Source: an uncultured Victivallis sp. (GTDB taxonomy: Bacteria > Verrucomicrobiota > Lentisphaeria > Victivallales > GWF2-50-93). Taken from it: a DNA stretch of 64,000 nucleotides. The notes beneath the pieces are model-generated. The model was not told where the DNA came from and made no database searches. It saw only the letters and a list, made by a program, of their open reading frames with translations. The stretch is from NCBI GenBank assembly GCA_964540865.1, contig CAZION010000006.1, positions 10,367-74,366 of the forward strand. Direction: 5' to 3'. How positions within the stretch are numbered: position 1 is the stretch's first letter; each line of letters opens with the position of its first letter. This document shows, in pieces, positions 1 through 64,000 of the stretch. The translations under genes were made by a program, and so were the position numbers.

Positions 1-449
1 TTACCGATGTAAATCCCTACAGGCTTGAACTTGCACGCAAAATGAACCCCACACGGGTTGTTAACGTGGCAAAGGAGAAAATAGAGGATGTACAGAAAGA
101 ACTCGGAATGAAGGAGGGTTTTGACGTAGGTCTTGAAATGTCCGGAAGTCCTGAAGCATTCAGAGGCATGATTGACAACATGTGCCATGGCGGAAAGATT
201 GCGATGCTCGGGATTCCTAAGACGAATACAGCCATAGACTGGAACAAGGTGATTTTCAACAGTCTATCCCTCAAGGGGATTTATGGACGCGAGATGTACG
301 AGACCTGGTACAAGATGACGGCCATGATTCAGTCCGGTTTGGATATTTCGCCGATTATAACACATAATTTCCATTACCAGGAATTTCAAAAGGGATTCGA
401 AGTGATGAATTCCGGGAAATCCGGGAAAGTCGTGCTCAATTGGGAGTGA
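1..449 (+). CDS. tdh: L-threonine 3-dehydrogenase, C-terminal part (5' truncated by window edge)
   Basis: Frame is open from base 3 ([14 protein letters not shown]). [10 protein letters not shown] and [15 protein letters not shown] are typical Tdh motifs. Followed by kbl. Confidence 0.93.
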
Positions 450-470
450 TGAAATATAAAGGAACTAGCC

Positions 471-1658
471 ATGAATGAATCTTTTCATAAGAACTTAGAT
501 GAAAAATTAAATGAATTGAGGGAAAAGGGAACACTGAAAATCCACCGGCATATTGATTCTCCGATGAGTGCGGAAGTAATAATGGAGGAAAGGGGTGAGA
601 CAATCATCCTCTCTTCGAACAATTATCTCGGACTCTCCAGTAACAAGGAAGTCATAGATGCCGGAATCAAGGCATTGAAGAAATATGGGGCTGGTACTGC
701 TTCCGTCCGGTTTATCTGCGGCACTTTTACGATTCACAGGGAGCTTGAGAATGAAATTGCGGGATTCCTGAAAACTGGAGCAGCATTGACCTATGTCTCA
801 TGCTGGGACGCAAATATGGGGACTATTCCTGTAATGGCGAAGGAGGGCGATGCTATTATTTCAGATTCACTAAACCACGCAAGTCTGATTGACGGCTGCC
901 GCATCTCAAAGGCGGAGAGGCTGATCTACAAGCACGCGGACATGAGTGAACTGGAAAACTGTCTCATTAAAGTCAAAAATGCACACACGAAATTAATTGT
1001 TACTGACGGCGTTTTCAGCATGGAGGGTGATCTTGCGCCGCTCCCGGATATTGTAAAACTCGCAGCGAAATACGATGCCGTAACCATGGTGGATGATTCG
1101 CATGGGATAGGTGTCATGGGCAAAACGGGAAGGGGGACGATCGAGCATTTCGGGCTTCTCGGGAAAATAGATATTATCACAGGAACCCTCGGAAAGGCTC
1201 TCGGAGGAGGGGCTGGCGGATTTGTGGCATCAAGCAGATCCGTGGTAGATACGCTCTCCCAGGTCTCTCGCCCCCAGCTGTTCTCAAATGGAGTACCGCC
1301 TACTGTTGCAGGAAGCGCATTGCAGGCGATTCGTACCCTTGAAAACAACCCGGAGCTTGTTGACAAACTTCGTTCCAATGTCGCGTATTTTAGAAGCGGT
1401 CTTAAGTCTATGGGTTTCAAGCCTCTTGAGAGCGAGTCCGCCATAATCCCGATAATCATAGGTGAAACTGCCCAAGCCATCAAAGTTAGCAATGCTCTTT
1501 TGCAGGAAGGTGTTTTTGTCACAGGTTTCGGCTTTCCTGTTGTCCCAGAGGGAACGGCTAGAATACGTATCCAGATATCCGCGGCACTTGATAAGAGGAT
1601 AATGGATAAGGCGCTGGCGGCTTTCAAGAAAGTTGGCGTTTCCCTAAGGCTTCTGTGA
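471..1658 (+). CDS. kbl: 2-amino-3-ketobutyrate CoA ligase (glycine C-acetyltransferase)
   Basis: SNNYLGL, ASVRFICGT, DGVFSMEG, DDSHG and TGTLGKALGG (PLP lysine); adjacent to tdh. Confidence 0.92.
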   Translation: MNESFHKNLDEKLNELREKGTLKIHRHIDSPMSAEVIMEERGETIILSSNNYLGLSSNKEVIDAGIKALKKYGAGTASVRFICGTFTIHRELENEIAGFLKTGAALTYVSCWDANMGTIPVMAKEGDAIISDSLNHASLIDGCRISKAERLIYKHADMSELENCLIKVKNAHTKLIVTDGVFSMEGDLAPLPDIVKLAAKYDAVTMVDDSHGIGVMGKTGRGTIEHFGLLGKIDIITGTLGKALGGGAGGFVASSRSVVDTLSQVSRPQLFSNGVPPTVAGSALQAIRTLENNPELVDKLRSNVAYFRSGLKSMGFKPLESESAIIPIIIGETAQAIKVSNALLQEGVFVTGFGFPVVPEGTARIRIQISAALDKRIMDKALAAFKKVGVSLRLL

Positions 1659-1686
1659 ATGGCGCTAAGTTAAGGCGCATTTAATA

Positions 1687-1710
1687 GTAGCGCGGGGCTA
1701 TCTGCCCCGC
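1687..1710 (+). repeat. GTAG-type REP-like hairpin
   Basis: gtag-c-gcggggc-tatct-gccccgc downstream of kbl. Confidence 0.55.
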
Positions 1711-1919
1711 ATCTCTCGGGGCATCCTCCCGGGCGGACGAGTTACTTCTGATGGTGCCCTTCCAAAATATTTGCCGTCCTGAGAGCGCCATCCGGCAATC
1801 CAATCATCCGCACGCGGGGTTGACTTTTCACCATTTAATCCTATTTTCAGTTCTTGATTTTTATTCCATAAATAAAGGTTTCCTTAATTTTCTCTTCAAT
1901 TATATAATCGGAGTTTGTT

Positions 1920-2876
1920 ATGAAACTTCTGGAATCACAGATAAAAGAGCTTGAGAAGCTCAGCGTGCATTGCTACCGGGAGAAGGACTACGAAAGCTTC
2001 TGGAATGGCACTTTGAAGAAAATAGAAGAACTTCCACTCAATGTTAAAGGTGGAAAGATTGACTATCCGGTCAGAAAGATGGAAGTAAGGGAACTTACAT
2101 ACGAGGGGCTCGATGGAACAGAAATTTCGACTTGGCTCATTCTTCCTCCTGAAGCCAGGAGAGCAAAAGTACCAGTTATAATCAGTTATCATGGCGCGGG
2201 GGGGAGTAAAGGCGAACCCGAAAACTACTCTAACTGGATTTTAATGGGTGTTGCCGTAATTGCCATAGATTACCGGCTCCAAGGCGGAAAGACCGGCACA
2301 AAAACAGGTTTTGGGTGGTCAAGCAGCGAGTGGCTCGCTATGGGAATCCTCGACAGGGAGGATTCATATATTTTCAGGATGATAACCGATTCCCTGGGAG
2401 CTGTAAAGCTTGCCCGTGAAACAAAAGAGATAGACGGAACAAAAATCGCTATCGCCGGCGGAAGCCAGGGCGGGGGAATGGCGCTTGCTGTTGCGGCTTT
2501 TGACAGTTCGGTAAAACTTTGCATGGCTGATGTACCTTCAAACTGCTGGCTGGAGAAAAGGGTTTTCGGCAGATCCGGTGGCGGCAATCAGATTGCGGAG
2601 TTCATCAGGAAACATCCGGAAAAACTCGGACAGGTCATGAAAACACTTAGCTATGTTGACAATCTAAATTCAGCTGAAAGAATAAAATGTCCCGTGCTCA
2701 TCTCCTGCGGACTCAAGGATCCGGTATGCCCTGCGGATACGGCCTATGCAGTATATAATAAAATCAAATCTAAAAAGAAAATGATCCCGTATCCGTTCAA
2801 TGAACACGAGGGCGGAAGCGCAGCCCATGGCCTTGAGAAGTTAAAATTTTTCAACAGGATAATCTTTGATGAATGA
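1920..2876 (+). CDS. Acetylxylan esterase / cephalosporin-C deacetylase family (CE7)
   Basis: DYESFW N-terminus, YHG, GGSQGG nucleophile elbow, DPVCP Asp, HEG His. Confidence 0.88.
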   Translation: MKLLESQIKELEKLSVHCYREKDYESFWNGTLKKIEELPLNVKGGKIDYPVRKMEVRELTYEGLDGTEISTWLILPPEARRAKVPVIISYHGAGGSKGEPENYSNWILMGVAVIAIDYRLQGGKTGTKTGFGWSSSEWLAMGILDREDSYIFRMITDSLGAVKLARETKEIDGTKIAIAGGSQGGGMALAVAAFDSSVKLCMADVPSNCWLEKRVFGRSGGGNQIAEFIRKHPEKLGQVMKTLSYVDNLNSAERIKCPVLISCGLKDPVCPADTAYAVYNKIKSKKKMIPYPFNEHEGGSAAHGLEKLKFFNRIIFDE

Positions 2877-3825
2877 TACAATCACGCTGATTGACGCATA
2901 TTCACAGATATACAGGGGGTTTTATGCCCTTCCTCTGCTCTCAAATTCAAAAGGGCAGTTTACAAATGCAGTCTTGGCTACTGCCAAGTTTCTGCTTTCC
3001 CTTGAAAGGGATTACCCTTCACCGTATGGTGCTGTGGTTTTTGACAAGGGGCGTCCGGCGCACCGCATGATACTTGCCCCGGAATATAAGGCGAAGAGAC
3101 CGCCAATGCCGCAGGAGCTACAGTCTCAGCTGCCATTCATAAGACAGTGGATCGAGGCTGCGGGATGGAACATCTTTGAGCGTGACGGCACCGAGGCTGA
3201 CGATATTATTGCAGCGATTGCCGTAAACTTCAAGGAAAACCCGGTAAGAATAATAAGCGCCGACAAGGATATAGCCCAAGTCATCGACGATAGGGTGAAA
3301 ATGCTTATTCCCGACAGGAAGCTGGGCGGTTTTCTTTTGCAGGGCAGGGATGAGGTTGTTGCGAGATTCGCAGTCCGCCCGTCGCAGATTGTGGATTATC
3401 TTTCCCTTATTGGAGACAGTTCGGACAACATACCCGGAGTTGACGGAATCGGCCCGAAAACTGCAGCAAAGCTCATAAGCCAGTTTGGTTCGCTGGACGA
3501 GATGCTCATAAGAGTGACCGAAATAGGAAATGAGAAATTGCGCGAAAAGATTATCGGTTCCGCTGAAATCATAAGGAGAAATCAGAAGATCATCGTGCTG
3601 GATCTTTCCATTTCAGATTCAGGCTGGCTTGACATAAATAATTATTTGAAGAGAAAACCTGATTGCGAGAAACTTAAATCGATCGCTTCTGATCTTGAGA
3701 TGAAGAGCATAATAGCTGAAATTGATAAGGCTGGAGATAGCCGGGAACCTGAAAGCCCGCGGCAGTCAGTGAAGGATAAGCGTGCGCTGAAAGATACGGT
3801 TTTTACCCCGGATCTGTTTGGATGA
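2869..3825 (+). CDS. Stand-alone 5'-3' exonuclease / flap endonuclease (PolI N-terminal-like)
   Basis: LIDAYSQIYRGFYA, YKAKR, EADDII, SADKD, GDSSDNIPGVDGIGPKTA; no polymerase domain. Confidence 0.9.
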   Translation: MNDTITLIDAYSQIYRGFYALPLLSNSKGQFTNAVLATAKFLLSLERDYPSPYGAVVFDKGRPAHRMILAPEYKAKRPPMPQELQSQLPFIRQWIEAAGWNIFERDGTEADDIIAAIAVNFKENPVRIISADKDIAQVIDDRVKMLIPDRKLGGFLLQGRDEVVARFAVRPSQIVDYLSLIGDSSDNIPGVDGIGPKTAAKLISQFGSLDEMLIRVTEIGNEKLREKIIGSAEIIRRNQKIIVLDLSISDSGWLDINNYLKRKPDCEKLKSIASDLEMKSIIAEIDKAGDSREPESPRQSVKDKRALKDTVFTPDLFG

Positions 3826-3848
3826 AGATTAAAATAAATGGAGGAAAT

Positions 3849-4418
3849 ATGAAGAGGATTATTATTTTTATTGTCTTATTGGCCGGATTATGTGTTTATT
3901 CCGCTGATGTACTTTCCGAACCTCCTAAAGGATTTTCGTGGCAGCAGCTCCCTTTTGTAAAGGCTTCGTTCCTTCTTCCGGAAGGATGGATATTTAAATT
4001 CATACCTGACAACAAGGAGGAGAAATATCTATATTATCTGACGAAGGATAATATTGACCAGAAAGGTTTCTATGAAACCGGATTTGAAGTGAGGGTTATC
4101 CGTGGGATTCCGAGCAAGGCCAAGGGCAAGCTTCCATCGGAATATTCGACTGAAGCTGTCGCAAGCACGGAAAAAAAGTTTAAATTCGTAAAGAAATGGA
4201 ATGAGAAGAAAGGCATCTTCAAAGAGATAGGTTACATTTATGTGGACAACTCGTATGAGAATGCGAGTGTAACAGTTCACAGGGTTTACATTTCCAATGA
4301 CACCACCGGCACTGTCTATATCCTCACCTTTGAGGGGCCCACAAACGTTTGGGATGGTTTATGGAAGACAATTGGTGAACCCATGTTCAAGAACATTTCA
4401 ATCGACGAGTCCGTTTAA
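3849..4418 (+). CDS. Secreted hypothetical protein
   Basis: GGAGG RBS before MKRIIIFIVLLAGLCVYSA signal peptide. Confidence 0.7.
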   Translation: MKRIIIFIVLLAGLCVYSADVLSEPPKGFSWQQLPFVKASFLLPEGWIFKFIPDNKEEKYLYYLTKDNIDQKGFYETGFEVRVIRGIPSKAKGKLPSEYSTEAVASTEKKFKFVKKWNEKKGIFKEIGYIYVDNSYENASVTVHRVYISNDTTGTVYILTFEGPTNVWDGLWKTIGEPMFKNISIDESV

Positions 4419-4454
4419 TATATTTCTTTTCATTTTCGTTGTGGAAAGAAAATA

Positions 4455-4877
4455 TCATTCGAGGGAACGCATCATCAGCTTGTAGTCTTTGCATCTCTCG
4501 TTGGGAGATACTGCTGAAAGAAAAAACTCCTCGCCGCCGATGACATCTTTTTCGATCCATGTCGTTGCGGAGGTGACAACTTCCATTCCGGCTTCATTGA
4601 ACCACTGGAACCTGTAGGCGAACTTGTAGTCTGATTTCCTTGTGTTCTTTATCGAAACTTGGACCTTCATCAGGCCGGTAGGAAGTTCCTGTTTGTCTAC
4701 GCTCACAGTCTGAAGCCTGTCCCCCAGCCCCTCATCCGTGATCACTCGTTTATTCCTGACAAAATCCTTTTCCATGACCTTGTCTGTATTTTCCACAGTG
4801 TTTACCGGAGCGTTGCAGGCGGGCATAAGAAGAACAATGGTAAGGGCTGGGATTGCAAGTAGTTTCATTGTATTCAT
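4455..4877 (-). CDS. YcfL/DUF1425-like lipoprotein
   Basis: Lipobox LMPAC; YRFQWFNEAGMEV and SAVSPN motifs. Confidence 0.78.
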   Translation of the reverse strand: MNTMKLLAIPALTIVLLMPACNAPVNTVENTDKVMEKDFVRNKRVITDEGLGDRLQTVSVDKQELPTGLMKVQVSIKNTRKSDYKFAYRFQWFNEAGMEVVTSATTWIEKDVIGGEEFFLSAVSPNERCKDYKLMMRSLE

Positions 4878-4947
4878 GGGGTTCACCTTTTTTTTAGTTG
4901 CAAAATATAATCACATTCTTCAAAGTCTAACAGTTGCTTGCCGGGAT

Positions 4948-6423
4948 TTATTCGATTTCAAACACCCGTACGCTCAGAGCTCCATTTCCGGCTTGGCGAA
5001 CATGTATGATTGCCCGCTTCTTTTCGACGGTGATTTCTACAGGTTCAGCTGAAACCATAGTTCCATCGTGAGATACAGCGCTCAGTTTTAATTTCCCATC
5101 GGAAGGGCGTGGGAGCTGGGCGACCTGATACTCACGCGGAAGTGTCTGCCAACAGCGGGTGTCGGCGGTATTGAATGTGTATTTGTAGACGCTGGTGCCA
5201 ACTACTGTCGCCACTACTGCGACGACCCCTCCGGCTCCGTTAGCCTGGCTGGCGGCCGTTATTGCGGCGGCGGAGGCTGCCTCCTTTATTATTGTCGATA
5301 TTACGAGCCGGGTTATCATTCCCGGAAAGATCTCCTTGTATTCCTGGGATACGACTGAATCCATGGCTGAAATGGTGGCTGTCTTAAATGAGTTTCCAGC
5401 GGAATCCGTGACCTCCAGCCCTCCAGTTGAGACAGGGAAATATTCCAGGTCCGAATATGCTATTCCTGAATAGCCGGTAGGCAGGACAATCTGGAATTTC
5501 TGCTCCCTGAATGCAGGCGCAATCCCGTTCTCGAATATTACAAAAACCGTGTTGGTGTCCAGCGGATAATTGAAAGGTTTGACTGCTGCCAGTTCCTCAG
5601 GGATCTTGTTGGCCATATATTGCGAAGTTGTAACGTAGTATTGCTGGATCAGTGGGTTTTCGGTGTCCATCTTATATAGGTTTCTGAAATCTACGTCGGC
5701 TTCGGGATAATTTTTGTCTATCAGATAGCGTATCCCTGACATGTAGGTCACGAACGGGTTCATGAGGTTCCCGTACGTCTTATTGGATTTGCTTTTCATC
5801 TCGTCAAAGGATTTCTTGAGTTCCGGATGCTCGTTTTCAAGCCCGTCGAAAGTGACCTGTTTTCCGGCCTTTTCCCCTTCCTTCTTGTTTGCCTCTTCCT
5901 GTTTCTTTATTTCGTCCTCGAATTTCTTTTCAGCCTCCTTCTGGCGTTCGTATGCGCGGCGCAACTCCACATTCGCGTCTGAGGTTTTTCCAAGGGCGAA
6001 ATAGTCGAGAGCCTTATAGGTGTTGAGAAGGATTCTATCGTAGTTGAATCCGCAGTAGGGCAGGGCGTTCTGGTTCGTGAACGCGGAACCTGTTTCCGCT
6101 CCAGCCTCCCTCGCATTGATTGCGGCGCGATCGTCGAAGTCTTTTATGAGTGCTTCGCATTTTTCAAAAGCTTCCAGGCTGCCTTTGTAATCGCCGATGT
6201 CAAATTTTATTTTCCCCTGTTCAAGCCTCCACATCAGTTCATCTCCGGTACCAGCCCTTTTATCGCTCATCAGGTCTACGAGCTTGACCGACTCTTCCAA
6301 GTTGCCTGAAGTGTAGGCTGTCATCAGCTCCTCCTTCTGCGACCGTGACGTGAAGACAGACGAACATCCTGTGGTGAGTACGAGGGATAGTACAAATAGA
6401 TATCTAATGTTTTTTATAGTCAT
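4948..6423 (-). CDS. COG3014-like TPR lipoprotein
   Basis: Lipobox LTTGC; ANVELRRA, ENGIAP, ADTRCWQTLP motifs; next to YcfL-like gene. Confidence 0.78.
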   Translation of the reverse strand: MTIKNIRYLFVLSLVLTTGCSSVFTSRSQKEELMTAYTSGNLEESVKLVDLMSDKRAGTGDELMWRLEQGKIKFDIGDYKGSLEAFEKCEALIKDFDDRAAINAREAGAETGSAFTNQNALPYCGFNYDRILLNTYKALDYFALGKTSDANVELRRAYERQKEAEKKFEDEIKKQEEANKKEGEKAGKQVTFDGLENEHPELKKSFDEMKSKSNKTYGNLMNPFVTYMSGIRYLIDKNYPEADVDFRNLYKMDTENPLIQQYYVTTSQYMANKIPEELAAVKPFNYPLDTNTVFVIFENGIAPAFREQKFQIVLPTGYSGIAYSDLEYFPVSTGGLEVTDSAGNSFKTATISAMDSVVSQEYKEIFPGMITRLVISTIIKEAASAAAITAASQANGAGGVVAVVATVVGTSVYKYTFNTADTRCWQTLPREYQVAQLPRPSDGKLKLSAVSHDGTMVSAEPVEITVEKKRAIIHVRQAGNGALSVRVFEIE

Positions 6424-6498
6424 GACTCGGGTTTAAATCCTTTATAAATAAGTCTTATTGGAAATTATGCCTTTTGGGGTGCGGACACCGCTCGGACG

Positions 6499-7461
6499 TC
6501 ACCATCCTGGTGTTGCGCGCGGGGTGGCTGCTTCTACATCTTTTTCCTTCCTCTCTACCTGACGGCATATTGCACCAACTTCAAGCGGCCCGTCGGATTT
6601 GAGCATTTTTGCCTTTGAGAATTTCTGCTGGACGGAAGTGACTTCGATCAGTCCTATTTTTGTCTCTTCCTGGCCTATTGACTCTCCGGTATCGGGATCC
6701 TTGATGGTATTGCCTTGGGAATAGACCTCGTAAAGGCCTCCTACTGCAAGTCCGGTGCCTTCGCCACGGTTCAATGTGAGTTCATCGCCCTGCACGGAAG
6801 CTATTTTTACAGGATATACACCTTCAAGGATATAGTTTGACGCAGTCATTGCACAGTCGGAGAAGAGCCTATCCCTGTAGTCCCCTCCAGTCATGTTCTT
6901 GCGCTCCTGTGAAGGAATGTCCTTGCTGTCAAGCTTCCTTGTAATAGTATTGGCGCAGACGATTTTTCCGGATTTTGTTTCAACAACTCTGAAGTGGACT
7001 TTCATGGTAGCCTTGAGCCTTATGGATGTCTCCTTGGTTATCTCGATGAACTTCTTTTCCAGATAGAACTCAACCCTGTCGACATGCCCGACCACAAGGA
7101 AGTCGGCAACGAGCAGTTTTCCTATCCTCTGGTCTTCGCCTGGCTTGGCGTAGTCGGATTCCGTCAGCTTGTTCTCTTTCATGATTTTTTCCACGAATGA
7201 ACGTTCAAGCACGGTGAATTTGCGGGACTTAACCAGATTCTGGAGCAACTGGTCTGCAAATTCGCTTTCCACTATCTGTATCTTCATCTCGGAGTCATTG
7301 ACATTTATCTGGATGTTGTTGGGTTCCAGCACAAATGGGAGAACCGCCAGGGTTGGCCTCTCGAGTTTTACTGGGGTGGTCTCCTTGTTTTGGGCATAGA
7401 TTCCTGAAATGGAAACAGTGAAGAGGAAAGCAATCATCGTAATTCTTAAAAGGGTTTTCAT
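6499..7461 (-). CDS. CsgG/HfaB-like secreted protein with FlgT-like C-terminal domain
   Basis: GGAGG RBS, signal peptide, LVKSRKFTVLER, IGKLLVADFLVVG, LNRGEGTGL, IKDPDTGESIG. Confidence 0.75.
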   Translation of the reverse strand: MKTLLRITMIAFLFTVSISGIYAQNKETTPVKLERPTLAVLPFVLEPNNIQINVNDSEMKIQIVESEFADQLLQNLVKSRKFTVLERSFVEKIMKENKLTESDYAKPGEDQRIGKLLVADFLVVGHVDRVEFYLEKKFIEITKETSIRLKATMKVHFRVVETKSGKIVCANTITRKLDSKDIPSQERKNMTGGDYRDRLFSDCAMTASNYILEGVYPVKIASVQGDELTLNRGEGTGLAVGGLYEVYSQGNTIKDPDTGESIGQEETKIGLIEVTSVQQKFSKAKMLKSDGPLEVGAICRQVERKEKDVEAATPRATPGW

Positions 7462-7652
7462 ATGACCTCCGTTTTTTTGGGATTTGGACTGGAATATACA
7501 TCCATCCAACCCTAATTCAACAGAGAGCTTTTTCCGCATCATACAGGGCCGGCAGGGGCAATTTCATAGGATGTAAGGGGCGGTATTTGGTTTCCGCCTT
7601 AGGCATATGTGCCTTGGTGTCTGTATATACCTCCAGGTAGAAGCTGCCACGC

Positions 7653-7946
7653 TCAGTTCTTTGGTGGGATCGGCTTGGGCTCATATAGAAAGCGGTCTTT
7701 TATGATGGGAATCATTCCGATTGAAGTTCTTGAGAGTTTCACCGTATTGTTGCTGGTCGTGGTGCCGAGTTCATATCCTTTGATTTCTTCAGCTACATCG
7801 AGCTCCCGGCTTTCATCTGGAGCCGGATGTGGAATTTCAAACACAAAATCACATTCGGCGCATTCAGCGATTTCGCCGCCGAGTTCGACAGGAACTTTGA
7901 AAAGGGCTTTGCATTTTGGGCATGAGACTTCAAATACTTTTTCCAT
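7653..7946 (-). CDS. Small zinc-ribbon protein
   Basis: CPKC...CAEC. Confidence 0.6.
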   Translation of the reverse strand: MEKVFEVSCPKCKALFKVPVELGGEIAECAECDFVFEIPHPAPDESRELDVAEEIKGYELGTTTSNNTVKLSRTSIGMIPIIKDRFLYEPKPIPPKN

Positions 7947-8218
7947 AATGAATATCCCCGTTCTTGTTTTATAAGAAAGGCTTGCATTGATTTTTGCTAG
8001 TTTTTTAGTAGCATAAAATCTGCCATGCGATGTTGAGAACTTAAAGAATAGAACTTAATATGCCTTTCATCCATTTCCAGTCGTTGTTAATCGAACATCT
8101 GGAAATATAAATTTTCCTTTCAATGGGATTTTGATTGATATTGGGAGAAATACGCTTAAATTTCGAGCTTGAATTTACTGGGATTGCTTAAAATATATTG
8201 CGGAAAGGTTTTGAAAAT

Positions 8219-10891
8219 ATGAATACAAATGAAATGCCGAAGGCCTACGAACCCAATGATGTTGAGAACAAGTGGTATCCCGTGTGGGAGAATAATGGAT
8301 ATTTCAGGGGGAATCCTGATTCAAGCAAGAAGCCTTACTCAATTGTCATACCCCCGCCCAATGTGACTGGTATTCTGACCATGGGGCATGTTCTGAACAA
8401 CACCCTGCAGGACATCCTGACACGCTGGCGCCGGATGCAGGGCTACGAGGCATGCTGGTTTCCGGGAACAGACCACGCGGGTATTGCGACTGAGACTCGC
8501 GTTGACAAACAGCTCCGCGAAACCGAAGGCCACGGCCGTGACCATTACGGCCGCGAGGAATTCATAAAACGAGTATGGCAATGGAAGGAGCAGTATGGCG
8601 GCACCATCATCAAACAGCTGCGCAAACTCGGAACTTCCTGTGACTGGGAACGCGAACGATTCACTATGGATGAAGGCCTTAGCCAGGCCGTCCGTGAAGT
8701 ATTTGTCCGCCTGTACGAGAAGGGATATATCTATCGCGGCTCCAGAATGATAAACTGGTGTCCCGTCTCAAAGACCGCCCTGTCCGAGGAGGAGGTAATC
8801 CATAAGGATGTACATGGCTATTTCTACCACTTCAAATATCCCCTCTCCGACGGCTCAGGCCATCTCGTTATTGCGACAACGCGTCCGGAAACAATGCTCG
8901 GGGATACTGCCGTCGCCGTCAATCCAGCCGATGAACGCTATAAGCATATAGTCGGCAAAACAATTGATCTGCCCTTTACCGGCAGGAAAATCCCGGTGAT
9001 CGCGGACGAACACGCCGACCCGCAGTTCGGAACAGGCTGCGTTAAAATCACCCCAGCCCATGACCCTAACGACTTTGAAGTAGGGCTTCGCCATAAGCTC
9101 CAGCTCCTCAATGTCATGAATGACGATGCCACGATGAACGAGGCCGCAGGCGAGGAGTTTGTAGGGCTGGACCGCTTTGAATGCCGCGAGAAAATAGTGA
9201 GGCTCATGACCGATGCGAAACTGGTTGAGAAAATCGAGGATCACATGCATAGCGTCGGCTACTCCGAACGCGGTGATGTTCCAATCGAGCCGCGTGTCAG
9301 CGAACAGTGGTTTGTAAACATGAAGGAGCTTGTGAAGCCAGCAATCGCGGCTGTCAAAACCGGAGAGATAAAATTCTATCCCGACCGCTGGACGAAGACA
9401 TATTTCCACTGGATGGAGAATATCAAGGACTGGTGCATCAGCCGCCAGATCTGGTGGGGGCACCGTATTCCCGCCTGGTACAACAGGAAAACCGGAAAAA
9501 TATTTGTCGGCCTTGAAGCGCCCGCCGACATTGAAAACTGGGTTCAGGACGAGGATGTGCTCGACACCTGGTTCAGCTCCTGGCTATGGCCGTTTTCAAT
9601 CATGGGCTGGCCGAATGATACAAAGGAACAGAGGTTTTTCTATCCGACATGCGACTTGGTGACCGGACCAGACATCATATTCTTCTGGGTTGCCAGGATG
9701 ATCATGGCGGGTTGTGAGTTCAAAGGCGCAATCCCCTTCAAAAACGTCTATTTCACGAGCATCATTCGCGATGAGACCGGTCGCAAGCTCAGCAAGTCGC
9801 TGGGTAATTCGCCTGATCCCCTGGACGTGATAAAGACTTATGGTGCGGACGCCCTCCGTTTTTCAATCATATACATCGCACCTCTTGGAATGGATATCCG
9901 CTACAGCAACGAGAAGTGCGAAATCGGCAGGAACTTCGCCAACAAGCTCTGGAATGCATCCCGTTTCCGCAGAATGCAAGCCGGCCCCGACAAGTCGGGT
10001 TTTGATATCGGTTCATTGGCTTCAGGGGATCTTTCGCAGGACGACAAATGGATGCTTGGAAGGCTTAACCAGGTTGTCGCATCAGTGAACGAATCACTTG
10101 AGGCTTTCAGGTTCCACGATGCCGTGCACAATCTTTACGAATTCGTGTGGGGTGAATTCTGCGACTGGTATATCGAAGTTTCCAAGGACACGTTTTTCAG
10201 CAAGGAACTCAGCGAAAAGAGGGATAGGGCGCTCGGTCTTTTCGATTATGCGATGTTTACAATATTGAAACTACTGCACCCGTTTATGCCGTTTGTCACC
10301 GAGGAACTCGCACACCAGCTCGGATATTTGTCGGATGGCGAAAGCGTAATGCTTGCGAAATTCCCTGAGGCTCTGCTTCCTGCGGATCTCGCAAGACTTG
10401 GTATCAGCGAGGAGCTTATCAAGAAGGTTGTTGCGAAGTTCGCAATAATCAGTGCTGGAAGAAATCTGCGCGCATCCTGCAATATCGCGCCATCTCTGAA
10501 GATCAAGTATTTCATCCGGCCGGTTGACAAGGCGACTGAAGTGTTTCTTGAGGAGCAGCGCCCAGCCATCGAACTTCTTCTCCGTGCGGAAAGCCTTGTG
10601 ATAGATGCGGATTTTGCAGCTGTCGGACCGGCGCCTTCCATTGTAACTGATGCCGGAACAATCTTCATGCCCCTGGAAGGGCTTGTCGACATAAAGGCGG
10701 AACTTGCCAAGCTTGACAAGCAGAAGAAGGAGCTTGAAGGCTGGATCGCAGGATCGAAGGCGAAGCTTTCAAACGAGCGATTTGTAAGCAAGGCCCCGCC
10801 AAAAGTCATCGAGGAGGCGAAGAAGATTCTCTCTGAAAACGAGGACAAGCTCAAACGCGTAGAGGAAATGATTAAGTCACTTGGCAAATAA
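8219..10891 (+). CDS. valS: Valine--tRNA ligase
   Basis: PPPNVTG, GTDHAGIAT, ATTRPET, DWCISRQIWWGHRIP, DVLDTWFSS, KLSKS, C-terminal coiled coil. Confidence 0.97.
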   Translation: MNTNEMPKAYEPNDVENKWYPVWENNGYFRGNPDSSKKPYSIVIPPPNVTGILTMGHVLNNTLQDILTRWRRMQGYEACWFPGTDHAGIATETRVDKQLRETEGHGRDHYGREEFIKRVWQWKEQYGGTIIKQLRKLGTSCDWERERFTMDEGLSQAVREVFVRLYEKGYIYRGSRMINWCPVSKTALSEEEVIHKDVHGYFYHFKYPLSDGSGHLVIATTRPETMLGDTAVAVNPADERYKHIVGKTIDLPFTGRKIPVIADEHADPQFGTGCVKITPAHDPNDFEVGLRHKLQLLNVMNDDATMNEAAGEEFVGLDRFECREKIVRLMTDAKLVEKIEDHMHSVGYSERGDVPIEPRVSEQWFVNMKELVKPAIAAVKTGEIKFYPDRWTKTYFHWMENIKDWCISRQIWWGHRIPAWYNRKTGKIFVGLEAPADIENWVQDEDVLDTWFSSWLWPFSIMGWPNDTKEQRFFYPTCDLVTGPDIIFFWVARMIMAGCEFKGAIPFKNVYFTSIIRDETGRKLSKSLGNSPDPLDVIKTYGADALRFSIIYIAPLGMDIRYSNEKCEIGRNFANKLWNASRFRRMQAGPDKSGFDIGSLASGDLSQDDKWMLGRLNQVVASVNESLEAFRFHDAVHNLYEFVWGEFCDWYIEVSKDTFFSKELSEKRDRALGLFDYAMFTILKLLHPFMPFVTEELAHQLGYLSDGESVMLAKFPEALLPADLARLGISEELIKKVVAKFAIISAGRNLRASCNIAPSLKIKYFIRPVDKATEVFLEEQRPAIELLLRAESLVIDADFAAVGPAPSIVTDAGTIFMPLEGLVDIKAELAKLDKQKKELEGWIAGSKAKLSNERFVSKAPPKVIEEAKKILSENEDKLKRVEEMIKSLGK

Positions 10892-10910
10892 AATCCGAAA
10901 CGGATTTTAT
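10888..10910 (+). terminator. Hairpin overlapping the valS stop codon (possible terminator)
   Basis: ataaaatccg-aaa-cggattttat perfect inverted repeat. Confidence 0.45.
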
Positions 10911-10946
10911 AATTAAATTAAAATTTCCGACAGGAAAATAGTTCAA

Positions 10947-12437
10947 ATGAAAAAAACAAAATCTAATGCTCAAATTGAAAAGGCCCTTAAAGCTTTCATA
11001 GATGGCTCCGACAAGGCTTTCACCGCTGAATATGCTGCAGAGGAGATAGCCAAGGAGCTGAAGCTTGATGTCGAACGAATAATTCCTGAAATAGAGGGGC
11101 TGCTTGCTGAGGACAATTCACTCCTCGACCTCACCAGGGAGGATGAGCTCCGCGAAACATATATTTTAAGGAGAAAGTTTTTCGACAAGGCGGAGTTCTG
11201 CATTTCCCCGACGCAGGATGAAATCGACAAAGGGATACTTTTCCCCGGACACCGGTTCCATCCATTCCTTGACCAGGATATTCTCCCCTTCGATGTTGTA
11301 CTTAAGCCGGAAAACTTGGAAACGGAATTCAAGATGAAAACAGTCAAGGATTTCAGCATTGAAGACCTCCAGCTCTACCATTGTCTGCTTGGTATCCAGC
11401 TGATGCTTTCATATTTCATCCTGAATGACAAGTCCAACGACAAAGCTTTTGATCCGAAAAAGGGAACTGACGTTAAATTGAAGATGAAAGTTTTCGACTT
11501 GAAGTCGTTCTACAAGGAACATTCCTTCAAACTCGGAGACGCCCTCCTTGTGAGTGTCGAGGACTGCGATGAGGGGATTTTCCGGTTCAGCGTCCTGCCC
11601 GGCTCCGAAAAGCAGAGCCACTTTGCGGACATTCAGAACTGGGTTTCCAAAATGGAGAATGCCCTTATGAACGTGTTTGACAAGTTCGGTCCGGGGATTG
11701 ACATTCCGTACCAGCTTGAACAGGCGTTGATAAATGATCAGTCACTGATGGAGAACGTTTTCATAAGTTACGGTGAATTCCTCAAGATCACCCAGAAGAT
11801 ATCCATCAAGCCGTTCGGAATGAAGTCAAACGTCTTGTGGCGCATTGACGATAATCCCATAGACAGCGTTGAGCTGAGTCCGGAATTCGCAATTTCAAGA
11901 GGCAGCGTCGAAAGTCTAGAAAAGATTCTCCGTGAGATCGGAGTGAGCCTGAACCCGCATGAAATAGAGGCGTTCATGAGGGATGAATTATATAATGGCA
12001 GAAAATCCCTTGAAGCCGTCAGTGAGAGGTGTTTCACCGGACGCGAGCTTGTTTTCAGCGATGAAGCGCAGCAGGTTGCGTTTGAGAATTTCATGGATGA
12101 ACTCTGGGAGGAGGTCACGGAAGACTACAACAGGTTTACGGACGAAGTGAACGGTAAGCTCAGGTCGAAGGCGCTCGCCCTTGTCGAGGATCAGATGGCT
12201 TTCCTGCGCAGCCTTGACAGGATAAGGGTTATGCCGGATCAGCTCCCCAGGGATGAGATGCTTGCTTTCTCCGAAATCAGCGGTGTTCTCAGCCAGCTGC
12301 TCGACATTCTGAACAATGCCGCAAACAACATAGGCGACCCTGAAGCCGCAGGAATGCTGGAGATGCTCGGCCAGACCGTTCAAACAGTGGCAGCCATCAA
12401 GGCTTCCATGAAAAGCAAGATCCCAGGCCTGGAATAG
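10947..12437 (+). CDS. Hypothetical protein (496 aa, acidic)
   Basis: Long ORF with RBS; no recognised motif. Confidence 0.75.
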   Translation: MKKTKSNAQIEKALKAFIDGSDKAFTAEYAAEEIAKELKLDVERIIPEIEGLLAEDNSLLDLTREDELRETYILRRKFFDKAEFCISPTQDEIDKGILFPGHRFHPFLDQDILPFDVVLKPENLETEFKMKTVKDFSIEDLQLYHCLLGIQLMLSYFILNDKSNDKAFDPKKGTDVKLKMKVFDLKSFYKEHSFKLGDALLVSVEDCDEGIFRFSVLPGSEKQSHFADIQNWVSKMENALMNVFDKFGPGIDIPYQLEQALINDQSLMENVFISYGEFLKITQKISIKPFGMKSNVLWRIDDNPIDSVELSPEFAISRGSVESLEKILREIGVSLNPHEIEAFMRDELYNGRKSLEAVSERCFTGRELVFSDEAQQVAFENFMDELWEEVTEDYNRFTDEVNGKLRSKALALVEDQMAFLRSLDRIRVMPDQLPRDEMLAFSEISGVLSQLLDILNNAANNIGDPEAAGMLEMLGQTVQTVAAIKASMKSKIPGLE

Positions 12438-12473
12438 CGGCTGTTTTTTACTGTTTCATTCATGCGTCTTTCT

Positions 12474-12501
12474 TTTTCCATCCGCTCCTGCGGATGGAAA
12501 A
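12474..12501. terminator. Intrinsic-terminator-like hairpin
   Basis: ttttccatccgc-tcct-gcggatggaaaa. Confidence 0.55.
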
Positions 12502-12645
12502 CGATTTCTTACGGGAAAGTCCCATAATCCTGTATGATAATTCTCTACTGCATTTCATTTTGTCCATTCCGCTTTAAAAATCCAGATTCGGATTTAACTT
12601 ATATACCTTGCAAAAACAACATTCATTTAGATCAGGAGAATAGAT

Positions 12646-14553
12646 ATGTCTCTGAATATCATTGCTGAACTTTCGAGATTGTATGGGGCGGATACGCGCT
12701 TTGTCCTTGCAGGCGGAGGGAATACATCGTACAAGGATGAAGATTTCCTCTATATCAAGCCGAGCGGAATTGCCCTTGCTGACATGACCGAAAAGGATTT
12801 CGTGAAACTGGACAGGAAAAAGGTGCGGGAGATATTCAGCATTGTTCCGCCTGTTGATGCGAATGAACGCGAAGCTTTCGTGAAAAGGGTTATGGAAAAC
12901 GCTGTCTGCCATGACAGCTCGGGCCGTCCGTCAGTGGAGGCTCCTGTTCATGAGGCGATGGTTTCTGCTTTTGTAGTGCACCTGCATCCGGCCTTTGTCA
13001 ACGGCATGACCTGCGGTCTTGACGGGAAGAGAAGATGCGCTGAGCTTTTTCCGGATTCCCTATGGATTGACTATGTCGATCCGGGCTATTCGCTTGCGGT
13101 CTGCGTCGAGAAGGAAATTGCTAAATTCGCACAGGAAAGAGGTGGCCAGCCAGAGGTTATTTTCATACAGAACCATGGGGTTTTCATCGGCTCGGACAAT
13201 CACGAGGGGATAAAACGCCATTACTCGCACATCATGGAAAAACTTGAAGCGGTTTATAAGTCAGGCAAAGTCGCCACTACGCTTGCGGTAGGAGATAAAA
13301 ATATTGAAACAGTGCTTGCCCTGTCTCCAAAGCTGAGGGGCTGGCTCTCGAACGACTATTCAAGGATGATGGTTAAAAGCTCGGAACCGTTCAATGTGGC
13401 GCAGGGCCCTTTGACGCCCGATCACATTGTTTACGCAAAATCATTTGCACTGGTGAATGACAGTCCGGATCATGTATCACTTGCGAGGTTCGCAGAAAAA
13501 AACGGGTATAAGCCCCTTGTGGTTTCAGTTCCGAAAAAGGCTGTCCTGTGTGCCGCTAAATCCCTTAAGGATGCGAAGACAGTTGAACTGCTCGCGCGGG
13601 ATGCCGCACTTGTCCAGCAATTGAGTCATGCGTTCGGAGGCCCGAACTATCTGCCGGAGAAATCCTACAAGTTCATAGAAAACTGGGAGGTTGAATCATA
13701 CAGGAAGAAGATTTCATCTAGCGGTGGCATGGGCAGGCTTTATGGCAAAGTCGCCATCGTCACCGGAGCCGCCCAGGGATTCGGCCTTGGAATTGCTGAA
13801 GCGCTCGCCTGTGAAGGAGCGACAGTGGCAATTGCCGACATAAATCTCGCCGGCGCCCAGAAGGCGGCCGATGGTATTTCCGCGAAATTCGGGAAAGACA
13901 GGGCATTTGCCGCCGAAGTAAATATTGCAAAGGAGGAGTCGGTCTCCGCCATGGTTTCAAAGATTGTCGAGGCCTGCGGTGGAATCGACCTTTTTGTCGC
14001 AAATGCGGGCGTACTCAAGGCGGGCCCCGTCAAAACCTTCACCAGAAAAGACTGGGATTTCGTTACGGAAATCAATTACACCGGATATTTCATATGCACG
14101 AAATATGTCTCACAGATTATGTCTGCCCAGAACGCCGAGGGAAGCGATTGGTCTGACATTGTCCAGATCAACTCGAAAAGCGGGCTCGCGGGAAGCAGCC
14201 GCAATTCAGCGTATGCTGGCAGCAAGTTCGGGACTATCGGTCTTACGCAGAGCTTCGCCCTTGAGTTGATGGACGATAAAATAAAAGTCAACAGCATTTG
14301 TCCGGGAAATTATTTTGAAGGTCCGCTCTGGAGCGATCCGAAGAACGGCCTATTTGTCCAGTATCTGAACAGTGGAAAAGTTCCCGGCGCGAAAACCCTT
14401 GCCGATGTCAAAAAGTTCTACGAGGACAAGGTTCCCATGAAACGCGGCTGCTATCCGGAGGATGTTGCGAAGGCAATCATCTACTGTGTAGAACAGAAGT
14501 ATGAGACAGGGCAGGCGATTCCAGTCGCGGGCGGCCAGGTGATGTTGAACTGA
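12646..14553 (+). CDS. Bifunctional class II aldolase / SDR (C-terminal domain SrlD-like)
   Basis: GGGNTSYK, RPSVE, HLH, NHG in the aldolase domain; TGAAQGFG, NAG, INSKSG...AYAGSKFG in the SDR. Confidence 0.85.
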   Translation: MSLNIIAELSRLYGADTRFVLAGGGNTSYKDEDFLYIKPSGIALADMTEKDFVKLDRKKVREIFSIVPPVDANEREAFVKRVMENAVCHDSSGRPSVEAPVHEAMVSAFVVHLHPAFVNGMTCGLDGKRRCAELFPDSLWIDYVDPGYSLAVCVEKEIAKFAQERGGQPEVIFIQNHGVFIGSDNHEGIKRHYSHIMEKLEAVYKSGKVATTLAVGDKNIETVLALSPKLRGWLSNDYSRMMVKSSEPFNVAQGPLTPDHIVYAKSFALVNDSPDHVSLARFAEKNGYKPLVVSVPKKAVLCAAKSLKDAKTVELLARDAALVQQLSHAFGGPNYLPEKSYKFIENWEVESYRKKISSSGGMGRLYGKVAIVTGAAQGFGLGIAEALACEGATVAIADINLAGAQKAADGISAKFGKDRAFAAEVNIAKEESVSAMVSKIVEACGGIDLFVANAGVLKAGPVKTFTRKDWDFVTEINYTGYFICTKYVSQIMSAQNAEGSDWSDIVQINSKSGLAGSSRNSAYAGSKFGTIGLTQSFALELMDDKIKVNSICPGNYFEGPLWSDPKNGLFVQYLNSGKVPGAKTLADVKKFYEDKVPMKRGCYPEDVAKAIIYCVEQKYETGQAIPVAGGQVMLN

Positions 14554-14760
14554 AGGATATAGGTGCCGTCGGCATCTTGCCGGACTTCAAAACAGGCGGC
14601 CCTCATTGGCTGATGCGTTGAGAAAACAGGCTAACCCCGCAGAGGTGCCCAGAATCGCGATTGGCGCATTGGGAAAAACAAAGTAAAGTGAATTGAAATG
14701 TTAAGAAACAGGCGGACAGTACAAGTTAAATGTAAATACTATATTTGAAAGGGATTTATT

Positions 14761-15270
14761 ATGGAGCAGAGGCATACAATATCGGTGCTCGTGGAAAATA
14801 AATTTGGAGTACTTGCGAGAGTCGCGGGACTTTTCAGCGGCAGGGGCTACAATATCGAGTCTCTGTCGGTCAATTCCACGCATGACCCGAAGATCTCCAA
14901 AATGACCATTGTCACAAATGGGGATGATGCGATCATCGAACAGATTGACAAGCAGCTCAATAAACTGGTTGACGTGATTAGCGTCGCTGACCTTACAGGA
15001 AGCGAATTCATCGAGCGGGAGCTGATGCTGGTTAAAGTTAAGGCAACTGGCAAGAACAGGGCTGAGGCCATCCAGATTACTGAAATATTCCAGGGAAAGA
15101 TTGTCACTGTCCACAAGGATGAGCTTGGAATATCCATTTCGGGATCTTCTCAGAAGATGGAGGATTTTATAAAGATGATGTCGGATTTCGGAATCATTGA
15201 GATCGCACGCACGGGCCGTGTGGCGATATCCCGCAACCCAGGTCCCACGGAAAATTATTTCGAAAAATGA
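14761..15270 (+). CDS. ilvN: Acetolactate synthase small regulatory subunit
   Basis: HTISVLVENKFGVLARVAGLFSGRGYNIESL, QLNKLVDVI, EIARTG. Confidence 0.93.
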   Translation: MEQRHTISVLVENKFGVLARVAGLFSGRGYNIESLSVNSTHDPKISKMTIVTNGDDAIIEQIDKQLNKLVDVISVADLTGSEFIERELMLVKVKATGKNRAEAIQITEIFQGKIVTVHKDELGISISGSSQKMEDFIKMMSDFGIIEIARTGRVAISRNPGPTENYFEK

Positions 15271-16538
15271 AACTACTGGTAATTCAAGTTGCCGCACTTG
15301 GTTATGAGCTTTGGCAGAAACATGCGAGGGCGGATTTCTGGAAAAAACTAAAGACAAAGAATGTCAAGACAGTTTTTCCGGCGCTGACATGTCCGGTCCA
15401 GGCAAGCTTCAGGACTGCTCTTCCCCCTGAAAAGCATGGAATGGTTGCAAGCGGTTTTTTTGACAGAAAGCTCTGCAAAACTTTTTTCTGGGAACAGTCT
15501 TCATCGCTATATGAAGGGAAAAGGATCTGGGAGAAGTTCCGTTCAAGCGGTGGGACGGTGGGGCAGATCTGCTGGCAGCAGAGCATAGGTTCTGACAGCG
15601 ATCTCATTGTTTCGCCCGCACCGATCCACAAGCACCACGGTGGAATGATTCAGGATTTTTATTCCAAGCCGGACGGTATTTACTCTTCCATCTGCAACAA
15701 GATAGGGCGGAAGTTCAACCTGCATTCCTACTGGGGCCCCTTTACCTCCATCTCTTCAACCCAGTGGATAGCCTCGGCGGCTTCCGAGCTTCTCGTTTCA
15801 AATGACTCGACCGATCTCCTGATGGTTTATCTCCCCCATCTCGACTATGACCTCCAGAAATGCGGGCCAAAATCACCGAAGATCAAGAATTCATTCGCAC
15901 AGGTTGAAACAGAGATTGAAAGGCTTTTTGTTGCTGCGAAACTCGCCGGATATGAAGTGCTCTTGTTTGGAGATTATGCGATTACACATGCCGAACAGCC
16001 GATTTATCCGAACAGAATCCTCTGTAATGCAGGATATTTCACCGAAAGAAATGTCAACGGACGATTATATCCGGATCTTTACACGTCGAAAGCGTTTGCA
16101 ATGGTTGACCATCAGATCGCCCATATTTATCTCAAGGAGCAAAACGATCTTAAAAAAGTTGCCGGAATATTTGAAAATGTAAGCGGTGTATTGAGGATTA
16201 TGACTCGGAAGGAAATGAATCATGAACGATGCGGGGACCTGATAATAGAAGCCGCTTCCGGCTGCTGGTTTGCATATCCATGGTGGGAGAAGGCATCGCA
16301 GGCTCCGGATTACGCTAGCCATGTTGACATTCACAATAAGCCTGGTTTCGACCCGTGCGAGCTTTTCATGTCGATGTGGCCGCCGATGAGCGTTTCACAG
16401 GATGCTTCCAAAATACGAGGAACACATGGCGCATCCTACCGTCCCGAACACGATGTCTTCTGCGGAACAACTTTCGCCCTCGATGAAAAAGTAACTTCAA
16501 TCACAGATGCCGCGGCAATGGTAGAATCCATCCTATAG
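15267..16538 (+). CDS. Alkaline phosphatase superfamily / nucleotide pyrophosphatase (EboF-like)
   Basis: VFPALTCPVQAS, YLPHLDY, DHQIAHIY, VDIHNKPGFDPCELF, GTHG. Confidence 0.8.
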   Translation: MKLLVIQVAALGYELWQKHARADFWKKLKTKNVKTVFPALTCPVQASFRTALPPEKHGMVASGFFDRKLCKTFFWEQSSSLYEGKRIWEKFRSSGGTVGQICWQQSIGSDSDLIVSPAPIHKHHGGMIQDFYSKPDGIYSSICNKIGRKFNLHSYWGPFTSISSTQWIASAASELLVSNDSTDLLMVYLPHLDYDLQKCGPKSPKIKNSFAQVETEIERLFVAAKLAGYEVLLFGDYAITHAEQPIYPNRILCNAGYFTERNVNGRLYPDLYTSKAFAMVDHQIAHIYLKEQNDLKKVAGIFENVSGVLRIMTRKEMNHERCGDLIIEAASGCWFAYPWWEKASQAPDYASHVDIHNKPGFDPCELFMSMWPPMSVSQDASKIRGTHGASYRPEHDVFCGTTFALDEKVTSITDAAAMVESIL

Positions 16539-16613
16539 TTTTTCAGGTAAATAATGAAATTATTTTCCTGAAAAACTATCAGCCAATTAAAGTCATTTTT
16601 CCCGGGCTTATTT

Positions 16614-16675
16614 CGCGTGAACGACGTTGTCGTAACGTGACTCATATCGGATTTCGAGCCTCAGATTTCGGATTT
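16614..16675. repeat. Stacked micro-repeats: ACGT-rich tract plus TCGGATT heptamer tract
   Basis: cgcgtgaacgacgttgtcgtaacgtgactca, then tcggatt tcgagcc tcagatt tcggatt (16647-16674). Confidence 0.55.
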
Positions 16676-16862
16676 TATATACGTTAAAGACATAGAATTG
16701 TGGAATTGATTCGCAAAGACGGACGTCTATTCGTGTGTTAGATACAAAAAAACGGCTTACATTGCGCGCTTTGACTCGTAAAGACTCTTGACTTTTTGAA
16801 TTTTGGTGATATGATTTACGCATGCCGCCGTTTTGTGCATTATATTCTTGGAGGGGGTCATC

Positions 16863-18164
16863 ATGATAAGGGAAGCAATTGAAGATTTAATTATATGGAA
16901 AAATGGAACTCATAGGAAGCCACTGATAATTCGTGGAGCAAGGCAGGTAGGCAAGACATGGATTATGAAGGAATTTGGGAGAATGCATTATGAAAGACTT
17001 GCATACATTAATTTTGAAAACAATGGACGAATGGAAAGCTTGTTCAGTGGGGATCTGGATATTTCCCGGATAATAACAGCTCTGCAAATTGAATCAGGGA
17101 TTAGCATAGAAGCGGATAATACGCTAATCGTATTTGATGAGGTTGCAGAGGTTCCGCGGGCATTGACATCATTGAAATATTTTTGCGAGAATGCACCGCA
17201 ATATCATATAATCGCCGCAGGTTCATTGCTTGGTGTGGCGCTTCATCCCGGCACATCATTTCCTGTGGGCAAGGTTGATTTCCTTGATTTGTATCCGCTT
17301 AGCTTTAACGAATTTCTAAATGCCACCGGCAATGAAAATCTGGTAAGCCCTCTCGAGGCTAAAGATTTTGGACTTATCACAACTTTCAAGGGCAGATACA
17401 CCGATCTGCTGAAGCAATATTATTTTATCGGGGGAATGCCCGAGGCTGTTAAGACCTTTGTTGAAACACATGATTTTAATCTTGTGCGGGAAGTGCAGAA
17501 AAGTTTACTTGCCGCATATGAGCAGGATTTTTCAAAGCACGCCCCAAATGAGGCCGTACCAAGAATACGGATGCTATGGGCATCAATCCCGACACAACTT
17601 GCAAAGGAAAACCGGAAGTTTGTATTTGGCCTTATTCGCCATGCTGCGAGAGCGCGGGAGTATGAGCTTGCCATGCAGTGGCTCCTTGATTGCGGATTGA
17701 TATACAAAGTAGTTAGAATAACAAAGCCCGATATGCCGCTTATGGCTTATCAGGATTCCAGTTCATTCAAGCTGTTTGTTTTAGATGTCGGACTGTTATC
17801 GGCAATGAGTGATCTGGATGTGAAATCTCTTTTAAAAGGCAACACCATTTTTGAAGAGTTTAAAGGTGCGCTGACAGAGCAATATGTGTTGCAGCAATTG
17901 ATAACCAATAAGGATATCACACCCTTTTACTGGACGGCTGAAAGGTCGGACGGTGAAATTGATTTTGTTTTACAACACGGTATGGATATTGTACCGCTTG
18001 AAGTGAAGGCGTCTGAAAATCTACAGGCTAAAAGCTTGAAAAGCTACTGCGCAAGGTATAAGCCAAAGCATGCAATCCGCACATCAATGTCCGATTACAG
18101 GAAAGAGGAATGGCTAACCAATATTCCACTCTATGCGATTAACAGCATCTTGGATTACATGTAG
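16863..18164 (+). CDS. AAA_14 ATPase with DUF4143 (PD-(D/E)xK-like) C-terminus
   Basis: GARQVGKT, FDEV, AAGSLLG, GGMPE, DVGLL, EIDF...PLEVK. Confidence 0.88.
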   Translation: MIREAIEDLIIWKNGTHRKPLIIRGARQVGKTWIMKEFGRMHYERLAYINFENNGRMESLFSGDLDISRIITALQIESGISIEADNTLIVFDEVAEVPRALTSLKYFCENAPQYHIIAAGSLLGVALHPGTSFPVGKVDFLDLYPLSFNEFLNATGNENLVSPLEAKDFGLITTFKGRYTDLLKQYYFIGGMPEAVKTFVETHDFNLVREVQKSLLAAYEQDFSKHAPNEAVPRIRMLWASIPTQLAKENRKFVFGLIRHAARAREYELAMQWLLDCGLIYKVVRITKPDMPLMAYQDSSSFKLFVLDVGLLSAMSDLDVKSLLKGNTIFEEFKGALTEQYVLQQLITNKDITPFYWTAERSDGEIDFVLQHGMDIVPLEVKASENLQAKSLKSYCARYKPKHAIRTSMSDYRKEEWLTNIPLYAINSILDYM

Positions 18165-18210
18165 TTTTTCATTCAAATAAATTCTGCTTGGAATTTATTT
18201 TAGTGAAAAA

Positions 18211-19632
18211 CTACAAATCGAAGATTTTGCCCGGGTTCATTATGTTGTTAGGGTCAAGGGCTTTCTTGATGGACTTGATGACGTTCATATATTCCTCTGA
18301 AACGACGGTAAGCATGTATTTCTTCCGCTTGTGTCCGATTCCGTGTTCGCCTGAGATTCTTCCACCGAGACTTGCCGTGAGTTTGTAGAGTTCCTCAAGT
18401 ATGATGGGGAGCGCTTCCTTCCATTTTTTGTCGGACCATTCAGGGGGAGGGGAGATTCTCGAGTGCAGATTTCCGTCTCCTGCATGTCCGTAGCACGGGA
18501 TCAACACTCCGAATTTCTCGGAAAGTTTTTTGAATTCCGACACTACCTTCGGAATCGCGGCGGGAGGAACAACGATGTCTTCTCCGCTCTGACGTTTTGA
18601 GAATACGCTGAAAGCCTCGGCTATGTTCCTCCTGACTTTCCATATTCTTTCCGAAGTAGTTGGATTGTCTGCGACATAAACTTCAATTGCGCCTTCCTTG
18701 ATGCAAAGCTCACCGACCAGTTCGTAATCCCTTTCGACCTGTTCCTTGTCTCCTCCGTCGACTGTGATGAGGAGCATTGCGCCGGCCTGCTTATAGGGGA
18801 TGTTCTCATTGAGGTATTCGCATGCGGCCTGTACCGAATCCTTGTCCATGTATTCAATTGAGGTGGGCGTGATTCCGGCACTTGTCATTATTTTCGGAAC
18901 TGTATTTATCGCGTCCTCTGAACTTTTGAAAAGGCAGAGAAGATCAACCTGCGCCTTGGGGAGCGGGATGAGTTTTAGGATTATTTTCGTGAAGATCCCG
19001 AGAGTCCCTTCCGAACCGAGCATGAGCTGAACCATGTTGTAGCCGGTCACATCTTTGACGAGCTTTCCTCCGAATTCGACTATCTCGCCTGTGGGCATCA
19101 CTGTCTCCACTCCGAGTACATACCTCGAAGTCACCCCATATTTAACGGCTTTTCCGCCGCCTGCGTTTTCGGCCACATTCCCCCCGATAAAGCATGTTTC
19201 GAGACTCATCGGATAACCCGCATAGAAAAGACCGAACTCCTTAACGTGTTCGTTGATCTCATTTGCGATTACGCCCGGTTCCACGACGATCATCAGGTTA
19301 TCCCTGTCTACCTCGATGATGGTGTTCATCCTGTCAACGGAGAGCAGGATTCCACCGTGAAGCGGAACGGCTCCTCCTGAAAGTCCTGAGCCTGCGCCTC
19401 TCGGAGTGATGGGGATGATTTCCTTATTCGCAAGTTTTACGATCTCGGAGATTTCCTCTTTTGTCCGGGGTCTGACAACTACCTCGGGCATATGCGCATA
19501 ATCCCGTCCGGGAATTTCATCGTGCGAATACGGCTCGAGTTTTTCCGTATCCCTGAAGATCACATATTTCTCCCCGACGATCTTCTTAAGCTCGTCAACC
19601 GTCTTATCTGTAACCGGATTGTATTTCGTCAT
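18211..19632 (-). CDS. FAD-binding oxidoreductase, GlcD/LctD family
   Basis: PRGAGSGLSGG, GGNVAENAGG, GSEGTLG, GHAGDGNLH, SGEHGIG, NPGKIF. Confidence 0.9.
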   Translation of the reverse strand: MTKYNPVTDKTVDELKKIVGEKYVIFRDTEKLEPYSHDEIPGRDYAHMPEVVVRPRTKEEISEIVKLANKEIIPITPRGAGSGLSGGAVPLHGGILLSVDRMNTIIEVDRDNLMIVVEPGVIANEINEHVKEFGLFYAGYPMSLETCFIGGNVAENAGGGKAVKYGVTSRYVLGVETVMPTGEIVEFGGKLVKDVTGYNMVQLMLGSEGTLGIFTKIILKLIPLPKAQVDLLCLFKSSEDAINTVPKIMTSAGITPTSIEYMDKDSVQAACEYLNENIPYKQAGAMLLITVDGGDKEQVERDYELVGELCIKEGAIEVYVADNPTTSERIWKVRRNIAEAFSVFSKRQSGEDIVVPPAAIPKVVSEFKKLSEKFGVLIPCYGHAGDGNLHSRISPPPEWSDKKWKEALPIILEELYKLTASLGGRISGEHGIGHKRKKYMLTVVSEEYMNVIKSIKKALDPNNIMNPGKIFDL

Positions 19633-19753
19633 CAGTTGTCTCCTGTATTGTGAGAATAAAGAACATGTCTTGCAACATTGACTACGAACAAATTCGTATT
19701 TTGATATATCGATCACTAAACATACGAAAGTGGTGATGTCTTTGTTATTAAAA

Positions 19754-19789
19754 ACTTTCGCATTTTAGAACTTTCGAACTCTAGAACTT
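19754..19789. repeat. 8-nt-period micro-array overlapping the etfA stop codon
   Basis: actttcgc attttaga actttcga actctaga actt. Confidence 0.55.
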
Positions 19790-20782
19790 CTTTCCTTCCT
19801 TGATTTCCTTTATCAGTGCCGGGACAACTTCAAAAAGATCGCCGACAATTCCGAAGTCTGCAACTTTGAAAATCTGGGCTTCGGGATCGTTGTTTATGGC
19901 AATGATTGTTTCTGCGGTCTGCATGCCGGCCAGATGTTGGATTGAACCTGATACGCCGACACCGACATAGAGTTTGGGGCTGATTGTCTTGCCACTGAGC
20001 CCTACCTGGTGCGGATAACTCAGCCATCCCCTGTCAACAACGTCCCTCGTAGCGGCAAGCGTCCCGCCGAGTGCGTTCGCCAATTCCCTTAACAGTGCAA
20101 GGTTTTCAGCCTTCTTTATGCCGCGTCCGGCGACAACGACTATTTCTGCGTCATGGAGCGACTGTTCTTCCTCATTCGGGATGAATCCTGTTCTTTTAAT
20201 TTTGCTGCTGAGAAGTTTTTGTTCAGGGTTGATCCTTATGATTTCCCCTTTTCTTCCTTTCTGGATGACGTCTGCGGGCTTTGTGGAACGGGGTCTTACA
20301 GTTGACATCTGCGGACGGAAATCAGGAGTCCTGATTGTCGCCATTATGTTTCCCCCGATTGCCGGGCGTGTCTGTAGGAGGTTGTTTGTGCCGTCTTCAA
20401 TGTCAAGGCCGGTGCAGTCTGCGGTCAGTCCGGTATAGGCTGTCATTGCCACATAGGGGAGGAGTGTCCTTCCTGTTGATGTTGCTCCGCCGAGAATGAT
20501 TTCCGGCTTGAACTTGTCGAGCAGGTTGAGCATGCAGGCCGAATAAGGTTCGACGAGGAAATTAGTGAGTTCCGGCGCTTCTACAGCGACTACCTTGTCA
20601 ACTCCCATGTCAACAAGCTCCTGGAGGTCGGCTCCGTTGATATCACATCCGAAAACCATGGCGCAGAGTTTGCATCCGCGTTTTTTTGAGAGTGCGATTC
20701 CGCGTGTCACCAGTTCGTGCGATATGCGCAGTATCCGCCCGTTCTCCTGCTCCGCCAGTATCCATACGTCTGAACAATTCAT
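19781..20782 (-). CDS. etfA: Electron transfer flavoprotein alpha subunit
   Basis: GLTADCT, QTRPAIGGN, QVGLSGKTISPKLY, GVSGSIQHLAGM. Confidence 0.93.
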   Translation of the reverse strand: MNCSDVWILAEQENGRILRISHELVTRGIALSKKRGCKLCAMVFGCDINGADLQELVDMGVDKVVAVEAPELTNFLVEPYSACMLNLLDKFKPEIILGGATSTGRTLLPYVAMTAYTGLTADCTGLDIEDGTNNLLQTRPAIGGNIMATIRTPDFRPQMSTVRPRSTKPADVIQKGRKGEIIRINPEQKLLSSKIKRTGFIPNEEEQSLHDAEIVVVAGRGIKKAENLALLRELANALGGTLAATRDVVDRGWLSYPHQVGLSGKTISPKLYVGVGVSGSIQHLAGMQTAETIIAINNDPEAQIFKVADFGIVGDLFEVVPALIKEIKEGKKF

Positions 20783-20801
20783 TAATTCACCTTGATTTTT
20801 T

Positions 20802-20873
20802 ACCACTAAACACACGAACGACACGAAAATTAATGTTTATCTTTTTCTGTGTTTTTCGTGTATTCCGTGGTTA
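20802..20873. repeat. Inverted 9-nt-period element overlapping the etfB stop codon
   Basis: accactaaa cacacgaac gacacgaaa ... tttctgtgt ttttcgtgt attccgtgg tta. Confidence 0.7.
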
Positions 20874-21668
20874 TAAAACTTCTTTTTTCTTTAACAAAGC
20901 CCCGAGTTTTCCTACGGCTTCCCTTATCTTCTCCTCGTCGCGGGCAAACATCTTTTCACATTCCCTTGCAACTTTCGGCCTGAAAATCTTCACGACCTTG
21001 GTTGGAGAACCTGCCAGTCCGACTTTCTTCGGGTCGAGTGCAAGATCGTTTATTCCCCAGACGGGTATCTGCGATTTTCTCGCTTTCTGTTTTCCACGGA
21101 GCGTAGGGAGGCGCGGGTCGCTGACTTCCTTCACTACAGTCAAAAGGCACGGCATCTGTGCTTCAAGCTTTTCTGAACCTTCTTCGACCAGTCTTTGCGT
21201 GTCAATTACGCCGTTCGTGATCTTGCTCACCTTGTTGACATATGATGCGACCGGAAGTTTGAGGTAGGAGGCGATTTCCGGACCGACCTGTCCGGTATCC
21301 CCGTCGGTTGCTCGTTCGCCGCAAATTATGAGATCGTACTCGCCAATTTTCTTTATGGCTTCAGCGAGAACGTAGCTTGTCGCCCAAGTGTCTGAGCCGG
21401 CAAATGCCCTGTCGCTGAGGAGGACTGCGGAATCAACGCCCATTGCGATCGCCTCCTTGAGCGCTTCAATGGCCTTGGGCGGCCCCATTGAAATGGCAAT
21501 CGCTTCGCCGCCGTAGGTTTCCTTCAGCTGTACTGCTATTTCAATTGCATAAAGATCAAGGGGGTTGATGATTGATTCAACACCTTCCCTTATCACCGTG
21601 CCTGTCTTCTCATCCATCTTTACGGATTTTGTTTCAGGCACCTGTTTTATCGGAACAATTATTCGCAT
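20871..21668 (-). CDS. etfB: Electron transfer flavoprotein beta subunit
   Basis: IKQVP, INPLD, SMGPP, FAGSDTWAT, DGDTGQVGP, GSPT. Confidence 0.93.
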   Translation of the reverse strand: MRIIVPIKQVPETKSVKMDEKTGTVIREGVESIINPLDLYAIEIAVQLKETYGGEAIAISMGPPKAIEALKEAIAMGVDSAVLLSDRAFAGSDTWATSYVLAEAIKKIGEYDLIICGERATDGDTGQVGPEIASYLKLPVASYVNKVSKITNGVIDTQRLVEEGSEKLEAQMPCLLTVVKEVSDPRLPTLRGKQKARKSQIPVWGINDLALDPKKVGLAGSPTKVVKIFRPKVARECEKMFARDEEKIREAVGKLGALLKKKEVL

Positions 21669-21762
21669 GTCAAAACCTATATGTTTTGTTTTTATGATTT
21701 TCGTCATTAACATAATCAAGGCATGATGTTTTTAAACCCCATGATTGAAAATGTTCAATGCA

Positions 21763-22473
21763 TTAAAAATACATCTTTTCCAGCGACTTGTTTATTCCGG
21801 GCGCGCCGAAGAGCGGAAGATTTCTTGTCTTCATCACGTTTCCGAGATTTTTTACCGCCTTCTTGTCGAGTTCCTTCAAGCTTCCTGCGGAAAGGCCTTT
21901 CAGCATCGAGTTTGCCGAGCTTTCCAGAAGTTCAACTGTCAGAAGCGTCCAGTAAATATCACCTCGTGTCATTGTCACCAAACCGTGGTTTTCCATTATG
22001 AAACTGTTGTATTTCTGCAGGAAAGGCGAGAAGTTGGCGGCAAGTTGCTGGGTTAGCGGCTCAGCATAAGGCACGACCGGAACTGGGCCAACCTCTGTAG
22101 TTGTCTCAGGATAATACGGCCTCATCAGATGGTTTTTACCTTTCATGATCGCAAAAGCGCAGACACATGGCGGATGGCAGTGCAGGACGGAGACGATATC
22201 CACCCTTTCCTCGAAGAATTTCAGGTACATCGGCTTTTCACCGGTGGGTTTCCTCTTCCCTTCGACAATGTCACCATTGCGGTTTATGAAGACTACATCT
22301 CTGTCTGTTATGTCGCCCTTGTTCATCTGTGTGGGAGTTATAAGTATTGCATCGTCTTCAAGCTTCCATGCGAGGTTCCCGCCGAACGCGGTCACATACA
22401 TGTTCTTTGCAAGCCGTCCGCAGACTTTTACGAAGAGGGACACTTCTTTGCGATATTTTTTTGACAAACTCAT
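21763..22473 (-). CDS. Class II aldolase/adducin family protein
   Basis: GGNLAW, ITPT, KPTGE, HCHPP, MENHG. Confidence 0.85.
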   Translation of the reverse strand: MSLSKKYRKEVSLFVKVCGRLAKNMYVTAFGGNLAWKLEDDAILITPTQMNKGDITDRDVVFINRNGDIVEGKRKPTGEKPMYLKFFEERVDIVSVLHCHPPCVCAFAIMKGKNHLMRPYYPETTTEVGPVPVVPYAEPLTQQLAANFSPFLQKYNSFIMENHGLVTMTRGDIYWTLLTVELLESSANSMLKGLSAGSLKELDKKAVKNLGNVMKTRNLPLFGAPGINKSLEKMYF

Positions 22474-22525
22474 TTTATTTTCTCCTAATTTACTATATGT
22501 ATGATAATTCAAATTCTAATCAAGA

Positions 22526-22623
22526 CACGCTAAAGCCGTGAACTCCAACTTAGTTTCCTCCGAACTACTCTCTTACCCCTTGGCACTTACCTCTTACCAT
22601 TCGAAGTTGAATGTTCGATGTTA
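22526..22623. repeat. Composite: GGAG-type REP-like hairpin plus two heptamer tracts
   Basis: cacgctaaagccgtgaactcca; cttaccc cttggca cttacct cttacc; ttcgaag ttgaatg ttcgatg tta (ends in the gene stop). Confidence 0.6.
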
Positions 22624-23667
22624 TGGGATGATTACCACCTTCATCGCCCCGGATGAAGGGTTGCCCTGAACCTCTACAGCCCTGTTGAAATCGGCAAGGC
22701 CGAATTTATGGGTGACAAGTGCGTCCGCATTGATTTTTCCGGATTCAATAAGATCCCTGGCCTCGAGATAATCTTTCTGGACCGAGCTGTTCGCACCATG
22801 CACATGCAGTTCGAGATAATGGATGAGGTTCAGGTCTATCTGTTCGATCGGATCCGATTTCGGCATTCCTGCGAATATCGAAAGATGCCCTGAACGCGCA
22901 AGGATTTTGATTCCGACCGGAACAATTGATTTTACCGAAGCCGCGACCACAACCGCATCAACCCCGCGCCCCCCGGTATTCTGTTTCACCCAGTCAACCG
23001 GGTTTATTTTTGCGGTGTTCACAAGATTGTCGAAGGGCAGCTTCAGTCTCCTGTGGAGATCAAGCCTTTCCTGGGAAACATCCATTATGGTGATTTCCCT
23101 TGCACCTCTGGCTTTTGCCACCAGGGCGTTTAAAACTCCGATTATCCCGCCTCCGAAGACAACAACGTGTCCGCCATTTTCAAAGGGGATGCACCTCATT
23201 CCGTTGACACAGCAGCTCAACGGTTCAATGAGGGTTCCGGCTTCCGCGGACATCTTTCCGGATATCGGGATGAGACATCCCTGATCGACTCCAGCCTTCG
23301 GCATGACCATGTATTCAGCGAACCCGCCATTCCATTGGTATCCCATCGCCTTGAATCCGTTCTCGCATAGATTTTCCTGATGAACCCTGCACGAGGGGCA
23401 TTTCCCGCAGCCTATCACTGTCTGGACCGCATAACGTTCGCCTTTTCCAATTCCTTTCACGCCTTTGCCGGTTTCAACGACTGTTCCGGTTATCTCGTGT
23501 CCGACTATCGGAACGTCAACATGTTTTTCACCTTTCAGCACTCGCTGATCTGTTCCGCAGAGGGCGCACGCCTCAACCTTCAGCAACACTTCTCCTTCGG
23601 CTGGCTTGGGAGTCGCGACTTCTTCTACAACAATCAATCCGGGCTTTTTAATAACAGCGGCTTTCAT
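22621..23667 (-). CDS. Zn-dependent alcohol/polyol dehydrogenase
   Basis: CGTD, GHE, CGKCPSC...C, EPLSC, GGGIIG. Confidence 0.88.
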   Translation of the reverse strand: MKAAVIKKPGLIVVEEVATPKPAEGEVLLKVEACALCGTDQRVLKGEKHVDVPIVGHEITGTVVETGKGVKGIGKGERYAVQTVIGCGKCPSCRVHQENLCENGFKAMGYQWNGGFAEYMVMPKAGVDQGCLIPISGKMSAEAGTLIEPLSCCVNGMRCIPFENGGHVVVFGGGIIGVLNALVAKARGAREITIMDVSQERLDLHRRLKLPFDNLVNTAKINPVDWVKQNTGGRGVDAVVVAASVKSIVPVGIKILARSGHLSIFAGMPKSDPIEQIDLNLIHYLELHVHGANSSVQKDYLEARDLIESGKINADALVTHKFGLADFNRAVEVQGNPSSGAMKVVIIP

Positions 23668-23848
23668 CCTGTATCTCCTTCGTTATTGTTTAATGTTATT
23701 TTTGGAATAAAAATAACACTAAACTCTTTAGATATTCGCCTGTTCTATTGCGGCATTTGACCGCTTAATTTAATGTTAAAGAATTTCAAAGTTATGTACA
23801 TCATTCAATTTTCGGACTTCATCTTCTGCGAATTGTAAAATTCGCACA

Positions 23849-23958
23849 TGGAGTGCGGCAATTCATTGCCGCCTTTAATGACGGAATTTATTCCGTTCCA
23901 TCTAAATGCCGTGAAATAAATTTCACGAAACAAGGCGGTAATAAATTACCGCACTCCA
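23849..23958. repeat. REPIN-like element with GGAG-type terminal REPs and two internal hairpins
   Basis: tggagtgcggcaattcattgccgc ... gcggtaataaattaccgcactcca. Confidence 0.75.
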
Positions 23959-24032
23959 CGGAGCGTTGTCACGCTCGTAAATCAAAAATTCATTCCAACG
24001 TTTTCGAACTCAAGTATTCTGTCTTTTGCACC

Positions 24033-24060
24033 CCATTCGAAGTTCAATGTTCGAAGTTCA
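24033..24060. repeat. TTCGAAG/TTCAATG heptamer tract
   Basis: ccattcgaagttcaatgttcgaagtt matches 22597-22622 at 24 of 26 positions. Confidence 0.6.
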
Positions 24061-24098
24061 AATTATTAAAGTTGGGGCCTACAGCAGCCTAATTTCAA

Positions 24099-25136
24099 CT
24101 ACAACTCAATCATGGCCTTCACTACGCCATCTTTGTAATCGGCTACAAGTTCAAACGCCTCCTTTGTGTCTTTGAACTTGAAACGGTGTGTAGTCATTTT
24201 GTTGACATCGAACAGTTTTTTGTCTATCATGTCGAGGGCCGCCTGAACACAATGATTCTGGCGTCTTACATTCTGGATGCAGATTTCCTTCCTTCGTGAA
24301 AGATCGACATTCAGAGACCAGGATTTCATTGAGGGAGGAATTCCGATGAGCATGATCTTGCCGCCTGGTTTCACAAGCTCTACAGCCTGTTCGAGCGCCT
24401 CCTGCTGTCCGCAGCATTCAAAAACGGCATCAAATAGAAGAGGCTCCTTATCGGTGATTTCCTTCACGATGTCACACTTCGTCGGATTGCCGGTCCAGGT
24501 GGCGCCCATCTTTTCCGCAAGCTGGATACGGCTGTCAATCTTATCGGTCATATATACTTTTTCCGCGCCCTGCGCCATTGCCGGAAGAAGGACGCTGAGA
24601 CCTATCGGGCCTGCGCCGAGAATTGCGATTTTCGCAGCTTCCATCGGAATCGACCTTTTCACGGCGTAAACTCCGATCGCGAGAGGTTCGGAAATTGCGG
24701 CCTCCTCAAATGACATCGAATCCCTTATTTTAAAACAGCATTCCTCCGGCATGACGATATATTCTGAAAGACAGCCGTCGGCCTGTTTCGGACAGCCGAG
24801 GAAACGGAGTTTCCTGCACGTGTGTGAACGTCCGGCCCTGCACTGGTCGCATTGATGGCATGACATCGCCGGCTCGATTGCAATCCTGTCTCCCGGTTTC
24901 ACCTTTGTAACCGCAGATCCGACTTTGTCGACTGTTCCGGCACCCTCGTGTCCTACGGCGAACGGATATTCTACTACCTGGCTTCCGATTTTGCCTCCGA
25001 CATAATAGTGGACATCGGAGCCGCAGACCCCGACAATTTTCATCCTGATGAGAACATCGTTCGGATTCTTTATTTCCGGAGCGGGGACATCCTGCATCTC
25101 CATCCGGCGTATTCCTGTCAGCATCATCGCTTTCAT
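24099..25136 (-). CDS. Zn-dependent polyol dehydrogenase (sorbitol/L-iditol dehydrogenase-like)
   Basis: GGAG RBS, CGSDVHYY, GHEG, CHQCDQC...C, EPLAIG, GAGPIG. Confidence 0.88.
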   Translation of the reverse strand: MKAMMLTGIRRMEMQDVPAPEIKNPNDVLIRMKIVGVCGSDVHYYVGGKIGSQVVEYPFAVGHEGAGTVDKVGSAVTKVKPGDRIAIEPAMSCHQCDQCRAGRSHTCRKLRFLGCPKQADGCLSEYIVMPEECCFKIRDSMSFEEAAISEPLAIGVYAVKRSIPMEAAKIAILGAGPIGLSVLLPAMAQGAEKVYMTDKIDSRIQLAEKMGATWTGNPTKCDIVKEITDKEPLLFDAVFECCGQQEALEQAVELVKPGGKIMLIGIPPSMKSWSLNVDLSRRKEICIQNVRRQNHCVQAALDMIDKKLFDVNKMTTHRFKFKDTKEAFELVADYKDGVVKAMIEL

Positions 25137-25203
25137 TGTTTTCTCCGTATTTTTATATTTGCGCAACGTGGTGCGTTTTTCTGTACGTACGAATTTATAA
25201 TGA

Positions 25204-25238
25204 AATCAAAAATAATCAATAACAATCAAATATAATCA
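25204..25238. promoter_or_regulatory. Putative DeoR-family operator: four AATCA repeats at a 10-bp period
   Basis: AATCA at 25204, 25214, 25224 and 25234, between divergent catabolic genes and the DeoR gene. Confidence 0.7.
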
Positions 25239-25341
25239 TGATAAATTTTCAACTGAGGTTGAAAATTTAAAAAGATGAAGGACAATAATGTGGAGTAGCC
25301 GTGAGCTGTTATGATTGATATAATTATCAGGGAAAGTTGTT

Positions 25342-26112
25342 ATGCTTCAGAAAGAGAGACAGGATAAGATTTTGGAATGCCTTTCCGGCGGGAACTATCT
25401 TTCCGTTGAAGAGGCGGTGCGGGTTTTCAAGTCGAGTCCGGCCACTATCCGCAGGGATTTCCTGGAGCTTGCAGAATCCGGGCAGGTGCTGAAGGTCAGA
25501 GGCGGGATAAGTTCCAGGAAGGCACAGACGGTCCTACCGTTTTCCGACAGGGAGTCGTCCTGTTTCTCCGAAAAAGAGGCCATTGCGAAATCCGCAGTTT
25601 CCATGATCGGTGCAGGCGATGTGGTCTTCATAGACGGCGGTACGACCACCTTCCACATGGCTTCTGTTCTCCCTGACATGAACATAAGGATAATAACAAA
25701 CTCACTCAGGCTTGCTTCGGCGCTGGAAGAGAGGAGCTTGAACGCCAGATGGGAGATTTATCTGACCGGTGGATTCCTATACACGAGATCCGGCATTCTT
25801 CTGGGACCTAATACGCAGGGCAGTCTTGCCCAGTACCATGCCAACCTGGCATTCCTCTCGGTAAGCGGAATTGACGGTGACGGCGTCTACAACAACAGCG
25901 AGCTAGTGGTGGACGCGGAAAGAGTCATGATAAGCAACTCCGACAGGACCGTCATCATGGCCGATCATACCAAGATCGGCAAGCACGGGCTTGCCAAAGT
26001 CTGCGACATTGACAAGATCCACGGAATTATAACTGACAGAAACGTTAGCATTAATAAAAATCTCAATCTCATCAGGAAAAAAGGTGTTGAAATAACGCTG
26101 GTTGACGTGTGA
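25342..26112 (+). CDS. DeoR/GlpR family transcriptional regulator
   Basis: SPATIRRDF HTH, EKEAIA, IDGGTTT, ITNSL, ADHTK. Confidence 0.93.
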   Translation: MLQKERQDKILECLSGGNYLSVEEAVRVFKSSPATIRRDFLELAESGQVLKVRGGISSRKAQTVLPFSDRESSCFSEKEAIAKSAVSMIGAGDVVFIDGGTTTFHMASVLPDMNIRIITNSLRLASALEERSLNARWEIYLTGGFLYTRSGILLGPNTQGSLAQYHANLAFLSVSGIDGDGVYNNSELVVDAERVMISNSDRTVIMADHTKIGKHGLAKVCDIDKIHGIITDRNVSINKNLNLIRKKGVEITLVDV

Positions 26113-26359
26113 GGCTAAGGTGTCTCATCCTTCTGACTGCCCGTTCCCTATTGAATGCAATTTGATTAAGCCGGGGCAACGCGTCAGTTTTCTTTGGTGC
26201 AATGCGTCTCAAATAGGTAACGCGAATGGGGAGTACCCCGCGATCTCGGGATTCCGCCGCGGCGGACCAAGTTATTTGCACGCAATGAAATTATTGCAGA
26301 ATGCACCACGGCAACTTATATTATATTGCCGATAACTTATGCGATGTGGGTGTATAAAC

Positions 26360-27334
26360 ATGAGCAACATTGTCCAGTGCGAATTGTGTCCGCGGTATTG
26401 TATGATAAAACCGGGGCAGAGCGGTGAGTGCCGGGTCCGCGTGAACATGGACGGTTCCCTGAAGTCAGTTGTTTATGGATTCCCGTGCTCCGTGCACATT
26501 GATCCTGTAGAGAAGAAACCATGCTTCCATTTCCTGCCTGGGACAAAATCTCTTTCTTTGGCCACGGTCGGTTGTAATCTTCATTGCCTCAACTGCCAGA
26601 ACTGGGAGATATCCCAGGCCAATCCAGAGGATGGCGAGGCCTATTCACTTCTTCCGGATCAGGTTGTCGCAGCGGCAAAAAAATATGACTGCGCCTCCAT
26701 TTCATATACTTATACGGACCCGGTGGTCTTTTACGAATATGTCCTGGACACTGCGAAAATCGCAAAGCCGGAAGGGATAAGGAGCATTTTCGTGACCGCC
26801 GGCTACATAAATCCTGAACCCTGGAAGAATATCCTGAAATACATTGATGTGGCAAGGATAGACCTGAAGGGGTTCAATGAGGAGTTCTACCGGAAAGTAT
26901 CGAGCGCAACCCTTCAGCCTGTGCTTGATGCCATTGTCATGGCGAAAAAATCCGGTGTCCATGTTGAGATCATAAACCTTGTGATTCCTACATTGAATGA
27001 CAAGCCTGAGGAAATCAGGGACATGATGCGGTGGATAAAAACAAATGCGGGGGAGGATACTCCCGTCCATTTTTCCAGGTTCCACCCCCAGTACAAGATG
27101 AAGAACTTGCCGCCGACACCTGCGGAAACCCTTGATAACGCAAGGAAAATAGCGATGTCTGAAGGGCTTCAATATGTCTATATCGGAAACTTGTTGAGCA
27201 GGGAGGCGCAGAACACCTATTGTCCTTCCTGCAAGAAGCTGCTGATAGAAAGAAACGGCTATAACCTGCTTCAGAATAATGTGAAGGATGGACGCTGTTC
27301 ATGCGGAAAGCAGATACACGGGGTGTGGAAATGA
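26360..27334 (+). CDS. amrS: AmmeMemoRadiSam system radical SAM enzyme
   Basis: CELCPRYC, DPVEKKP, GCNLHCLNCQNWEISQ, HFSRFHP, YVYIGN, TYCPSC. Confidence 0.92.
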   Translation: MSNIVQCELCPRYCMIKPGQSGECRVRVNMDGSLKSVVYGFPCSVHIDPVEKKPCFHFLPGTKSLSLATVGCNLHCLNCQNWEISQANPEDGEAYSLLPDQVVAAAKKYDCASISYTYTDPVVFYEYVLDTAKIAKPEGIRSIFVTAGYINPEPWKNILKYIDVARIDLKGFNEEFYRKVSSATLQPVLDAIVMAKKSGVHVEIINLVIPTLNDKPEEIRDMMRWIKTNAGEDTPVHFSRFHPQYKMKNLPPTPAETLDNARKIAMSEGLQYVYIGNLLSREAQNTYCPSCKKLLIERNGYNLLQNNVKDGRCSCGKQIHGVWK

Positions 27335-27528
27335 AACGCAGGGATTTCATGATAAAATTTTCCGGAATCGCGCTTGGTGCAGCCTTTATATCCGGATTCT
27401 TTTGGGCCAGTGTGAAGTCAAAGGATGTTTACCGGAGATTTTTATATGCCGATAAGATGAAAAAATATCCAGGAAGGATAAAGCCCATGGGGGATGAAAT
27501 CAGAACTGAAGGCAAATGGAACGGGTGA
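27331..27528 (+). CDS. Small protein with twin-arginine-like signal
   Basis: MKRRDFMIKFSGIALGAAF; ATGA overlap with the amrS stop. Confidence 0.65.
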   Translation: MKRRDFMIKFSGIALGAAFISGFFWASVKSKDVYRRFLYADKMKKYPGRIKPMGDEIRTEGKWNG

Positions 27529-27634
27529 GTTGGGTTAGGCTGTAACTCCAACTTGTCCTTGTTAATTTTTCCGGGACGGAAAAATTTCCTTATTCTGAAA
27601 GCCTTGAAGTCTTGCAATATGATCGTATATTTGA

Positions 27635-27658
27635 ACAGACCAGTTTGACAGACCTGTT
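27635..27658. promoter_or_regulatory. Possible TA autorepression site
   Basis: Direct repeat acagaccagtt / acagacctgtt just upstream of the antitoxin RBS. Confidence 0.35.
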
Positions 27659-27676
27659 ATCTTAATGGAGGGTGCT

Positions 27677-27946
27677 ATGAAAACATATGGGGCTTTCGAG
27701 GCCAAGACTCATTTCTCCCAGTTGCTTGCGCTGGTGGAAAGCACCGGTGAGGAAATTCTCATACGGAAAAGGGGAAAGGGTGTGGCTGTGCTTATTCCTT
27801 ATGCGAAGAGAGATGATTCAGAGAGAGAAAGGAAGGCTCAGGAGATATTGAACAACTTCAAGATAATCCGGGAATCGCAGGCGGAATACAGATCTGCCGG
27901 GAAAATGACTGCTAAGGAAATGGTGAATTTCGGGAGGAAGAGATGA
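27677..27946 (+). CDS. Phd/YefM family antitoxin
   Basis: GAFEAKTHFSQLL...EILIRKRGKGVAVLIP. Confidence 0.88.
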   Translation: MKTYGAFEAKTHFSQLLALVESTGEEILIRKRGKGVAVLIPYAKRDDSERERKAQEILNNFKIIRESQAEYRSAGKMTAKEMVNFGRKR

Positions 27947-28386
27947 ACAGGAAAGTTGTAATTGATGCATCAGTTTCGGCTTCCTGGTTCCTGCATGACG
28001 AATTTAATCAGAAAGCCGACGAACTTCTGAAAGAGGTGATACATGGGAGAATTGACCTTTTCCAGCCGCTTCTTTGGAAATATGAGATTATAAATGTGCT
28101 TAGGACAGCCATCCTCCAAAAGAGAATTGCCAAGGACAAGGCGATGCTTGCTGTTTCAACTATAAACAGTATCAAGGTGGAATATATTGTTCCTGGCAAT
28201 GAAGACATGTTAAACTTGATGAGGATTGCAGATGAGAATTCCCTGACCGCATATGATGCATCCTATCTCCATACTGCCGAGATGAAATCAGGAGAGCTCT
28301 TTACGTCCGACAAGGATCTGCTTAAACTGAAGAATAAATATTCATTTGTCAGGAGGATTGATGAATTTACGGTAAAATATAATTGA
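27943..28386 (+). CDS. VapC-like PIN domain toxin
   Basis: VIDASVSASW, YEIINVL, LTAYDASYL, TSD; ATGA overlap with the antitoxin. Confidence 0.88.
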   Translation: MNRKVVIDASVSASWFLHDEFNQKADELLKEVIHGRIDLFQPLLWKYEIINVLRTAILQKRIAKDKAMLAVSTINSIKVEYIVPGNEDMLNLMRIADENSLTAYDASYLHTAEMKSGELFTSDKDLLKLKNKYSFVRRIDEFTVKYN

Positions 28387-28462
28387 GAAACTGCAGGCCA
28401 TCCTTTGCAAAGAAGCTAGGTCTTGGTAAATAGGAATGCCTGCTTTATTCAGGGGGAAGATC

Positions 28463-30073
28463 ATGAAGAAATCTCTTTTCTGCATCGTTGTTTTTCTGTT
28501 CTGTGTTTTTTTCTGTCTGGCAGAGACAGGAAAAAACTTCAAGTCCACGCTTGACGGGAAATGGTATCCTGCCGACCGTGCCGGGCTGACAAAACAGCTC
28601 TCCGAGCTGTACAAGGCTGCAGAGGCGGAAGAGTTGAAAGACGTCATAGCACTCATCCAGCCGCATGCGGGATATCAGTATTCCGGAAAAACTGCCTTCT
28701 GCGGACTCAAATCACTCGGGAAGAGCTATAAGAGAATTGTCATTTTGGGACCGTCACACACTATGCACATGACCAACATTCTCAGTGTGCCGAAATATGA
28801 CAGTTTCGAGACGCCTTTAGGAAGAGTTCCGATGGATGTGGAATTCATGGAGAAGCTCCTCAAGCATCCGAGCTTCAAGGATGCTCCGGAAGCCTTGACC
28901 AGGGAGCACAGCGTCCAGATCCAGGTGCCACTCCTTCAATACGCGTGGCAAATCCGAAACTCGAAATCCGAAATCCGAAACACTAGGGATAAACAGGCTG
29001 CCGCCGACGGACGACCGACGCCCCTCCTACGCCAAGGCTTCGAAGGGCAGGCTGACGCCTTCCCAAAAATAGTTTTCATCATCGCCGGGCAGTGTTCGAT
29101 GGACACGGTGAAGGATGCAGGTAAAATTTTGAGGGGACTTCTGGATGACGATACGCTTCTTCTGATAAGCTCGGATTTCACGCACTATGGAGATAATTAC
29201 GATTATTTCCCTTTCAAGGATGATGTGCCGGCAAAATTGAAGGAGCTTGACTTCGGCGCCTATGAAATGATCCGGAAAAAGGACGCAGAGGGATTCGGTA
29301 AATATATTGAGAAGACCGGAGACACCGTTTGCGGGTATGTTCCGATTGAAACGCTCCTTTCAATGCTGCCGGAAAATGCCTGCGCCGTGAAAACAGCTTA
29401 TACTACGTCAGGTGAGATCCTGAAGGATTACAGCAGTTCGGTGAGTTACTTTTCCATTGCATTTACCGGAAAATGGGGTGAACGCAAGGAACCGGAGGAG
29501 AAAAAGAAAACCGGCACGCTGTCTGCCGAAGATAAGAACACGCTTCTTTCACTTGCAAGAAAGACAATCGTATTTTATCTGGATAAACGGAAAATCCCGG
29601 AACCGTCTGATTTGGGCGTTGTATTGCCTGATGGGGTTAAAGAAGAGCGGGCTTGTTTTGTGACACTTAAGGAGAATGGTGAACTGCGCGGATGCATCGG
29701 CGAAATCTTCCCAGGTCAGCCATTGTATAAATCGGTCATTGTCCATGCCGTTGCGGCGGCCGTAAGGGATCCCCGTTTTGAGGCTGTCTCAAAAGATGAG
29801 GTCGGGAAGCTGTCTATTGAGATTTCCGCGCTGACTCCGCCACGGGGAGTTTCTTCGTACAAGGATATAAAAATCGGAACAGATGGAATGGTGCTTAAAA
29901 AAAGCATGCGTTCGGCTGTTTTCCTCCCTCAGGTAGCAACAGAGCAGGGATGGAGTCTCGAACAGACCCTTAGCGCCCTTTCCAGAAAGGCCGGACTTCC
30001 TGAGAATGCTTGGAAGGAAGGCGCAAGTTTCCTGACTTTCCAGGCGGAAGTGTTCGGTGAAGCTGATAAATGA
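28463..30073 (+). CDS. AmmeMemoRadiSam protein B (MEMO1) fused to protein A (AMMECR1), with signal peptide and in-frame repeat insertion
   Basis: WYP, PHAGYQYSG, GPSH, EHS, SSDFTHYG, TVCG; then CFVTL, LRGCIG, DPRF, FLPQV, KAG. Confidence 0.92.
   Translation: MKKSLFCIVVFLFCVFFCLAETGKNFKSTLDGKWYPADRAGLTKQLSELYKAAEAEELKDVIALIQPHAGYQYSGKTAFCGLKSLGKSYKRIVILGPSHTMHMTNILSVPKYDSFETPLGRVPMDVEFMEKLLKHPSFKDAPEALTREHSVQIQVPLLQYAWQIRNSKSEIRNTRDKQAAADGRPTPLLRQGFEGQADAFPKIVFIIAGQCSMDTVKDAGKILRGLLDDDTLLLISSDFTHYGDNYDYFPFKDDVPAKLKELDFGAYEMIRKKDAEGFGKYIEKTGDTVCGYVPIETLLSMLPENACAVKTAYTTSGEILKDYSSSVSYFSIAFTGKWGERKEPEEKKKTGTLSAEDKNTLLSLARKTIVFYLDKRKIPEPSDLGVVLPDGVKEERACFVTLKENGELRGCIGEIFPGQPLYKSVIVHAVAAAVRDPRFEAVSKDEVGKLSIEISALTPPRGVSSYKDIKIGTDGMVLKKSMRSAVFLPQVATEQGWSLEQTLSALSRKAGLPENAWKEGASFLTFQAEVFGEADK
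28949..29059 (+). repeat. Composite repeat insertion read in frame within the AmrB domain
   Basis: aaatccg aaactcg aaatccg aaatccg (28950-28977) and cctcctacgccaaggcttcgaagggcaggc (29023-29052). Confidence 0.8.
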
Positions 30074-30196
30074 GGCTGATTGTTGGCAAACACAAACTCC
30101 AAACAGGAAAAGTATAAGAACAGCCCTTGCGGGCTTGACTACGAACAGGAATTCGTTGGTAGTTAATGCCGCTAGGCATGTTCTTGGATTATCCAC

Positions 30197-32785
30197 ATGG
30201 TTCGGATCTTGATTATGGATAAACTCAAAAAAAACTTTGCATTGTTCTCGGTCGGGCTTTTTGCGATTGCATCGCAGACTCTGCTGTTCCGTGAATTCTT
30301 AAGCGCGTTTGAGAGCAATGACATTGCAGTCGGGATGTTTTTCGGATCCTGGTTCCTGTGGATAGCGTTTTCGGCATGGCTAAGCGTCAAGTTCGGGAAC
30401 TGTTTTGCGAAATTCGCAGACTGGACTCCGCTGATCATCCTGTCATATCTTCCGGCCTTCATCCTCCAGTATCTTCTGATTTTTAACATGCGAAAGTACG
30501 CCGGTGTCGAGGTGTATGAGCTTTTTCCGATTTGGAAGATGATGTTTTGGTCGCTGCTGGTAAACGCGCCGCTGAGTTTTGTGACAGGTTTTGTCTTTCC
30601 GCTTGCCTGCAGATGGTTCAGGGAGGCCGGAAGACTGCCGGTGGCTGATGTATATGTTTTTGAGTCTGTGGGGAGTTTTGCCGGAGGCCTTGCGGTTACT
30701 TTAATGCTCGTGAGCGGATTCAACACGTTTCTGGTGTTCTTTGTCATAGCATTTATTCTATCATCCTCTTTTTATTTTCTCAGGTTGAGAAATTATCCAG
30801 GCTTAGCCATTCCTCTAATTCTGATTTCCTTCATGGTCTTAAGGGTTGACGTAAAGCTCATTGAATCGGTAAGGAGCCTCAAATGGACCAAGCTGCTTCC
30901 GTCCGAGTCGTACAATGGCTCGTTCCAGACGGCGCAGGCGGAATATCTTTACGGTTCCTGTAACGGTCAATGGACGGTTTGCCGCGAAGGAAGCGCATGT
31001 GAGATTATGCCGGATCCGGAAAGCGCCTGGAAAATAATCGCCGTTCATCTTGCGCAGAATCCCAGGGCGGAAAAAGTGCTGGTCGTAGGTTCTGGTATGA
31101 ACCTCTGCCGTGAGATTCTGCGAATTCCGCAGATCACGGATCTGACATGGGCTCATTATGACAATGGATATGTATCTGAAATAAACAAATACATGCCATG
31201 GAATTTAAGGATCGACGACAAGCGTTTCCATCCCCTTGGGAAAGGTGACATAAGGGAATTCCTCGCAAATAAGAAAAACCATTATGATATTGTGATTGTC
31301 AATGTCCCGGATGTTACAACATCGATCCTGAACAGATATTTCACTTTGGAATTCAATGAGCTTGTAAAAAATTCAATTGCTGCAAACGGTCTGCTTGGGA
31401 TAAGACTGAGCGGCGGAGAGAATGTTATCGGACCCGAACTGGCATTTATCGGGGCGTCGGCGATGACAACTTTGGAAAAGACGTTCTCACATGTTGTAGT
31501 TGTTCCCGGAGATACCACCTGGTTGCTTGTCTCGGATTCATCGGGGCTTGAAGGCGATCCGGGGGTTCTCGTAAAGCGATTTGCGTCAAACAGGCAAGCC
31601 GCAGCCTTCTTTCCGCCGGAAGGGCTTTTGTCACTATATCTCCCCGACAGGGCGGAAGCCGCACTCGGGAAATATCGATCAGTCAAAATTCCTGGGACAA
31701 CACTTCTGAACACTGACGCCAATCCTCCGGCGTATCTTTTTGGACTGCTTTTTTCAGCAAGACAGTCGGGATTAGGGTTGACAAGCTTCATTGAAAAACT
31801 CCTGGGCAGTGGGATTGTTCTTCCGGCAATGCCGCTTGCATTGTTCGTCTTGCTTCTGGCACTTTATGTACTAGGGAAACGGTGCGAGAGGAGAACGAGT
31901 GGGGCTGTTTTAAGTGTCTGGGTGATATTCGGTGCAGGATTTGTAAGCATAGGAACGGTTATTGCGCTCATGTATCTTTTTCAGACCTGCCTGGGCTCCC
32001 TATATCTTAACGTCGGAGTCGTTTCAGCGGTTTTCATGCTGGGGCTTTCGGTTGGCGGGGCGCTTGGTAGATATCTTTTTGACGGAATGAAAATAGAATC
32101 AGGACTTCTGCTGGATTTCGCCGTGATTATCCATGCAGCGGTGCTGTTTTTAATATTGTATATTCCGATATCGGAATGGACATACATTTATTTCATACTG
32201 GCTTTTGCCTTGAGCGGGACGTGCAGCGGGTTTTATTTCCCAGCAGCAGCGTTCTTCCTGCGGGAATCAGGATATGATGAACTCAACTCAGGCGGCATTC
32301 TTGAAACTTCCGATCATATAGGTGCTGCACTCGGTGCGTTTATTTGCGGTGTCCTTGTCATACCGGTCTGGGGTGTTGCAGGCACTTTGATTTTCTTCGT
32401 GATATTCATGTTGTCCGTCATACCGGTTTCACTTCTCTGCAGGCATGGAAGCGTCTTTGCCGGGAATGATGATGCAGTTTTGAAATACAGGCGCTCAGTA
32501 TATTTCATCCTTATTGTTTTATTCCTGCTTTTAATAGGATACTCCGTGTGTAAATCTTATAGTTTATTCAGCTTTGGAAGCGGGGAGCATCCGGAGACGA
32601 AACAGCTCAGGCTGCCCCCCCTCGAGGCAAAAGCGGTCAAGCCGGTTCCTGAAAAAATTCTCGCCGATGATGATAGAATTGCGTCAGGTTCGCCACGGGA
32701 TCTGAACCTGGACAAAGTCAAGAAAATGATCAAGACCGGAAAACTTTCAGATAAAGAAGCAGAATTCTACAGGAAGATTGAGTAG
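30197..32785 (+). CDS. Membrane protein with central spermidine-synthase-like SAM-binding domain (start 30197 or 30215)
   Basis: Multi-TM N- and C-blocks (QTLLFRE, ESVGSFAGG, DHIGAALG); VLVVGSG, YDIVIVNVPD, NRYFTLEF, NTDANP. Confidence 0.8.
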   Translation: MVRILIMDKLKKNFALFSVGLFAIASQTLLFREFLSAFESNDIAVGMFFGSWFLWIAFSAWLSVKFGNCFAKFADWTPLIILSYLPAFILQYLLIFNMRKYAGVEVYELFPIWKMMFWSLLVNAPLSFVTGFVFPLACRWFREAGRLPVADVYVFESVGSFAGGLAVTLMLVSGFNTFLVFFVIAFILSSSFYFLRLRNYPGLAIPLILISFMVLRVDVKLIESVRSLKWTKLLPSESYNGSFQTAQAEYLYGSCNGQWTVCREGSACEIMPDPESAWKIIAVHLAQNPRAEKVLVVGSGMNLCREILRIPQITDLTWAHYDNGYVSEINKYMPWNLRIDDKRFHPLGKGDIREFLANKKNHYDIVIVNVPDVTTSILNRYFTLEFNELVKNSIAANGLLGIRLSGGENVIGPELAFIGASAMTTLEKTFSHVVVVPGDTTWLLVSDSSGLEGDPGVLVKRFASNRQAAAFFPPEGLLSLYLPDRAEAALGKYRSVKIPGTTLLNTDANPPAYLFGLLFSARQSGLGLTSFIEKLLGSGIVLPAMPLALFVLLLALYVLGKRCERRTSGAVLSVWVIFGAGFVSIGTVIALMYLFQTCLGSLYLNVGVVSAVFMLGLSVGGALGRYLFDGMKIESGLLLDFAVIIHAAVLFLILYIPISEWTYIYFILAFALSGTCSGFYFPAAAFFLRESGYDELNSGGILETSDHIGAALGAFICGVLVIPVWGVAGTLIFFVIFMLSVIPVSLLCRHGSVFAGNDDAVLKYRRSVYFILIVLFLLLIGYSVCKSYSLFSFGSGEHPETKQLRLPPLEAKAVKPVPEKILADDDRIASGSPRDLNLDKVKKMIKTGKLSDKEAEFYRKIE

Positions 32786-32895
32786 TTTATTATATAAAAA
32801 TCAAACAATCATGTAGCAAAATGAAATACATGTAGTATATTCTCAATTAAATACATGCTGAATTAGTTTTTGAGTTTATATAAAGGAACTAGGAA

Positions 32896-33531
32896 ATGTC
32901 TATTTCCGTATATTTGATAGACGATCACCGTGCTCTTCTTGACGCGCTTAAGGTGGTTTTTAAGAGCCATAGTGGGATTTCCATTGTTGGCGAATCAACG
33001 AGCGCGAAGAACTGTTTGGATGAGCTTTTACAATTGAATCCTGATGTTGTGACGCTTGATCTTTTCATGGAAAATGAGAATGGAATTGATTTCCTTAAGG
33101 AGTTGAAGAGAAGGGGCTTGAGCTTTAAAACTGTTGTTTTTACCGGTTCCTCTGATGGTGGCCATGTTTCTGACTGTTTCAAGCACGGGGCTCTAGGGTA
33201 TGTTCTCAAAGGTGGTGGCATAAATGAGCTGGCGGATGCTGTGATTGCTGCGGGGAAGGGCAATTATTATTTGAGCGAACGTGTCGGGAAAGTATTTTTT
33301 AATCAAGTGGATTTCATTGAAAAACACCCTGATAAAAAGGAAACTGAAGAGCTTAGCCAGAGGGAAAAGGAAGTTCTCCAACTTACTAGCAAAGGCAAAT
33401 CTTGTTCAGAAATAGCTAAAACCTTAAAACTCGAACTTTCAAGCGTCTACACTTATCGCAACCGTCTAATTAATAAACTCGGAGTGAGAAACACAACTGA
33501 ATTGATTGCCTCCGTGGTCAAAGCAAGTTGA
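32896..33531 (+). CDS. NarL/LuxR family response regulator (no kinase adjacent)
   Basis: LIDDH, TLDL, GYVLK; LSQREKEVL...VYTYRNRLINKLG HTH. Confidence 0.92.
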   Translation: MSISVYLIDDHRALLDALKVVFKSHSGISIVGESTSAKNCLDELLQLNPDVVTLDLFMENENGIDFLKELKRRGLSFKTVVFTGSSDGGHVSDCFKHGALGYVLKGGGINELADAVIAAGKGNYYLSERVGKVFFNQVDFIEKHPDKKETEELSQREKEVLQLTSKGKSCSEIAKTLKLELSSVYTYRNRLINKLGVRNTTELIASVVKAS

Positions 33532-33652
33532 ACATCATTTTGAGCTTCCAGAGCTGAAAATCACCCTTTCATCCGTTGGGTGAAAGTATGCTTCACCATA
33601 AGTCTCTGTTTTTTAGCGACATATGTATCTTTCAGTCTTTCAACTGTTGTGA

Positions 33653-34915
33653 TTAGGGGCATGGAAGTTGTTTAAGGATTTGAGCCATGGTGCTTTTTGA
33701 GCAGAGCGACTTTGTCATTTTCCTGACATGCCTTATTGCGAAGAATGGAGATCTTGAAAAGGTGTGATCGATAAGGGATAGTGCTTCTGCGACATCTTCC
33801 TTGCCTATGTTTTTTCGTTTATCAGATTTTGCGAGAAGCGCAGAAAGATATGCCAACGCAGGATATGTTATAAGCAGATGCTGCATTCCCTCCTCAAAAG
33901 ACAGGTTGAGGCATGGATATCCGCAGAAATGAAGTGAATCAAGTTTTGACCCGAGGTAATTCCAGTATAGGTCAAGTGCATTTTCATCCCATTCCATGCC
34001 TTTGACCGCTTCCAGCGGATCGCAGCTCGAAGTGTCGGGCAGGTGTCCGCTTATTTTGTTCAGGGAGCCAGAGCCAAGGGAGAATTTTAGGATTGATTTA
34101 ACCCTTGACAACCTTGCGACCGGCAGGAATTTCAGTGCGCTTTCCTCGTCCGACCTTATAAAACCGCTCAGGATGTATCTGAGCACCATTCTCTGATGAA
34201 AATTCAGGGTGACGGCTTCAGATATTATGGTTTCTAGAGTCGGAATGCTCCTCTTAACAAGTTCTATGGCGTCCCGGCTGAAGAAATCGCCGGCATCTGT
34301 AATGTCGCTTGAATTTTCGGGTCTTGAATGAAATTCTATAAGGTTTGCTGCTGCGAAAATCTTTATGCCCGGACTGAATCTGGTGTCAAGAATGAAGTTC
34401 TTGTATGCCGCCGCAACTGTTCTTATGTTTTTCAGTCCGATTTTCAGCTTCGGGTTGTATTCGGCGCTTGCGAATTTCCTTTTACGGCTCAGCTCTTTTG
34501 CAATGGATGTGATATCATGGGCTAGGGCAGTTATCTTTTTCCCGTTTTGCGATGCAACGGCCGGACAATCATATCTGAGCGAGGCTGTGGTGACGTTATC
34601 CTGCCAGTTGAATATATCGAGCGGATAAGTCCTGCATGCCAGTGGTTTTGCCTTTTCGCCATGGTGCTTATGGATTAGGCAGAGCTTGTCGCTGCCGAGG
34701 AATACGCAGTGCTTGCCTTTTTTTGCAATATGGAAAATCCCCTTGAGCCTCCCGCTTTTTGTGAAATACTTGTTGTCCTTGGACGCAATGCCTGGAATAT
34801 TGAGTTTTTCTATTTTATCTTTTTCGTCCTGAGTTATAGGAACTTCCCAGGCTCCGCAGCACTTCCCGCAGTTTATGCAGGAGAAATATTGGTTTTGGAA
34901 GAATTTTAATGACAT
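33653..34915 (-). CDS. YkgJ/FliB-like CxxCxxCC cysteine-cluster protein
   Basis: CINCGKCC, CVFL...CLIH, KPLACRTYP, CP. Confidence 0.8.
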   Translation of the reverse strand: MSLKFFQNQYFSCINCGKCCGAWEVPITQDEKDKIEKLNIPGIASKDNKYFTKSGRLKGIFHIAKKGKHCVFLGSDKLCLIHKHHGEKAKPLACRTYPLDIFNWQDNVTTASLRYDCPAVASQNGKKITALAHDITSIAKELSRKRKFASAEYNPKLKIGLKNIRTVAAAYKNFILDTRFSPGIKIFAAANLIEFHSRPENSSDITDAGDFFSRDAIELVKRSIPTLETIISEAVTLNFHQRMVLRYILSGFIRSDEESALKFLPVARLSRVKSILKFSLGSGSLNKISGHLPDTSSCDPLEAVKGMEWDENALDLYWNYLGSKLDSLHFCGYPCLNLSFEEGMQHLLITYPALAYLSALLAKSDKRKNIGKEDVAEALSLIDHTFSRSPFFAIRHVRKMTKSLCSKSTMAQILKQLPCP

Positions 34916-34927
34916 GGTTTTATAGAA

Positions 34928-35833
34928 TCAGGCTTTCGGGCGGGCGGCTATTTTAATCACCATGGTTCCACTTAAGATTTCATGAAGGGAGCGTTTGTAC
35001 GGGTTGAAAAACACTATCAGTGGAGAAACTGCCCCGAGGATGATCATGAGTACGGTGAAAAGGTAGGCTCTGCCGAAAAGAACTTCCCCCAGATCTGTTT
35101 TTGCGAGCATTATTCCCCAGAACCACATCCCGAAAGTCTGGGCGAACAACCCCAGGCTTAGGCCATAATAGAGAAGGAGGAATACAAACATTATGTAGAA
35201 TGCTCTGTTGAATGCGGAATTCACTTCAGCTATCGATTCTGGAGTCGGAGATGCAGTCACCTGCGCCGTGGCTTTGTTGTCTGCGCCTAGAGAAGCCTGG
35301 AGTGTGGTTTTTTCGATGGACGGTTTGGCTGATACCGTTTCCGGTGTTTGAGCGGTTGATGCCGTTGAATCTTCAGTGACTGCCGGTTCATTCTGGACAG
35401 GCTTTTCGGGATGTTTGAACGAAGCGGAGAAATGCAACATTAGAAAAATGGCAAACCCACCGATTACAAGCAGGTCGAATGCGAATGCGGAAATACGGAG
35501 GGACACTGATGCGGGATCGTGAAGGTATTTGTTTTTAAAAGAGGATGCCCATGGGGACAGTACCTCTTTTTTCACCTTTGCCCCTGAGAAAAGGATATTG
35601 AGGTGTTCTGAAAATTTCTTGAAAGCGTTCTTCTCCTTCTCCTCCCTTGTCCCTTGGACAGCAAATGCAGGGCTCAGGAAATCAAGGTCGGATGCCTTGT
35701 TCCATTTCTTTATAAGGACATTGCGGACCGGAGTGTGCGGGACAACCCTTCCGCTCTCAGTCCATTTACGCAGCGTTTCCTCATCTATAGGCCCATATTC
35801 CCTGCCGTCTTCCCCGCGAATAATATATTTCAT
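34928..35833 (-). CDS. RDD family membrane protein with N-terminal GYF_2-like domain
   Basis: DGREYGPIDEETLRKWTESGRV; RISAFAFD, QTFGM, RSLHEILSGT. Confidence 0.75.
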   Translation of the reverse strand: MKYIIRGEDGREYGPIDEETLRKWTESGRVVPHTPVRNVLIKKWNKASDLDFLSPAFAVQGTREEKEKNAFKKFSEHLNILFSGAKVKKEVLSPWASSFKNKYLHDPASVSLRISAFAFDLLVIGGFAIFLMLHFSASFKHPEKPVQNEPAVTEDSTASTAQTPETVSAKPSIEKTTLQASLGADNKATAQVTASPTPESIAEVNSAFNRAFYIMFVFLLLYYGLSLGLFAQTFGMWFWGIMLAKTDLGEVLFGRAYLFTVLMIILGAVSPLIVFFNPYKRSLHEILSGTMVIKIAARPKA

Positions 35834-35964
35834 AGAAAACCGCTCCGTAAGTTATGATAATTCCTGATAACGTATATTATTTCATTATACATTTCAATAT
35901 TTTCTGATAAATTACTCGGCTTATCCGCCATCTTGTTTGATGGCTCTGTAACAAAGGTGGCATA

Positions 35965-36669
35965 TTGGACTCTGACGGGCAAAACAGTTTTTCCGCCGCT
36001 GGCGGAATGAATTTGGACCATGGCGTTCATGAAAGAGGTGAACCGATCAGGACCCTTGAGTTTTTCAGGGCCCTGGATATAACTATCGCCGGGATAATAT
36101 CTCTCGCCTGTCTTTTGAACTTCAAATACCTTACAGACATCCTGCCTATCCCTTTCATACAATATATATATATATTACCTGTCCTGCTGATCTTTATGGG
36201 AGTCCTGAGTTTTCCGGCAAGCGGATTCAAGCTTTTTCAATACGGTAAAGCGCATGAACGCCTTATATGGTCGGCTTCAGCGCTGCTTTTCCTTTCACCT
36301 TTCCTTAACTGGTGGATGCAGTATACCGACAGCTCTTATCTTCTTTATAATTTCCTGTTCTTATGCATGATGTCTTCAGTCTTTCTAGTGTATCTTTCAA
36401 ATATGGCGCATGCAATATCAAAAGAGGATAATATGATCTGGATGTGCCGCCTTTCCAGGATAACGCGTTTTTCAGTCCTCTATCTTATGCTTGCACCGGT
36501 GCTTGCCCTTTTTGTGACCGTATTTTTTGGAAAAAGTTCAGGACGGGATATATTGTGGTTTTTCATCCGGCTTGAGAAATGGAAACTCCTCCTTTTCTTT
36601 TTTCCGGTTGTTCTGTCGTTAATCGTCCTCATACAATTAAGATTTGAAAAATACAGGAACCTCAAATGA
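35965..36669 (+). CDS. Hypothetical membrane protein (start uncertain)
   Basis: Several hydrophobic segments; stop overlaps the next start. Confidence 0.6.
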   Translation: MDSDGQNSFSAAGGMNLDHGVHERGEPIRTLEFFRALDITIAGIISLACLLNFKYLTDILPIPFIQYIYILPVLLIFMGVLSFPASGFKLFQYGKAHERLIWSASALLFLSPFLNWWMQYTDSSYLLYNFLFLCMMSSVFLVYLSNMAHAISKEDNMIWMCRLSRITRFSVLYLMLAPVLALFVTVFFGKSSGRDILWFFIRLEKWKLLLFFFPVVLSLIVLIQLRFEKYRNLK

Positions 36670-38453
36670 ATCTTGGAAAGATATTTGTTTTCATCCCGCT
36701 GCTTCTGCCTGTCTGGGAGAAGGTGCCTTTTGACAACTTGAACACCGAGGTGCCCGGGGCGCCATTCTATGCCGATTCTGCCGCAATTAGATTGCAGGCG
36801 GACTATTATTCAAAAAGCAAGGATGCTCGGATCAATTCCAGAATCGCTGTCAGTCTCGCACTTTCAAACAATCCTGTAGCTGTTGAAGTGCTTGAGGGAT
36901 TGTTGCAGAATGAGAGGAATGCTCTTGTCCAGGCTGATATTCTTTCGGCGCTTTACAATATGAGGAGTATCGGCAACTGCAAAAATACTTCACTCTTGAA
37001 AGGCCTTTTAAAGTCGCGGAACGCATCGGCAAGGGCCTTTGCAGCCGCACTGTATATGAGGGCGTCGAACGATGTTGCCCCGGTCTGTGAAATGCTTGCG
37101 GCCGAAAATTCTGAATTCGTCATAAACTTCATCTGGCCCGAAATCGCATCAGGTATTGACTTATGCAGGAATACACGCGATTCCGATATTGATAAATTCC
37201 TGGATTCGGAAAGTCCTTGTCAGCGTGCAGGAGCTGTGAGAGTGGCTGTCATGAAAAGCCAAGATCCGGACGGGGAGCCCAGGCTCAATAAGATACTTTC
37301 AGACAGGGACATCATGGTGAGATACGCATTGGCTTTGGCTCTGGCGCTGAAAGAGAAAGGCGGGGATTCGCTTTTAAAAGTTCTTGCCGACGACAAGGAA
37401 GCCTCGATTCGTGCCATGGCCGCCTCCGCCTGCCCATGCGATGGAAGGCTTCATACTCATGTGAAGCTTTCATCGGATTCAGATGAGGAAGTCCGCAGAC
37501 TCGCATGCGTGTCGCTAGGGTCTTATAAAAACATGGATTCAATCAATGCGCTCCTCCCCAGGATAGGGGACGTTGCAAAGCAGGTTAGGGATGCGGCCGA
37601 ACTCGCGCTGGTGAAAATTAATCCCGACAAGGATGTCCAGAAGAGAATAGGCGATGAATGTTTGAATTCAAAAGAGAGCAGGGCGGCTGCAGTTGCCATT
37701 CTCGGGGAGCTGAATGATGCCAGATTTTCACCTGAGATCCTGAAACTGCTTGAAAGCGCTGATGACAAGGAGTCTGACCTCATCAGAAGATGTGTGACAT
37801 CCCTTCGTAACCTTGACTACCGCGAATCCTGTAATGCGGTGATGAAAAAGGCCTCCCACAGCGATGCGGGAGTCAGGGAGGCTGTGGCTTCAGCCCTTGG
37901 AAAATTCAAAATGAAGGAATCATATGAAACAATACTTAAATTAAGCGATGACAAAGCTGTTCCGGTATCAGCGCAGGCTATTGAATCCATGGGATGGACG
38001 GCTGATCCCTTCTTCAGTGACAAACTCCTTGCTGTAATCAAGAAAACGGTTGGGGAATATCCGGCCGAAAACAGGTCATACGCCTGCTGGTCAATAGCGA
38101 AAATAAACTCACCGAGCAAGCAGACTCTCGCTCAGCTGAATGATCTGTGCATGAAAACTGTTTTAACTGTGCCGATGTCGCCTAACACTTTTGATATGGA
38201 TTTTGTGCGGATATCGGCTTTGTTTGCCTTTGTAGATATGGGGCGCACAAATCCGGCAGCCAAGAAAATGGCTGAAGATGTAATTGCGGCTTTTATGAGC
38301 GAAGGCAAGTCCGCAGATCAGGCAATTGCCGGAGACACCCTGAAGGAATATGCTAGGCAGGCGAAGGCTTATATGGAAAATGAAAATATTTCTCCGGTAG
38401 AAGTCAAGCCTGTGGCACCAAACTTTTTACTGGAGGAGATGAAGAAAAAATGA
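36666..38453 (+). CDS. HEAT-repeat protein
   Basis: Recurring VRxxAxxALG-type repeats. Confidence 0.8.
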   Translation: MNLGKIFVFIPLLLPVWEKVPFDNLNTEVPGAPFYADSAAIRLQADYYSKSKDARINSRIAVSLALSNNPVAVEVLEGLLQNERNALVQADILSALYNMRSIGNCKNTSLLKGLLKSRNASARAFAAALYMRASNDVAPVCEMLAAENSEFVINFIWPEIASGIDLCRNTRDSDIDKFLDSESPCQRAGAVRVAVMKSQDPDGEPRLNKILSDRDIMVRYALALALALKEKGGDSLLKVLADDKEASIRAMAASACPCDGRLHTHVKLSSDSDEEVRRLACVSLGSYKNMDSINALLPRIGDVAKQVRDAAELALVKINPDKDVQKRIGDECLNSKESRAAAVAILGELNDARFSPEILKLLESADDKESDLIRRCVTSLRNLDYRESCNAVMKKASHSDAGVREAVASALGKFKMKESYETILKLSDDKAVPVSAQAIESMGWTADPFFSDKLLAVIKKTVGEYPAENRSYACWSIAKINSPSKQTLAQLNDLCMKTVLTVPMSPNTFDMDFVRISALFAFVDMGRTNPAAKKMAEDVIAAFMSEGKSADQAIAGDTLKEYARQAKAYMENENISPVEVKPVAPNFLLEEMKKK

Positions 38454-39178
38454 GTTGCGTGAAAAAGGAAACTGAGCTTATTGTCGCGCTTGATTTTGAA
38501 AAACTTCAAAGCGCCCTGGATTTTGTAGAGACCGCCGGTGATTCGGTGACATGGTATAAGATCGGAAGCCAGCTGTTCTGCAGTGCCGGGCCGGCTGCCG
38601 TTGCTGCGCTCAAAGGGAAGGGTAAAAAGGTTTTTCTGGATCTGAAGTTCCATGATATCCCGAACACTGTCGCAAGCGCCGTAGCCGAGGCTGTGAAACT
38701 CGGTGCAGACATGGTGAACGTCCATGCATCCGGCGGAAAGGAAATGATGAAGGCGGCAGTCAAGGCGGCATCCGACAGTTCATCCGCCGGGAAACGGCCA
38801 CTCCTTATTGCTGTAACAGTTCTCACAAGCATGGATGAGTCTGCCCTGACGGAGGTGATGAACCGCAGCGACGTATATACGCCTTCTGTTCACGTCCCAC
38901 ATCTTGCGAAACTCGCAAAAGAAAGCGGCATGGACGGTGTTGTAGCTTCCGCCCATGAGATTGATTTGATACGTAGGACATGTGGCGATGACTTTGTGCT
39001 TGTCATTCCGGGCATTCGTCCTGCCGATAGCAGCACTGATGACCAGAAGAGAATAATGACTCCCGCTGAAGCCGCAAGGAAAGGTGCGGATTTCATTGTG
39101 GTCGGACGCCCAGTCCTGAAGGCTAAAAATCCCGCTGAAGCCGCCCGTGCTATCAAGGCCGAAATGGTTGGCTTATAG
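38450..39178 (+). CDS. pyrF: Orotidine-5'-phosphate decarboxylase
   Basis: LIVALD, FLDLKFHDIPNTV, VTVLTS, PGIRP, DDQKR, VVGRP. Confidence 0.96.
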   Translation: MSCVKKETELIVALDFEKLQSALDFVETAGDSVTWYKIGSQLFCSAGPAAVAALKGKGKKVFLDLKFHDIPNTVASAVAEAVKLGADMVNVHASGGKEMMKAAVKAASDSSSAGKRPLLIAVTVLTSMDESALTEVMNRSDVYTPSVHVPHLAKLAKESGMDGVVASAHEIDLIRRTCGDDFVLVIPGIRPADSSTDDQKRIMTPAEAARKGADFIVVGRPVLKAKNPAEAARAIKAEMVGL

Positions 39179-39277
39179 CTGATGGTTGTGAACTGATGAC
39201 TGAAAGTTTCAGTCATTATTTTTCAATCACCGCTTGATTAATTGATGATGGTTGTTTAAAATATAGGCCTGCAAAAT

Positions 39278-39351
39278 TGCCCCGTGGTGTAATGGTAGCA
39301 CAACTGATTCTGGATCAGTTTGTCTTGGTTCAAATCCAGGCGGGGCAGCCA
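39278..39351 (+). tRNA. tRNA-Gln(CTG)
   Basis: Acceptor TGCCCCG/CGGGGCA, anticodon arm ACTGA-TTCTGGA-TCAGT, GGTTCAAATCC T-arm, encoded CCA. Confidence 0.95.
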
Positions 39352-39601
39352 CTCGAAATCAGCCTCATTTCTACAGGATATCCCCTTCTTGAAAACTCCT
39401 GCATTGTCGATTTGCCAAAGAACTTACTGTAGCGCCCGTACACAAAAACAATTTTTTGTGGGATTGATTCCATCAAGATCACCCAGGCTTAAAAAAAATG
39501 ATCACTGTAAGATTGACTTGCTGCCGATGCTGTTGAATTTCAGTCTTTTACGGTGCCGACCGGTAGGGCCGCGGACGAAGAGCCGCATGAAGAAGAGGAA
39601 T

Positions 39602-40057
39602 TTAGTCAGTTTCAGATCGGTTGAATTGAACCATTCGCTGGTATGAATTTGGTCCTGAGTAGTTCTTCAGCATCTCTTTCAGTCGGGCAAATCCCTGGGC
39701 AACTGTCTTTTCATCCTTGGCATTGAACCAGCCCTGCGCCTGATAGATTGCCGCGAAAACCGCCGCAGAGGAGGTGGGATGCTGGGTAATGATTTCTTCA
39801 TATGTCCTGTTGAAGTCAATACCCTCGCCCGCAGGATATACGCCTGGGCGCATTTGCAGAGTCTGGGCGGCACGGGCGTAGGCGAGACCTGCTTCGATGC
39901 ACATTTCCGTTTTCATGTTCTTGTCATCGTAAATCTGCTTGAGCTCCGACATAAATGCCGACTGCCGACAAAAAAACAGTATGCATCCTGACTCTTGTCC
40001 AGCTGCAGGCAGGTCGACCCCATGTAACCACAGCGTGTTATCGCAGCTCTGTCGCAC
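39602..40057 (-). pseudogene. Probable fragment of a helical/TPR-like protein
   Basis: Protein-like core (YEEIITQHPTSSAAVFAAIYQAQGW) without a convincing start or end. Confidence 0.35.
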
Positions 40058-40318
40058 ATCCTGACAGCGAAACGCCTTGCCTCCGATATTGATTTCAGGG
40101 AAAGCTCCTTGTCCTGGTCGGGTAGCTTGGATAGCTATAAGTGCCGCGCCAAATATGGGACTCTGAGCTTTGAGTGATTTGACTGTGGATGTGCTGGAGT
40201 TATATGACTTGACAGGTTTTCAATGTGTTCAAGTTATTCCTATCTGCTGATTTCGTCAGTGGAGTGGCATATACTTTTCCAGGAAAACAATAAATACAAG
40301 AGGCGAATTCTAAAAAAA

Positions 40319-41500
40319 TCACCTGAGTCCGGACCAGCTTGGGAGGACTGTGTTCATTTTTCCGCCGATAAGCTGCCTTGTCCTGCCTGTCCAGGTATCC
40401 ACCACGAAAAGTGATGAACTTCCACCGGATGTCCTTGTGCAGACAACATGTCTTGCGTCTGGAGCCCATGACGGGGACTCCCAGTCTCCTGCGGCGTTTA
40501 CAACGGTCCTTCCAGCCTCTTTGCCGTTTAGGTCAAGTATGGCAATCGCGTAGTTACCCATTTTTGCGGAATAAGCAATTTTATTGTCCGAAGACCAGCT
40601 AGGTGAAACGGCTTCGCTGCCCTGAGTTGAAAGTTTTACAGGCGTTCCACCCCTTGGACTGATTACATAAAGTCCAGGGCGTCCACCCATGTCAGAAACA
40701 AAACATAGTTTGTCCCCTGCAGGAGACCAGCATGGCGAGGCTTCTACGCCTATTCCATTTGTCAGGCGCTGAAGATCTTGTCCGCCGAAAGATTTAACAT
40801 ATAATTCAACCTGCCTGTCGCGGCTAAGGATAAGGGCCAGCTGACTGCCGTTTGGAGAGACTGCTGCGCCGGAATTGAGCCCTGGGAACTGTGCGATCCT
40901 GCGGCAGCGTTTTGAGTTTATGTCAAGTTCGACGACATCCGTGAACATTTTCGAGTAGAGCGTGAAAACGATTTCATCTTTGCCTGGGATCCAGTCGGGT
41001 TCTACTGAAAGTGTGTTGTTGAAGGTCAACTGGGTTACGTTCTGCCCATCGAAATCACAGCTGAAAATTTCCTTTTTACCGACCTGTGTCTGGGCGGAGA
41101 ATGCAATCCGCGATGAACATATTCCTGCGATATTGAACATTTTCTTGAGTATGGCGTCAACTGTTTTATGGGCAGTTGTCCTCAAGCTCTGGCTATTTAT
41201 CTGTGAATTAAGGGAGAAGACAGGAGAGCCGTTCCCATTGCAGACGTTTGTTTGCAGCTGTGCGCCTGCAGCCGCTCCAGTTACGACATATTCCGCTCCT
41301 GAATCCACCATGTCGAACCATCCACAGTTCTTCAGGTCTGAGGCGATTAGTTTTGAGAGTTCGGGATTCCCGGTGATATCCCTGTACATGAGGGTCGGAT
41401 TACGGTCCTTTGCAGATTTCCTTACTACCACCTGCGCCTGAAGGTCTAACGATAACGATATGATGAATATCGCGGATAAAATTAGAAACTTTTTAAACAT
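40319..41500 (-). CDS. tolB: TolB-like beta-propeller protein
   Basis: Signal peptide, SRIAF, KEIFSCDFDG, repeated PD40 motifs (SPCWSP, SPSWS, SPSWAPD). Confidence 0.82.
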   Translation of the reverse strand: MFKKFLILSAIFIISLSLDLQAQVVVRKSAKDRNPTLMYRDITGNPELSKLIASDLKNCGWFDMVDSGAEYVVTGAAAGAQLQTNVCNGNGSPVFSLNSQINSQSLRTTAHKTVDAILKKMFNIAGICSSRIAFSAQTQVGKKEIFSCDFDGQNVTQLTFNNTLSVEPDWIPGKDEIVFTLYSKMFTDVVELDINSKRCRRIAQFPGLNSGAAVSPNGSQLALILSRDRQVELYVKSFGGQDLQRLTNGIGVEASPCWSPAGDKLCFVSDMGGRPGLYVISPRGGTPVKLSTQGSEAVSPSWSSDNKIAYSAKMGNYAIAILDLNGKEAGRTVVNAAGDWESPSWAPDARHVVCTRTSGGSSSLFVVDTWTGRTRQLIGGKMNTVLPSWSGLR

Positions 41501-41740
41501 TTTTCTTGCTCCTGTGATGATTGCAGTTACTTTGCATACGAAAATAAATAATCTCCTGCCGTCCATCTTGTCGCTGCGCAAGCGGAGGGCGTTGCGGACG
41601 AATCTCCGAGGCTTTTGGTCGGGCAGGAGATTTTTATGATGAATGCCAAAGCCAGGTGCATTTTGTTACCTTAAATGCAAAACATAGGTTAGCGTAAAAC
41701 CTGACAATCTCAAGTAAAATATCCAAATTATGAAAATTTT

Positions 41741-43765
41741 ATGATAATGGCAATCGACAGTTTTGTGGAGGAGAAAACACTTAGCAGAGTGTTGGCTCTA
41801 ACAAGTTCTTTTTTCTCGGAAAACACCCCGCTTCTGAAATCGGGTGAGTCCGGGGGGCCTGCTTACGAAAAACGTCCTCAGCAGGAGGAGATGGCGCTGG
41901 GTGTTGCTGCCGCATTTTCCGAGAAGCGTAACCTGTGCGTTGAAGCTCCCACAGGTGTCGGTAAAAGTTTCGCATACCTTGTTCCTGCAATCTATTACGC
42001 CCTGGAGCAGAAACTTCCGGTTCTCATAAGCACTGAGACAATCAGCCTCCAGGAACAGCTTGTTGAAAAAGACCTGCCACTGCTGCGGAAAATCATGGAC
42101 GAACCTTTCACTGTCGCCCTTGCCAAGGGCAGGGGTAATTATGTCTGCATGCGCAGGCTGTCCATTATTGCCGGAGAACATACCGAATACCTGCCGTCCG
42201 ATGCAATGCGCTCTGATGCCGAGAAGATTGCGCTCTGGGCCCAGGAGACCGAGGACGGGAGCATGGCGGAAATAGAATTTCCCTTTGACAGACAACTCTG
42301 GGAGTTCATCTGCTGCGAAACCGGAAACTGTTCAAAACCCAAATGCCATTTCTCCAAAAGATGTTTCTACTGGAAGGCGAGAAAATCATGGGATACGGCG
42401 GATCTGATCGTCGCAAACCATGCGATCTTCTTTACGGATCTTAAAATTAAAAGTTCTGAAAACATGGAGATGAGTCTTCTTCCGGTTTATGGAGCGGTTA
42501 TTCTTGACGAGGCGCACACCCTGGAGGACAGTGCCGCTCAGCATCTGGGGCTTCATGTTTCCAGCACTGGGCTGCGCCTCTGCCTCAAGAGGCTTTATGA
42601 CCCGCAGAAAGCCAAAGGATTGCTCATGCGTTCCGGAGAACATCCGCTGCAGTTGAGGGGGGCCGTAGGGGAACTCGCTGAAGCGGCCGACATGTTCTTC
42701 AACAAGGTTAGGGAGTATTCATATGATTTTGCAGATAGCACTATCCGGCTGAGGAAACCGGATTTTGTCACCGATATCCTCTCCGAGAAGATTGGCCGTT
42801 TCCAGCACATGCTTGAAGAATATATAAGGGAGCAGGAGGATGAGGAAGATGCCGATTTGAAACAGGAATTGAGCTCAATGCTCCAGCGCTGCGAATATTA
42901 CAGGCTCTCCATCTCCGATTTTGTCGCAATGCGGTTGGAGGACCATGTATACTGGATTGAAAGAAGCACCAGGAATGATATGAGCATTCAGCTATATGCC
43001 GCACCCCTCAATGTAAATGAAGTGCTCCAGGAGCTTCTTTTCAAAAAGGACAAACCGGTGGTTGTCACAAGCGCGACACTGTCAGTCGAAGGCAAGCTTG
43101 AATATTACACGAGGAGAATCGGTTTCACCAACGGTGGCGAACTTGTTCTTGATACTCCCTTTGATTTTGAGCGCCAGGTCAGAATATACATTTCGAAGCA
43201 GATGCCTCTGCCAGACGAAGAAGGCTATCTTGCCGCGGCATGCGATGAAATTGAAAACTATATCAGGTTTACCCACGGCAAGGCCTTCGTTCTTTTCACC
43301 AGTTACGATACCATGAAGAAAACCGCAGAAAAACTCAGATTCTTTTTTGAAAACATCGGAGTGACCCTCATGATACAGGGCGAAGGCAAAAGCAGGACTG
43401 TCATGCTCAATGAATTCAAGCAGGACATTAATTCCGTCATTTTCGGAGTAGCAAGTTTCTGGATGGGGGTTGATGTGCCCGGTGAGGCTCTGAGCAATGT
43501 CATAATAACCAAACTTCCATTTGCGGTTCCAAGCCACCCGCTTGTTCAGGCGAGGACTGAAAAATTGGAGCGGGAAGGGGGGCGCTCCTTCATGGATTAT
43601 CAGCTTCCGGAGGCTGTCTTAAGATTCAGGCAGGGCGTAGGCCGTCTAATCAGGAAAAAAACAGACAAAGGCATAATCGTAATACTCGACCGCAGGGTTA
43701 TTGCCAAAAGATACGGCAAGATCTTCCTCGATTCCATCCCGAAATGCCCAGTGGAAGTATGCTGA
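41741..43765 (+). CDS. DinG/YoaA family Fe-S DNA helicase
   Basis: RPQQ, EAPTGVGKS, KGRGNYVC, Cys cluster, DEAH, TSATL, FWMGVDVPG, QGVGRLIR. Confidence 0.92.
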   Translation: MIMAIDSFVEEKTLSRVLALTSSFFSENTPLLKSGESGGPAYEKRPQQEEMALGVAAAFSEKRNLCVEAPTGVGKSFAYLVPAIYYALEQKLPVLISTETISLQEQLVEKDLPLLRKIMDEPFTVALAKGRGNYVCMRRLSIIAGEHTEYLPSDAMRSDAEKIALWAQETEDGSMAEIEFPFDRQLWEFICCETGNCSKPKCHFSKRCFYWKARKSWDTADLIVANHAIFFTDLKIKSSENMEMSLLPVYGAVILDEAHTLEDSAAQHLGLHVSSTGLRLCLKRLYDPQKAKGLLMRSGEHPLQLRGAVGELAEAADMFFNKVREYSYDFADSTIRLRKPDFVTDILSEKIGRFQHMLEEYIREQEDEEDADLKQELSSMLQRCEYYRLSISDFVAMRLEDHVYWIERSTRNDMSIQLYAAPLNVNEVLQELLFKKDKPVVVTSATLSVEGKLEYYTRRIGFTNGGELVLDTPFDFERQVRIYISKQMPLPDEEGYLAAACDEIENYIRFTHGKAFVLFTSYDTMKKTAEKLRFFFENIGVTLMIQGEGKSRTVMLNEFKQDINSVIFGVASFWMGVDVPGEALSNVIITKLPFAVPSHPLVQARTEKLEREGGRSFMDYQLPEAVLRFRQGVGRLIRKKTDKGIIVILDRRVIAKRYGKIFLDSIPKCPVEVC

Positions 43766-43842
43766 TGCTGGCGTTGACACATCTATTAAACTTTTTTTCC
43801 CTTATGGGAAAAAAAGATGTATAAGAGGATACGGTGTACAAA

Positions 43843-44337
43843 ATGGCAATGTTATATCCTGACCGCAACAAATGGCTGGAGATGGGCGATGAGGAGCTTT
43901 CCGCATTCTGCAAACTGCAGGCGTTCAAATCATCCGGCCCCGGTGGACAGAAGGTGAATAAGACTTCATCGGCCGTCAGGCTTATTCATAATCCGACCGG
44001 AATCGAGGTTACATCCTCGGAGAGCCGTTCCCAGTATGAAAACAGGCATATCGCCCTTAGGAAACTGAGGTTGAAAATTGCGCTTGAAATCCGATCCGAA
44101 GGGAAAAAAGGCATTGACAATCTTGAAATCAGCATGTCTAATCCCAAATATCCGCTTTTTGTAGCCTTGCTGTTTGATTCACTTGAAGATTACGGTTTTC
44201 AGATAAGGGATTGCGCACAGTTCCTGGGCTTGAGCACCGGACAGTTCGTCCGCCTGCTTGAGAAAGATCCCGAGATATGGAGGAAACTCAATTCGGAACG
44301 AAGAACAAGAGGACTGAAACCACTGATTAAGGATTAA
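43843..44337 (+). CDS. Peptide chain release factor-like (RF-1 domain) protein
   Basis: SSGPGGQKVNKTSSAVRLIHNPTG, RSQYENR. Confidence 0.85.
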   Translation: MAMLYPDRNKWLEMGDEELSAFCKLQAFKSSGPGGQKVNKTSSAVRLIHNPTGIEVTSSESRSQYENRHIALRKLRLKIALEIRSEGKKGIDNLEISMSNPKYPLFVALLFDSLEDYGFQIRDCAQFLGLSTGQFVRLLEKDPEIWRKLNSERRTRGLKPLIKD

Positions 44338-44405
44338 GCCCGTATAAAATATCCAATGAAGAAAATTTTTCCGTTCCGGAAAAATTAACAAGGAAATGGG
44401 GTATC

Positions 44406-44630
44406 GTGAAAAAACTCATATACATACTGCTGGGAATGCTGCTGTTCCCGATAATCATTTTTATAGTACTTATAGTCATCCCACTTTTCCTGTTGTTCCT
44501 GATAGTGTTGAAAATGTTCACGTTTAAGCTAAGAAGAAAATCACCTCGGCCGCCACCCGCCTCTTCCAGAAAAATACATCAGACGGATGATGTCGTCGAC
44601 ATTGAATGTGAAGTAATGGATGATAAGTAG
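44406..44630 (+). CDS. Small membrane protein
   Basis: Hydrophobic N-half; C-terminal DDVVDIECEV. Confidence 0.6.
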   Translation: MKKLIYILLGMLLFPIIIFIVLIVIPLFLLFLIVLKMFTFKLRRKSPRPPPASSRKIHQTDDVVDIECEVMDDK

Positions 44631-44990
44631 CACAGGCCCTGGTCGCCAAAGGCGCTGCCATAGGCAGGTAAACATTCCTGCCTGTGTCTTGTGTTGGGAG
44701 TAGCACGGGCATCCTGCCTGTGTGGGTGTGTTCGGGTAGGAGATGGCAGACTTTAATTAGGCGGCTACGGACCGCAGCTCAGAACAATGGAATATCTAAT
44801 TATGGCGAGGGAAGTGAGGACAGAGAATAACGAAGAGGGAATTAAGTTGGAGTTCATCACGTGACCACGTTGGCACGTGGAACGTGACTCACGTGGCGGC
44901 TTTCCTGTCCGCCGTAGCATCTTAGCGAAGGCGGAAGCGTGTCTTGATTATCTTGGATATTGGACATTCCGTGCTGGACATTGGATATTC
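44627..44990. repeat. Hotspot of small repeats of four different kinds
   Basis: GTAG REPs (44627, 44700-44722), CACGT tract (44858-44895), palindrome (44904-44935), TTGGAYA heptamers (44953-44987). Confidence 0.7.
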
Positions 44991-45155
44991 AAAACATTGA
45001 AATTCCTATGCGATATACCAATTACAACTTCTTGCTTTTGGACATGTTCATGCTAATATTGCAAACTATGTTGATAAGTTTTAGGAAGATAGGTAATTTC
45101 AACTGCTGAGGAATCTGTTATGGCTAATATCCCGACAAATACACGGAGTCCTCAT

Positions 45156-45377
45156 ATGATTCGAAAAGTTACAGCAATATATGACGGGCCCAGTCTTGCG
45201 CTTGAGAAGCCAGTGAAAATACCCATCAACACGAGATTAAAAATTGCCTTTAAACTTCCACGGAAGAAAAACAAAGGCGATGTGTTCAGCATGATTGTCG
45301 GCGAATCCGTCAATACGGGTATTAAGGATTGGTCTAGAAATCACGACCAGCACTGTCATGAAAGATCACAGGATTGA
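45156..45377 (+). CDS. Putative antitoxin (DUF104-like), C-terminus altered by deletion
   Basis: VTAIYDG..L.LEKPV and NTGIKDWSRNHD. Confidence 0.55.
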   Translation: MIRKVTAIYDGPSLALEKPVKIPINTRLKIAFKLPRKKNKGDVFSMIVGESVNTGIKDWSRNHDQHCHERSQD

Positions 45378-45435
45378 GCATGCCTTGGCTACTGATAAGC
45401 ATTTCGTTCAAGCCGGATTTAAATGTGTATTATAA
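45352..45435 (+). pseudogene. C-terminal remnant of a PIN/VapC toxin
   Basis: Translates as TVMKDHRIEHALATDKHFVQAGFKCVL*. Confidence 0.7.
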
Positions 45436-45524
45436 TACGAAATTTCCTCATATGTGCTTGGTTGCGACTTAATGGAGTTTAGAATGAGTGCACTTAACTG
45501 TACAATCGGAGAAAATGTTAAATA

Positions 45525-45995
45525 ATGAAACAGAAAATATATATTGAAACGAGTGTTGCCAGCTACTTGGTTTCACGCCCTTCCAAGGATATTGTTATAG
45601 CCGGACATCAGGCGGCTACCAGGGATTTTTGGGAATCCCTTGGCGATTATGAGCCGTTTATTTCAGACATAGTGATTCAAGAAGCCTCCGATGGCGATGA
45701 AATTCAGGCTAAGATACGTTTGGAGGCCTTGAAGGGAATTCAGATACTCGAAATTGACGATATTGTAAAAGTATTGGCTAAAAAATTGATGGACGGCCGT
45801 GCTGTACCAAAAAAATGCGTTGAAGACGCCCTTCACATTGCCGTTGCAGCAAGACATGGTTTAAATGCCATTGTCACTTGGAATTTCAGTCATATAAACA
45901 ATCCTTTTACGAGGATGATGATAAGGCAGATAATAGAGAACAACGGGTTTGCATGTCCGGAAATATGCTCACCCGACGAATTCACAGGAGACTAA
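45525..45995 (+). CDS. PIN domain protein (VapC-like)
   Basis: IYIETSVASYLVSRPS, DALHIAVA, IVTWNFSHI, ICSPDE. Confidence 0.85.
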   Translation: MKQKIYIETSVASYLVSRPSKDIVIAGHQAATRDFWESLGDYEPFISDIVIQEASDGDEIQAKIRLEALKGIQILEIDDIVKVLAKKLMDGRAVPKKCVEDALHIAVAARHGLNAIVTWNFSHINNPFTRMMIRQIIENNGFACPEICSPDEFTGD

Positions 45996-45997
45996 TT

Positions 45998-46207
45998 ATG
46001 AAAGACCCGATTGTCGAAGAAATACGCAGCTTCAGAGATGCTCATGCGCGTCGTTTCAATTACGATCTTGACGCAATTTGTGAAGACTTTAAGTCCCATC
46101 AGAAAAAATGCGGACATCGCCTGGTAAGTCTTCACCCCAGGAAGCTTTCAGGCAAATCAATTCATCATGAACGCAACAAACCCAGTTCCTCTTTATCCGA
46201 GTCATGA
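45998..46207 (+). CDS. Small putative antitoxin
   Basis: MKDPIVEEIRSFRDAHARRFNYDLDAICED, with GGAG RBS right after the PIN gene. Confidence 0.7.
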   Translation: MKDPIVEEIRSFRDAHARRFNYDLDAICEDFKSHQKKCGHRLVSLHPRKLSGKSIHHERNKPSSSLSES

Positions 46208-46295
46208 TTTTTTGTGTTCCACAAAAAATATTTCAACCCGAAAGGAATTTCTAAACTTATAAAACTTTGATCCCAAAATTTATTATCTAACGTGA

Positions 46296-46491
46296 TTTTC
46301 GACAGACGTTTCTCGTAGAAAACTGGTAATTTTTGATTTGTAGAAGCCGCTGTTGAAGGTCGCCCCACATTGGGGCGCCTCTTCAGCATTTCTACAAGGG
46401 CATACCAGTGCCTCTACGGGAGTGCAGAGTGAGTGCGCTCCTCTTTTTTTTGAGCCGCATTCCATCTACTGCGCTCTTCTACGGTCGAAAA
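46296..46491 (+). other. Multi-branched structured element (candidate ncRNA or folded mobile end)
   Basis: Closing stems ttttcgac/gtcgaaaa and cgtagaa/ttctacg enclose three hairpins. Confidence 0.5.
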
Positions 46492-46558
46492 CAGAAAGGA
46501 GGGTATTCTGTAATTCATCTGTATATTGAGAAAATAATATTAAACATTTGAGGGGCTT

Positions 46559-46996
46559 ATGGATACAAATAAAGGATCGACGATATTTTCTGAAATTGAT
46601 AAAAAAAGAATAAAGGCTAAATACAATACGATTTATGGGAAAAAAGCGAAATATCCAAAAGTTAAGTTTAAAAGTAAAAATGACTTTTTTAAATGGTATT
46701 TAAAGCAATGGGAAAAACAAAACGGCGAATGTTTCTACTGTAAAAGCAAAGAAAAGGACATAAGGCTTTTATTTGATAGTGGTGTCATAGAAACCAAAAG
46801 AAAGAGAGGCCGTCATTTTGAGGTTGAAAGATTGTCGCCTAATGGAAATTATGAATCTAGTAATTGCACCCTTGCATGTTACTTCTGCAATAATGATAAA
46901 AGCGACATAATTAGCAGCCAAGATTATTTAAGGTTTTTTTCAAAGCCTCGTCGAACTTACATTAAAGAGCTTCTTCGCAGAATGAAAAATAAATAA
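46559..46996 (+). CDS. HNH endonuclease-like protein
   Basis: CFYC...HFEVERLSPNGNYESSNCTLACYFCNNDKS. Confidence 0.75.
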   Translation: MDTNKGSTIFSEIDKKRIKAKYNTIYGKKAKYPKVKFKSKNDFFKWYLKQWEKQNGECFYCKSKEKDIRLLFDSGVIETKRKRGRHFEVERLSPNGNYESSNCTLACYFCNNDKSDIISSQDYLRFFSKPRRTYIKELLRRMKNK

Positions 46997-47034
46997 CGCA
47001 CATTGAAAATTATTTAATAGAAAGGAATACTCAA

Positions 47035-49032
47035 ATGAAATCAATTTATGTTGTTATACTGGCAACTGCTTTTATCTTTAATTCAAATGGACAAACAATT
47101 AATATTGACAAAACAGCAAAAGGTGTAGTAGGTTTATTTGGGGGAAATGATAAAAAGAAACCAGATGACAAAAAACAAATAAATACAAAAGAACCAGATA
47201 AATCTGTTGCTCCAAATCCTACAGGACAGGACAATCCCATTACCGCTAATACCACTCCACAAGGCAAGCCTGTTGCAGCACTAGTGACTGAGGAAACAAA
47301 AACAAGTAATGACAACTCATCTAATCTAGAAAAAAGCAAAGCGAAGACCATTGATTGCGGTTGTAAGTTTGGCTTGGTGAATGATAATGAAAGTTATAAT
47401 AATGAACCATTAAAGTCGTCTAAAAACGACGGAGCTTTATTGTGTTTCTTAAATGATTATTTGCCCAAGGATTCAGATTATGATGCTGAATTATTGTGTC
47501 TAACAATTAGGCCATGCAATGTCGGTAATGACAAAAGTAAAAATCTAGATTATGTGTATTCTACACCTGAAACAGGTATATTTTTAGCTGTTAAAACTAT
47601 CAAAATTGATTATAGCTATCCCACCGCAGAGAATAGAAAACGCTTATTAACTCCCTATAAGGATGCTATTATTAAAAAAAGTTTAATTAAAATTCCTATG
47701 AATGAGGTAGATCGCGGTTATAATGAATATGATTCAGGAGGCTATGGTGGGACAGAACTCTGCATACCAATAGAGACATATACATTAGAAGATTCTAATG
47801 GTGTTGTAAAAACCTTGTTTTTACAAAATAATAGTGATTCATATTTGTTGAAAATTGATAATTATAACTTTTCTAGAGAGCTGATAAAAAAATTAGGGGG
47901 AGTAGATGTTTGTGAAAAAAATCGTGATAAAAATATCCTTGAATGGGCAAAAATAGGAGCTAATAAATATTTAAGTAATGTTCTATCAGAGTATTGGTCA
48001 AAAGGACAATATATTGAGTTTATTTATAACAAAGATATAATGCGCAAATTTACTAGTGAATTTGACCAAAAATATAATAACAATATAGCTGCAATAAAAA
48101 AACAAGGAAACGCATATAAATCACTTGATTTTGGTGATGATTTTAACTCTGTTAAGAACAAACTTGCTTTATTGCAAATTAAATACACAATTAAAGAATC
48201 AAATGAATCAGAAGCCCTAGATATTTATAAACGCGATTTATTGGGAATTCAATTTGCCAACACAAATTTACCTGGAGTTGATGCTCTAGAAGCCTTGATT
48301 AAAACTTATCCAGAGAATGACAAAACTTTATTATCGGGTTTAAAGTTAGATGGGAAAATTATTACATGTGAATCATCAGGAACAACAACTGAACTTTATT
48401 TAGCTCCCACAGTTACTGGACTCGGTTTATATTTTATTGCTATTTCTTTCCCTTTAGAATTAAACGTAAACCAGTTAATTGATAAAATAAAAAATGAATT
48501 TCAGCCCCTAAAGGAAGAAAAGAAGCTTACTTCAATTGGTATTTTCATTCCACAGACTGACCCAAGACTTTATTTTGATAAGGAACTTGTAACACCTATT
48601 ACAATCTATTCTGCACAAAAGGACAATAAATCCGTTAGTATAATTGTGCCTGATTATAAAAATATTCAGGTAAAACAAATGGAAGATAAAGCCAAATTGA
48701 AATCTATTGCTGATGCTGACAAGGAATTCGGGAAAAAAAACAATATAGATATTGCTAAGGACAAGAAAAAAGGATATGAAGCATTAAAGCCAGCTTTAGA
48801 TTCTTTGGTGGGCTCTATTAAAGAAGGCATCATACCCAGAGATGGGCCGCATAAACTTTACTTGGATAATCCTGATGGAATTATTGTTAATGTTATTTTA
48901 ATTAAGCAAATAAAATCAGAGGAGATATTTAAAAATAAAATTAAGGAATTTATAGATAAGAAGCTGGCGGAGTATAAAAAGGCTAAAGAAAGTGATAATA
49001 ATAAAACTACTAAGGAGAGTTTAAACTTCTAA
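47035..49032 (+). CDS. Secreted hypothetical protein, AT-rich
   Basis: AAAGGA RBS, signal peptide, low-complexity linker, 665-aa ORF. Confidence 0.75.
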   Translation: MKSIYVVILATAFIFNSNGQTINIDKTAKGVVGLFGGNDKKKPDDKKQINTKEPDKSVAPNPTGQDNPITANTTPQGKPVAALVTEETKTSNDNSSNLEKSKAKTIDCGCKFGLVNDNESYNNEPLKSSKNDGALLCFLNDYLPKDSDYDAELLCLTIRPCNVGNDKSKNLDYVYSTPETGIFLAVKTIKIDYSYPTAENRKRLLTPYKDAIIKKSLIKIPMNEVDRGYNEYDSGGYGGTELCIPIETYTLEDSNGVVKTLFLQNNSDSYLLKIDNYNFSRELIKKLGGVDVCEKNRDKNILEWAKIGANKYLSNVLSEYWSKGQYIEFIYNKDIMRKFTSEFDQKYNNNIAAIKKQGNAYKSLDFGDDFNSVKNKLALLQIKYTIKESNESEALDIYKRDLLGIQFANTNLPGVDALEALIKTYPENDKTLLSGLKLDGKIITCESSGTTTELYLAPTVTGLGLYFIAISFPLELNVNQLIDKIKNEFQPLKEEKKLTSIGIFIPQTDPRLYFDKELVTPITIYSAQKDNKSVSIIVPDYKNIQVKQMEDKAKLKSIADADKEFGKKNNIDIAKDKKKGYEALKPALDSLVGSIKEGIIPRDGPHKLYLDNPDGIIVNVILIKQIKSEEIFKNKIKEFIDKKLAEYKKAKESDNNKTTKESLNF

Positions 49033-49095
49033 GAGTAATTTAATTATTTAGTGGATGAATTAAATCTGAATGAGATAAAAAATATCTATAGTCTT

Positions 49096-49145
49096 AGATG
49101 AGCATCGGGGATTTATAACTCCATATGAAACCCCGATGTTCATCT
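49096..49145. other. Long hairpin at the right edge of the AT-rich segment
   Basis: agatgagcatcgggg ... ccccgatgttcatct. Confidence 0.55.
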
Positions 49146-49217
49146 TATTTGCACTCACAATAGATTCCCGGTTTGAACGCTAATATCGGGTTGACGGTGC
49201 TATTCAGGAGGAAAAAT

Positions 49218-49637
49218 ATGAATCGCTTTATGTTGAGTATTGCCTTTATGTCTTTCTTTATCTCTTCTAATGCAATGTCGCAATCATATATTGAAAAGCC
49301 TGCGACCGGCGATCGTCTCTATAAATGGGACGGTCAATTCCTGATGAAACCAACCACCGGGGAACGGCTTTTCAAATGGGATGGCGCTTATATTATGAAA
49401 CCCAGCACCTCGGAACGACTGTATAAGTGGGATGGAGAGTTCCTGATGAAACCAAACACTGGGGAACGGCTCTTCAAATGGGATGGGACTTACATTATGA
49501 AACCCAGCACCAGCGAACGGCTGTATAAATGGGATGGAGAGTTCCTGATGAAAGCGAATACCGGGGAGCGTTTGCTCAAAACCGATGGTGAGTTCCCGGC
49601 AGCCATTGTAATCGCCATGGCCACAGGATTGATCTGA
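49218..49637 (+). CDS. Secreted protein with six 17-aa repeats
   Basis: AGGAGG RBS, signal peptide, (Y/F)(I/L)MKPxTxERL(Y/F)KWDGx repeated six times at 49287-49592. Confidence 0.8.
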   Translation: MNRFMLSIAFMSFFISSNAMSQSYIEKPATGDRLYKWDGQFLMKPTTGERLFKWDGAYIMKPSTSERLYKWDGEFLMKPNTGERLFKWDGTYIMKPSTSERLYKWDGEFLMKANTGERLLKTDGEFPAAIVIAMATGLI

Positions 49638-49643
49638 GTAACA

Positions 49644-49667
49644 AAAAGAGCCCGCTAAGGTTCTTTT
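49644..49667. terminator. Terminator-like hairpin between convergent genes
   Basis: aaaagagcc-cgctaa-ggttctttt. Confidence 0.5.
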
Positions 49668-49737
49668 AATTAACCATATGGTCACATCAAATTAGCACCT
49701 TGTAAGGTGTGCGTGGACCACTTTATTTACAATGGAA

Positions 49738-51234
49738 TTATAAGCAATCCACCACATGCTTGTAATTTTTCACATAGTCCATGAAGTCAGAACTTCCCGA
49801 TTCAATGAATCCGCCTATTATGGTTTTGACAAACTCGCCGGCTTTTTCAGCGGGAATTTCTGTCAAGGGCGTAGACAGTTTCCTGTTTCGCAGATCTGCC
49901 CCCGTGTAGACTTTCAGGAAAGGCAGCATATTGCCGTCAATGCTCTTTTTCATGCCTTGGAATCCAAGAGCCGCCGCCGGATGACCGCCACAGGCGTTTG
50001 GACAGCCCGAAATCCTGATTGAATCCAGGATAACCGGCATGAGCTCCGCCTTTTTTTCAGGATACTTCGTGAACAGCGCATCCAACTCTTCGGCGATTGT
50101 TTTTGATATTGACTGAGAGTCCAGAATCCCTATTTTGCATACGGTTGCCCCGACACAGCATGTAAGAAGCCCCTTGAATGAATTTCCGGCGAAGTTCAGA
50201 CTTTTCAATCTGCTTCTCAGAGAAGGAATCGAGTCATTGGTTGCAGTCAAGTAAATGTCCTGACTTTGCGAAATTCGCAGATATATGCATCCCGCATTGC
50301 GGGCGGCATGACAGATTTCTTCGAAATCTGAAATACTAAGATTTCCGTTAGGGATGAAGCATTTGATTAATGATAAATTTCTCGCAAGTTCCGAATTTAT
50401 ATCTTTGTAACTTTTCTTGAAATCTTGAGCGGAACGCTCAAAATATTCAAGAAAAGTTTTCCTGAACTCGTCAGGCCCGACCTTCGCCGCGTAGTGGCGC
50501 AGACGGGCCTTGGCGCGGTTAGTCCGGTCCCCGTGGTCGTGGAAAAGTTCCAGCAAAGCCTTTATGCATTTCAGCAGATCTTTTTCCGGAAGGAAATCAA
50601 AGAGCTTTATTCCGACCATGCTTTCCCGTCCCATGCCGCCTGCGGCGTAGACGGTGAAGCCTTTTTGACCGTCTGCGCTTTTCGCAATAAACCCCATATC
50701 CTGCAAAACAGCCATGGAAGAGTCTTTTTCACAGCATGAGAATCCGAGCTTCAGTTTTCTGGGAAGCTGGAAGGCTTTTTTCTGATCAAACAGGAAATCA
50801 TTCGCGGCTTTCGCATATGGCTGGACATCGAAGATCGAATCAGATGAAATCCCGCTGTGCGGACATGCTACAGTATTCCTGTATGTGTCTCCTCCCCCGC
50901 CTTTGAAAGGAATTCCGCTTTCCGTCAACGATTTTACAACCGGATAAATCATATCAGGTTGAACATCATGGAACTGAATGTCCTGGCGTGTAGTCAGATG
51001 AATATATCCGACCTTGTTCGCCTTTGCGGTTTCAGATATTGTCCTTGCATCTGAGAGTGCCAGCTGCCCTCCTGTTATCCTTATCCTGAACATAAACTTC
51101 CCGTTGCTTTGTTCGTAGATTCCAAAAGGGGCTGTGAATTTCTTGTATTCAGCTGAATTTATCTTTCCCGAAACATACTCCTTCGATTTCAGCCTTATCA
51201 GTTCATATTTTTCTGTCCAGAATGTCTTATCCAT
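49738..51234 (-). CDS. Siroheme sulfite/nitrite reductase
   Basis: HLTTRQDIQFH, LPRKLK, RAKARLR, CVGATVC, ISGCPNACG; in the cys operon. Confidence 0.85.
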   Translation of the reverse strand: MDKTFWTEKYELIRLKSKEYVSGKINSAEYKKFTAPFGIYEQSNGKFMFRIRITGGQLALSDARTISETAKANKVGYIHLTTRQDIQFHDVQPDMIYPVVKSLTESGIPFKGGGGDTYRNTVACPHSGISSDSIFDVQPYAKAANDFLFDQKKAFQLPRKLKLGFSCCEKDSSMAVLQDMGFIAKSADGQKGFTVYAAGGMGRESMVGIKLFDFLPEKDLLKCIKALLELFHDHGDRTNRAKARLRHYAAKVGPDEFRKTFLEYFERSAQDFKKSYKDINSELARNLSLIKCFIPNGNLSISDFEEICHAARNAGCIYLRISQSQDIYLTATNDSIPSLRSRLKSLNFAGNSFKGLLTCCVGATVCKIGILDSQSISKTIAEELDALFTKYPEKKAELMPVILDSIRISGCPNACGGHPAAALGFQGMKKSIDGNMLPFLKVYTGADLRNRKLSTPLTEIPAEKAGEFVKTIIGGFIESGSSDFMDYVKNYKHVVDCL

Positions 51235-51273
51235 TGTTTCTCCTTGTTTGTAATTTTTTTCCATTTGGAAAAA

Positions 51274-53073
51274 TTATATGCAATAAGTCGGAATTATATC
51301 GGATTCAGTGAGCAACTGCATGGTTTTGTCAGTCGCCTCTTTTACAGGCGGATTCGCCGGTAAATTCAAATCCGTCTTGAATTTTGTAAAATAATTTTCC
51401 CCGATGTTGACTACAAGTATTTCATTCGGATAGTTCAGGAGTTTCAGTTTCTCGAGATCATATTCATCTGCATTGTCAATCGCCGTTATGAATACCAGTC
51501 CTGCATCTGTCATGATTCTTGCAAGTTCACCAATCCTTCGGATATGCTCATCCCTGTCCTGAAAGACTGCCTTCATGTCTGAATCGAGACCGCCGATGAG
51601 GTTGGTAATTCCAAGGAAGTAACTGTTGAGGCTCAGGTTGAAAAGACGTTGTTCAAGTGTTTTTGCAATTTCCCTCTTGCCTGTCCCCTTGTCTCCGGTG
51701 AAAAGAATGAATTTTCCCCTGTGATGGTTTCTGGCGGCTCGTGTCGCCGTGTCTATGAAACCGCGTTCCCATGAATACTCCCGCTTTTCTATGTGCTCGC
51801 GCAGGAGCGATTTGTCTTCATCTGCTTTTCCGGTGACAATTCCGCCTCCGGCGATTTCGTAGTTGTCGATAATCACAAACCTTCCCGTGTTTTCAATATC
51901 GCTTATCAGATCGAATGCGATCGGCTTGGATGTTTCAATCACGCATTCACCGACATCGTGCCGGTCGAGCTGCTGTTTCCCTTTGACAGAAGTCAGTTCC
52001 GATGCGTCAAGCACATTTGAAATTTCAACGAGTTCCGCGTTCGCCCGGGCCGCCGCCAGTTTGAGCCTGTATTTCTTGCCTTTTATGAACGGGGCTTTCC
52101 CCATCCAGAATATATTGACTTTCAGCCTTGAGGCGACCATGGTGGGAGTATCGCTTTTTTTGCACATGATATCGCCTGGATTTGCATAAATCTGCGTGGT
52201 AAGGGTGAACCCTGTCGCATGAGGCGCCTCAATTGAATTGCGTGGGGGATTGTTGAATCCCTCGATTGATTTGATCACCGACTCCTTGCCGGAAGGAAGG
52301 AAGACGACACTGTCTCCGACGTTGATGCTCCCGGTTTCTATGGAACCTGCAACTATCCGTCTTTCATCGTCCTGTTCGGTGAATTTGTAAATGTCCTGGA
52401 CCGGCATCCTGAACGCCTTGTTGGCATTGTCCGGTTTGAGTGCGAAAGTTTCCAGCTGTTCAAGGACTGAAGGCCCTTTGAACCATGGGATGTTTTTTGA
52501 ACTTCCGACAATGTTGTCTCCGAACCTTCCGCTTGCTGGAATAAAATTTGTCGCCACAACCCCGATGTTGCTGAGGAATTCAGAATACTCCCTTACAATG
52601 TTTTCATATACTTCTTTTCTGTAATCAGCAAGATCGAACTTGTTTACGATCACGGCAACCTGTCGGATGCCGAGCATGCTCAGGATATAGCCGTGCCGTT
52701 TCGAATTTTCCTGGATGCCCTCGTGTGCATCGATCACGAGAAGTGCGGCATCGGCACGGGCTGCGCCGGTCACCATGTTTTTCAGGAATTCAATGTGCCC
52801 TGGAGCATCAATTATCATGTATTTGCGGTTGGCGGTCTTGAAGAAGCATCGCGCCATGTCAATCGTTATTCCCTGACGCTGCTCGTTTTTGAGCGCGTCA
52901 AGGAGGAATGCGTATTCAAACGGTTTGGAATTGCGGCGGCAGTTCTCCTGTACCTGTTCGAGTTTTCCTTTCGGCAGTGAGTCCGTATCCGCCAGAAGCC
53001 GCCCGATAATCGTGCTCTTCCCATGATCCACATGGCCGACTATCACAATCTTCAGTAAATTATTTGTTTCCAT
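51274..53073 (-). CDS. cysN: Sulfate adenylyltransferase large subunit with degenerate APS-kinase-like C-domain
   Basis: [31 protein letters not shown]. Confidence 0.9.
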
Positions 53074-53127
53074 ATTATTTCTTTCCTTTTGTAGTGCTGA
53101 GTTATGAAAAATTGATGCAATTTTTTA

Positions 53128-54009
53128 TCACATGTATCCTTCTCTCCTCAGTGTCTCCAACCCGCCACCGTCATCCTTGTCCTGCGCCCTTCCGGACCGT
53201 TCTGCGATATTCGCAAACTTGCCGCTTTTGAGCTCGGCGATTATTTCTTTTACATTTTTAGCATTTGAATCAACCGGGGTTGTGCATGGGTAGCATCCCA
53301 GCGACCGGTATCTTTTCCCTTTGCCGTTGTCGAAATAAAGGGATGTTATCGGAATGTTTTCTTTTTCAATGTATTCCCATATGTTCAGCTCGGTCCAGTC
53401 GAGAAGGGGGTGGACCCTGATATGCGTGCCGGGCGCAAAATCAGTCTTATACTGGTTCCAGAGTTCCGGCGGCTGATCGTCAACGTTCCAGTCGCTCTGT
53501 TTGTCGCGAGGAGAGAAATAACGCTCTTTCGAACGGCTTCCCTCTTCATCTGCACGTACGCCGACAATGACTCCGGAATATGCGTCCTTGTTTGCGTCAG
53601 CTTCGAATTTGCCTGTATCGTGGTTCAGCCTGTAACGCGGCCATTCCCCGGAAAGTGTGTGTTTGAGAGCTTCACTTTTAAGGCTTTTGCAGCAGGTCAG
53701 GCGGTCAACCTTACCGTCAGGGAACGTGAGTTTCTGTTCAAGCACAGGCTTGTTCTGGCCGATTAGGAGTGAGAGCTTCCATTCCATTGCGATATTGTTC
53801 CTGTAGTCAATCATTTCAGGAATCTTGAACGCTGTGTCGATATGCATGAGGGGGAAGGGGACATGTCCGAAAAACGCCTTCCGAGCTAGCCATAGAAGGA
53901 CAGTGCTGTCCTTGCCTATCGACCACAGCATGACCAGGCTTTTAAATTCCCTGTATGCTTCGCGTAAGATATGCACACTCTGTGATTCCAGTGATTCAAG
54001 ATGATCCAT
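53128..54009 (-). CDS. cysD: Sulfate adenylyltransferase small subunit
   Basis: [54 protein letters not shown]. Confidence 0.93.
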
Positions 54010-54028
54010 TTTTTTATCCTTTCTTAAA

Positions 54029-54093
54029 GTCGTCAGTTGTTGGTCGCCAGTCATCAGTTTTTCCGAATGCCGTCGACCGAAGACAGTCGACTA
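54029..54093. repeat. Inverted GTC.../...GAC heptamer element overlapping the cysH stop codon
   Basis: gtcgtca gttgttg gtcgcca gtcatca ... cgtcgac cgaagac agtcgac ta. Confidence 0.7.
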
Positions 54094-54828
54094 TTTATTT
54101 ATTCGTGCCAGTTTCCCGTCCGCGACATGAAGTCCGCATTCCTTCTTTTCGGGTTCCTCCCACCACCATCTACCCGCACGTGCTGACTCATCCGCCTTCA
54201 CAGCTCTTGTGCAGGGAGCGCATCCGATACTTGGATATCCTTTATCGTGAAGCTTATTATAGGGAACGTTGTTTCCCCTAATATAGTTCCAGACATGCTC
54301 CTCAGTCCAGTCCGCAATCGGATTCAACTTCACCAGGGAGAAGTTCTCATCCCATTCAATCTTTTCAACTTTTGTGCGTGTGACGCTCTGTTCTCTGCGA
54401 AGACCGCATACCCAGGCATCAAGTTTCGAAAGGATCTTTCTCAGGGGCCTGAGCTTGCGAACTTCGCAGCATAGCTTTCTTTTCTCTATGCTTTCATAAA
54501 ACAGGTTTGGCCCGAATGAGTTTTCCATCTCTGATACATCCGTCGATTCAGGGAAAAGCACTTCGTATTTCAAACCGTATGTTTTCATGGTTTCAGTCAT
54601 GACATCGTACGTTTCCTGCGGGAGGCGTCCGGTATCGAGGGTGAAAATCCTTGCCCCTGGATGTATTTTCACAATCATATCGCTAAGAACCTGATCCTCG
54701 GCCCCGAGGCTTGATGACAGTGCGATTTTATCAGTTCCGAAGAAATCCAGCCCCCACCTTATGATTTCCTGAGGATCCTTCCCCCAAAAATCCTTATTTA
54801 GTTTTTCTATTTCCTCTTTGCTTATCAT
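54091..54828 (-). CDS. cysH: APS reductase (4Fe-4S type CysH)
   Basis: LDTGRL, CCEVRK, GLRREQS, SIGCAPCT, RAGRWWWE, KECGLH. Confidence 0.92.
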   Translation of the reverse strand: MISKEEIEKLNKDFWGKDPQEIIRWGLDFFGTDKIALSSSLGAEDQVLSDMIVKIHPGARIFTLDTGRLPQETYDVMTETMKTYGLKYEVLFPESTDVSEMENSFGPNLFYESIEKRKLCCEVRKLRPLRKILSKLDAWVCGLRREQSVTRTKVEKIEWDENFSLVKLNPIADWTEEHVWNYIRGNNVPYNKLHDKGYPSIGCAPCTRAVKADESARAGRWWWEEPEKKECGLHVADGKLARINK

Positions 54829-54846
54829 AGTATTTCCTAAATTAAA

Positions 54847-54874
54847 CTTTGTGCCTCTGTGCCTTTGCGCCTTT
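54847..54874. repeat. 8-nt-period micro-array
   Basis: ctttgtgc ctctgtgc ctttgcgc cttt. Confidence 0.55.
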
Positions 54875-54882
54875 ACAACTAA

Positions 54883-55113
54883 TTAAATATTGTAATCCGT
54901 TGCTTTCGGCATAACACGTCCGAATTTGATTCTATTCCATAATCTTTCATGGAAATAGTAAAGGAACATTTTAGTGAACACCTCCACGAACCCGATTGAA
55001 ATTGCGAAAGCCAGCTTTCCGGTTATAAGCCATGCAATAAGTATGGTGTCTATGGTTCCGAGGGTTCGCCACGACACCGCTTTTACAACGCTCCTCCAGT
55101 GTTTATCTACCAT
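54883..55113 (-). CDS. DUF2061 small membrane protein
   Basis: RSVVKAVSWR...KMFLYYFHERLW. Confidence 0.85.
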   Translation of the reverse strand: MVDKHWRSVVKAVSWRTLGTIDTILIAWLITGKLAFAISIGFVEVFTKMFLYYFHERLWNRIKFGRVMPKATDYNI

Positions 55114-55265
55114 AAATTCAATCCATATGTTATTGTTGATGATTGCTTATATATGACCCTTTAAGTGATAATACTATATCAAGTATATCGACAAAGTAAA
55201 CAATCAATTTGCAGAAAATAGTAAAATAATTGCAAGTTATTGATGGATAGCGTTAAAGGTGTATT

Positions 55266-56642
55266 TTAAATCTTGAATTGTTCCGGATTAGAAAGGAAAT
55301 GCATGTGAATATAGCTGGCGATTACGTTTTTTATTCTAATCCCGGTTGCTGCCCATTTTGAATCTTTCCGCGTCCCTCTGATTTCGAATGCCGGCACGAT
55401 ATTCTTTGATGTGAATTCCGCCTCCGACCAATGGAACTCGTGTCCGCGAAAAACAGTCCCTTTTTCACCAAGGAAACTGCTCTGTTTCAGTTTTATCTCC
55501 CTATAACCAAGGCTGTGCAGCTTTGAGCCCATCTTGATCCTGCATGGAATGACTCCGCACATATTGTATTTCCTTCGCCCGCAGGAAATACTTTCGGATA
55601 GATACATGAAGCCGCCGCATTCGGCAAAGATGTGTCCGCCAGCCTTTGCGAAAGATGCAACAGACTGCAACATTGGTTTGTTTGCTGAAAGTTTCGCCGC
55701 AAATATTTCAGGAAATCCTCCGCCGATGTAAAGGAATTCTATTCCTGCTGGAAGTCCTTTGTCCTTCAACGGAGAGAAAAAGACAATTTCGAATCCGGCA
55801 TTTCTCAACGCATCAAAATTATCTTCATAATAGAAGTTGAACGCATCGTCAAGGGCGATTCCGATTTTCGGTCCTCGGTCGACAGCAGACAGTCGGCAGC
55901 TTGGGAATTTAATTCTTGTCTTTTCTTTATTGATACCTGACGACCAACAACCGACGACTGACGACTTTAATATCTTTTCGATATCAACATGTTTCTCGCA
56001 GATATCGGCAAGGGTGTTGAACCACTTCTCTTTCTTTCTGTTCTCGAATACCGGGACCAGGCCGAGATGCCGTTCTTGAAGTTTCAGCTTTTCATCACGT
56101 GGAATCCAACCGAGCAGGGGCGGCAGTCTGTCTCTCTTAAGCGCGATCTTCAGTATTTCAGCATGTCTCTCTGATGAAACATTGTTGGCGATCACTCCGA
56201 ATATTCTAATCTTTGGACAGTAACTGCAATATCCTTTGACAAGCGCTGAGATGCTGCCGGCCATACCCTTTGCATTGACAACGAGCAATACCGGGACATT
56301 CAAGGTTCTTGCCACATCAGCCGTGCTTCCTTCAAGTTTGCCCGGTTTTGCGCCGTCGAACAAACCCATTACACCCTCGATTACCGCACAGTCTTTATCC
56401 TTGATACCAGCTTCAAAAGAGTACGAAAGCGCACCCGGGACCATCCAGCTGTCGAGATTTCTTGAGGGAGTCCCGCAGGCGGCCTTATGAAAAGCTGTGT
56501 CAATGTAATCAGGTCCGCACTTGAACGGGGCAACCTTGACTCCGCGTCTTTTTAGAGCCCGCAGCAAACCAAGGGTAACCGTGGTTTTCCCCGCCCCTGA
56601 ATTGGTCCCGGCTATGCAGAATGCATAAAATTTATGTTCCAT
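55266..56642 (-). CDS. cbiA: Cobyrinate a,c-diamide synthase
   Basis: SGAGKTT, FKCGPDYID, EGVMGLFDG, ERHLGL, AFNFYY, GGGFPE, AECGG, GHEFH. Confidence 0.93.
   Translation of the reverse strand: MEHKFYAFCIAGTNSGAGKTTVTLGLLRALKRRGVKVAPFKCGPDYIDTAFHKAACGTPSRNLDSWMVPGALSYSFEAGIKDKDCAVIEGVMGLFDGAKPGKLEGSTADVARTLNVPVLLVVNAKGMAGSISALVKGYCSYCPKIRIFGVIANNVSSERHAEILKIALKRDRLPPLLGWIPRDEKLKLQERHLGLVPVFENRKKEKWFNTLADICEKHVDIEKILKSSVVGCWSSGINKEKTRIKFPSCRLSAVDRGPKIGIALDDAFNFYYEDNFDALRNAGFEIVFFSPLKDKGLPAGIEFLYIGGGFPEIFAAKLSANKPMLQSVASFAKAGGHIFAECGGFMYLSESISCGRRKYNMCGVIPCRIKMGSKLHSLGYREIKLKQSSFLGEKGTVFRGHEFHWSEAEFTSKNIVPAFEIRGTRKDSKWAATGIRIKNVIASYIHMHFLSNPEQFKI
55871..55965. repeat. Inverted heptamer element inside the cbiA interdomain linker
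   Basis: gtcctcg gtcgaca gcagaca gtcggca ... tgacgac caacaac cgacgac tgacgac. Confidence 0.75.
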
Positions 56643-57735
56643 GAATTTTATATCCCCTAAGAGTATAAAGCCTCCCGCCGCGCAAGACGGTTTGTGAATT
56701 TCCAATGATCACAAGTGTCGACATGTCTACGAATTCTTCCGGGAAATGATCAAGTGTCCCGCATACGGTGAGTTCATTGTCTCTGCCAGCATTTTTCACA
56801 ATTCCGAAATTTGTATCACCGCCTCTGGATTTCTTAATAGATTTGATTGCGAATGCAAGCAAATCTTTCCTGCTGTGGCTTCTTGGATTGTAGATGGCGC
56901 AGACCATGTCGGCTTCGGCAAGCAGCCTTATTCTTTTTATAATTGTCTTCTTCGGGGTCAGCAGATCGGACAGGCTGATTATTGCGAAATCATTCATGAG
57001 CGGGGCGCCAAGAGCGGAGGCCGCAGAGAGAGCCGCAGTTATTCCGGGAAGCGTTTCTATCTTTACTCCACGGTACTTTTCCTGTTCCGAAAGTTCGAGA
57101 AGAAGCCCGGACATGCCATATATCCCGGCATCTCCGGAACAGACTACCGATACGTTTTTGCCTGAAGCGGCTTCGTCAAGAGCCAGACTGCATCGTTCTA
57201 TTTCATGGGTCATGCCAGTGGCGATTCTCTTCTTCTTCCCGATGAGTGACGGGATTTGTTCAAGGTATTTCCCATAGCCGGCCACAGTGTCGGAAGCCAG
57301 GATTGCGGATTTCGCATCTTCCGTTATCTGGTCAATTGCGCCAGAACCTATTCCGATTGCAGTGAGAGTTCCCCTTGCTTTGACAGGTTCCGCTATGGCG
57401 ATGGTTATTTTTCCCCCGTGAATCGACTTCGGAAAAATTATCCTACCTCCTGCGGCGATAGCTGCAGCTTCAGATACGCTGTGCGAATCGATGTGCTTTT
57501 TGACTTTTTCCGAAGGGGAGGGGACTTCTATCTTGGACAGTTCCTCCGGAGTGAAGAAGACAATCTTTATTCCTTTGGACTCGGCATATTCAAGCAGCCC
57601 TTTTTCATTGCACTTGAGCGTGCAGGTTGCGATAAGGCTGATGCTTTTTCCGCCCAGTACATTCTCGATCGCCTTTGAGATTTCATCGCAGGTGGTCCCC
57701 CGCCTGCATCCTAAACCTATTATGTGTTTCTTCAT
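56632..57735 (-). CDS. cbiH: CbiG C-terminal domain fused to precorrin-3B C17-methyltransferase
   Basis: IIGLGCRRG...SVSEAAA; then GIGSG, SGDAGIYGM, PGITA, DFAIISLSD, YNPRS, TLRGY. Confidence 0.9.
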   Translation of the reverse strand: MKKHIIGLGCRRGTTCDEISKAIENVLGGKSISLIATCTLKCNEKGLLEYAESKGIKIVFFTPEELSKIEVPSPSEKVKKHIDSHSVSEAAAIAAGGRIIFPKSIHGGKITIAIAEPVKARGTLTAIGIGSGAIDQITEDAKSAILASDTVAGYGKYLEQIPSLIGKKKRIATGMTHEIERCSLALDEAASGKNVSVVCSGDAGIYGMSGLLLELSEQEKYRGVKIETLPGITAALSAASALGAPLMNDFAIISLSDLLTPKKTIIKRIRLLAEADMVCAIYNPRSHSRKDLLAFAIKSIKKSRGGDTNFGIVKNAGRDNELTVCGTLDHFPEEFVDMSTLVIIGNSQTVLRGGRLYTLRGYKIHGT

Positions 57736-57747
57736 TTTTCTCCGTTT

Positions 57748-57853
57748 GTAGTAGCGCAATTTATTGCGCGTTCTTTTCTGTTTGTAGTAGGAGAATTTAT
57801 TCGCCGTTCTTCAATTGATGTGATCAAGAACGCGCAATAAATTGTGCTACTAC
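57748..57853. repeat. REP module (two forward REPs, one reverse) left of RAYT
   Basis: gtagtagcgcaatttattgcgc, gtagtaggagaatttattcgcc, gcgcaataaattgtgctactac. Confidence 0.88.
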
Positions 57854-57860
57854 AAGCTGA

Positions 57861-58451
57861 TTAATCATCCCACCCTTTTCCATAACCAAGGACTGGATAA
57901 CTTTCCCATAACTGTACCAGTTTATCTCTTCCATGTTCTGATATATGTCCGTGTATGCTTGAGGTTTCCCAATCCAAAGCATTTTTTACCTGATGGTGTT
58001 TTACCGGATTTGAATTGATATAATTTACAGAAGCCCAGAAATGATTTGAGTTCCTTATTTTTCTATCAGAATACCTAAACCATACCACTCTTTTCATTGT
58101 TTTGTCCTCTTTGTTCCATTCAAAAGCTGTTTTCCTGTGTAATTTCGAGATAGTTTTGGAAAAATCTTTTAAATTCACTTTTGCAAGAAAATGATAATGG
58201 TTTGGAAGAATACACCAGGCAAAAATATTCCCAATGGTGGATATTTCGTTCAACATCATAAATTCAAAACTTTTTCTTCTTTCGGCTGTATTCATGATGT
58301 TTTTGTGCTCGAAAATGGAGGCGGTTAAAATATAGGTTTTAATGATATCATCAAAAAAATGGGGAGGTTCGTGAAGAGGCAATTGTGAAAACTTGCGGTA
58401 GTTAAGCACATCTTGTTTTTGAATTTCATTTAATTTTCTATATTTATACAT
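57861..58451 (-). mobile_element. REP-associated tyrosine transposase (RAYT, Y1 HUH)
   Basis: AWCILPNHYHFL (HUH), DRKIRN, NYINSNPVKH (catalytic Tyr), WETSS; flanked by GTAG REPs. Confidence 0.9.
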
Positions 58452-58461
58452 TTTCGCCTTG

Positions 58462-58567
58462 CCGGTAGCACAATTCTCTGCGCGTTCTTTTCTGTTGGTA
58501 GTAGGCGAATTTATTCGCCGTTCTCCACCTGGGTCTAGGAATGACGCGCAATAAATTGCGCTACTAC
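58462..58567. repeat. REP module right of RAYT, direct repeat of 57748-57853
   Basis: Same length and layout at an offset of 714 bp. Confidence 0.88.
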
Positions 58568-60069
58568 GAACGGAGCCTTAACACGGGCATAAATGTTGAT
58601 TCCATTTTCGTGTTAAATACAACCGCACCGCAGAATTTTCCTGTTTTTAACTTGCCGGAGCTAGATATGTGAATAATATTCGTTTTAGAATCGTAATGCT
58701 TGCGGTATACCCCCTCCGGCACCATCAATCCAATTCTCTTCCCTTCAAGAAGCATAGAGTTCAGCGTCTTTATCATTTCCGGGTTTTCGACTTTCCAGCC
58801 TTCAATTGCGGCCATTTCATCAAACGCCATCAGGTTCTGGACATCTGTTGCTGTAGTGATTACCGCCTGTCCACCTAAGGCTTCGGCTGCGAACTTCGCA
58901 AGCCTGTTCGCCCCGCCTATGTGCCCGCTGAGCAGGCTTACGGCATAATTACCTTTCTGGTCACAGACTATCACTGCTGGGTCGGACGTTTTGCTGTTGA
59001 TGAATTTCGAAATCTTCCTCACAACTATTCCTGTCGCCATTATGAATATGTGACCGGCGAATCCTTTCCAGTTCCGGCTTAGGGTTTCGTCAAACCCGCC
59101 TTCCTTAAAAAATTCCGTGACGGAATTTTTAACCGATTTACCTTTAAACCTTTCAGGCATGAAAAGTGTTCCACCTTTTATGCTGGGTAAAAGCTTGTGG
59201 GCTGTTTCAATGCCTTCGGCTGTTATTGCATAAATTGCGATCTTCCCCTGAAAATCTCCGGTTCTCCTGTTCTCCGATTCTCCGATTCGTTCTTCAACGG
59301 CTTTCCGGTACCCGTGTGTGAATGCAGCATCATAGAGGAGAGACTTCCCGCATTTTTTCCTGTCAAGTGCGTCTCCGACAATTATCATCGCCTGGCGTTC
59401 TATGCCAGCTTTCGTCATTTTTCCTGAAATATTGGAAAGATCGCCCCTGACTATTTTTTCTTCCTTCCACGAGGCCCTGTAAACTACTTGGGCCGGTGTT
59501 TCGGGAGAATAGCCACCGCGTATCAGTTCGGCAGTAAGATTTTTTACGCCTCCTGCGGATAGGAATATGCACATTGTCGCACCGTGTTTTGCGAGGTTCG
59601 CAATTTCCTGTCCGTGTGGAACGGGGGTTCGCCCTGCCTGCCGTGTAAGGATTACAGTTTGCGATACGCCGGGCGCGGTGAGTTCCGTTTTAAGGGCTGC
59701 TGCGGAAGCGAACACTGAACTTACGCCGGGGATGACTTCATATGGGATTTTGAACTTGTCCAGCTCAGTCATCTGTTCAGCAATGGCGCCATAAATTGCA
59801 GGGTCTCCGGTATGAAGTCTTACTACTCTTTTTTCAGAGAGATACGCCTCTTTCATCAATTTTACAATTTCCTGCAAGGAAATTATCGCACTGTCGACTG
59901 TTCTGCATTTGCTTCCTGCGTATTTCAAAATCTCAGGGTTGACAAGTGAGCCGGCGTAAACGATCAGATCTGCCTCCTGTATTGCTTTCAGGCATCGCAA
60001 TGTTATCAGGTCTGGAGCCCCGGGGCCGGCACCTGCAAATATTATTTTGTGATTTGATGATTTTTTCAT
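58564..60069 (-). CDS. cbiF: Precorrin-4 C11-methyltransferase fused to CbiG N-terminal and mid domains
   Basis: GAGPGAPDLIT, YAGSLV, RLHTGDP, LYDAAFTHGYR; then MATGIVVR, DPAVIV, LLSGHIGGAN, VITTATD. Confidence 0.92.
   Translation of the reverse strand: MKKSSNHKIIFAGAGPGAPDLITLRCLKAIQEADLIVYAGSLVNPEILKYAGSKCRTVDSAIISLQEIVKLMKEAYLSEKRVVRLHTGDPAIYGAIAEQMTELDKFKIPYEVIPGVSSVFASAAALKTELTAPGVSQTVILTRQAGRTPVPHGQEIANLAKHGATMCIFLSAGGVKNLTAELIRGGYSPETPAQVVYRASWKEEKIVRGDLSNISGKMTKAGIERQAMIIVGDALDRKKCGKSLLYDAAFTHGYRKAVEERIGESENRRTGDFQGKIAIYAITAEGIETAHKLLPSIKGGTLFMPERFKGKSVKNSVTEFFKEGGFDETLSRNWKGFAGHIFIMATGIVVRKISKFINSKTSDPAVIVCDQKGNYAVSLLSGHIGGANRLAKFAAEALGGQAVITTATDVQNLMAFDEMAAIEGWKVENPEMIKTLNSMLLEGKRIGLMVPEGVYRKHYDSKTNIIHISSSGKLKTGKFCGAVVFNTKMESTFMPVLRLRS
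59255..59288. repeat. 8-nt-period micro-array in the CbiF-CbiG linker
   Basis: tctccggt tctcctgt tctccgat tctccgat tc. Confidence 0.65.
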
Positions 60070-60102
60070 TGTCGGCTTTTTCTTTGTTTAACAATTTAAA
60101 AA

Positions 60103-60125
60103 CACAGGCAAGATGCCTGTGTTAC
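60103..60125 (-). repeat. REP-like hairpin overlapping the cbiET stop codon
   Basis: Minus strand gtaacacaggcatcttgcctgtg; same family as 44700-44722. Confidence 0.7.
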
Positions 60126-61345
60126 ATTTTTTTCTCATATACGAAAATATCAACTGAATTCTCTGATTTCATGAGCCTGGACGAGCCAAGTTTTGATGAG
60201 CGGCTTACGGATATGCTTACGGCCTCCGTGAAATTGTTTTTCAGACATTTTGTAAGCTCGGCTTTTGTTTCAAGGAGAACTGCGGTGACAACCAGGCGTC
60301 CTCCGGGAAGAAGCTTGCCGAATGCTTTTTCAGCGATTCTCCTGATGTCTTTTCCGCCACCGCCTACGAAAATGCACCTTGGCTGAGTGGTGAGTTTAGT
60401 CATTACCTTTAAAGCATCGCCTTCAATTGCTTCGACGTTTGAAACCCCGAACACCTCAATATTTTTTTGAAGCTGACTGAATCTCCCAGCGTCCGATTCG
60501 ACAGCTTTTACTTTAATATCACTGCAGAGTGACGCCGCTTCAATTCCGACAGACCCGCTGCCGGCTCCGATATCCCACATCAGCCCGGGGCCTATTTTGA
60601 GTTTTGAAAGGACCACGGCCCTGACTTCGGAATGCGTTATCATGCGGTTTTCACAGATATAAGAACTGTCAGGCAGTCCGAGAATTATTCCTTCATCGGT
60701 GATTTCTTCAGAAGGGAGAAGGGCAAGGATGGAAAGCCCGCCGCATTTTATTTTTGAAATCCGGAAAAGACTGCCGGACTGGATGTTCTCATTTTTCATT
60801 CCCAAATTTTCAGCTAGTACTGCTGATCTTTTCCCGTAAGCGGGAAAAGATTCCACAATGTTGGCGGCGAGATTGGCGGCTGTGATTTTATCGTCACAGT
60901 AGATGACGGACATGGACGATGAAAGCGCAGCCCTGAAATTGATTATCCTGCCACCGTGGATGCTCAGTAATTTTGCATTGTCCCATGGTATTTTAAGTTT
61001 TGAGAAAAGCGATTGCATCGCGGTGACATTGGGAATTATTTCAAACTCGCCATCTGGGAAATACCTTGCGGCAAACGCGCCGATTCCGTGGAAAAGAGGA
61101 TCTCCTGATGCGAGGATCGCAACTTTCCTGCTCTTTGAAAGTGATTTTATTTCAGAAATTATTTCGGATATTCCCGATTTTATCACGATTTTCCTGCCTT
61201 TGAATTCAGGAAAGAAATTCAGCAGTCTTTTCCCGCCTGCAATGACATCAGACTGAAGAACCTTTTCCCTGGCCAGGGGTGAAATACATTCCGGGGACAC
61301 CCCGCATCCGACAACAGTCACGTTTATTTTTTTGCCAATCTTCAT
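60122..61345 (-). CDS. cbiET: Bifunctional cobalt-precorrin C5/C15 methyltransferase (CbiE-CbiT)
   Basis: ASGDPLFHGIG, SIHG, ENLG, MITHSEVR, WDIGAGSGSVGIE. Confidence 0.9.
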   Translation of the reverse strand: MKIGKKINVTVVGCGVSPECISPLAREKVLQSDVIAGGKRLLNFFPEFKGRKIVIKSGISEIISEIKSLSKSRKVAILASGDPLFHGIGAFAARYFPDGEFEIIPNVTAMQSLFSKLKIPWDNAKLLSIHGGRIINFRAALSSSMSVIYCDDKITAANLAANIVESFPAYGKRSAVLAENLGMKNENIQSGSLFRISKIKCGGLSILALLPSEEITDEGIILGLPDSSYICENRMITHSEVRAVVLSKLKIGPGLMWDIGAGSGSVGIEAASLCSDIKVKAVESDAGRFSQLQKNIEVFGVSNVEAIEGDALKVMTKLTTQPRCIFVGGGGKDIRRIAEKAFGKLLPGGRLVVTAVLLETKAELTKCLKNNFTEAVSISVSRSSKLGSSRLMKSENSVDIFVYEKKM

Positions 61346-61350
61346 TTTTT

Positions 61351-61379
61351 TTTCGTGTCTTTAGCGTGTTTCGTGGTTA
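61351..61379. repeat. 9-nt-period arm overlapping the cbiD stop codon
   Basis: tttcgtgtc tttagcgtg tttcgtggt ta; same family as 20802-20873. Confidence 0.65.
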
Positions 61380-62507
61380 AATCTTAGTCTTCCTGGCTAC
61401 GGTCTTCCCATCGGAATCGAAAACTACAACTTCAATATTCGATGATTCAGTCCAGTCAAGGAAATTCCCGAGCGCTTTTCCTGCAAGGTCGTTCATCATT
61501 TTCAATGCCGGATCAGGCTTGATGAAGTCAAGTATCTCCCTGACCGTGGCGGAACCCCTGATTTTTTCAACGGTCTGTCCGCTGAATCCAAGGCTTTCTG
61601 CGAATTTCGCAAGACCTCCGAACTGCTGTTTTACGTTATGGGCATGCGTGTTCTTGTGCCCCTCCGCGTATTTGAGTAGTTTTCCGGGCATGCAGGCGAC
61701 AGTGATCTTGTCGAAGCCGAGAGATGAAGCGGATTTCAGCGCCGGATTTATGAAGTCACCTATCCTTATTATGCCGAGTTCCGGAATTTCAGGATATAAT
61801 TTGCCAAGGGCTTTTGCCGTGGTGCCGCCAGTGCAAAGGGCGATATGCCTGATTCCCTCCATTTTTGCACCTTTTAGGAGGATTTTGACGGTGTTGAGGT
61901 AGGCCTTGTTGGAATAGGGAACCACTATGCCGCTTGTTCCGAGAATTGATATTCCTCCTGTGATGCCAAGAGTGGGGTTGAGCGTCCTTTTCGCAATCTT
62001 TTCTCCGTTCTTCACGGAAATCTCCAGCAGGAAAAGCCCGCTTGTCTTGTATTTGCAGGAAATGAGATTTTCAGCCAGCATTTTTCTCGGTATCGGATTG
62101 ATCGCCCATTTCCCTTCTGGAACTGGCAGTCCTTTTCTTGTAACCAGTCCTACTCCTTTTCCTCCCCTTATGACGAAGGCGGAATTAAGGATATCCACAG
62201 TAAAGTCCCTGGTGGTGATATTGCGGGCCGGTAAGGGAGATATTTTCACAGTTATCAGCGCCTTATGGGTGACGTCAGGATCATCTCCGGCATCCTTTAT
62301 GACCGATGCGGTTGCGGTCTTCGCCTTGTCATTCATATCTGTGTTTTTTATCGGCAGGGAACGTTTCTTCTTGTCAGGGAAAACGATGCTTATCTCGTCC
62401 TTGACTTCCTCTCCATTGAAGATGGTCCAGGCAGCTTTTGCCGCTGCCGCCGCGCATGCACCGGTTGTGAATCCAGTCTTTAGTTTTTTCATTTCAGTTT
62501 TATTCAT
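61377..62507 (-). CDS. cbiD: Cobalt-precorrin-5B C1-methyltransferase
   Basis: GFTTGACAAAAAKAA, KDAGDDPDVTH, AINPIPR, GGISILGTSG. Confidence 0.94.
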   Translation of the reverse strand: MNKTEMKKLKTGFTTGACAAAAAKAAWTIFNGEEVKDEISIVFPDKKKRSLPIKNTDMNDKAKTATASVIKDAGDDPDVTHKALITVKISPLPARNITTRDFTVDILNSAFVIRGGKGVGLVTRKGLPVPEGKWAINPIPRKMLAENLISCKYKTSGLFLLEISVKNGEKIAKRTLNPTLGITGGISILGTSGIVVPYSNKAYLNTVKILLKGAKMEGIRHIALCTGGTTAKALGKLYPEIPELGIIRIGDFINPALKSASSLGFDKITVACMPGKLLKYAEGHKNTHAHNVKQQFGGLAKFAESLGFSGQTVEKIRGSATVREILDFIKPDPALKMMNDLAGKALGNFLDWTESSNIEVVVFDSDGKTVARKTKI

Positions 62508-63192
62508 GGTTTAAATTTTTATTCATAAAAATTTTATTCTCCAAAATAGCATGAAGCGTCGCCACCGCAAGGGTACTTCCGCCACGACGTCCCTCAATGG
62601 TTATGTGCGGGATATCCGTTTTTGAGAGCAGGACTTTAGATTCGACTACATTGACAAATCCCACAGGCATTCCGATAATCAGGGCCGGACGAACTTTTTT
62701 CTCGAGATAGAGGCGTGCGATTCCTGCCAGGGCGAGGGGGGCGTTACCGATAAGTACAATTGCACCGTCAAGTATCGCCTCGGCTTTCTTTAACGAGGCA
62801 AGTGCGCGGGTTGTGCCGTTTTTCCCCGCGTCCTCCGCCACATCGCTGTCGGCGATATAGCAGTGGATGGATTCCTTCGAATATGCGGGATTGAACATCC
62901 TGAGCTTCTGAATCGATATCCCGCTTTTTATCATGTTTGAATCGCAATAGATGGCGGCTCCGTCTGAGACAGCTTTCAGCGCTGCTTCGATGGGGTTGTT
63001 CCTGAAAACAAGATTGTCGCATATTGAGAAGTCGGCAGTGGTGTGGATGAGCCTGCGTGCGACTTTCCATTCAGGTTCCGGGAATCGTGTGTTCTTATAT
63101 TCGCTTTCAATTATGCGGAAACTTTCAGATTCAATCTGTTCTGCGGTCATGTCCCATTTTATGTCAGTATAAATATTTTCGCTTTTTTTCAT
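62500..63192 (-). CDS. cbiC: Precorrin-8X methylmutase
   Basis: IESESFRII, RLIHTTAD, IGNAPLAL, GMPVGFV, GRRGGS. Confidence 0.93.
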   Translation of the reverse strand: MKKSENIYTDIKWDMTAEQIESESFRIIESEYKNTRFPEPEWKVARRLIHTTADFSICDNLVFRNNPIEAALKAVSDGAAIYCDSNMIKSGISIQKLRMFNPAYSKESIHCYIADSDVAEDAGKNGTTRALASLKKAEAILDGAIVLIGNAPLALAGIARLYLEKKVRPALIIGMPVGFVNVVESKVLLSKTDIPHITIEGRRGGSTLAVATLHAILENKIFMNKNLNHE

Positions 63193-63296
63193 TGCCTTTA
63201 TTCTTTTTTATTTATCGGTTTTTTATCTTTTAGTTTTTCATTTAAATAAATTCCTCTTTGAATTTATTTTAATGAAAAACAACATGAGGACCGTAG

Positions 63297-64000
63297 TCAC
63301 ATCCTTAACTGTATGAAAATTAAGATTGACAATGCGATTAAATTAAACATGAAACGCAAGCCCTGCGTTATCCCGACAATCCAGACTCCGTCACGTTTCG
63401 GAAAAATACCCATTGCGGTCGGAAGATTCCTCCGCAGGGCGCTAAACGGGATTGTTATGATGTTTGCCGCCATCAGAGCGATCAGAACTTGTAGCATTGT
63501 AACCCTGTTTTCATGGCTCATCTTCGCCGCAACTGTCGCCGAACTGACAAGGCCTCCCATTTTTGAACTCATTATGGCGATTATTTCCGGAGAGAGGACT
63601 GTCTGGAGATCCTGGGGGATCTTTTTCTCCAGCTTCCTGAATACGCCTTTGTCGCCGAGATAGGCTACGAAAATGAAGATGGGAAGCGTGATCAGTATCA
63701 CCCGTATGAGGATTTTACCTGTAGACTTCAAAGACTTTTTGAATGTTTCATTCCATGTCGGGAGCTCTTTTTTCAAGGGTTCATAATTGTTCGTGTTTTC
63801 AGCAGATTTCCTTCTTCCGAAAGAAAAGACCAGCAATACCTGTAGAAGTTCAAGAGTCAGCTGAATCGCCAGATAAATTATTGCGGTGAAGCCCAGGAGG
63901 GGGATGATTACCACTGACGGCCTGAGCATATGTTTGAACTTCGCCGGGAATGAGTTTGTAATGGCGCAAATGAACATTTCCCTCTTGGTTATTTTCCCTT
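63297..64000 (-). CDS. Membrane protein, possibly nucleoside-recognition (gate) family; 5' truncated
   Basis: Frame open to the window edge; multiple TM segments; in the cobalamin operon. Confidence 0.55.
   Translation of the reverse strand, partial: GKITKREMFICAITNSFPAKFKHMLRPSVVIIPLLGFTAIIYLAIQLTLELLQVLLVFSFGRRKSAENTNNYEPLKKELPTWNETFKKSLKSTGKILIRVILITLPIFIFVAYLGDKGVFRKLEKKIPQDLQTVLSPEIIAIMSSKMGGLVSSATVAAKMSHENRVTMLQVLIALMAANIITIPFSALRRNLPTAMGIFPKRDGVWIVGITQGLRFMFNLIALSILIFIQLRM

Follow-up and report, generated by a model that had tools for sequence, protein, structure and literature searches.

Periodic tracts at gene ends in the window

The window, a stretch of 64,000 nucleotides from the genome of an uncultured Victivallis sp. 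(G000), carries etfB, etfA, two ADH genes, cysH, a DUF2061 gene, cobB, a cbiF-cbiG fusion, cbiE, and cbiD; an Rfam scan of the window returned a single tRNA and nothing else. It was compared with nine congeners. Short degenerate tandem tracts lie at or near the ends of many of these genes. We refer to them as arms, left arms being of the outward-start type and right arms of its mirror-image type. The tracts and the REP elements found among them are the following:

16647..16676, plus strand: member of the 28950 family, a right-type arm lying 108 nt past a stop in a roomy gap
19751..19790, minus strand: lone left arm with 8-nt period, containing the etfA stop TAG (19781-19783)
20799..20874, minus strand: gene-less hairpin with three 9-nt units per arm, starting at the etfB stop TAA (20871-20873); fold z -6.2
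22602..22623, minus strand: lone left arm with 7-nt period, starting at the ADH stop TAA (22621-22623)
24038..24065, minus strand: left arm of the 7-mer family of 22602, some 34 nt beyond the stop of the second ADH, within a separate outer repeat frame
28950..28980, plus strand: 7-mer right-type arm, in frame in an AmmeMemoRadiSam B/A protein
44627..44730, plus strand: GTAG-tagged REPs, the tag supplying the stop of ORF 44406-44630
44948..44989, plus strand: right arm belonging to the commonest 7-mer family; further repeats crowd the gap in which it lies
54027..54093, minus strand: gene-less 7-mer hairpin starting at the cysH stop TAG (54091-54093); fold z -2.8
54843..54882, minus strand: lone 8-mer left arm directly behind the stop of the DUF2061 gene
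55868..55967, minus strand: degenerate 7-mer hairpin, read in frame within the linker between the CobB domains; fold z -1.8
57740..58570, minus strand: RAYT-like gene between GTAG-REP doublets, a GTAG tag supplying the cbiG stop at 58564
59256..59295, minus strand: 8-mer left arm, read in frame as part of the linker that joins CbiF to CbiG in the fusion
60101..60124, minus strand: single REP palindrome, which overlaps the stop of cbiE and is terminator-like according to the scan
61351..61380, minus strand: lone 9-mer left arm starting at the cbiD stop TAA (61377-61379)

The initial annotation had placed tracts at the stops of etfA, etfB, the ADH at 22621, cysH, and cbiD, and all five are there. 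Other parts of its description need amending. The tracts at 28950 and 55871-55967 (cobB) are in frame within proteins, and inverted arms are present in the etfB and cysH hairpins, while several of the presumed arrays are lone left arms. Among the recurrent pairs that it listed, 24033 lies past a stop and 16647 is not at one, the family of the latter having been judged by eye, as that arm escaped the profile scan. The left arms at 54843 and 59256 had been overlooked. Downstream of cbiD, the start of cbiE comes after the A-run of the 9-mer arm. The arm at 28950 belongs to a 108-nt insert that is missing from two orthologues of other genera, and in congeners the CobB linker displays different arm combinations, in frame every time.

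Contigs of the public runs X24 (an RNA run) and X1 spanned the etfA and ADH tracts without differences, so that an assembly artefact is unlikely. Run X1 may be the source sample. Contigs of run X5 had 21 and 28 letters in place of the two ADH tracts.

As annotated, the stops of ORF 44406-44630, cbiF-G, and cbiE do lie within REP-like hairpins, those at 44627, 58564, and 60122, respectively. Their assignment to the same phenomenon as the periodic tracts does not hold, since they belong to a separate and known GTAG-REP/RAYT-like system. The RAYT-like gene (57861-58451) matched NF047646 with 69.6 bits (cut-off 80), had no Pfam match, and is flanked by REPs on its two sides. GTAG-tagged palindromes gave 81 and 75 matches in the genome, allowing up to 3 mismatches. 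What remains of the etfA gap consists of an older GTAG-REP doublet's right half.

Genome-wide abundance and polarity of the arms

Arrays scoring at least 15 numbered 181 for period 7 and 132 for period 8 across the genome, against 1 and 0 after shuffling. At a score of at least 12 there were 325 and 240, against 7 and 8 in the block-shuffled genome, and for period 9 the corresponding counts were 45 and 17. A profile scan detected about 2000 arms, so the families of the window have many further members, and at least a dozen word families were recognized. Some 367 of 2051 arms fall in coding DNA, some of them false, and 646 of the 4746 gene junctions have an arm. Lone left arms without a pairing partner numbered 144, and 40 strong arms, some of them false, are in frame in 32 genes. 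A separate paired outer frame encloses 53 of 1647 arms, which is an undercount because a second outer-frame pattern never paired up. Genes were called with our own hexamer caller, which misses small AT-rich genes.

The proposed association with stops is most visible in the polarity of the arms. Within 15 nt behind a stop we counted 195 left arms and 8 right arms; before starts, the counts were 124 right and 29 left. This test is more informative than array-level enrichment at stops, which was modest relative to random intergenic placement (117/523 vs 86 +/- 8; 64/245 vs 35 +/- 6). In roomy gaps, 20 of 85 arms were at stops where 11.6 were expected, and because this enrichment is only about 1.7-fold, tolerance may account for much of it; shuffling within the same gap gave 50.7 +/- 5.3 against 61 observed. 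Without length matching, co-directional (13%), convergent (16%), and divergent gaps (15%) were used without preference; a preference emerged once the gaps were matched in length. Arms may target stops or be tolerated there.

An apparent repeated ribosome-binding stretch at etfB-etfA had hinted at target-site duplication. None was detected in 55 stop-anchored junctions (7.31 vs 7.20 +/- 0.12), where any old ones could have decayed. A design rule of stop codons in each of the three frames was considered as well and dropped as not general across families.

Junctions holding at least two families were more frequent than expected (131 vs 34.7). Their arms were ordered LR in 65 cases, LL in 46, RR in 11, and RL in 8, and this left-arms-first order suggests nesting. 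An L1-R2 order could also come from tandem insertion followed by internal deletion.

Cassettes that share the words of the window

Profile searches found no TIGR02436 or TIGR04256 gene within the window, in agreement with the initial annotation. That annotation had also mentioned, for other genomes, a link between such tracts and four-helix-bundle or GxxExxY genes. The link is present in this genome, where 18 TIGR02436 and 7 TIGR04256 matches lie elsewhere, mostly between inverted arms of the window word families. Every word family of the window brackets a gene of the four-helix-bundle family PF05635 or of the GxxExxY family PF13366 in its own genome or in a congener. The word of the etfA arm is that of a clade of seven four-helix cassettes, and the etfB hairpin has the word of a GxxExxY cassette found at two loci. 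The ADH 7-mer and the cysH hairpin each have a word common to three four-helix cassettes.

These cassettes have the following anatomy: a stop codon is followed by a left arm, a small co-directional gene, a right arm, and the start of the next gene. We examined 115 full-length cargo genes, 105 of which had two periodic flanks; the words were inverted and matching in 72 of these, against 5 after shuffling. The median duplex energy of arm pairs was -46 kcal/mol for own partners and -28 kcal/mol for swapped ones. The inverted repeats at the termini make up a long stem in cassettes and hairpins, and lone arms do not. Same-strand protein ORFs, rather than rRNA genes, flank the window tracts and 107/103 of the 115 cassettes. 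A PF05635 gene occupied the loop in all three parent cassettes scanned; the window copies are gene-less, and such copies are far more numerous than full cassettes.

The words of the arms follow the clades of the proteins. When the closest protein at a different junction was considered, it had the same word for 16 of 67 four-helix genes (1.2 after shuffling) and for 13 of 40 GxxExxY genes (2.8 after shuffling). The majority of nearest neighbours differ in word at the strict threshold. Linkage of word and clade is also expected from simple co-inheritance.

The cargo is under strong purifying selection, with median dN/dS values of 0.054-0.081. The GxxExxY motif is kept in 44 of 45 genes; a crude catalytic-motif pattern, too strict to inform, matched 16 of the 45 proteins.

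Variable states of orthologous junctions

A single junction can exist in three states across orthologues: tract-free, gene-less, and gene-bearing. Cassette junctions of congeners were mapped onto G000 through their ORFs, and the states were classed by eye. Of 29 mapped junctions, 13 hold a cassette in G000, 5 a gene-less element of the same family, 4 a gene-less element of another family, 2 a REP, 2 another gene, and 3 nothing. Unrelated cassettes share a junction in 6 of 24 multi-member junction groups. Such variation supports the initial proposal that, in these tracts, gene ends carry the traces of a dispersal system.

At the five junctions of the window, no cargo was found in the nine congeners. 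Two distant etfA-glcD junctions contain full four-helix cassettes with 7-mer arms. The etfB-etfA junction is without any insert in four congeners, and a protein tree of etfB, etfA, and glcD (2 of 11 inner branches starred) did not polarise gain versus loss there. In one congener, the etfA arm is far longer in unit count. The short ADH junctions of three congeners resemble secondary deletions. Among 6 readable congeners, 5 retain the cysH hairpin, and many cassettes remain at a single junction up to dS ~1, so movement is slow.

Origin of the tracts

The words of the tracts are those of mirror-image arms that bracket small genes, and we therefore consider it probable that the tracts are gene-less remains and copies of PF05635 or PF13366 cassettes that would insert directly behind stops. 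Alternatively, the gene-less hairpins might be the primary mobile units, similar to MITEs or REPINs and moved by an unrelated transposase, with genes as passengers captured in their loops. Sister loops elsewhere in the genome, found for 85 of 160 gene-less loops and for 38 of 44 in the largest family, are in line with this scenario, as are the arms in separate outer frames, the 12 RAYT-like matches in the genome, and the elements in 84 of 548 divergent gaps. Random capture would not, however, make words track cargo clades across junctions. Moreover, sister loops are absent from the 9-mer family of the window (0/3) and from family 7c (0/10), the five same-family gene-less junctions of G000 have a full cassette in a congener, and the arms are without GTAG tags or flanking duplication. 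We regard such an origin as unlikely. We give even less credit to the notion that the tracts are host-maintained mRNA-processing modules, with long stems at which RNase III would cleave operons between their genes, as in 23S intervening sequences, and with no spread other than via inheritance and homologous exchange of flanking genes. Long residence at one junction, dN/dS under 0.1, and the placement of stems between coding regions would suit such modules, and RNase III excises the Coxiella IVS, the 5' arm of which has heptamer repeats (PMC4990558, available text). Nevertheless, the insert-free etfB-etfA junctions, the replacement of one family by another at a junction, the lone left arms, which are unable to form a stem, and the strong in-frame arms all speak against them, and the first arrival at new junctions would be left unexplained.

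Local polymerase slippage of 7-8-nt units could also have produced the arrays, which would then have no common origin and survive only where tolerated; slippage has been proposed for bacterial heptamers (PMC4679880, available text). Copy number does vary, as in the lengthened etfA arm, and short divergent gaps are depleted (2/99), as tolerance predicts. Yet slippage predicts neither the left/right polarity, nor words shared with cassettes, nor fixed inverted pairing (88 vs 5 in the largest family). The inverted arms had already been held against it, and we deem it very improbable. We consider it extremely improbable that the tracts are ordinary intrinsic terminators. A terminator scan matched two REP palindromes (44659 and 60101) and, at 54072, a sub-hairpin on the plus strand, opposite to cysH; for the etfA, etfB, ADH, cysH, and cbiD tracts it gave no match on the transcribed strand. 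The periodic tracts lie inside operons, vary among congeners, and are not conserved as terminators.

Under the cassette origin that we favour, a cassette would come to lie just after a stop codon, in many cases inside an earlier element, so that left arms would stack before right arms. Deletion of the gene would leave a hairpin, and often finally the left arm alone, which may hold the stop. Some gene-less hairpins would themselves be copied in a REPIN-like manner, and read-through or fusion would convert arms to protein linkers. Taken jointly, this course of events seems likely to us. The mobilising step is inferred. More tentatively, every protein clade may read a word of its own, with the GxxExxY nuclease making the cut at that word, the four-helix pentamer attaching to the repeats, and another enzyme performing the chemistry. 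We would put this somewhat below an even prospect.

Relation to known systems and implications

The design recalls the Coxiella burnetii 23S IVS with S23p, in which a long terminal stem encloses a PF05635 gene and has tandem heptamers in its 5' arm (PMC4990558). In contrast to that element, the cassettes lie between protein genes, have at least a dozen word families, and include the GxxExxY nuclease as a second cargo family of the same design. Their gene-less copies also predominate, and purifying selection acts on their cargo; the Coxiella ORF, by contrast, was reported to be decaying in the available text of the same source. As in REPIN-RAYT systems, REPtrons, and TIRtrons, a conserved, slow-moving gene is flanked by cognate inverted repeats, and there are many gene-less hairpins of ~100 bp, termini that supply stops, and in-frame copies (10.1101/2021.07.10.451892, PMC3733652, as far as available). 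Unlike in REPIN-RAYT, the arms consist of tandem 6-10-mer words and have no GTAG tag, PF05635 or PF13366 genes take the place of an HUH tyrosine transposase as cargo, and related cargo genes occupy several junctions. MITEs and Rickettsia palindromic elements likewise have short inverted repeats, some in frame in functional proteins (PMC3733652, available text); unlike them, the elements described here displayed no detected target-site duplication and end in degenerate arrays instead of fixed terminal repeats. Our verdict is that these are best read as a variant of ORF-bearing intervening sequences, one that resides in mRNA operons and has a REPIN-RAYT-like organisation. We found no statement of the rule joining arm word and cassette in the literature searched.

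Two very large, functionally uncharacterised families, PF05635, for which the available text of PMC4990558 gives no known enzyme activity, and the GxxExxY nucleases, thereby gain candidate substrates in their own arm words, so that binding and cutting are directly testable. With arms at so many junctions and arm-derived loops in some enzymes, the system visibly shapes operons and proteins, and within the genus matched junctions are available in tract-free, gene-less, gene-bearing, and replaced form. More speculatively, and with less confidence than in word recognition, the cassettes could represent a class of self-nesting mobile elements. Two small protein families would read their own words, seek DNA or RNA behind translated stops, and insert inside earlier elements, with over a dozen orthogonal word-protein pairs per genome. 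From this class would stem the bacterial heptamer excess and, in housekeeping enzymes, new peptide loops and fusion linkers.

The cassettes also provide a possible origin for heptamer repeats, which are termed unexplained in the introduction of PMC4692102. The GGGAATC arrays of Xanthomonas and Nostoc (PMC4692102) and the TAACTGA arrays of Beggiatoaceae (PMC4679880) are also polar, have period 7, and lie near stops or starts, often as convergent pairs and sometimes overlapping stops or in frame; unlike here, the available text describes one word per genome. A term search of that text returned no mention of four-helix or GxxExxY genes. The supplement of PMC4692102 records a GGGAATC array 6 nt from bccP that overlaps the start of XCC0516, a row without discussion in the main text as available. 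XCC0516 is the solved S23p protein (2GSC) and matches PF05635 with an E-value of 2.6e-22.

Periodic tracts in the window and across the genome

The periodic tracts, together with the cassettes in which two mirror-image arms enclose a cargo gene, constitute a real multi-family system. The window (G000:C6:10367-74366) belongs to a genome of 7.1 Mb in 342 contigs (G000), and the public runs containing its DNA are recorded as freshwater metagenome. The gene names of the initial annotation agree with NCBIfam matches, and all tracts that it cited are present in the sequence. Location at a stop codon held for five tracts and not for those at 28950, 55871, 16647 and 24033. A gene-bearing parent was found for every word family of the window.

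Tracts of the window and parent cassettes (C, contigs of G000; L, other loci)
etfA, 8-mer: overlaps the stop or begins there; parent, the G000:C1:15520 clade
etfB and cbiD, 9-mer: overlap the stop or begin there; parent, GxxExxY cassettes C274/L200
ADH, 7-mer: overlaps the stop or begins there; parents L125/L127/L137
cysH/cobB, 7-mer: at cysH overlaps the stop or begins there; parents C42/L121/L146
28950, 7-mer: in frame in a protein, off the stop; parent L157
55871: in frame in a protein, off the stop
16647 arm: in a roomy gap, off the stop
24033 arm: within another repeat frame, off the stop

At a score of at least 12, the genome holds 325 period-7 and 240 period-8 arrays, against 7 and 8 after shuffling of triplets within 60-nt blocks; 24 of 323 period-7 arrays are intragenic. 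The period-9 excess is weaker (45 versus 17 shuffled), because period-9 arms consist of only three degenerate units. Clustering yielded well over a dozen unit words, and further family members do occur genome-wide: profile scans of G000 called 2051 arms and 298 paired elements, with a fixed inverted orientation (e.g., 88 vs 5, 42 vs 3, 38 vs 0).

Other features of the window include a Phd-PIN toxin-antitoxin pair within the AmmeMemoRadiSam cluster (27665-28386) and a short ORF with a 51/102-nt tandem repeat (49305-49567). Its REP hairpins are palindromes with a GTAG tag, for which 81 and 75 matches were counted; published work already describes GTAG termini as a source of TAG stops (PMC3733652). 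Between GTAG-REP doublets of the cobalamin operon (window:57740-58570) lies a RAYT-like gene (57861-58451) that scores below the family cut-off; it is present in congener G009, and G001 displays only the REP doublet.

Anatomy of the cassettes

The similar tracts that the initial annotation mentioned beside four-helix-bundle and GxxExxY genes of other genomes do flank such genes elsewhere in G000. The genome has 18 TIGR02436 and seven TIGR04256 matches, none of them inside the window, as had been stated, and the order around these genes is stop codon, left arm, gene, mirror-image right arm and next start. Pfam confirms the cargo as PF05635 and PF13366, and is the source of the PD-(D/E)XK assignment of GxxExxY. 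The four-helix protein may resemble Avd.

Congener cargo was added from seven of nine genomes for TIGR02436 (G004 and G008 left out) and from all nine for TIGR04256. Among the resulting 138 genes (121 from 122 loci and 17 of G000), the 115 with 95-175 codons were retained; 105 of these have two periodic flanks, with inverted matches in 72 of the 105, versus 5 when shuffled. Words track protein clades across junctions: a cargo gene and its nearest protein at another junction have a word in common in 16/67 and 13/40 cases, versus 1.2 and 2.8 shuffled, although short contigs may split some of the "different" junctions. Cargo dN/dS medians are 0.054-0.081, with dS about 1. The four-helix gene at G000:C36:4406 has a C-terminal extension, with the right arm inside the ORF, between domains.

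Junction states among congeners and distant loci

Orthologous junctions of congeners display tract-free, gene-less and cargo-bearing states, the last at junctions outside the window's five; these are differences not polarised into gain or loss. In G001, G004, G005 and G006, etfB and etfA meet in an ATGA overlap; at this junction G000, G002, G008 and G009 have a 9-mer hairpin, as does G003 with a variant word, and G007 has a 7-mer hairpin. The etfA-glcD 8-mer arm occurs in G000, G002 and G009, the other seven genomes having a REP doublet only. At ADH-fucA, G000 has a 7-mer arm, G003 an 8-mer hairpin and G008 a REP doublet; the gap is only 1-16 nt in G001, G005 and G006. The cbiD-cbiE arm is found in G000, G001, G007 and partly G009, and is absent from G003 and G008. 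The cysH hairpin is old, being retained in five of six readable congeners and replaced in G006. No congener carries cargo at etfB-etfA, etfA-glcD, ADH-fucA, cbiD-cbiE or cysH.

Among metagenome loci (52 of 80 taken in, the 28 most distant left out), 2 of 34 non-congener etfA-glcD junctions (L260, L265) contain a complete four-helix cassette whose arms are 7-mers, and 4 of 36 etfB-etfA junctions a gene-less hairpin (L242, L243, L262, L270; the first two near-identical). In contigs of run X5, which span both sites, 21 and 28 other letters stand in place of the two ADH tracts.

Families also replace one another. Placed on G000, 29 congener cassette junctions, classed by eye (j21 and j31 uncertain), correspond to 13 cassettes, five gene-less elements of the same family, four of another family, two REPs, two other genes and three with nothing. 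Unrelated cassettes occur in 6 of 24 multi-member junction groups, one of which has three kinds.

Several junctions have further peculiarities. The cbiE start of G000 appears derived from an insert remnant (window:61290-61360), and the G007 gap holds the same ATG upstream of the conserved cbiE start. Between two ADH genes (window:23680-24106), G000 lacks a gene of ~1.3 kb seen in G005 and G008, and has several repeats. At L267 and L269, a small Cys-rich gene without arms is inserted at etfB-etfA, and at G000:C23:41192 an unrelated small gene sits where G001 and G008 have a GxxExxY cassette. G000:C245 has a second cbiD-cysH-cysD copy (proteins about 80% identical to the window's) that matches G002 in the junction compared, and is a paralogue or bin contamination.

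Stop anchoring, with probable nesting and copying

The proposed enrichment at stop codons is modest in simple array-to-stop distance tests; arm polarity is the decisive test. Where arms follow a stop within 15 nt, the first of them is of the left type in 195 cases and of the right type in 8; where they precede a start within 40 nt, the last is of the right type in 124 cases and of the left type in 29. Gaps of 60-150 nt are occupied in 92/866 co-directional, 21/122 convergent and 2/99 divergent cases. In gaps with 100 nt or more to spare, just 20 of 85 elements lie directly against the stop, versus 11.6 expected; therefore, the elements may target stops or may be tolerated there.

At least two families meet at 131 junctions, where a Poisson model predicts 34.7. 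Adjacent arms of different families at co-directional junctions are ordered LR 65, LL 46, RR 11 and RL 8 times. If elements inserted next to one another, RL should be frequent; this favours insertion into older elements, although the LR order may also stem from tandem insertion with internal deletion, and any first insertion also opens up neutral space. Lone arms are left 144 times and right 73 times. For 85 of 160 gene-less loops a sister loop exists elsewhere, a pattern that is strong in some families and absent from others, so that empty hairpins are likely copied and genes likely also lost in place. Separate outer frames carry 53 of 1647 arms. A MITE-like outer frame has 55 paired copies in G000, mostly of 100-200 nt, whose passengers are heptamer hairpins or REP doublets (e.g., C10:26708, C13:64360 and the L002 etfB-etfA loop).

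Proposed mechanism and relation to known systems

We postulate that the element would insert behind stop codons, and also inside older elements, that the cargo gene would then be lost and empty hairpins copied, and that the cargo protein may recognise its own word. A protein ring could bind spaced repeats, as TRAP does. XCC0516 (2GSC), the only clear relative with a solved structure, is a pentameric ring (PMC4990558). In the supplement of PMC4692102, one row lists a GGGAATC array that lies 6 nt from bccP and overlaps the start of XCC0516, on which the main text does not comment. Our literature search found no statement that inverted periodic arms enclose four-helix or GxxExxY genes, although subscription journals and other supplements may bear on this. 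The organisation resembles that of REPIN-RAYT, of which the cassettes are no member; they are likewise a variant, in mRNA operons, of the design of ORF-bearing intervening sequences, yet not one of them.

Arms within proteins

The inserts of CobB, of AmmeMemoRadiSam B and of the linker between CbiF and CbiG differ in length and family among congeners, with the frame always kept. Genome-wide, 40 strong arms lie within 32 genes, some of them false. Proteins at G000:C153:8248-11100 and C6:78346-80154 have three different right-type arms stacked in frame within a single loop. Paralogous proteins on G000 contigs C10, C20, C33, C107, C236 and C307 share an 8-mer arm that is read in frame and occupies one position, ahead of an "ILVGEVW" motif.

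Follow-up and report, generated by a model that had tools for sequence, protein, structure and literature searches.

A candidate export route for a headless radical SAM enzyme in a Memo-AMMECR1 locus of an uncultured Victivallis species

Related systems and the locus

Radical SAM enzymes are, to our knowledge, regarded as cytoplasmic. One of them, AmrS (TIGR04337), belongs to the AmmeMemoRadiSam system, together with AmrA (AMMECR1; TIGR04335) and AmrB (Memo; TIGR04336). The system has been proposed to modify RNA bases, and a fusion of AmrB with AmrA has already been described (PMC2034487). In Tat hitchhiker heterodimers, such as the NiFe hydrogenases and the formate dehydrogenases (PMC10924467), one partner bears an RR signal and a cofactor-loaded partner without signal is co-exported. 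The same division of roles is predicted for the locus described here, but its putative carrier is a peptide of ~60 residues without cofactor, the cargo would be a radical SAM enzyme, and the strand missing from this cargo is found on a second protein.

The locus lies in a window of 64,000 nucleotides, i.e., the whole stretch of DNA that was analysed (contig CAZION010000006.1 of assembly GCA_964540865.1), and its features are listed in Table 1. All three components of the AmmeMemoRadiSam system are present with their motifs retained. AmrS scores 382.6 bits against TIGR04337 (cut-off 220), and the AmrB-AmrA fusion, AmrBA, scores 188.7 bits against TIGR04336 (cut-off 26) and 166.6 against TIGR04335 (cut-off 99). 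The CxxxCxxC motif of AmrS is formed by C72, C76 and C79; in addition, the enzyme has four-Cys sites at its N and C terminus and an invariant DPxEKKP motif. The Memo part of AmrBA carries what we take to be the His/Asp/Cys motifs of its family. In the AMMECR1 part, RGCIG at residue 409 and DPRF at residue 436 represent the family motifs RGChG and DxRa (PMC2034487). What distinguishes the locus from the described system is the signal on AmrBA, the headless AmrS, the Tat-type peptide and the membrane partner that bears the missing strand. A second AmrS/B/A set, which is signal-less, is found elsewhere in the same genome.

Table 1. Features of the locus, in positions of the window
Feature	Position	Strand	Basis or remark
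amrS, headless radical SAM enzyme, 324 aa	26360..27334	+	TIGR04337 match
Twin-arginine peptide, 65 aa, predicted Tat pilot subunit	27331..27528	+	motif, conservation, co-folding
Phd/YefM antitoxin	27665..27946	+	passenger gene, outside the conserved set
PIN-domain (VapC-like) toxin, same type II pair	27943..28386	+	
AmrB(Memo)-AmrA(AMMECR1) fusion, 536 aa	28463..30073	+	TIGR04336, TIGR04335
Predicted Sec-type signal peptide of AmrBA	28463..28522	+	hydropathy, conservation
Membrane partner, 862 aa	30197..32785	+	15 predicted helices (7 + 8) around a spermidine-synthase-fold domain; alternative possible start at 30215
SAM-type domain, predicted outer face	30845..31816	+	adenosyl-binding acids retained, aminopropyl-transfer Asp residues exchanged
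C-terminal tail (helix + LSxxEAxFY), predicted outer face	32666..32782	+	homologous to the strand absent from AmrS

The gene order amrS, peptide gene, amrBA, membrane gene is kept across Lentisphaeria and Phycisphaerae. All four genes were found together at 53 of the 80 amrS loci compared, many of the remaining 27 being interrupted by contig ends, and the grouping is therefore more than chance. This agrees with a first-pass annotation of the window, which had described a four-gene locus; the genes are as it described them, but it had overlooked the Phd/PIN toxin-antitoxin pair between the peptide gene and amrBA. This pair is intact, partial or absent among members of the genus and, given this patchy distribution, was ruled out as a component of the system. 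The annotation had also passed over the absence of the first strand from AmrS and the strand motif that ends the membrane protein.

Headless AmrS and the twin-arginine peptide

AmrS has neither a signal peptide nor the N-terminal EAxFY strand; its match to TIGR04337 begins at profile position 12, and the full N-terminal strand is absent. The possibility that amrS extends further upstream through a frameshift or read-through was considered and rejected: the upstream frame contains a stop and nothing that resembles a signal, and the headless state is shared by 67 related loci. In a quick tree, the headless enzymes form a clade. Headed AmrS proteins have identical invariant pocket residues, and 11 of them carry a Tat-type signal directly. 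The closest relatives of AmrS in both sequence and fold are glycyl-radical activases. Its closest solved fold, at 18% identity, is the pyruvate formate-lyase (PFL) activating enzyme with its peptide substrate (3CB8; TM 0.82 over the target, E 2.4e-15). Like the role considered below for AmrS, that enzyme binds a Gly-containing peptide, but it has only 244 residues, and the Cys-rich terminal parts of AmrS lie outside the sequence match. In the case of PFL activating enzyme, the target Gly lies inside the chain of a large cytoplasmic protein.

As the first-pass annotation had noted, amrS is translationally coupled to a small gene, whose start overlaps the amrS stop as ATGA and whose product begins K-R-R-D-F. 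Among the 80 loci, such a peptide is encoded behind 61 of the 67 headless amrS genes and behind none of the 13 headed ones. It belongs to a family of stand-alone proteins of ~60 residues (394 representatives at E<=1e-3) with a common layout: RRxF, an uncharged stretch (median 16 residues), FxxA, YPG and a terminal WxG. Among the best 150 of the 394 representatives, RRxF is present in 136, the invariant W and G stand strictly at the C terminus in 145, and none is an AmrS-length protein carrying the peptide. Conservation is looser elsewhere: the A of FxxA is found in 85% and the F in 46% of 144 peptides, the YPG segment is absent from some, and an AxA site is present in only 43 of 134 members. 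In 301 genomes of the phylum, all 19 full-length matches to the peptide profile lie directly behind a headless amrS; of 24 weaker matches, 20 were retrieved, all of them N termini of longer proteins, including sulfatases and glycosidases, and 19 of these have RRxF.

The peptide has no named family in Pfam, NCBIfam or Atlas, the Atlas matches being weak with a recognition value below the mark. In Desulfovibrio, the small subunit of [FeFe]-hydrogenase bears a signal and wraps around the catalytic subunit like a belt, and a likeness of the peptide to this subunit is a weak Atlas lead (0.78). The window's own peptide has no match to the curated Tat-signal models; at E<=0.05, TIGR01409 matches 14 and Pfam TAT_signal six of 50 family members. 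TatC was found in the own genome and in 26 of 26 peptide genomes, against a background of 262 of 301. Two genomes (G020 and G178) have an AmrS with a hydrophobic anchor and no TatC match, which fits poorly with export of every signal-bearing AmrS. The possibility that the peptide is a detached N terminus of AmrS with the EAxFY strand in forward direction was discarded: 0 of 50 peptides scored above the 99th percentile of 1293 control C termini, and the window's peptide scored -8.0.

Co-folding of the peptide with AmrS, proposed as a check in the first-pass annotation, supports binding with a score of 0.89, against 0.01 for the best control. The runs share at least 86% of their contacts, with a partner pLDDT of at least 69. 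Of complexes with solved structures, 116 of 157 attain the mark, as do 2 of 215 mismatched pairs; these counts are only roughly valid here. Since the closest solved fold, 3CB8, holds a peptide substrate, the pass may partly reflect memory of such an enzyme-peptide complex. The best predicted contacts place F37 and A40 of the peptide on AmrS residues 6-9 and 27-36, an area that in the model adjoins the site of the missing strand. Y46 is predicted to contact AmrS position 41; F or Y occupies this position in 60 of 64 enzymes with an associated peptide, in 1 of 10 without one and in 1 of 51 headed enzymes. The contacts listed further include peptide residues 63-65 and the AmrS active-site residues 44-54, 66, 68, 80-81, 115-118 and 145; by elimination, these probably pair with each other. 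Thus modelled, the peptide would cover the vacant sheet edge of AmrS and extend to the active-site region. Relative to peptide-less enzymes, interface columns (53 of 319) are enriched among the most distinctive ones (8 of the top 20; p 0.009), and relative to headed enzymes they are not (4 of 20; p 0.43).

A peptide that reaches the active site could be a substrate instead of a carrier. Its middle part would then act as a leader on the N-terminal sheet, AmrS would modify the terminal WxG, e.g., by hydrogen abstraction at Gly, and Memo, AMMECR1 and the membrane domain would complete the product outside. The invariance and strictly C-terminal position of WxG, the appearance of both peptide 63-65 and the active-site residues among the predicted contacts, and the kinship with glycyl-radical activases all fit this idea. 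However, no such peptide accompanies the headed AmrS (0/13), despite the same pocket residues, some peptides have no YPG segment, and the peptide is single-copy and translationally coupled in the manner of a subunit. We consider this alternative unlikely, because AmrS and AmrBA outlast the peptide, as described below, where a RiPP precursor would predict loss of the enzyme, and because the signal-bearing AmrS proteins examined have no such peptide.

The membrane partner, its tail and correlated loss

The Sec-like start of AmrBA reported earlier was confirmed: its first 20 residues are basic and strongly hydrophobic (Kyte-Doolittle 2.48 for residues 5-23), and a hydrophobic N terminus is found at 68 of 72 peptide loci. 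The next gene encodes, as previously reported, a protein with many transmembrane segments and a spermidine-synthase-like SAM fold, which was found in the predicted structure and matches Pfam Spermine_synth (31.3 bits, cut-off 22.9). Its predicted topology follows the charge distribution, with means of 21.4 K+R per 122 residues in the predicted inner and 3.0 per 65 in the outer loops. NF037959 ('fused MFS/spermidine synthase') reached 12.2 bits (cut-off 40), and MFS_1 matched one relative below its cut-off (E 4e-4).

The aminopropyltransferase-like function suggested at first is not supported. The domain has the fold and adenosyl-site residues of spermidine synthase, i.e., the motif-I Gly (62 of 64 rows), the acidic residue after strand 2 (64 of 64) and the adenine-binding Asp (63 of 64), but the SpeE Asp residues differ. 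The dcSAM-binding Asp of GGGDG is M in the window and L, I, G, M or F in 35, 5, 5, 4 and 4 of the 64 rows, respectively, and the second catalytic Asp, equivalent to D173, is replaced by N in the window's protein as well as in 44 of the 64 rows. With these replacements and scores far below the SpeE cut-offs, a spermidine synthase function was rejected. In spermidine synthase itself, the D103I exchange eliminates this activity, and a weak transfer of methyl groups appears (PMC3725402).

Of 45 complete membrane partners, 37 share FMN_bind and Fer4_5 with NapH-like proteins, for which flavinylated electron-transfer members (PMC8238504) and a Sec-Tat dual-targeted NapH-NapG polyferredoxin (PMC5449189) have been described; radical SAM enzymes go unmentioned in the main texts of both sources. 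The module is absent from the window's copy and from the genus rows of the alignment, and FMN_bind has no match in the own genome (89% complete). This, together with the uneven state of the toxin-antitoxin pair, might suggest that the locus is a decaying remnant in this genus, from which an electron module was deleted and into which the pair was inserted. Such decay is very improbable, however, as all reading frames are open and the catalytic motifs intact, and the membrane gene was found in 9 of 9 genus genomes searched, the own included (the other eight at 47-79% identity), and every complete copy has kept its tail.

Of 45 complete membrane genes, 44 retain the tail, which ends in the motif that AmrS is missing, and at two loci (L037 and L039) it occurs as a separate small membrane protein. 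A genome search detected the tail in 23 of the 26 genomes with the peptide, in 0 of 10 peptide-less headless genomes and in 0 of 20 genomes with signal-bearing or membrane-fused headed AmrS; G032, G039 and G121 have the peptide, but no tail was detected in them. The tail accompanies headless AmrS even where the genes are unlinked. In two natural fusions (P0144 and L155), the tail motif leads directly into AmrS. Fusions of the membrane partner with AmrS (P0164, P0239 and P0161) contain an internal RRxFL helix, which in the myxococcal-type fusions lies ahead of AmrS; two others (P0142 and P0143) have no RR motif.

Ten genomes retain a headless AmrS without a peptide beside amrS and without the tail, and a genome-wide profile search gave no full-length peptide match in them; the strand is thus dispensable for retention of AmrS. 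The hydrophobic N terminus of AmrBA is absent in eight of the nine genomes of this group where AmrBA was found, the start being still signal-like in the ninth (G231), and the membrane protein was found in 0 of 8 tested. Since AmrS persists without the peptide while the AmrBA signal and the membrane protein disappear, a role of the peptide as export carrier is favoured over one as substrate. The losses, as placed on the quick tree, sit in one 10-row subclade and may therefore amount to one to three events only.

A route for export and its implications

The proposal builds on what is observed, i.e., the gene content, its conservation, the missing strand, the copy of this strand that ends the membrane protein, and the joint loss; the peptide-AmrS interface and the membrane topology are predicted. 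The best reading, which we regard as fairly probable, is that the peptide exports AmrS as a Tat hitchhiker and that AmrS then docks on the tail of the membrane partner. AmrS would receive its clusters in the cytoplasm, where the co-translated peptide would fill the vacant sheet edge and shield the active site in transit, and the peptide would likely take AmrS, as a folded Fe-S protein, across the membrane by the Tat pathway. Outside, the outward-facing tail would provide the true strand and keep AmrS beside the SAM-type domain, close to the likely Sec-exported AmrBA. Conservation, correlated loss and the co-folding pass thus support the envelope location that the first-pass annotation had suggested and, of the two roles it had offered for the peptide, that of carrier.

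The weakest parts of the mechanism are its last two steps. Tentatively, the membrane partner would serve as a hub for the supply or handling of SAM and adenosyl by-products, and in most relatives it would also deliver electrons by way of the FMN/NapH-like module; in this genus, another electron donor would be required. Equally doubtful is a step in which AmrS, Memo and AMMECR1 would act sequentially on an anionic envelope substrate at the invariant DPxEKKP lysines.

Alternatively, AmrS might remain cytoplasmic, anchored at the inner face through the N-terminal helix of the peptide, with a transporter-like partner moving the product to exported AmrBA and the tail being left over from an old fusion. 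SAM and reductant are available in the cytoplasm, and the anchored AmrS of the two genomes without TatC match, the failure of the window's peptide in the Tat models and the fusions without RR motif point the same way. Nevertheless, we judge it quite unlikely, given the RRxF retained in most of the best-scoring peptides, the Tat-type signals borne directly by headed AmrS, and a tail that is nearly always kept, also as a separate protein, and that goes with headless AmrS even when unlinked.

Beyond export of AmrS by the peptide, a possible but uncertain extension is that export is coupled to activation by strand exchange, so that radical SAM chemistry would run in the periplasm. The pilot would complete headless AmrS with a reversed mimic of the strand, FxxA, a role suggested by its conservation pattern, and plug the active site with the terminal WxG. 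The exported enzyme would then meet the true EAxFY strand in the tail of the membrane partner. This strand would displace the pilot and unplug the active site, and the enzyme would dock beside the domain that delivers SAM and, in most relatives, beside a conduit for electrons.

In the literature searched, which lay outside Burroughs et al. 2019 (JBC, Memo-AMMECR1), we found no description of an exported radical SAM enzyme or of a stand-alone pilot peptide for one. Export, if true, would put radical SAM chemistry in an unexpected compartment. The predicted outer location argues against an RNA substrate and, if true, would lead this branch of the Memo/AMMECR1/radical SAM systems away from the proposed RNA modification. 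An enzyme of 324, a peptide of 65 and a tail of 39 residues form a small, testable unit for the question of whether radical chemistry with SAM can proceed beyond the cytoplasm and by what route SAM and electrons would arrive there. If the WxG terminus is a substrate mimic, it would be a direct lead to the ligand of the invariant DPxEKKP pocket in all AmrS.

Layout of the locus and a second Amr set

The AmmeMemoRadiSam system, for which RNA base modification has been proposed (PMC2034487, in the part consulted), combines the radical SAM enzyme AmrS with AmrB (Memo) and AmrA (AMMECR1), the latter two being fused here as AmrBA.

Features of the amr locus, in window positions
Feature	Position	Strand	Remarks
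amrS	26360-27334	+	passes NCBIfam cut-off; motifs kept
65-codon peptide ORF	27331-27528	+	ATGA overlap with amrS stop
Phd/PIN toxin-antitoxin pair	27665-28386	+	between peptide ORF and amrBA
amrB-amrA fusion (amrBA)	28463-30073	+	both domains pass NCBIfam cut-offs; motifs kept
membrane partner gene, 862 aa	30197-32785	+	

The names borne by the nearest AmrS relatives point to a Victivallales-type genome as the source of the window. Since the same genome, G000, also carries separate, unlinked and signal-less AmrS, AmrB and AmrA (L042 on G000:C56; G000:C52; G000:C24), the set in the window is a second, specialised copy. The other AmrS is short (~300 aa) and has no Cys cluster at its C-terminus. 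TatC is present in this genome. The Phd/PIN pair is a passenger, because among members of the genus it is intact (L028, L045), reduced to an antitoxin remnant (L021, L023, L024) or absent (L025, L029). That the locus as a whole is decaying, with this pair inside it and the motifs of its enzymes kept, is very improbable. The Memo domain contains an in-frame insert of ~40 aa (28950-29065), which opens with short AAATCCGA-type repeats and looks like a small repeat element within the coding sequence; a 10-mer from it occurs in 95 copies in the genome vs. ~14 expected from length alone.

Conservation of the gene set and the peptide family

AmrS was scanned in species-representative genomes, and the best 80 of 289 loci were taken, mostly from Sedimentisphaerales/Phycisphaerae and Lentisphaeria. 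At 53 of these 80 loci, which are close kin and give non-independent counts, the peptide, amrBA and the membrane gene are all visible beside amrS; the four-gene neighbourhood seen in the first-pass annotation is thus conserved. Within the same 80, 67 encode a headless AmrS, i.e., one lacking a signal and the N-terminal EAxFY strand and beginning no more than a few residues from VQCxxCP; an intact RR...WxG peptide follows 61 of the 67. The other six lie at a contig edge (two), have the peptide broken by N (one) or running into amrBA (one), or carry it elsewhere, before amrBA (two). A peptide follows none of the 13 headed AmrS, in which the strand is present. A quick tree of 93 AmrS cores unites all 38 headless rows in one group (SH-aLRT 99, no bootstrap). 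At locus L090 (5106-5576), the RR N-terminus of the peptide is in frame with the amrBA start, by deletion or assembly error.

A profile built on 50 peptides matched 394 representatives at E<=1e-3. Among the best 150 of these, 145 end in W-x-G, 136 contain RRxF, the length is 56-103 aa in nearly all, and AmrS fusions are absent; the libraries searched give the family no name. All 19 full-length matches in 301 genomes of the phylum lie directly behind a headless amrS. Weaker matches (20 of 24 fetched) are N-termini of longer proteins, 19 of the 20 with RRxF, and such proteins (14 scanned) include sulfatases, GH109, cellulase and amidase; the N-terminus of the peptide therefore resembles the Tat-type signals of the phylum. 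The curated Tat models weaken this resemblance: none matches the window's peptide, and two of them match only 14/50 and 6/50 family members. TatC was found in 26/26 peptide genomes, against a background of 262/301. Two loci with a hydrophobic-anchor AmrS, L159 (genome G020) and L164 (G178), come from genomes without a TatC match, which is awkward and unexplained under a Tat-only export model.

The peptide, the missing strand and the tail

When AmrS was co-folded with residues 26-65 of the peptide in the presence of SAM and a 4Fe-4S cluster, a check suggested at first pass, the pair scored 0.89 vs. 0.01 for the best control; runs agreed in at least 86% of contacts, and the pLDDT of the partner did not fall below 69. 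As a yardstick, 116 of 157 solved complexes came up to the mark, as did 2 of 215 mismatched pairs, rates that apply only roughly here owing to our own alignments and ligands. The result supports the predicted binding of the peptide to AmrS, although the pass may partly be memory, because a look-alike complex of PFL-activating enzyme (18% identity to AmrS) with a peptide has already been solved. The best predicted contacts place peptide F37 and A40 on AmrS 6-9, 27, 34-36 and 125-126, the predicted sheet edge that the missing strand would occupy, and Y46 and I50 on AmrS 37, 41 and 94-95. Peptide 56-65 and AmrS 44-54, 66, 68, 80-84, 115-118 and 145-154 are further listed contact residues, and AmrS 117-120 aligns with the GGE motif of PFL-AE; by elimination, the peptide C-terminus would lie in the AmrS barrel. 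Position 41 is aromatic in 60/64 peptide-associated, 1/10 peptide-less and 1/51 headed enzymes. Of the 20 columns ranked highest for loss with the peptide, 8 belong to the interface, an enrichment (p 0.009, over all columns and uncorrected for kinship); of the 20 that differ most from headed enzymes, 4 do, which is no enrichment (p 0.43).

Headed AmrS carry [HR]EAx[FY][YW] shortly upstream of VQC. In an AlphaFold model of a headed enzyme (pLDDT 94.6), the EAxFY segment is ordered and includes a strand that, judging by the order of elements, lies beside the VQC strand. The membrane partner ends in a tail of similar sequence, helix-LSxxEAxFY, in 14/21 unselected C-termini and 44/45 complete membrane genes. 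Using a strand matrix from 27 headed AmrS and a threshold at the 99th percentile of 1293 control C-termini, 45/48 tails scored above threshold, which is partly built in as tails were excised by a pattern containing the motif, and 0/50 peptides did, a figure free of this selection bias. Independently of that test, a tail profile run against 240 AmrS proteins scored best at the point where a membrane domain joins AmrS in a natural fusion, P0144 (E 2.4e-4). In 60 amrS loci picked by score band among 150 listed of 180 matches, the tail profile matched 23/26 genomes that have both headless AmrS and the peptide, frequently from a different contig, 0/10 with headless AmrS alone and 0/20 with signal-bearing or membrane-fused AmrS; a 24th match (G327) falls outside this sample. 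Tails have diverged in G303 and G260 and were not found in G121, G032 and G039; L037 and L039 encode the tail as a separate small membrane protein.

The membrane partner and an outer-face reading

The model of the membrane partner (pLDDT 86, pTM 0.84) comprises seven helices, a spermidine-synthase-fold domain, eight helices and the tail. Because loops, as we assigned them from the model, hold 21.4 K+R in 122 inner residues vs. 3.0 in 65 outer ones, the SAM domain and tail are predicted to lie on the outer side. This agrees with long relatives, where an FMN-binding domain, described as extracytosolic in the part of PMC8238504 consulted, comes after the last of the eight helices. Tethering of AmrS at the inner face, to be weighed beside this placement, is improbable. 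The aminopropyltransferase-like label given at first pass is not supported as a function, as both aspartates required for aminopropyl transfer (PMC3725402, consulted in part) are replaced. Adenosyl-binding residues are retained, and the domain probably binds SAM or a by-product and could still be a methyltransferase.

FMN_bind and NapH-like Fer4_5 domains occur in 37/45 complete homologues. This module is missing from the partner in the present genus; the window's genome (89% complete) has no FMN_bind match and contains separate Fer4_5 proteins. Elsewhere, AmrS with a hydrophobic signal lies beside, or is fused to, a DsbD_2 (CcdA-like) membrane protein (L103, L106, L107, L112-L115, L119; L155, P0122, P0123, P0144, P0145; Pfam-checked for L103 and L155), possibly an alternative electron conduit. 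In some relatives, the whole partner is fused to AmrS via an internal RRxFL helix, like dual Sec-Tat proteins (PMC5449189, in part). Downstream of the membrane gene, genus g5 and a relative encode an unnamed protein (L036:4229-6006, L037:12621-14350, L039:263-1701) and, at L036 and L037, a Kdo/WaaP-family kinase as well, possibly a link to LPS. P0124-P0140 are AmrS fused behind CBM_11/CIA30-like domains, with a hydrophobic segment at the N-terminus in P0124; this may hint at an envelope substrate of carbohydrate type. Four AmrS of ~800-850 aa (P0121, P0141, P0155, P0157), two with Tat-like N-termini, have precomputed matches to PF14528/PF14890, which we take to be LAGLIDADG and intein families.

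The N-terminus of AmrBA is hydrophobic at 68/72 peptide loci. Among ten genomes that keep headless AmrS and lack the peptide, the orthologue of AmrBA is signal-less in eight and keeps its signal in G231, and no fusion was found in G307; eight such genomes were tested for the membrane protein and none gave a match, with a query that matched G329 and G330. Headless AmrS can thus be retained without strand or peptide. The first-pass annotation had offered the peptide as either export carrier or substrate of AmrS. As export features are lost with the peptide while the enzymes persist, the carrier fits better, and a substrate role is rather unlikely. On the quick tree, these losses may represent only one to three events. 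Genus g96 (L131, L136, L139, L150, L163, L165) has headless AmrS and no peptide, a signal-less AmrBA in 5/6, no partner found in 4/4 tested genomes and amrS near dnaA/dnaN in L139 and L150; in this lineage, the system has apparently moved back into the cytoplasm.

Hydrogenases and formate dehydrogenases are established cases of hitchhiker export (PMC10924467, in part). The present arrangement was not found in titles and abstract openings of literature on the system name or exported radical SAM enzymes, nor in the portions consulted of PMC6411480 and PMC7159879; a term search of PMC8238504, PMC10979944, PMC13673990 and PMC5449189 gave no mention of radical SAM. An anionic envelope substrate would be held at DPxEKKP of AmrS, where the WxG carboxylate of the peptide would mimic it. 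On balance, it seems fairly probable that the peptide serves as a Tat pilot subunit and that the tail provides a docking site, which would place a Memo/AMMECR1/radical SAM pathway at the outer face.

Follow-up and report, generated by a model that had tools for sequence, protein, structure and literature searches.

Very small mobile repeats have reportedly been described in cyanobacteria, as small dispersed repeats, by Elhai and co-workers in 2008. Palindromic repeats inside genes are represented by the Rickettsia palindromic elements (RPEs; Ogata et al. 2000, 2002), which, as summarised in PMC10969869, are about 150 bp long and have a conserved peptide. Shorter elements are the GTAG/CGTC-tagged REPs of PMC3733652, of 20-40 bp and mostly intergenic, some of them located inside ORFs (many in Opitutus terrae) and some nested in palindromes; how the CGTC repeats spread is given there as an open question. 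The Ssn nucleases with their NTS/SRM hairpins form an architecture that their authors noted as IS-like (PMC11893778). Finally, over-represented arrays of 7-mers, mainly intergenic with some intragenic cases, have been described as bacterial heptamer simple repeats and are poorly explained (PMC4692102, PMC4679880).

The repeat-filled loop that we describe here, in the amrB gene of an uncultured Victivallis sp., works like RPEs and intragenic REPs and, as those systems are presented in these sources, is a member of neither, because size, tag and enzyme link differ. The initial annotation of this DNA had drawn the analogy to RPEs, and it holds, since palindromic repeats lie in frame in a gene under purifying selection. 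As with RPEs, the repeats are palindromic, mostly dispersed and found in frame in unrelated housekeeping genes, but here the cassette (P1) has 30 bp, is read in several frames, is nested in heptamer arrays, turns over at one loop and crosses phylum borders. P1 shares with the GTAG/CGTC REPs a tetranucleotide tag, an imperfect hairpin and a mostly intergenic location, but its tag is CCTG and it does not flank RAYT genes; neither 'CCTG' nor 'CAGG' occurs in the main text of PMC3733652, nor do five of the cassette peptides in four supplements. The likeness to Ssn lies in a dispersed hairpin of ~30 nt linked to a small single-domain GIY-YIG gene (here at 27 of 30 loci). However, the SRM pattern is matched by none of the 40 P1 copies, the hairpin is located upstream of the gene and often behind a tRNA (a word absent from PMC11893778), and the nuclease is nearest to UPF0213/SLX1 proteins among PDB structures. 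An array-preferring hairpin cassette or a loop turnover per orthologue is not described in the available text of the two heptamer papers.

The window, a stretch of 64,000 nucleotides, contains a complete AmmeMemoRadiSam trio, with the radical SAM gene amrS (26339-27334, forward strand, TIGR04337 over cut-off) upstream of an amrB-amrA fusion (28436-30073, forward strand) that codes for a MEMO1-like and an AMMECR1 domain (TIGR04336 and TIGR04335; PF01875 and PF01871). The database protein has 536 residues, which places the start at 28463, and the closest named homologues carry Lentisphaerota/Victivallales labels. Assignment to AmrB follows from the TIGR04336/PF01875 match, the MEMO1 fold and the amrA and amrS neighbours. 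The metal ligands of human MEMO1, H49, H81 and C244 (PMC11081632), correspond to H77, H108 and C299, which do not vary among 37 aligned sequences. Between amrS and amrB-amrA the operon is split by a gene pair for a Phd/YefM antitoxin and a PIN-domain protein (27665-28386). By eye, the N-terminus of AmrB-AmrA (28463-28525) is hydrophobic and signal-peptide-like, and a short ORF after amrS (27331-27528) starts with a twin-arginine-like motif, both of them odd for a radical SAM system.

Between PLLQYAW and FPKIV the AmrB domain contains an insert of 37 codons (28949-29059, 111 nt, forward strand) in the frame of ORF 28436-30073, which reproduces the translation first reported, QIRNSKSEIRNTRDKQAAADGRPTPLLRQGFEGQADA (residues 172-208). 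That MEMO-family proteins are short at this point was stated in the initial annotation and agrees with the homologues. The span from the EHS to the SDFxH motif is 94 residues here versus 58 in 96 of the 118 homologues that could be parsed (120 measured, two unparsed; one value of 72 is a regular-expression artefact), a net gain of 36 residues.

The insert is composite. It starts with an AAATCCG-type heptamer module (28950-28982, forward strand) read as IRNSKSEIRN, whose family has 27 matches in the genome, 21 of them intergenic (labels here and below come from a simple ORF scorer and are uncertain near gene starts), against one in the reversed-genome control. The reverse copy noticed earlier at 16647 is a real, intergenic member of the family (16645-16678, reverse strand), and several modules form the arms of inverted pairs of ~100-150 bp. 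Metagenome contigs end at 28949/28950 and 28982, around the module in amrB. The gacg-rich patch of the initial annotation is present, but rather than a mere patch it is a degenerate array of the GACGACC-type heptamer family (30 genome matches, 24 intergenic) interrupted by a palindrome. The left part (28994-29021, forward strand) is the target of the cassette and the right part covers 29052-29059 (forward strand), with the heptamer phase running on from one to the other. The palindrome between them is P1, a CCTG-tagged hairpin cassette of 30 bp (29022-29051, reverse strand) whose opposite strand, stop-free in all frames, is read as LLRQGFEGQA. Its proposed relationship to the intergenic palindrome at 44904-44935 (forward strand) was borne out, the latter being a 32-bp variant within the same family of 40 genome copies, 37 of them intergenic and none found in the reversed-genome control. 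Directly behind this intergenic copy there is a degenerate TTGGACA/TTGGATA heptamer run (44950-44995). The genome is generally rich in 7- and 8-mer arrays; inside long genes we found 21 of period 7 and 15 of period 8, versus one and one after codon shuffling. None of six GxxExxY genes, considered as a source of arrays, has one nearby.

P1 is a discrete unit, inserted without target duplication or with at most a single G, because for 16 of its 40 copies a joined-flank search located an empty site at another place in the genome that is shorter by exactly 30-33 bp. Removal of the cassette from amrB preserves both heptamer phase and reading frame. A 12-nt direct repeat (28994-29005 and 29048-29059) was considered as a target-site duplication and rejected, since the empty sites lose a clean 30-33 bp; the repeat is array similarity. 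On the CCTG strand P1 consists of the 4-nt tag (other NNTG-like tags occur in six copies) and a stem with two conserved G.A mismatches. One stem position covaries, with Watson-Crick pairs in 22 of 31 distinct copies versus none of 10,000 shuffles, and two other positions are not significant. The structure is thus backed by family covariation and not by energy, the cassette alone folding no better than shuffles. The fold energy of the whole insert is likewise indistinguishable from that of shuffled sequences, and an Rfam search gave nothing above chance.

The loop in amrB is a hotspot throughout the genus. All nine same-genus genomes compared have an orthologue, each with a different loop of 11-42 residues versus ~5-6 outside the genus, and in 10 of 10 genus genomes the loop is in frame with differing contents. 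These loops mix several heptamer families and three cassettes (LRQGFEGQA, PSTSSGQA/PFDKL and PASLGNYAE). Database proteins widen the range to between 6 and 78 additional residues. The loop is expanded in all 19 proteins of the clade and the ancestral length is never regained, while outside the clade 2 of 99 proteins have a longer loop, one by way of a short insert (LPAGRQG), and another genus of the family has its own heptamer loop. Two sequences (P0006 and L006) with flanks 99.5% identical differ at the loop by 42 residues, a difference to which a collapsed repeat in one assembly may contribute. P1 has been gained or lost at least three times on well supported branches of the flank tree, and its presence is no more clustered than shuffled labels. 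Conservation of the segment at the protein level had been named as incompatible with a repeat origin; we found a peptide that varies in length and content among orthologues.

The loops in hemW and cobB of the same genus repeat the pattern, with the same cassettes, the same array junction and either orientation, and therefore identical peptides arise convergently (in the hemW analysis the L054 loop was over-extended by the regular expression and three loci were unparsed). Across genomes, P1 is read in frame in 17 or more proteins that can be recognised. The window has a second heptamer loop in frame (55866-55967, reverse strand), inside cobB (55266-56642), whose same-genus orthologues have loop variants of 31-56 residues, two of them with P1 in opposite orientation. 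An in-frame octamer array (59255-59288) in ORF 58564-60069 (reverse strand) lies in the linker between tetrapyrrole methylase and CbiG domains. Further genes of the genome with in-frame heptamer or octamer inserts are hemW (L034), cobD-cobQ (L035, with two inserts), rdgB (L037), L036 and L041-L044, and four SASA-domain paralogues have octamer arrays at apparently the same spot.

The flanks of the amrB loop gave dN/dS values of 0.056-0.126 in nine of ten comparisons (the other one saturated), indicating purifying selection. Stop-bearing heptamer variants (TGA/TAA) were found in 0 of 16 cases in the stopping phase, a count forced by the open frames and taken from kin that are not independent, versus 12 of 27 in other phases and 35 of 49 in intergenic arrays. 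Judging by the kept frame and the avoidance of stops, the insert is likely translated. In the AlphaFold (AF2) model, with a mean pLDDT of 92, it is predicted as a helix extension plus a loop, with pLDDT values of 49-65 for the insert blocks, and a Foldseek search matched the model to MEMO1 (TM 0.87), in keeping with the surface loop expected earlier. Most likely the peptide is tolerated but has no function itself, and is probably neutral, because the loop varies between orthologues, the flanks are under purifying selection and the loop is modelled with low confidence. Hence, the claim that non-coding repeats had been recruited as peptide stands in part: mostly intergenic repeats are kept in frame in a gene under purifying selection, but functional recruitment is not supported, the peptide varying even at 99.5% flank identity. 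The insert probably makes no difference to AmrB itself, but it shows where the protein can accommodate as many as 78 additional residues.

Beyond this genome, the 30-mer of P1 (with three two-fold degenerate positions) was found in at least 117 GTDB stretches and three viral ones. Among the matches listed, at least seven phyla are represented (Verrucomicrobiota, Planctomycetota, Omnitrophota, Patescibacteria, Pseudomonadota, Acidobacteriota and Bacteroidota), a list drawn from 80 of the matches. A G precedes the cassette in 103 of the 120, and in 58 the surrounding frame stays open over 60 codons or more in each direction. Pfam matches across P1 or flanking it on both sides were obtained for 17 of 46 frames scanned, taken from 66 candidates. 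The proteins that carry it include LeuRS, ValRS-type, ProRS-type, PyrD, LysA-type, MutL, an elongation-factor GTPase and an aldolase. The cassette is enriched in arrays: 19 of 120 matches have a 7/8-mer array as their empty junction, compared with 22 of 1983 control windows (~14-fold), while hairpin loops are not enriched (27 of 120 versus 358 of 1983). Within the order, a looser P1 pattern is present in 8 of 10 genomes of the genus versus 5 of 111 others. Four cassette peptides and two cassette DNA strings were not found in a search of the literature outside subscription papers and bioRxiv supplements, nor did a literature search return a paper matching in-frame repeats of this kind in Patescibacteria. 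For annotators, LRQGFEGQA, PSTSSGQA or IRNSKSE in proteins of uncultured PVC, Omnitrophota or Patescibacteria should be taken as repeat DNA and not as homology.

A hairpin related to P1 is also found upstream of one clade of small GIY-YIG genes. The core P1 motif is located just upstream of 3 of 27 small GIY-YIG genes of the family versus 15 of 5269 genes in this genome. One of these three, with 80 residues, has relatives in 118 out of 351 genomes from the phylum. A matrix trained solely on the dispersed copies of this genome scores in the 150 nt upstream of 27 of the 30 best loci, always on the strand of the gene; of the controls, it scores in 1 of 274 windows at a distance and in 6 of 1449 upstream regions of ordinary genes. 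These 30 are the best matches to a query chosen for its hairpin and are partly kin (nine families). A tRNA is present at 16 of the 30. The nuclease had no match in an NCBIfam search, and no paper describing the arrangement of small GIY-YIG gene, tRNA and hairpin was found among the literature open without subscription. Its hairpins begin mostly with GATG/CATG, not CCTG. The present assembly (89% complete) lacks an intact nuclease gene linked to a hairpin and has only a 40-codon match with a reversed hairpin, and G001 and G003 have the nuclease locus (that of G003 with an internal stop) but no exact-pattern dispersed P1. With a crude motif, no GIY-YIG gene was seen within 300-1000 nt of 120 dispersed exact P1 copies, and a viral scan with the nuclease gave two weak partial matches.

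One alternative is an assembly error in repeated DNA. Summed contig depth over the repeats rises ~60-fold, and the whole insert is spanned by no single listed contig. Nevertheless, an artefact, which the initial annotation had raised against its own reading, is largely refuted and we give it hardly any credence, because three exactly matching, overlapping Logan contigs (possibly from the source study) cover 28660-29179 with no difference and a second study has a contig that aligns gap-free over 28951-29054 (nine differences, 91%); similar inserts are moreover found in orthologues from several databases. Scanning metagenomes for additional or split alleles of amrB gave three loci, one of them useful. 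With a real insert, slippage in the heptamers could make amrB-amrA a contingency locus toggled by frameshift, since a single 7-nt unit shifts the frame and length changes very fast between near-identical sequences, as in the pair differing by 42 residues. But none of the 10 genus genomes is frameshifted at the loop, the contigs of eight runs list no indels (contigs do drop rare alleles), related contigs differ at the loop by 0, +60 or possibly -48/-51 nt, the arrays are short and degenerate, and unrelated housekeeping genes show the same pattern. Phase variation of amrB-amrA thus looks unlikely on these sequences, and a slippage switch as the explanation of the locus is highly improbable. Nearly as improbable is recruitment of the insert for a function, be it as a protein surface, in partner binding or as an RNA hairpin tuning translation. 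The expanded loop in all 19 clade proteins could mean some use, and 4 of 11 DNA loci share the phase in which IRNSK starts, a stretch that the model shows as extending a helix, but no residue or length is conserved, identical peptides arise convergently in hemW, and the insert has neither an Rfam match nor a fold distinct from shuffles.

How the cassette moves allows for another alternative, in which the loop is tolerated all the same but P1, as a REP, owes its movement to a Y1/HUH tyrosine transposase (RAYT) or to general recombination, its position beside GIY-YIG genes being regulatory or incidental. Its REP-like architecture of 4-nt tag and imperfect hairpin, insertion without a duplication of more than 1 bp, the 14 Y1_Tnp matches in the genome and the REP/TnpA-REP model (PMC6006769) would fit this. 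We consider it unlikely, as 34 of 40 copies have the tag CCTG and none has GTAG or CGTC, and P1 is near none of the 14 Y1 genes of the genome and near one of 27 Y1 loci at the family level, by which RAYT/Y1 was rejected as a flanked mobiliser. Taken alone, copying of P1 by the small tRNA-linked GIY-YIG nuclease seems to us to stand at a little under an even chance.

The reading that we favour, and hold as probable, is that a tolerant surface loop of amrB, translated without a function of its own, holds heptamers and a cleanly inserted cassette that vary between relatives, the cassette being likely copied in by the tRNA-linked GIY-YIG nuclease. The arrays would grow and shrink by slippage or recombination, with selection removing frameshifts, and gains or losses of 7-mer units could rebalance cassettes of 23 or 32 bp, because a 7-mer array encodes one and the same repeat of seven residues whichever frame is read. 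The small tRNA-linked nuclease may drive the copying, but a nuclease alone leaves the joining of the insert unexplained. More tentatively, and with more doubt than conviction, P1 could be a micro-transposon, non-autonomous and descended from the hairpin cognate to an 80-residue tRNA-linked GIY-YIG clade distinct from Ssn. It would copy itself beside a G without target duplication and home on heptamer arrays as landing pads, the seeded loops turning into hotspots that renew themselves and, in at least seven phyla, rewrite essential enzymes. The genus-wide hotspot, the 30-bp cross-phylum cassette and the candidate cognate nuclease were all missed by the initial annotation. The value of the locus lies in mechanism, that is, in how tiny hairpin repeats spread without a dedicated transposase and why 7-mers are over-represented; exact ends, empty sites, target bias and a named candidate enzyme of 80 residues make both questions testable in vitro.

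Some observations were made besides on the surroundings of the nuclease genes and on other repeats. Small GIY-YIG genes (L193-L222 and L250-L279; G000 C42:23332, C167:14531 and C18:7770) are commonly found at tRNA 3' ends, where duplicated tRNA pieces carry other hairpins, and some are in tandem with a spacing of ~360-400 bp (G159, G262). Another cassette, P3 (31 bp), sits inside the loop of a REP-like hairpin (G000 C123:18852, C296:2948, C66:28680 and others), one copy of which adjoins a Y1 transposase gene. Four-helix-bundle genes of G000 (PF05635, e.g. C14:53335, C46:19592 and C2:9158) have a 7/8-mer array within 250 nt in 7 of 14 cases, compared with 40 of 561 small genes, which may hint at where the arrays originate; some of these genes have arrays on both sides as inverted arms.

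Follow-up and report, generated by a model that had tools for sequence, protein, structure and literature searches.

A REP-RAYT-REP cassette at the junction of a two-part cbiG in a Victivallales genome

The cassette that lies between the two parts of cbiG in the window (the whole stretch of 64,000 nt analysed here, from the genome coded G000; relatives are coded G### and loci L###) most likely did not cut the gene but entered a gene boundary that already existed, where the TAG in its GTAG took the place of the native stop codon, a reading to which we give a probability of about 0.85. We favour a landing in an existing gap because relatives without the element are split at the same point. The earlier note on this DNA had read the arrangement as a continuous fusion cut by an element whose ends supply a stop codon and a ribosome-binding site (RBS). 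Several parts of that reading stood, namely the stop codon inside the REP, the triple fusions in distant relatives and a GGAG motif found only at REP-A-type junctions; the part that fell is the cutting of the gene by the element. An element-made fission at the window locus is not supported and the locus is no shown case of one, which removes an attractive but unsupported example of such an event.

The junction genes and the REP-RAYT locus

The junction genes are all encoded on the minus strand, and the features of the locus are as follows.

60103..60125, minus strand: single REP-B, whose GTAA is the stop (60124-60122) of the intact cbiET, the next gene upstream; it serves as an internal control
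58564..60069, minus strand: cbiF-cbiG(N,mid) fusion gene, 501 aa; TIGR01465 above cutoff, PF11760, PF11761
58465..58571, no strand assigned: REP module bordering the RAYT gene at its 5' end, with REP-Ay on the minus strand (58567-58546), REP-Az on the plus strand (58498-58519) and a decayed third REP near 58465-58489
57861..58451, minus strand: RAYT-A (REP-associated tyrosine transposase), 196 aa; HUH H85-Y86-H87, Y144-x-x-x-N-P
57744..57857, no strand assigned: REP module bordering the RAYT gene at its 3' end, with REP-Ay on the minus strand (57853-57832), REP-Az on the plus strand (57784-57805) and REP-Ay on the plus strand (57748-57769)
57740..57743, minus strand: GGAG, likely RBS for cbiG(C)-cbiH; it lies immediately beyond the REP consensus, with four bases between it and the ATG
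56632..57735, minus strand: fusion of cbiG(C) with cbiH, 367 aa; encodes a CobE-like CbiG_C and a precorrin-3B C17-methyltransferase; TIGR01466 above cutoff

The upstream ORF carries the TP_methylase (CbiF), CbiG_N and CbiG_mid domains, and the downstream ORF, which starts with the ATG at 57735, carries CbiG_C and CbiH. The N, mid and C domains of CbiG were all found above cutoff (PF11760 and PF11761 upstream, PF01890 downstream), and these two parts are the only CbiG matches in G000. A TTG start at 57759 for cbiG(C)-cbiH was discarded because the homologues begin at the ATG. The upstream protein ends in PVLRLRS and, as the earlier note had it, its stop codon (TAG, 58566-58564) lies inside the GTAG of the REP, with a second in-frame TAG behind. 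When 57700-58700 was scanned for promoters and terminators, one site of each kind came up (expectation 3.0 and 0.9), which amounts to nothing. After the cobalamin genes, on the same strand, the window holds at 49738-54828 (minus) what we take, by the look of the sequences, to be a sulfate-assimilation-like set (reductase-like, CysN-like, CysD-like and CysH-like).

The RAYT gene lies between two direct repeats (57751-57860 and 58465-58574; 110 nt, 80% identity, 714 apart) whose outer ends extend into an inverted repeat (57740-57771 and 58544-58575; 32 nt, 97%), and this layout had been described correctly from the letters alone. Both modules consist of three GTAG-tagged REPs each; the conserved REP-A family boundary of the 5'-side module is at 58571, and the 3'-side module is predicted to fold into one long hairpin (-47.2 kcal/mol, z -7.65). 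A search for copies of the module, which had been suggested as a check, counted 107 REP-A copies in all, dispersed through G000 in 70 clusters, 36 of them inverted doublets. A second family, REP-B, has 83 copies, and a further REP-B-like copy is seen in the window at 44700-44722 (plus). The REP-A consensus reaches exactly four bases (GTTN) outside GTAG, and the flanks beyond are T-rich and variable. Watson-Crick pairing nevertheless extends at least 3 bases past the consensus in 5 of the 36 REP-A doublets, so the extra four bases of the outer inverted repeat at the window locus are not extraordinary. As to an insertion rule for REP-A, the lone candidate paralogous empty sites in G000 concern a REP doublet nested in another repeat family and are too diverged for base precision, and the REP-A loci of six relatives mapped onto G000 are either shared insertions or too diverged to fix the rule. 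Two REP-A sites may be mentioned: at G000:C122:19226-19288 a REP-A doublet has been inserted into a spacer belonging to a different palindromic repeat family, of which many copies are empty, and at an orthologous intergenic site a REP-A/REP-B hybrid in G009 (L064, G009:C82 near 9508) corresponds to a REP-A doublet in G000 (G000:C6:75344-75402), making this a second place where the two families alternate.

RAYT-A matched a single NCBIfam model, NF047646 (E 2.4e-19; 69.6 bits, under the cutoff of 80), and scored 18.7 bits against PF01797 (cutoff 23). It aligned with E. coli TnpA-REP 4ER8 (E 1.2e-6), with H85-Y86-H87 and Y144...N148-P149 matched; HUH together with a catalytic Y-x-x-x-N-P is the class 2 signature in the available part of PMC6006769. 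Other TnpA-REP members cleave single-stranded REP DNA at guide-selected dinucleotides, as described in the accessible text of PMC8266576. The search for further RAYT copies, also proposed in the earlier note, found none besides RAYT-A in G000; all other matches, the next paralogue included, are 39% identical or lower, and a multicopy element of the IS200/IS605 type is ruled out on that ground. Among 18 genomes, orthologues of at least 75% identity occur only at the same site, in G009 (83%) and G014 (76%). The dN/dS of RAYT-A against these two relatives was 0.10-0.11, a rough value given that dS is near saturation, and its synonymous divergence falls within the range of its neighbours, consistent with inheritance in place. 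The nearest named records carry Victivallales or Lentisphaerae MAG titles. On the tested features, the locus is a REPIN-RAYT locus.

The split among relatives and its polarity

Twenty-eight loci were parsed for their cbiF/cbiG/cbiH layout. The arrangement of the window, cbiF-cbiG(N,mid) and cbiG(C)-cbiH, was seen at 11 of them, and a continuous CbiG with a separate CbiH at another 11. At two loci (G014 and G048) cbiG(C)-cbiH is a separate ORF and the parsed locus does not include the upstream half; the half of G014 was later joined up, and that of G048 was looked for and not found in a genome that is 72% complete, where the short contig with cbiG(C)-cbiH has no cbiF-cbiG(N) near it (L241). A three-ORF split at the same boundary was present at two loci (G018, L042, and G044, L044) and also in G057 (L242), and the remaining two loci were unclassified at that parsing (G249, and G041, later found continuous). 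In G050 (L239) CbiG_C is present with the upstream half undetected. Arcobacteraceae-type and other distant loci, which have an intact CbiG and a separate CbiH, were set aside as having no bearing on the split.

Within the genus-level clade there are 11 distinct junctions (9 of the 10 genus genomes match, plus G014 and the metagenome locus L107). RAYT-A occupies three of these (G000, G009, G014) and REP-A-type remnants two (G001, G007); an unrelated RAYT-B with REP-B ends is found at two (G005, G006) and a RAYT-B remnant at one (G004). Three junctions are empty (G008, G003, L107), and all three are split. The search among relatives for an empty site with a continuous ORF, the check put forward with the original claim, accordingly yielded none. 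In G008, whose upstream protein ends in PVLRLKK, and in G003, the stop codon overlaps the next start without any element, as it does outside the genus clade in G013 (same family) and G027 (another family), and L107 has a gap of 7 bases. These five element-free splits at the same boundary are the outcome that the earlier note had named as refuting its claim that the element cut a continuous cbiG.

In trees of CbiG_C plus CbiH, the genus clade has the pair G013 and G048 as its sister (support 100/99-100), G013 being a long branch of odd composition. The junction states are interleaved on the tree: the REP-A-type rows as one clade were rejected (p-AU 4e-46), as were the occupied rows (3e-7), and the RAYT-B rows as one clade were not (p 0.08); L107, which is empty, is sister to G014, which carries RAYT-A. 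G008 has 10 REP-A copies and G003 has 6, and a search for a RAYT-A orthologue found none in either (best 52% and 49%); their empty sites could therefore be losses. Since losses inside the genus are possible, the polarity rests mainly on G013 and G048, plus the separate splits in G027, G018, G044 and G057. In G013, a genome 91% complete, no RAYT-A match was found at E 1e-8.

The best 22 near-length homologues (50-100% identity) are all CbiG_C-CbiH proteins of 365-402 aa. The CbiF-CbiG-CbiH triple fusions that the earlier note had supposed do exist in distant relatives (85 of the 120 long proteins listed, and also G278 and G280), and among the listed matches they reach at most 47% identity to the downstream protein. 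No fused close homologue was found, and the CbiG_C and CbiH trees resolved no triple fusion as sister of the split clade. Intact fusions are hydrophobic at positions -10 and -8 from the glycine of G-x-G-C (79/79 and 78/79) and keep a 7-residue linker (78-79 of 79). When the element is removed at its consensus boundary, the frame is restored in G000, G009 and G001, which counts as one inherited event with a 1-in-3 chance of occurring; the restored linker has 9 residues (G000, G009) or 11 (G001), that is, 2 or 4 too many compared with intact fusions. Leaving two boundary bases (G and C) behind gives instead a stop that overlaps the start, which is the arrangement of the empty relatives. If the element is taken out at the TAAT boundary, the three RAYT-B junctions come out split, and in two of these the stop overlaps the start.

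These data allow the alternatives to be weighed. At the root of the genus, an ancestor of RAYT-A might have interrupted a fusion that was continuous until then, providing stop codon and RBS, with the empty genus sites being later losses and the splits of G013, G048 and G027 independent. The restored frame, the GGAG at all five REP-A-type junctions, the persistence of REP-A copies in genomes without a detected RAYT-A orthologue, the independent splits of the same boundary elsewhere (G018, G044, G057) and the very existence of triple fusions speak for it; we nevertheless regard it as improbable, in view of the separate cbiG(C)-cbiH already present in the sister pair (support 100/99), the excess of 2-4 residues in the restored linker, the failure to find a fused close homologue and the three RAYT-B junctions that read as split. 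Still harder to sustain is an older, vanished REP or RAYT insertion that split cbiG in the common ancestor of the split clade, the present cassettes being later occupants. RAYT-like genes are indeed plentiful in the family (matches in 16 of 18 genomes, up to 7 in each) and the site has been occupied repeatedly, but a REP hairpin is not apparent by eye at the junctions of G008, G003, G013 and G027, the sole GTAG in the G013 junction region sits in coding sequence, the G013 overlap looks like a plain frameshift-type fission, and G018, G044 and G057 are split with no element at the junction. A disrupted cbiG pseudogene, or an error of assembly, is scarcely credible as an account of the locus, despite an assembly of 342 contigs and run contigs that break at REPs, as the same arrangement recurs in G009 and G014, both parts have dN/dS of 0.09-0.18, and G000 has no other CbiG.

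According to the favoured reading, insertion into an existing boundary, the fission would be the older event, dating from the common ancestor with G013 and G048 or from a time before it, and possibly started from a triple fusion. The REP-RAYT-REP cassette would later have entered this boundary, exchanging the native stop for the TAG of GTAG and ending the stop/start coupling; an independent GGAG RBS would therefore have been acquired with the insertion or selected soon after. Solo-REP alleles may derive from recombination between the direct-repeat modules, or from decay.

Stop codon and ribosome-binding site

The TAG in GTAG ends the upstream ORF in G000, G009, G014 and G001. Capture of a stop codon by a REP is routine in G000 and already published. 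Outer ends of REPs provide the stop in 9 of 186 cases in this genome (4/105 for REP-A and 5/81 for REP-B), one of the four REP-A captures ending a 124-codon ORF that is possibly no gene, and at 4 further REP-B outer ends a TAA stands at the immediate flank. In cbiET, the control at the locus itself, the REP-B stop adds two codons compared with relatives that do not have that REP. GTAG REP termini often give a TAG stop to flanking ORFs, according to the available part of PMC3733652, whose Additional files list REP-overlapped ORFs.

Because the REP-A consensus stops four bases beyond GTAG, the TAG is inside the element and the GGAG outside the family consensus. We infer that GGAG acts as the RBS of cbiG(C)-cbiH; in the predicted fold its last three bases are unpaired, just past the hairpin. 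It precedes the start at all 5 REP-A-type junctions, that of G007 with its decayed REP among them, against 0 of 11 others, and being confined to these junctions it may have arrived with that type of insertion. As far as the sequences go, it could have come either as a flank with the REP-A-type insertion or by selection after the stop/start coupling was lost. On the earlier claim that the element brings the RBS the observations point both ways: the motif does keep to REP-A-type junctions, but it lies outside the REP consensus, and its complement stands beside only 3 of the 107 REP-A copies, two of the three at the window locus.

RAYT turnover, the two-part CbiG and known systems

In our view the main interest of the locus lies in the turnover, at a single site, of two RAYT subfamilies. 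RAYT-A and RAYT-B are about 34-36% identical over 75 residues, and the presence of two unrelated subfamilies at nearly the same position in one genus suggests that whole cassettes may relocate. Tentatively, the cbiG split point may be a recurrent landing pad into which RAYT-A and RAYT-B cassettes each moved in whole and took over the stop, the A type also bringing the RBS; in this scheme, and with the same reserve, the A-type RBS might have freed cbiG(C)-cbiH from stop/start coupling. If true, the landing pad would be comparative evidence that RAYT genes relocate themselves; the available text of a recent review states that self-relocation of RAYT genes has not been shown. Logan contigs from four runs contain no joint that skips the cassette, an uninformative result since these contigs break at REPs and drop rare variants; among the public runs listed as carrying the locus none is an RNA run.

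Further arrangements were noticed at these junctions and across the family. In G005 (L034, junction 2211-2971) the RAYT-B ORF reads through the downstream REP, its stop overlapping the ATG of cbiG(C)-cbiH, to which RAYT-B would be translationally coupled. In G001 (L035, junction 4857-4998) there is a nested composite, in which an outer pair of two REP-A-like subtypes surrounds a third GTAG-tagged doublet, and the left REP matches the type beside other RAYT paralogues (L181, L193, L205). Many RAYT subfamilies are represented at the family loci L176-L205 and L247-L263, each with its own REP type, some without the GTAG tag. Open frames of 420-1439 codons enclose some of the RAYT-B-like matches (G013:C2 near 197865), which points to fusions, and outside the window, at G000:C6:80180-80890 (L259), a RAYT-B-like sequence is in two pieces, the C-terminal part before the N-terminal one.

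Against six relatives, both CbiG parts gave dN/dS values of 0.09-0.18, which are rough because dS is near saturation. As judged from substitution ratios, purifying selection on the CbiG parts and on the RAYT is shown, and the supposition of the earlier note that the split is tolerated looks right. We infer that the two CbiG parts come together again in trans, with the methyltransferase fused to each part as its carrier; the C domain of the downstream ORF matches free-standing CobE-type structures. A natural two-piece CbiG would mark a usable domain boundary in an enzyme of the B12 ring-contraction stage. Our literature search returned nothing specific on fusion or split architectures of CbiG, CobE and CbiH, nor on element-made gene fission; it left most subscription papers outside its coverage, and the split may already be published.

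The locus can be compared with four known systems. The downstream ORF begins exactly with the CbiG C-terminal domain, which is a free protein in the structures of stand-alone CobE (PF01890; PDB 2w6k, 3by5), whereas here the C domain is fused to CbiH, and the N and mid domains to CbiF. The triple fusions (Akkermansia, Lentimonas and Lentisphaeria names; G278, G280) have the same domain order as the two window ORFs, but form one polypeptide, are at most 47% identical and are not resolved as sister of the split clade. With the GTAG-tagged REPs that give stop codons (Di Nocera, De Gregorio and Rocco 2013, PMC3733652), the locus shares a TAG of the tag that ends the upstream ORF; relative to the available part of that paper there is no mechanistic difference, the upstream ORF being here the first half of a split enzyme. 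Finally, as a REP-RAYT locus it is of the standard kind, though from a phylum that has been little studied. As in REPIN-RAYT systems or REPtrons (E. coli TnpA-REP 4ER8; class 2 TnpA-Y1, PMC6006769; 10.1101/2021.07.10.451892, as far as the accessible text of these sources goes), the HUH/Y1 transposase gene is single copy, GTAG-tagged REP doublets flank it and are dispersed genome-wide, and it is under purifying selection and has stayed at one intergenic site in relatives. It differs from them in lying in Victivallales/Lentisphaeria with a score under the NF047646 cutoff, and in that other genomes of the genus have an unrelated RAYT at this intergenic site.
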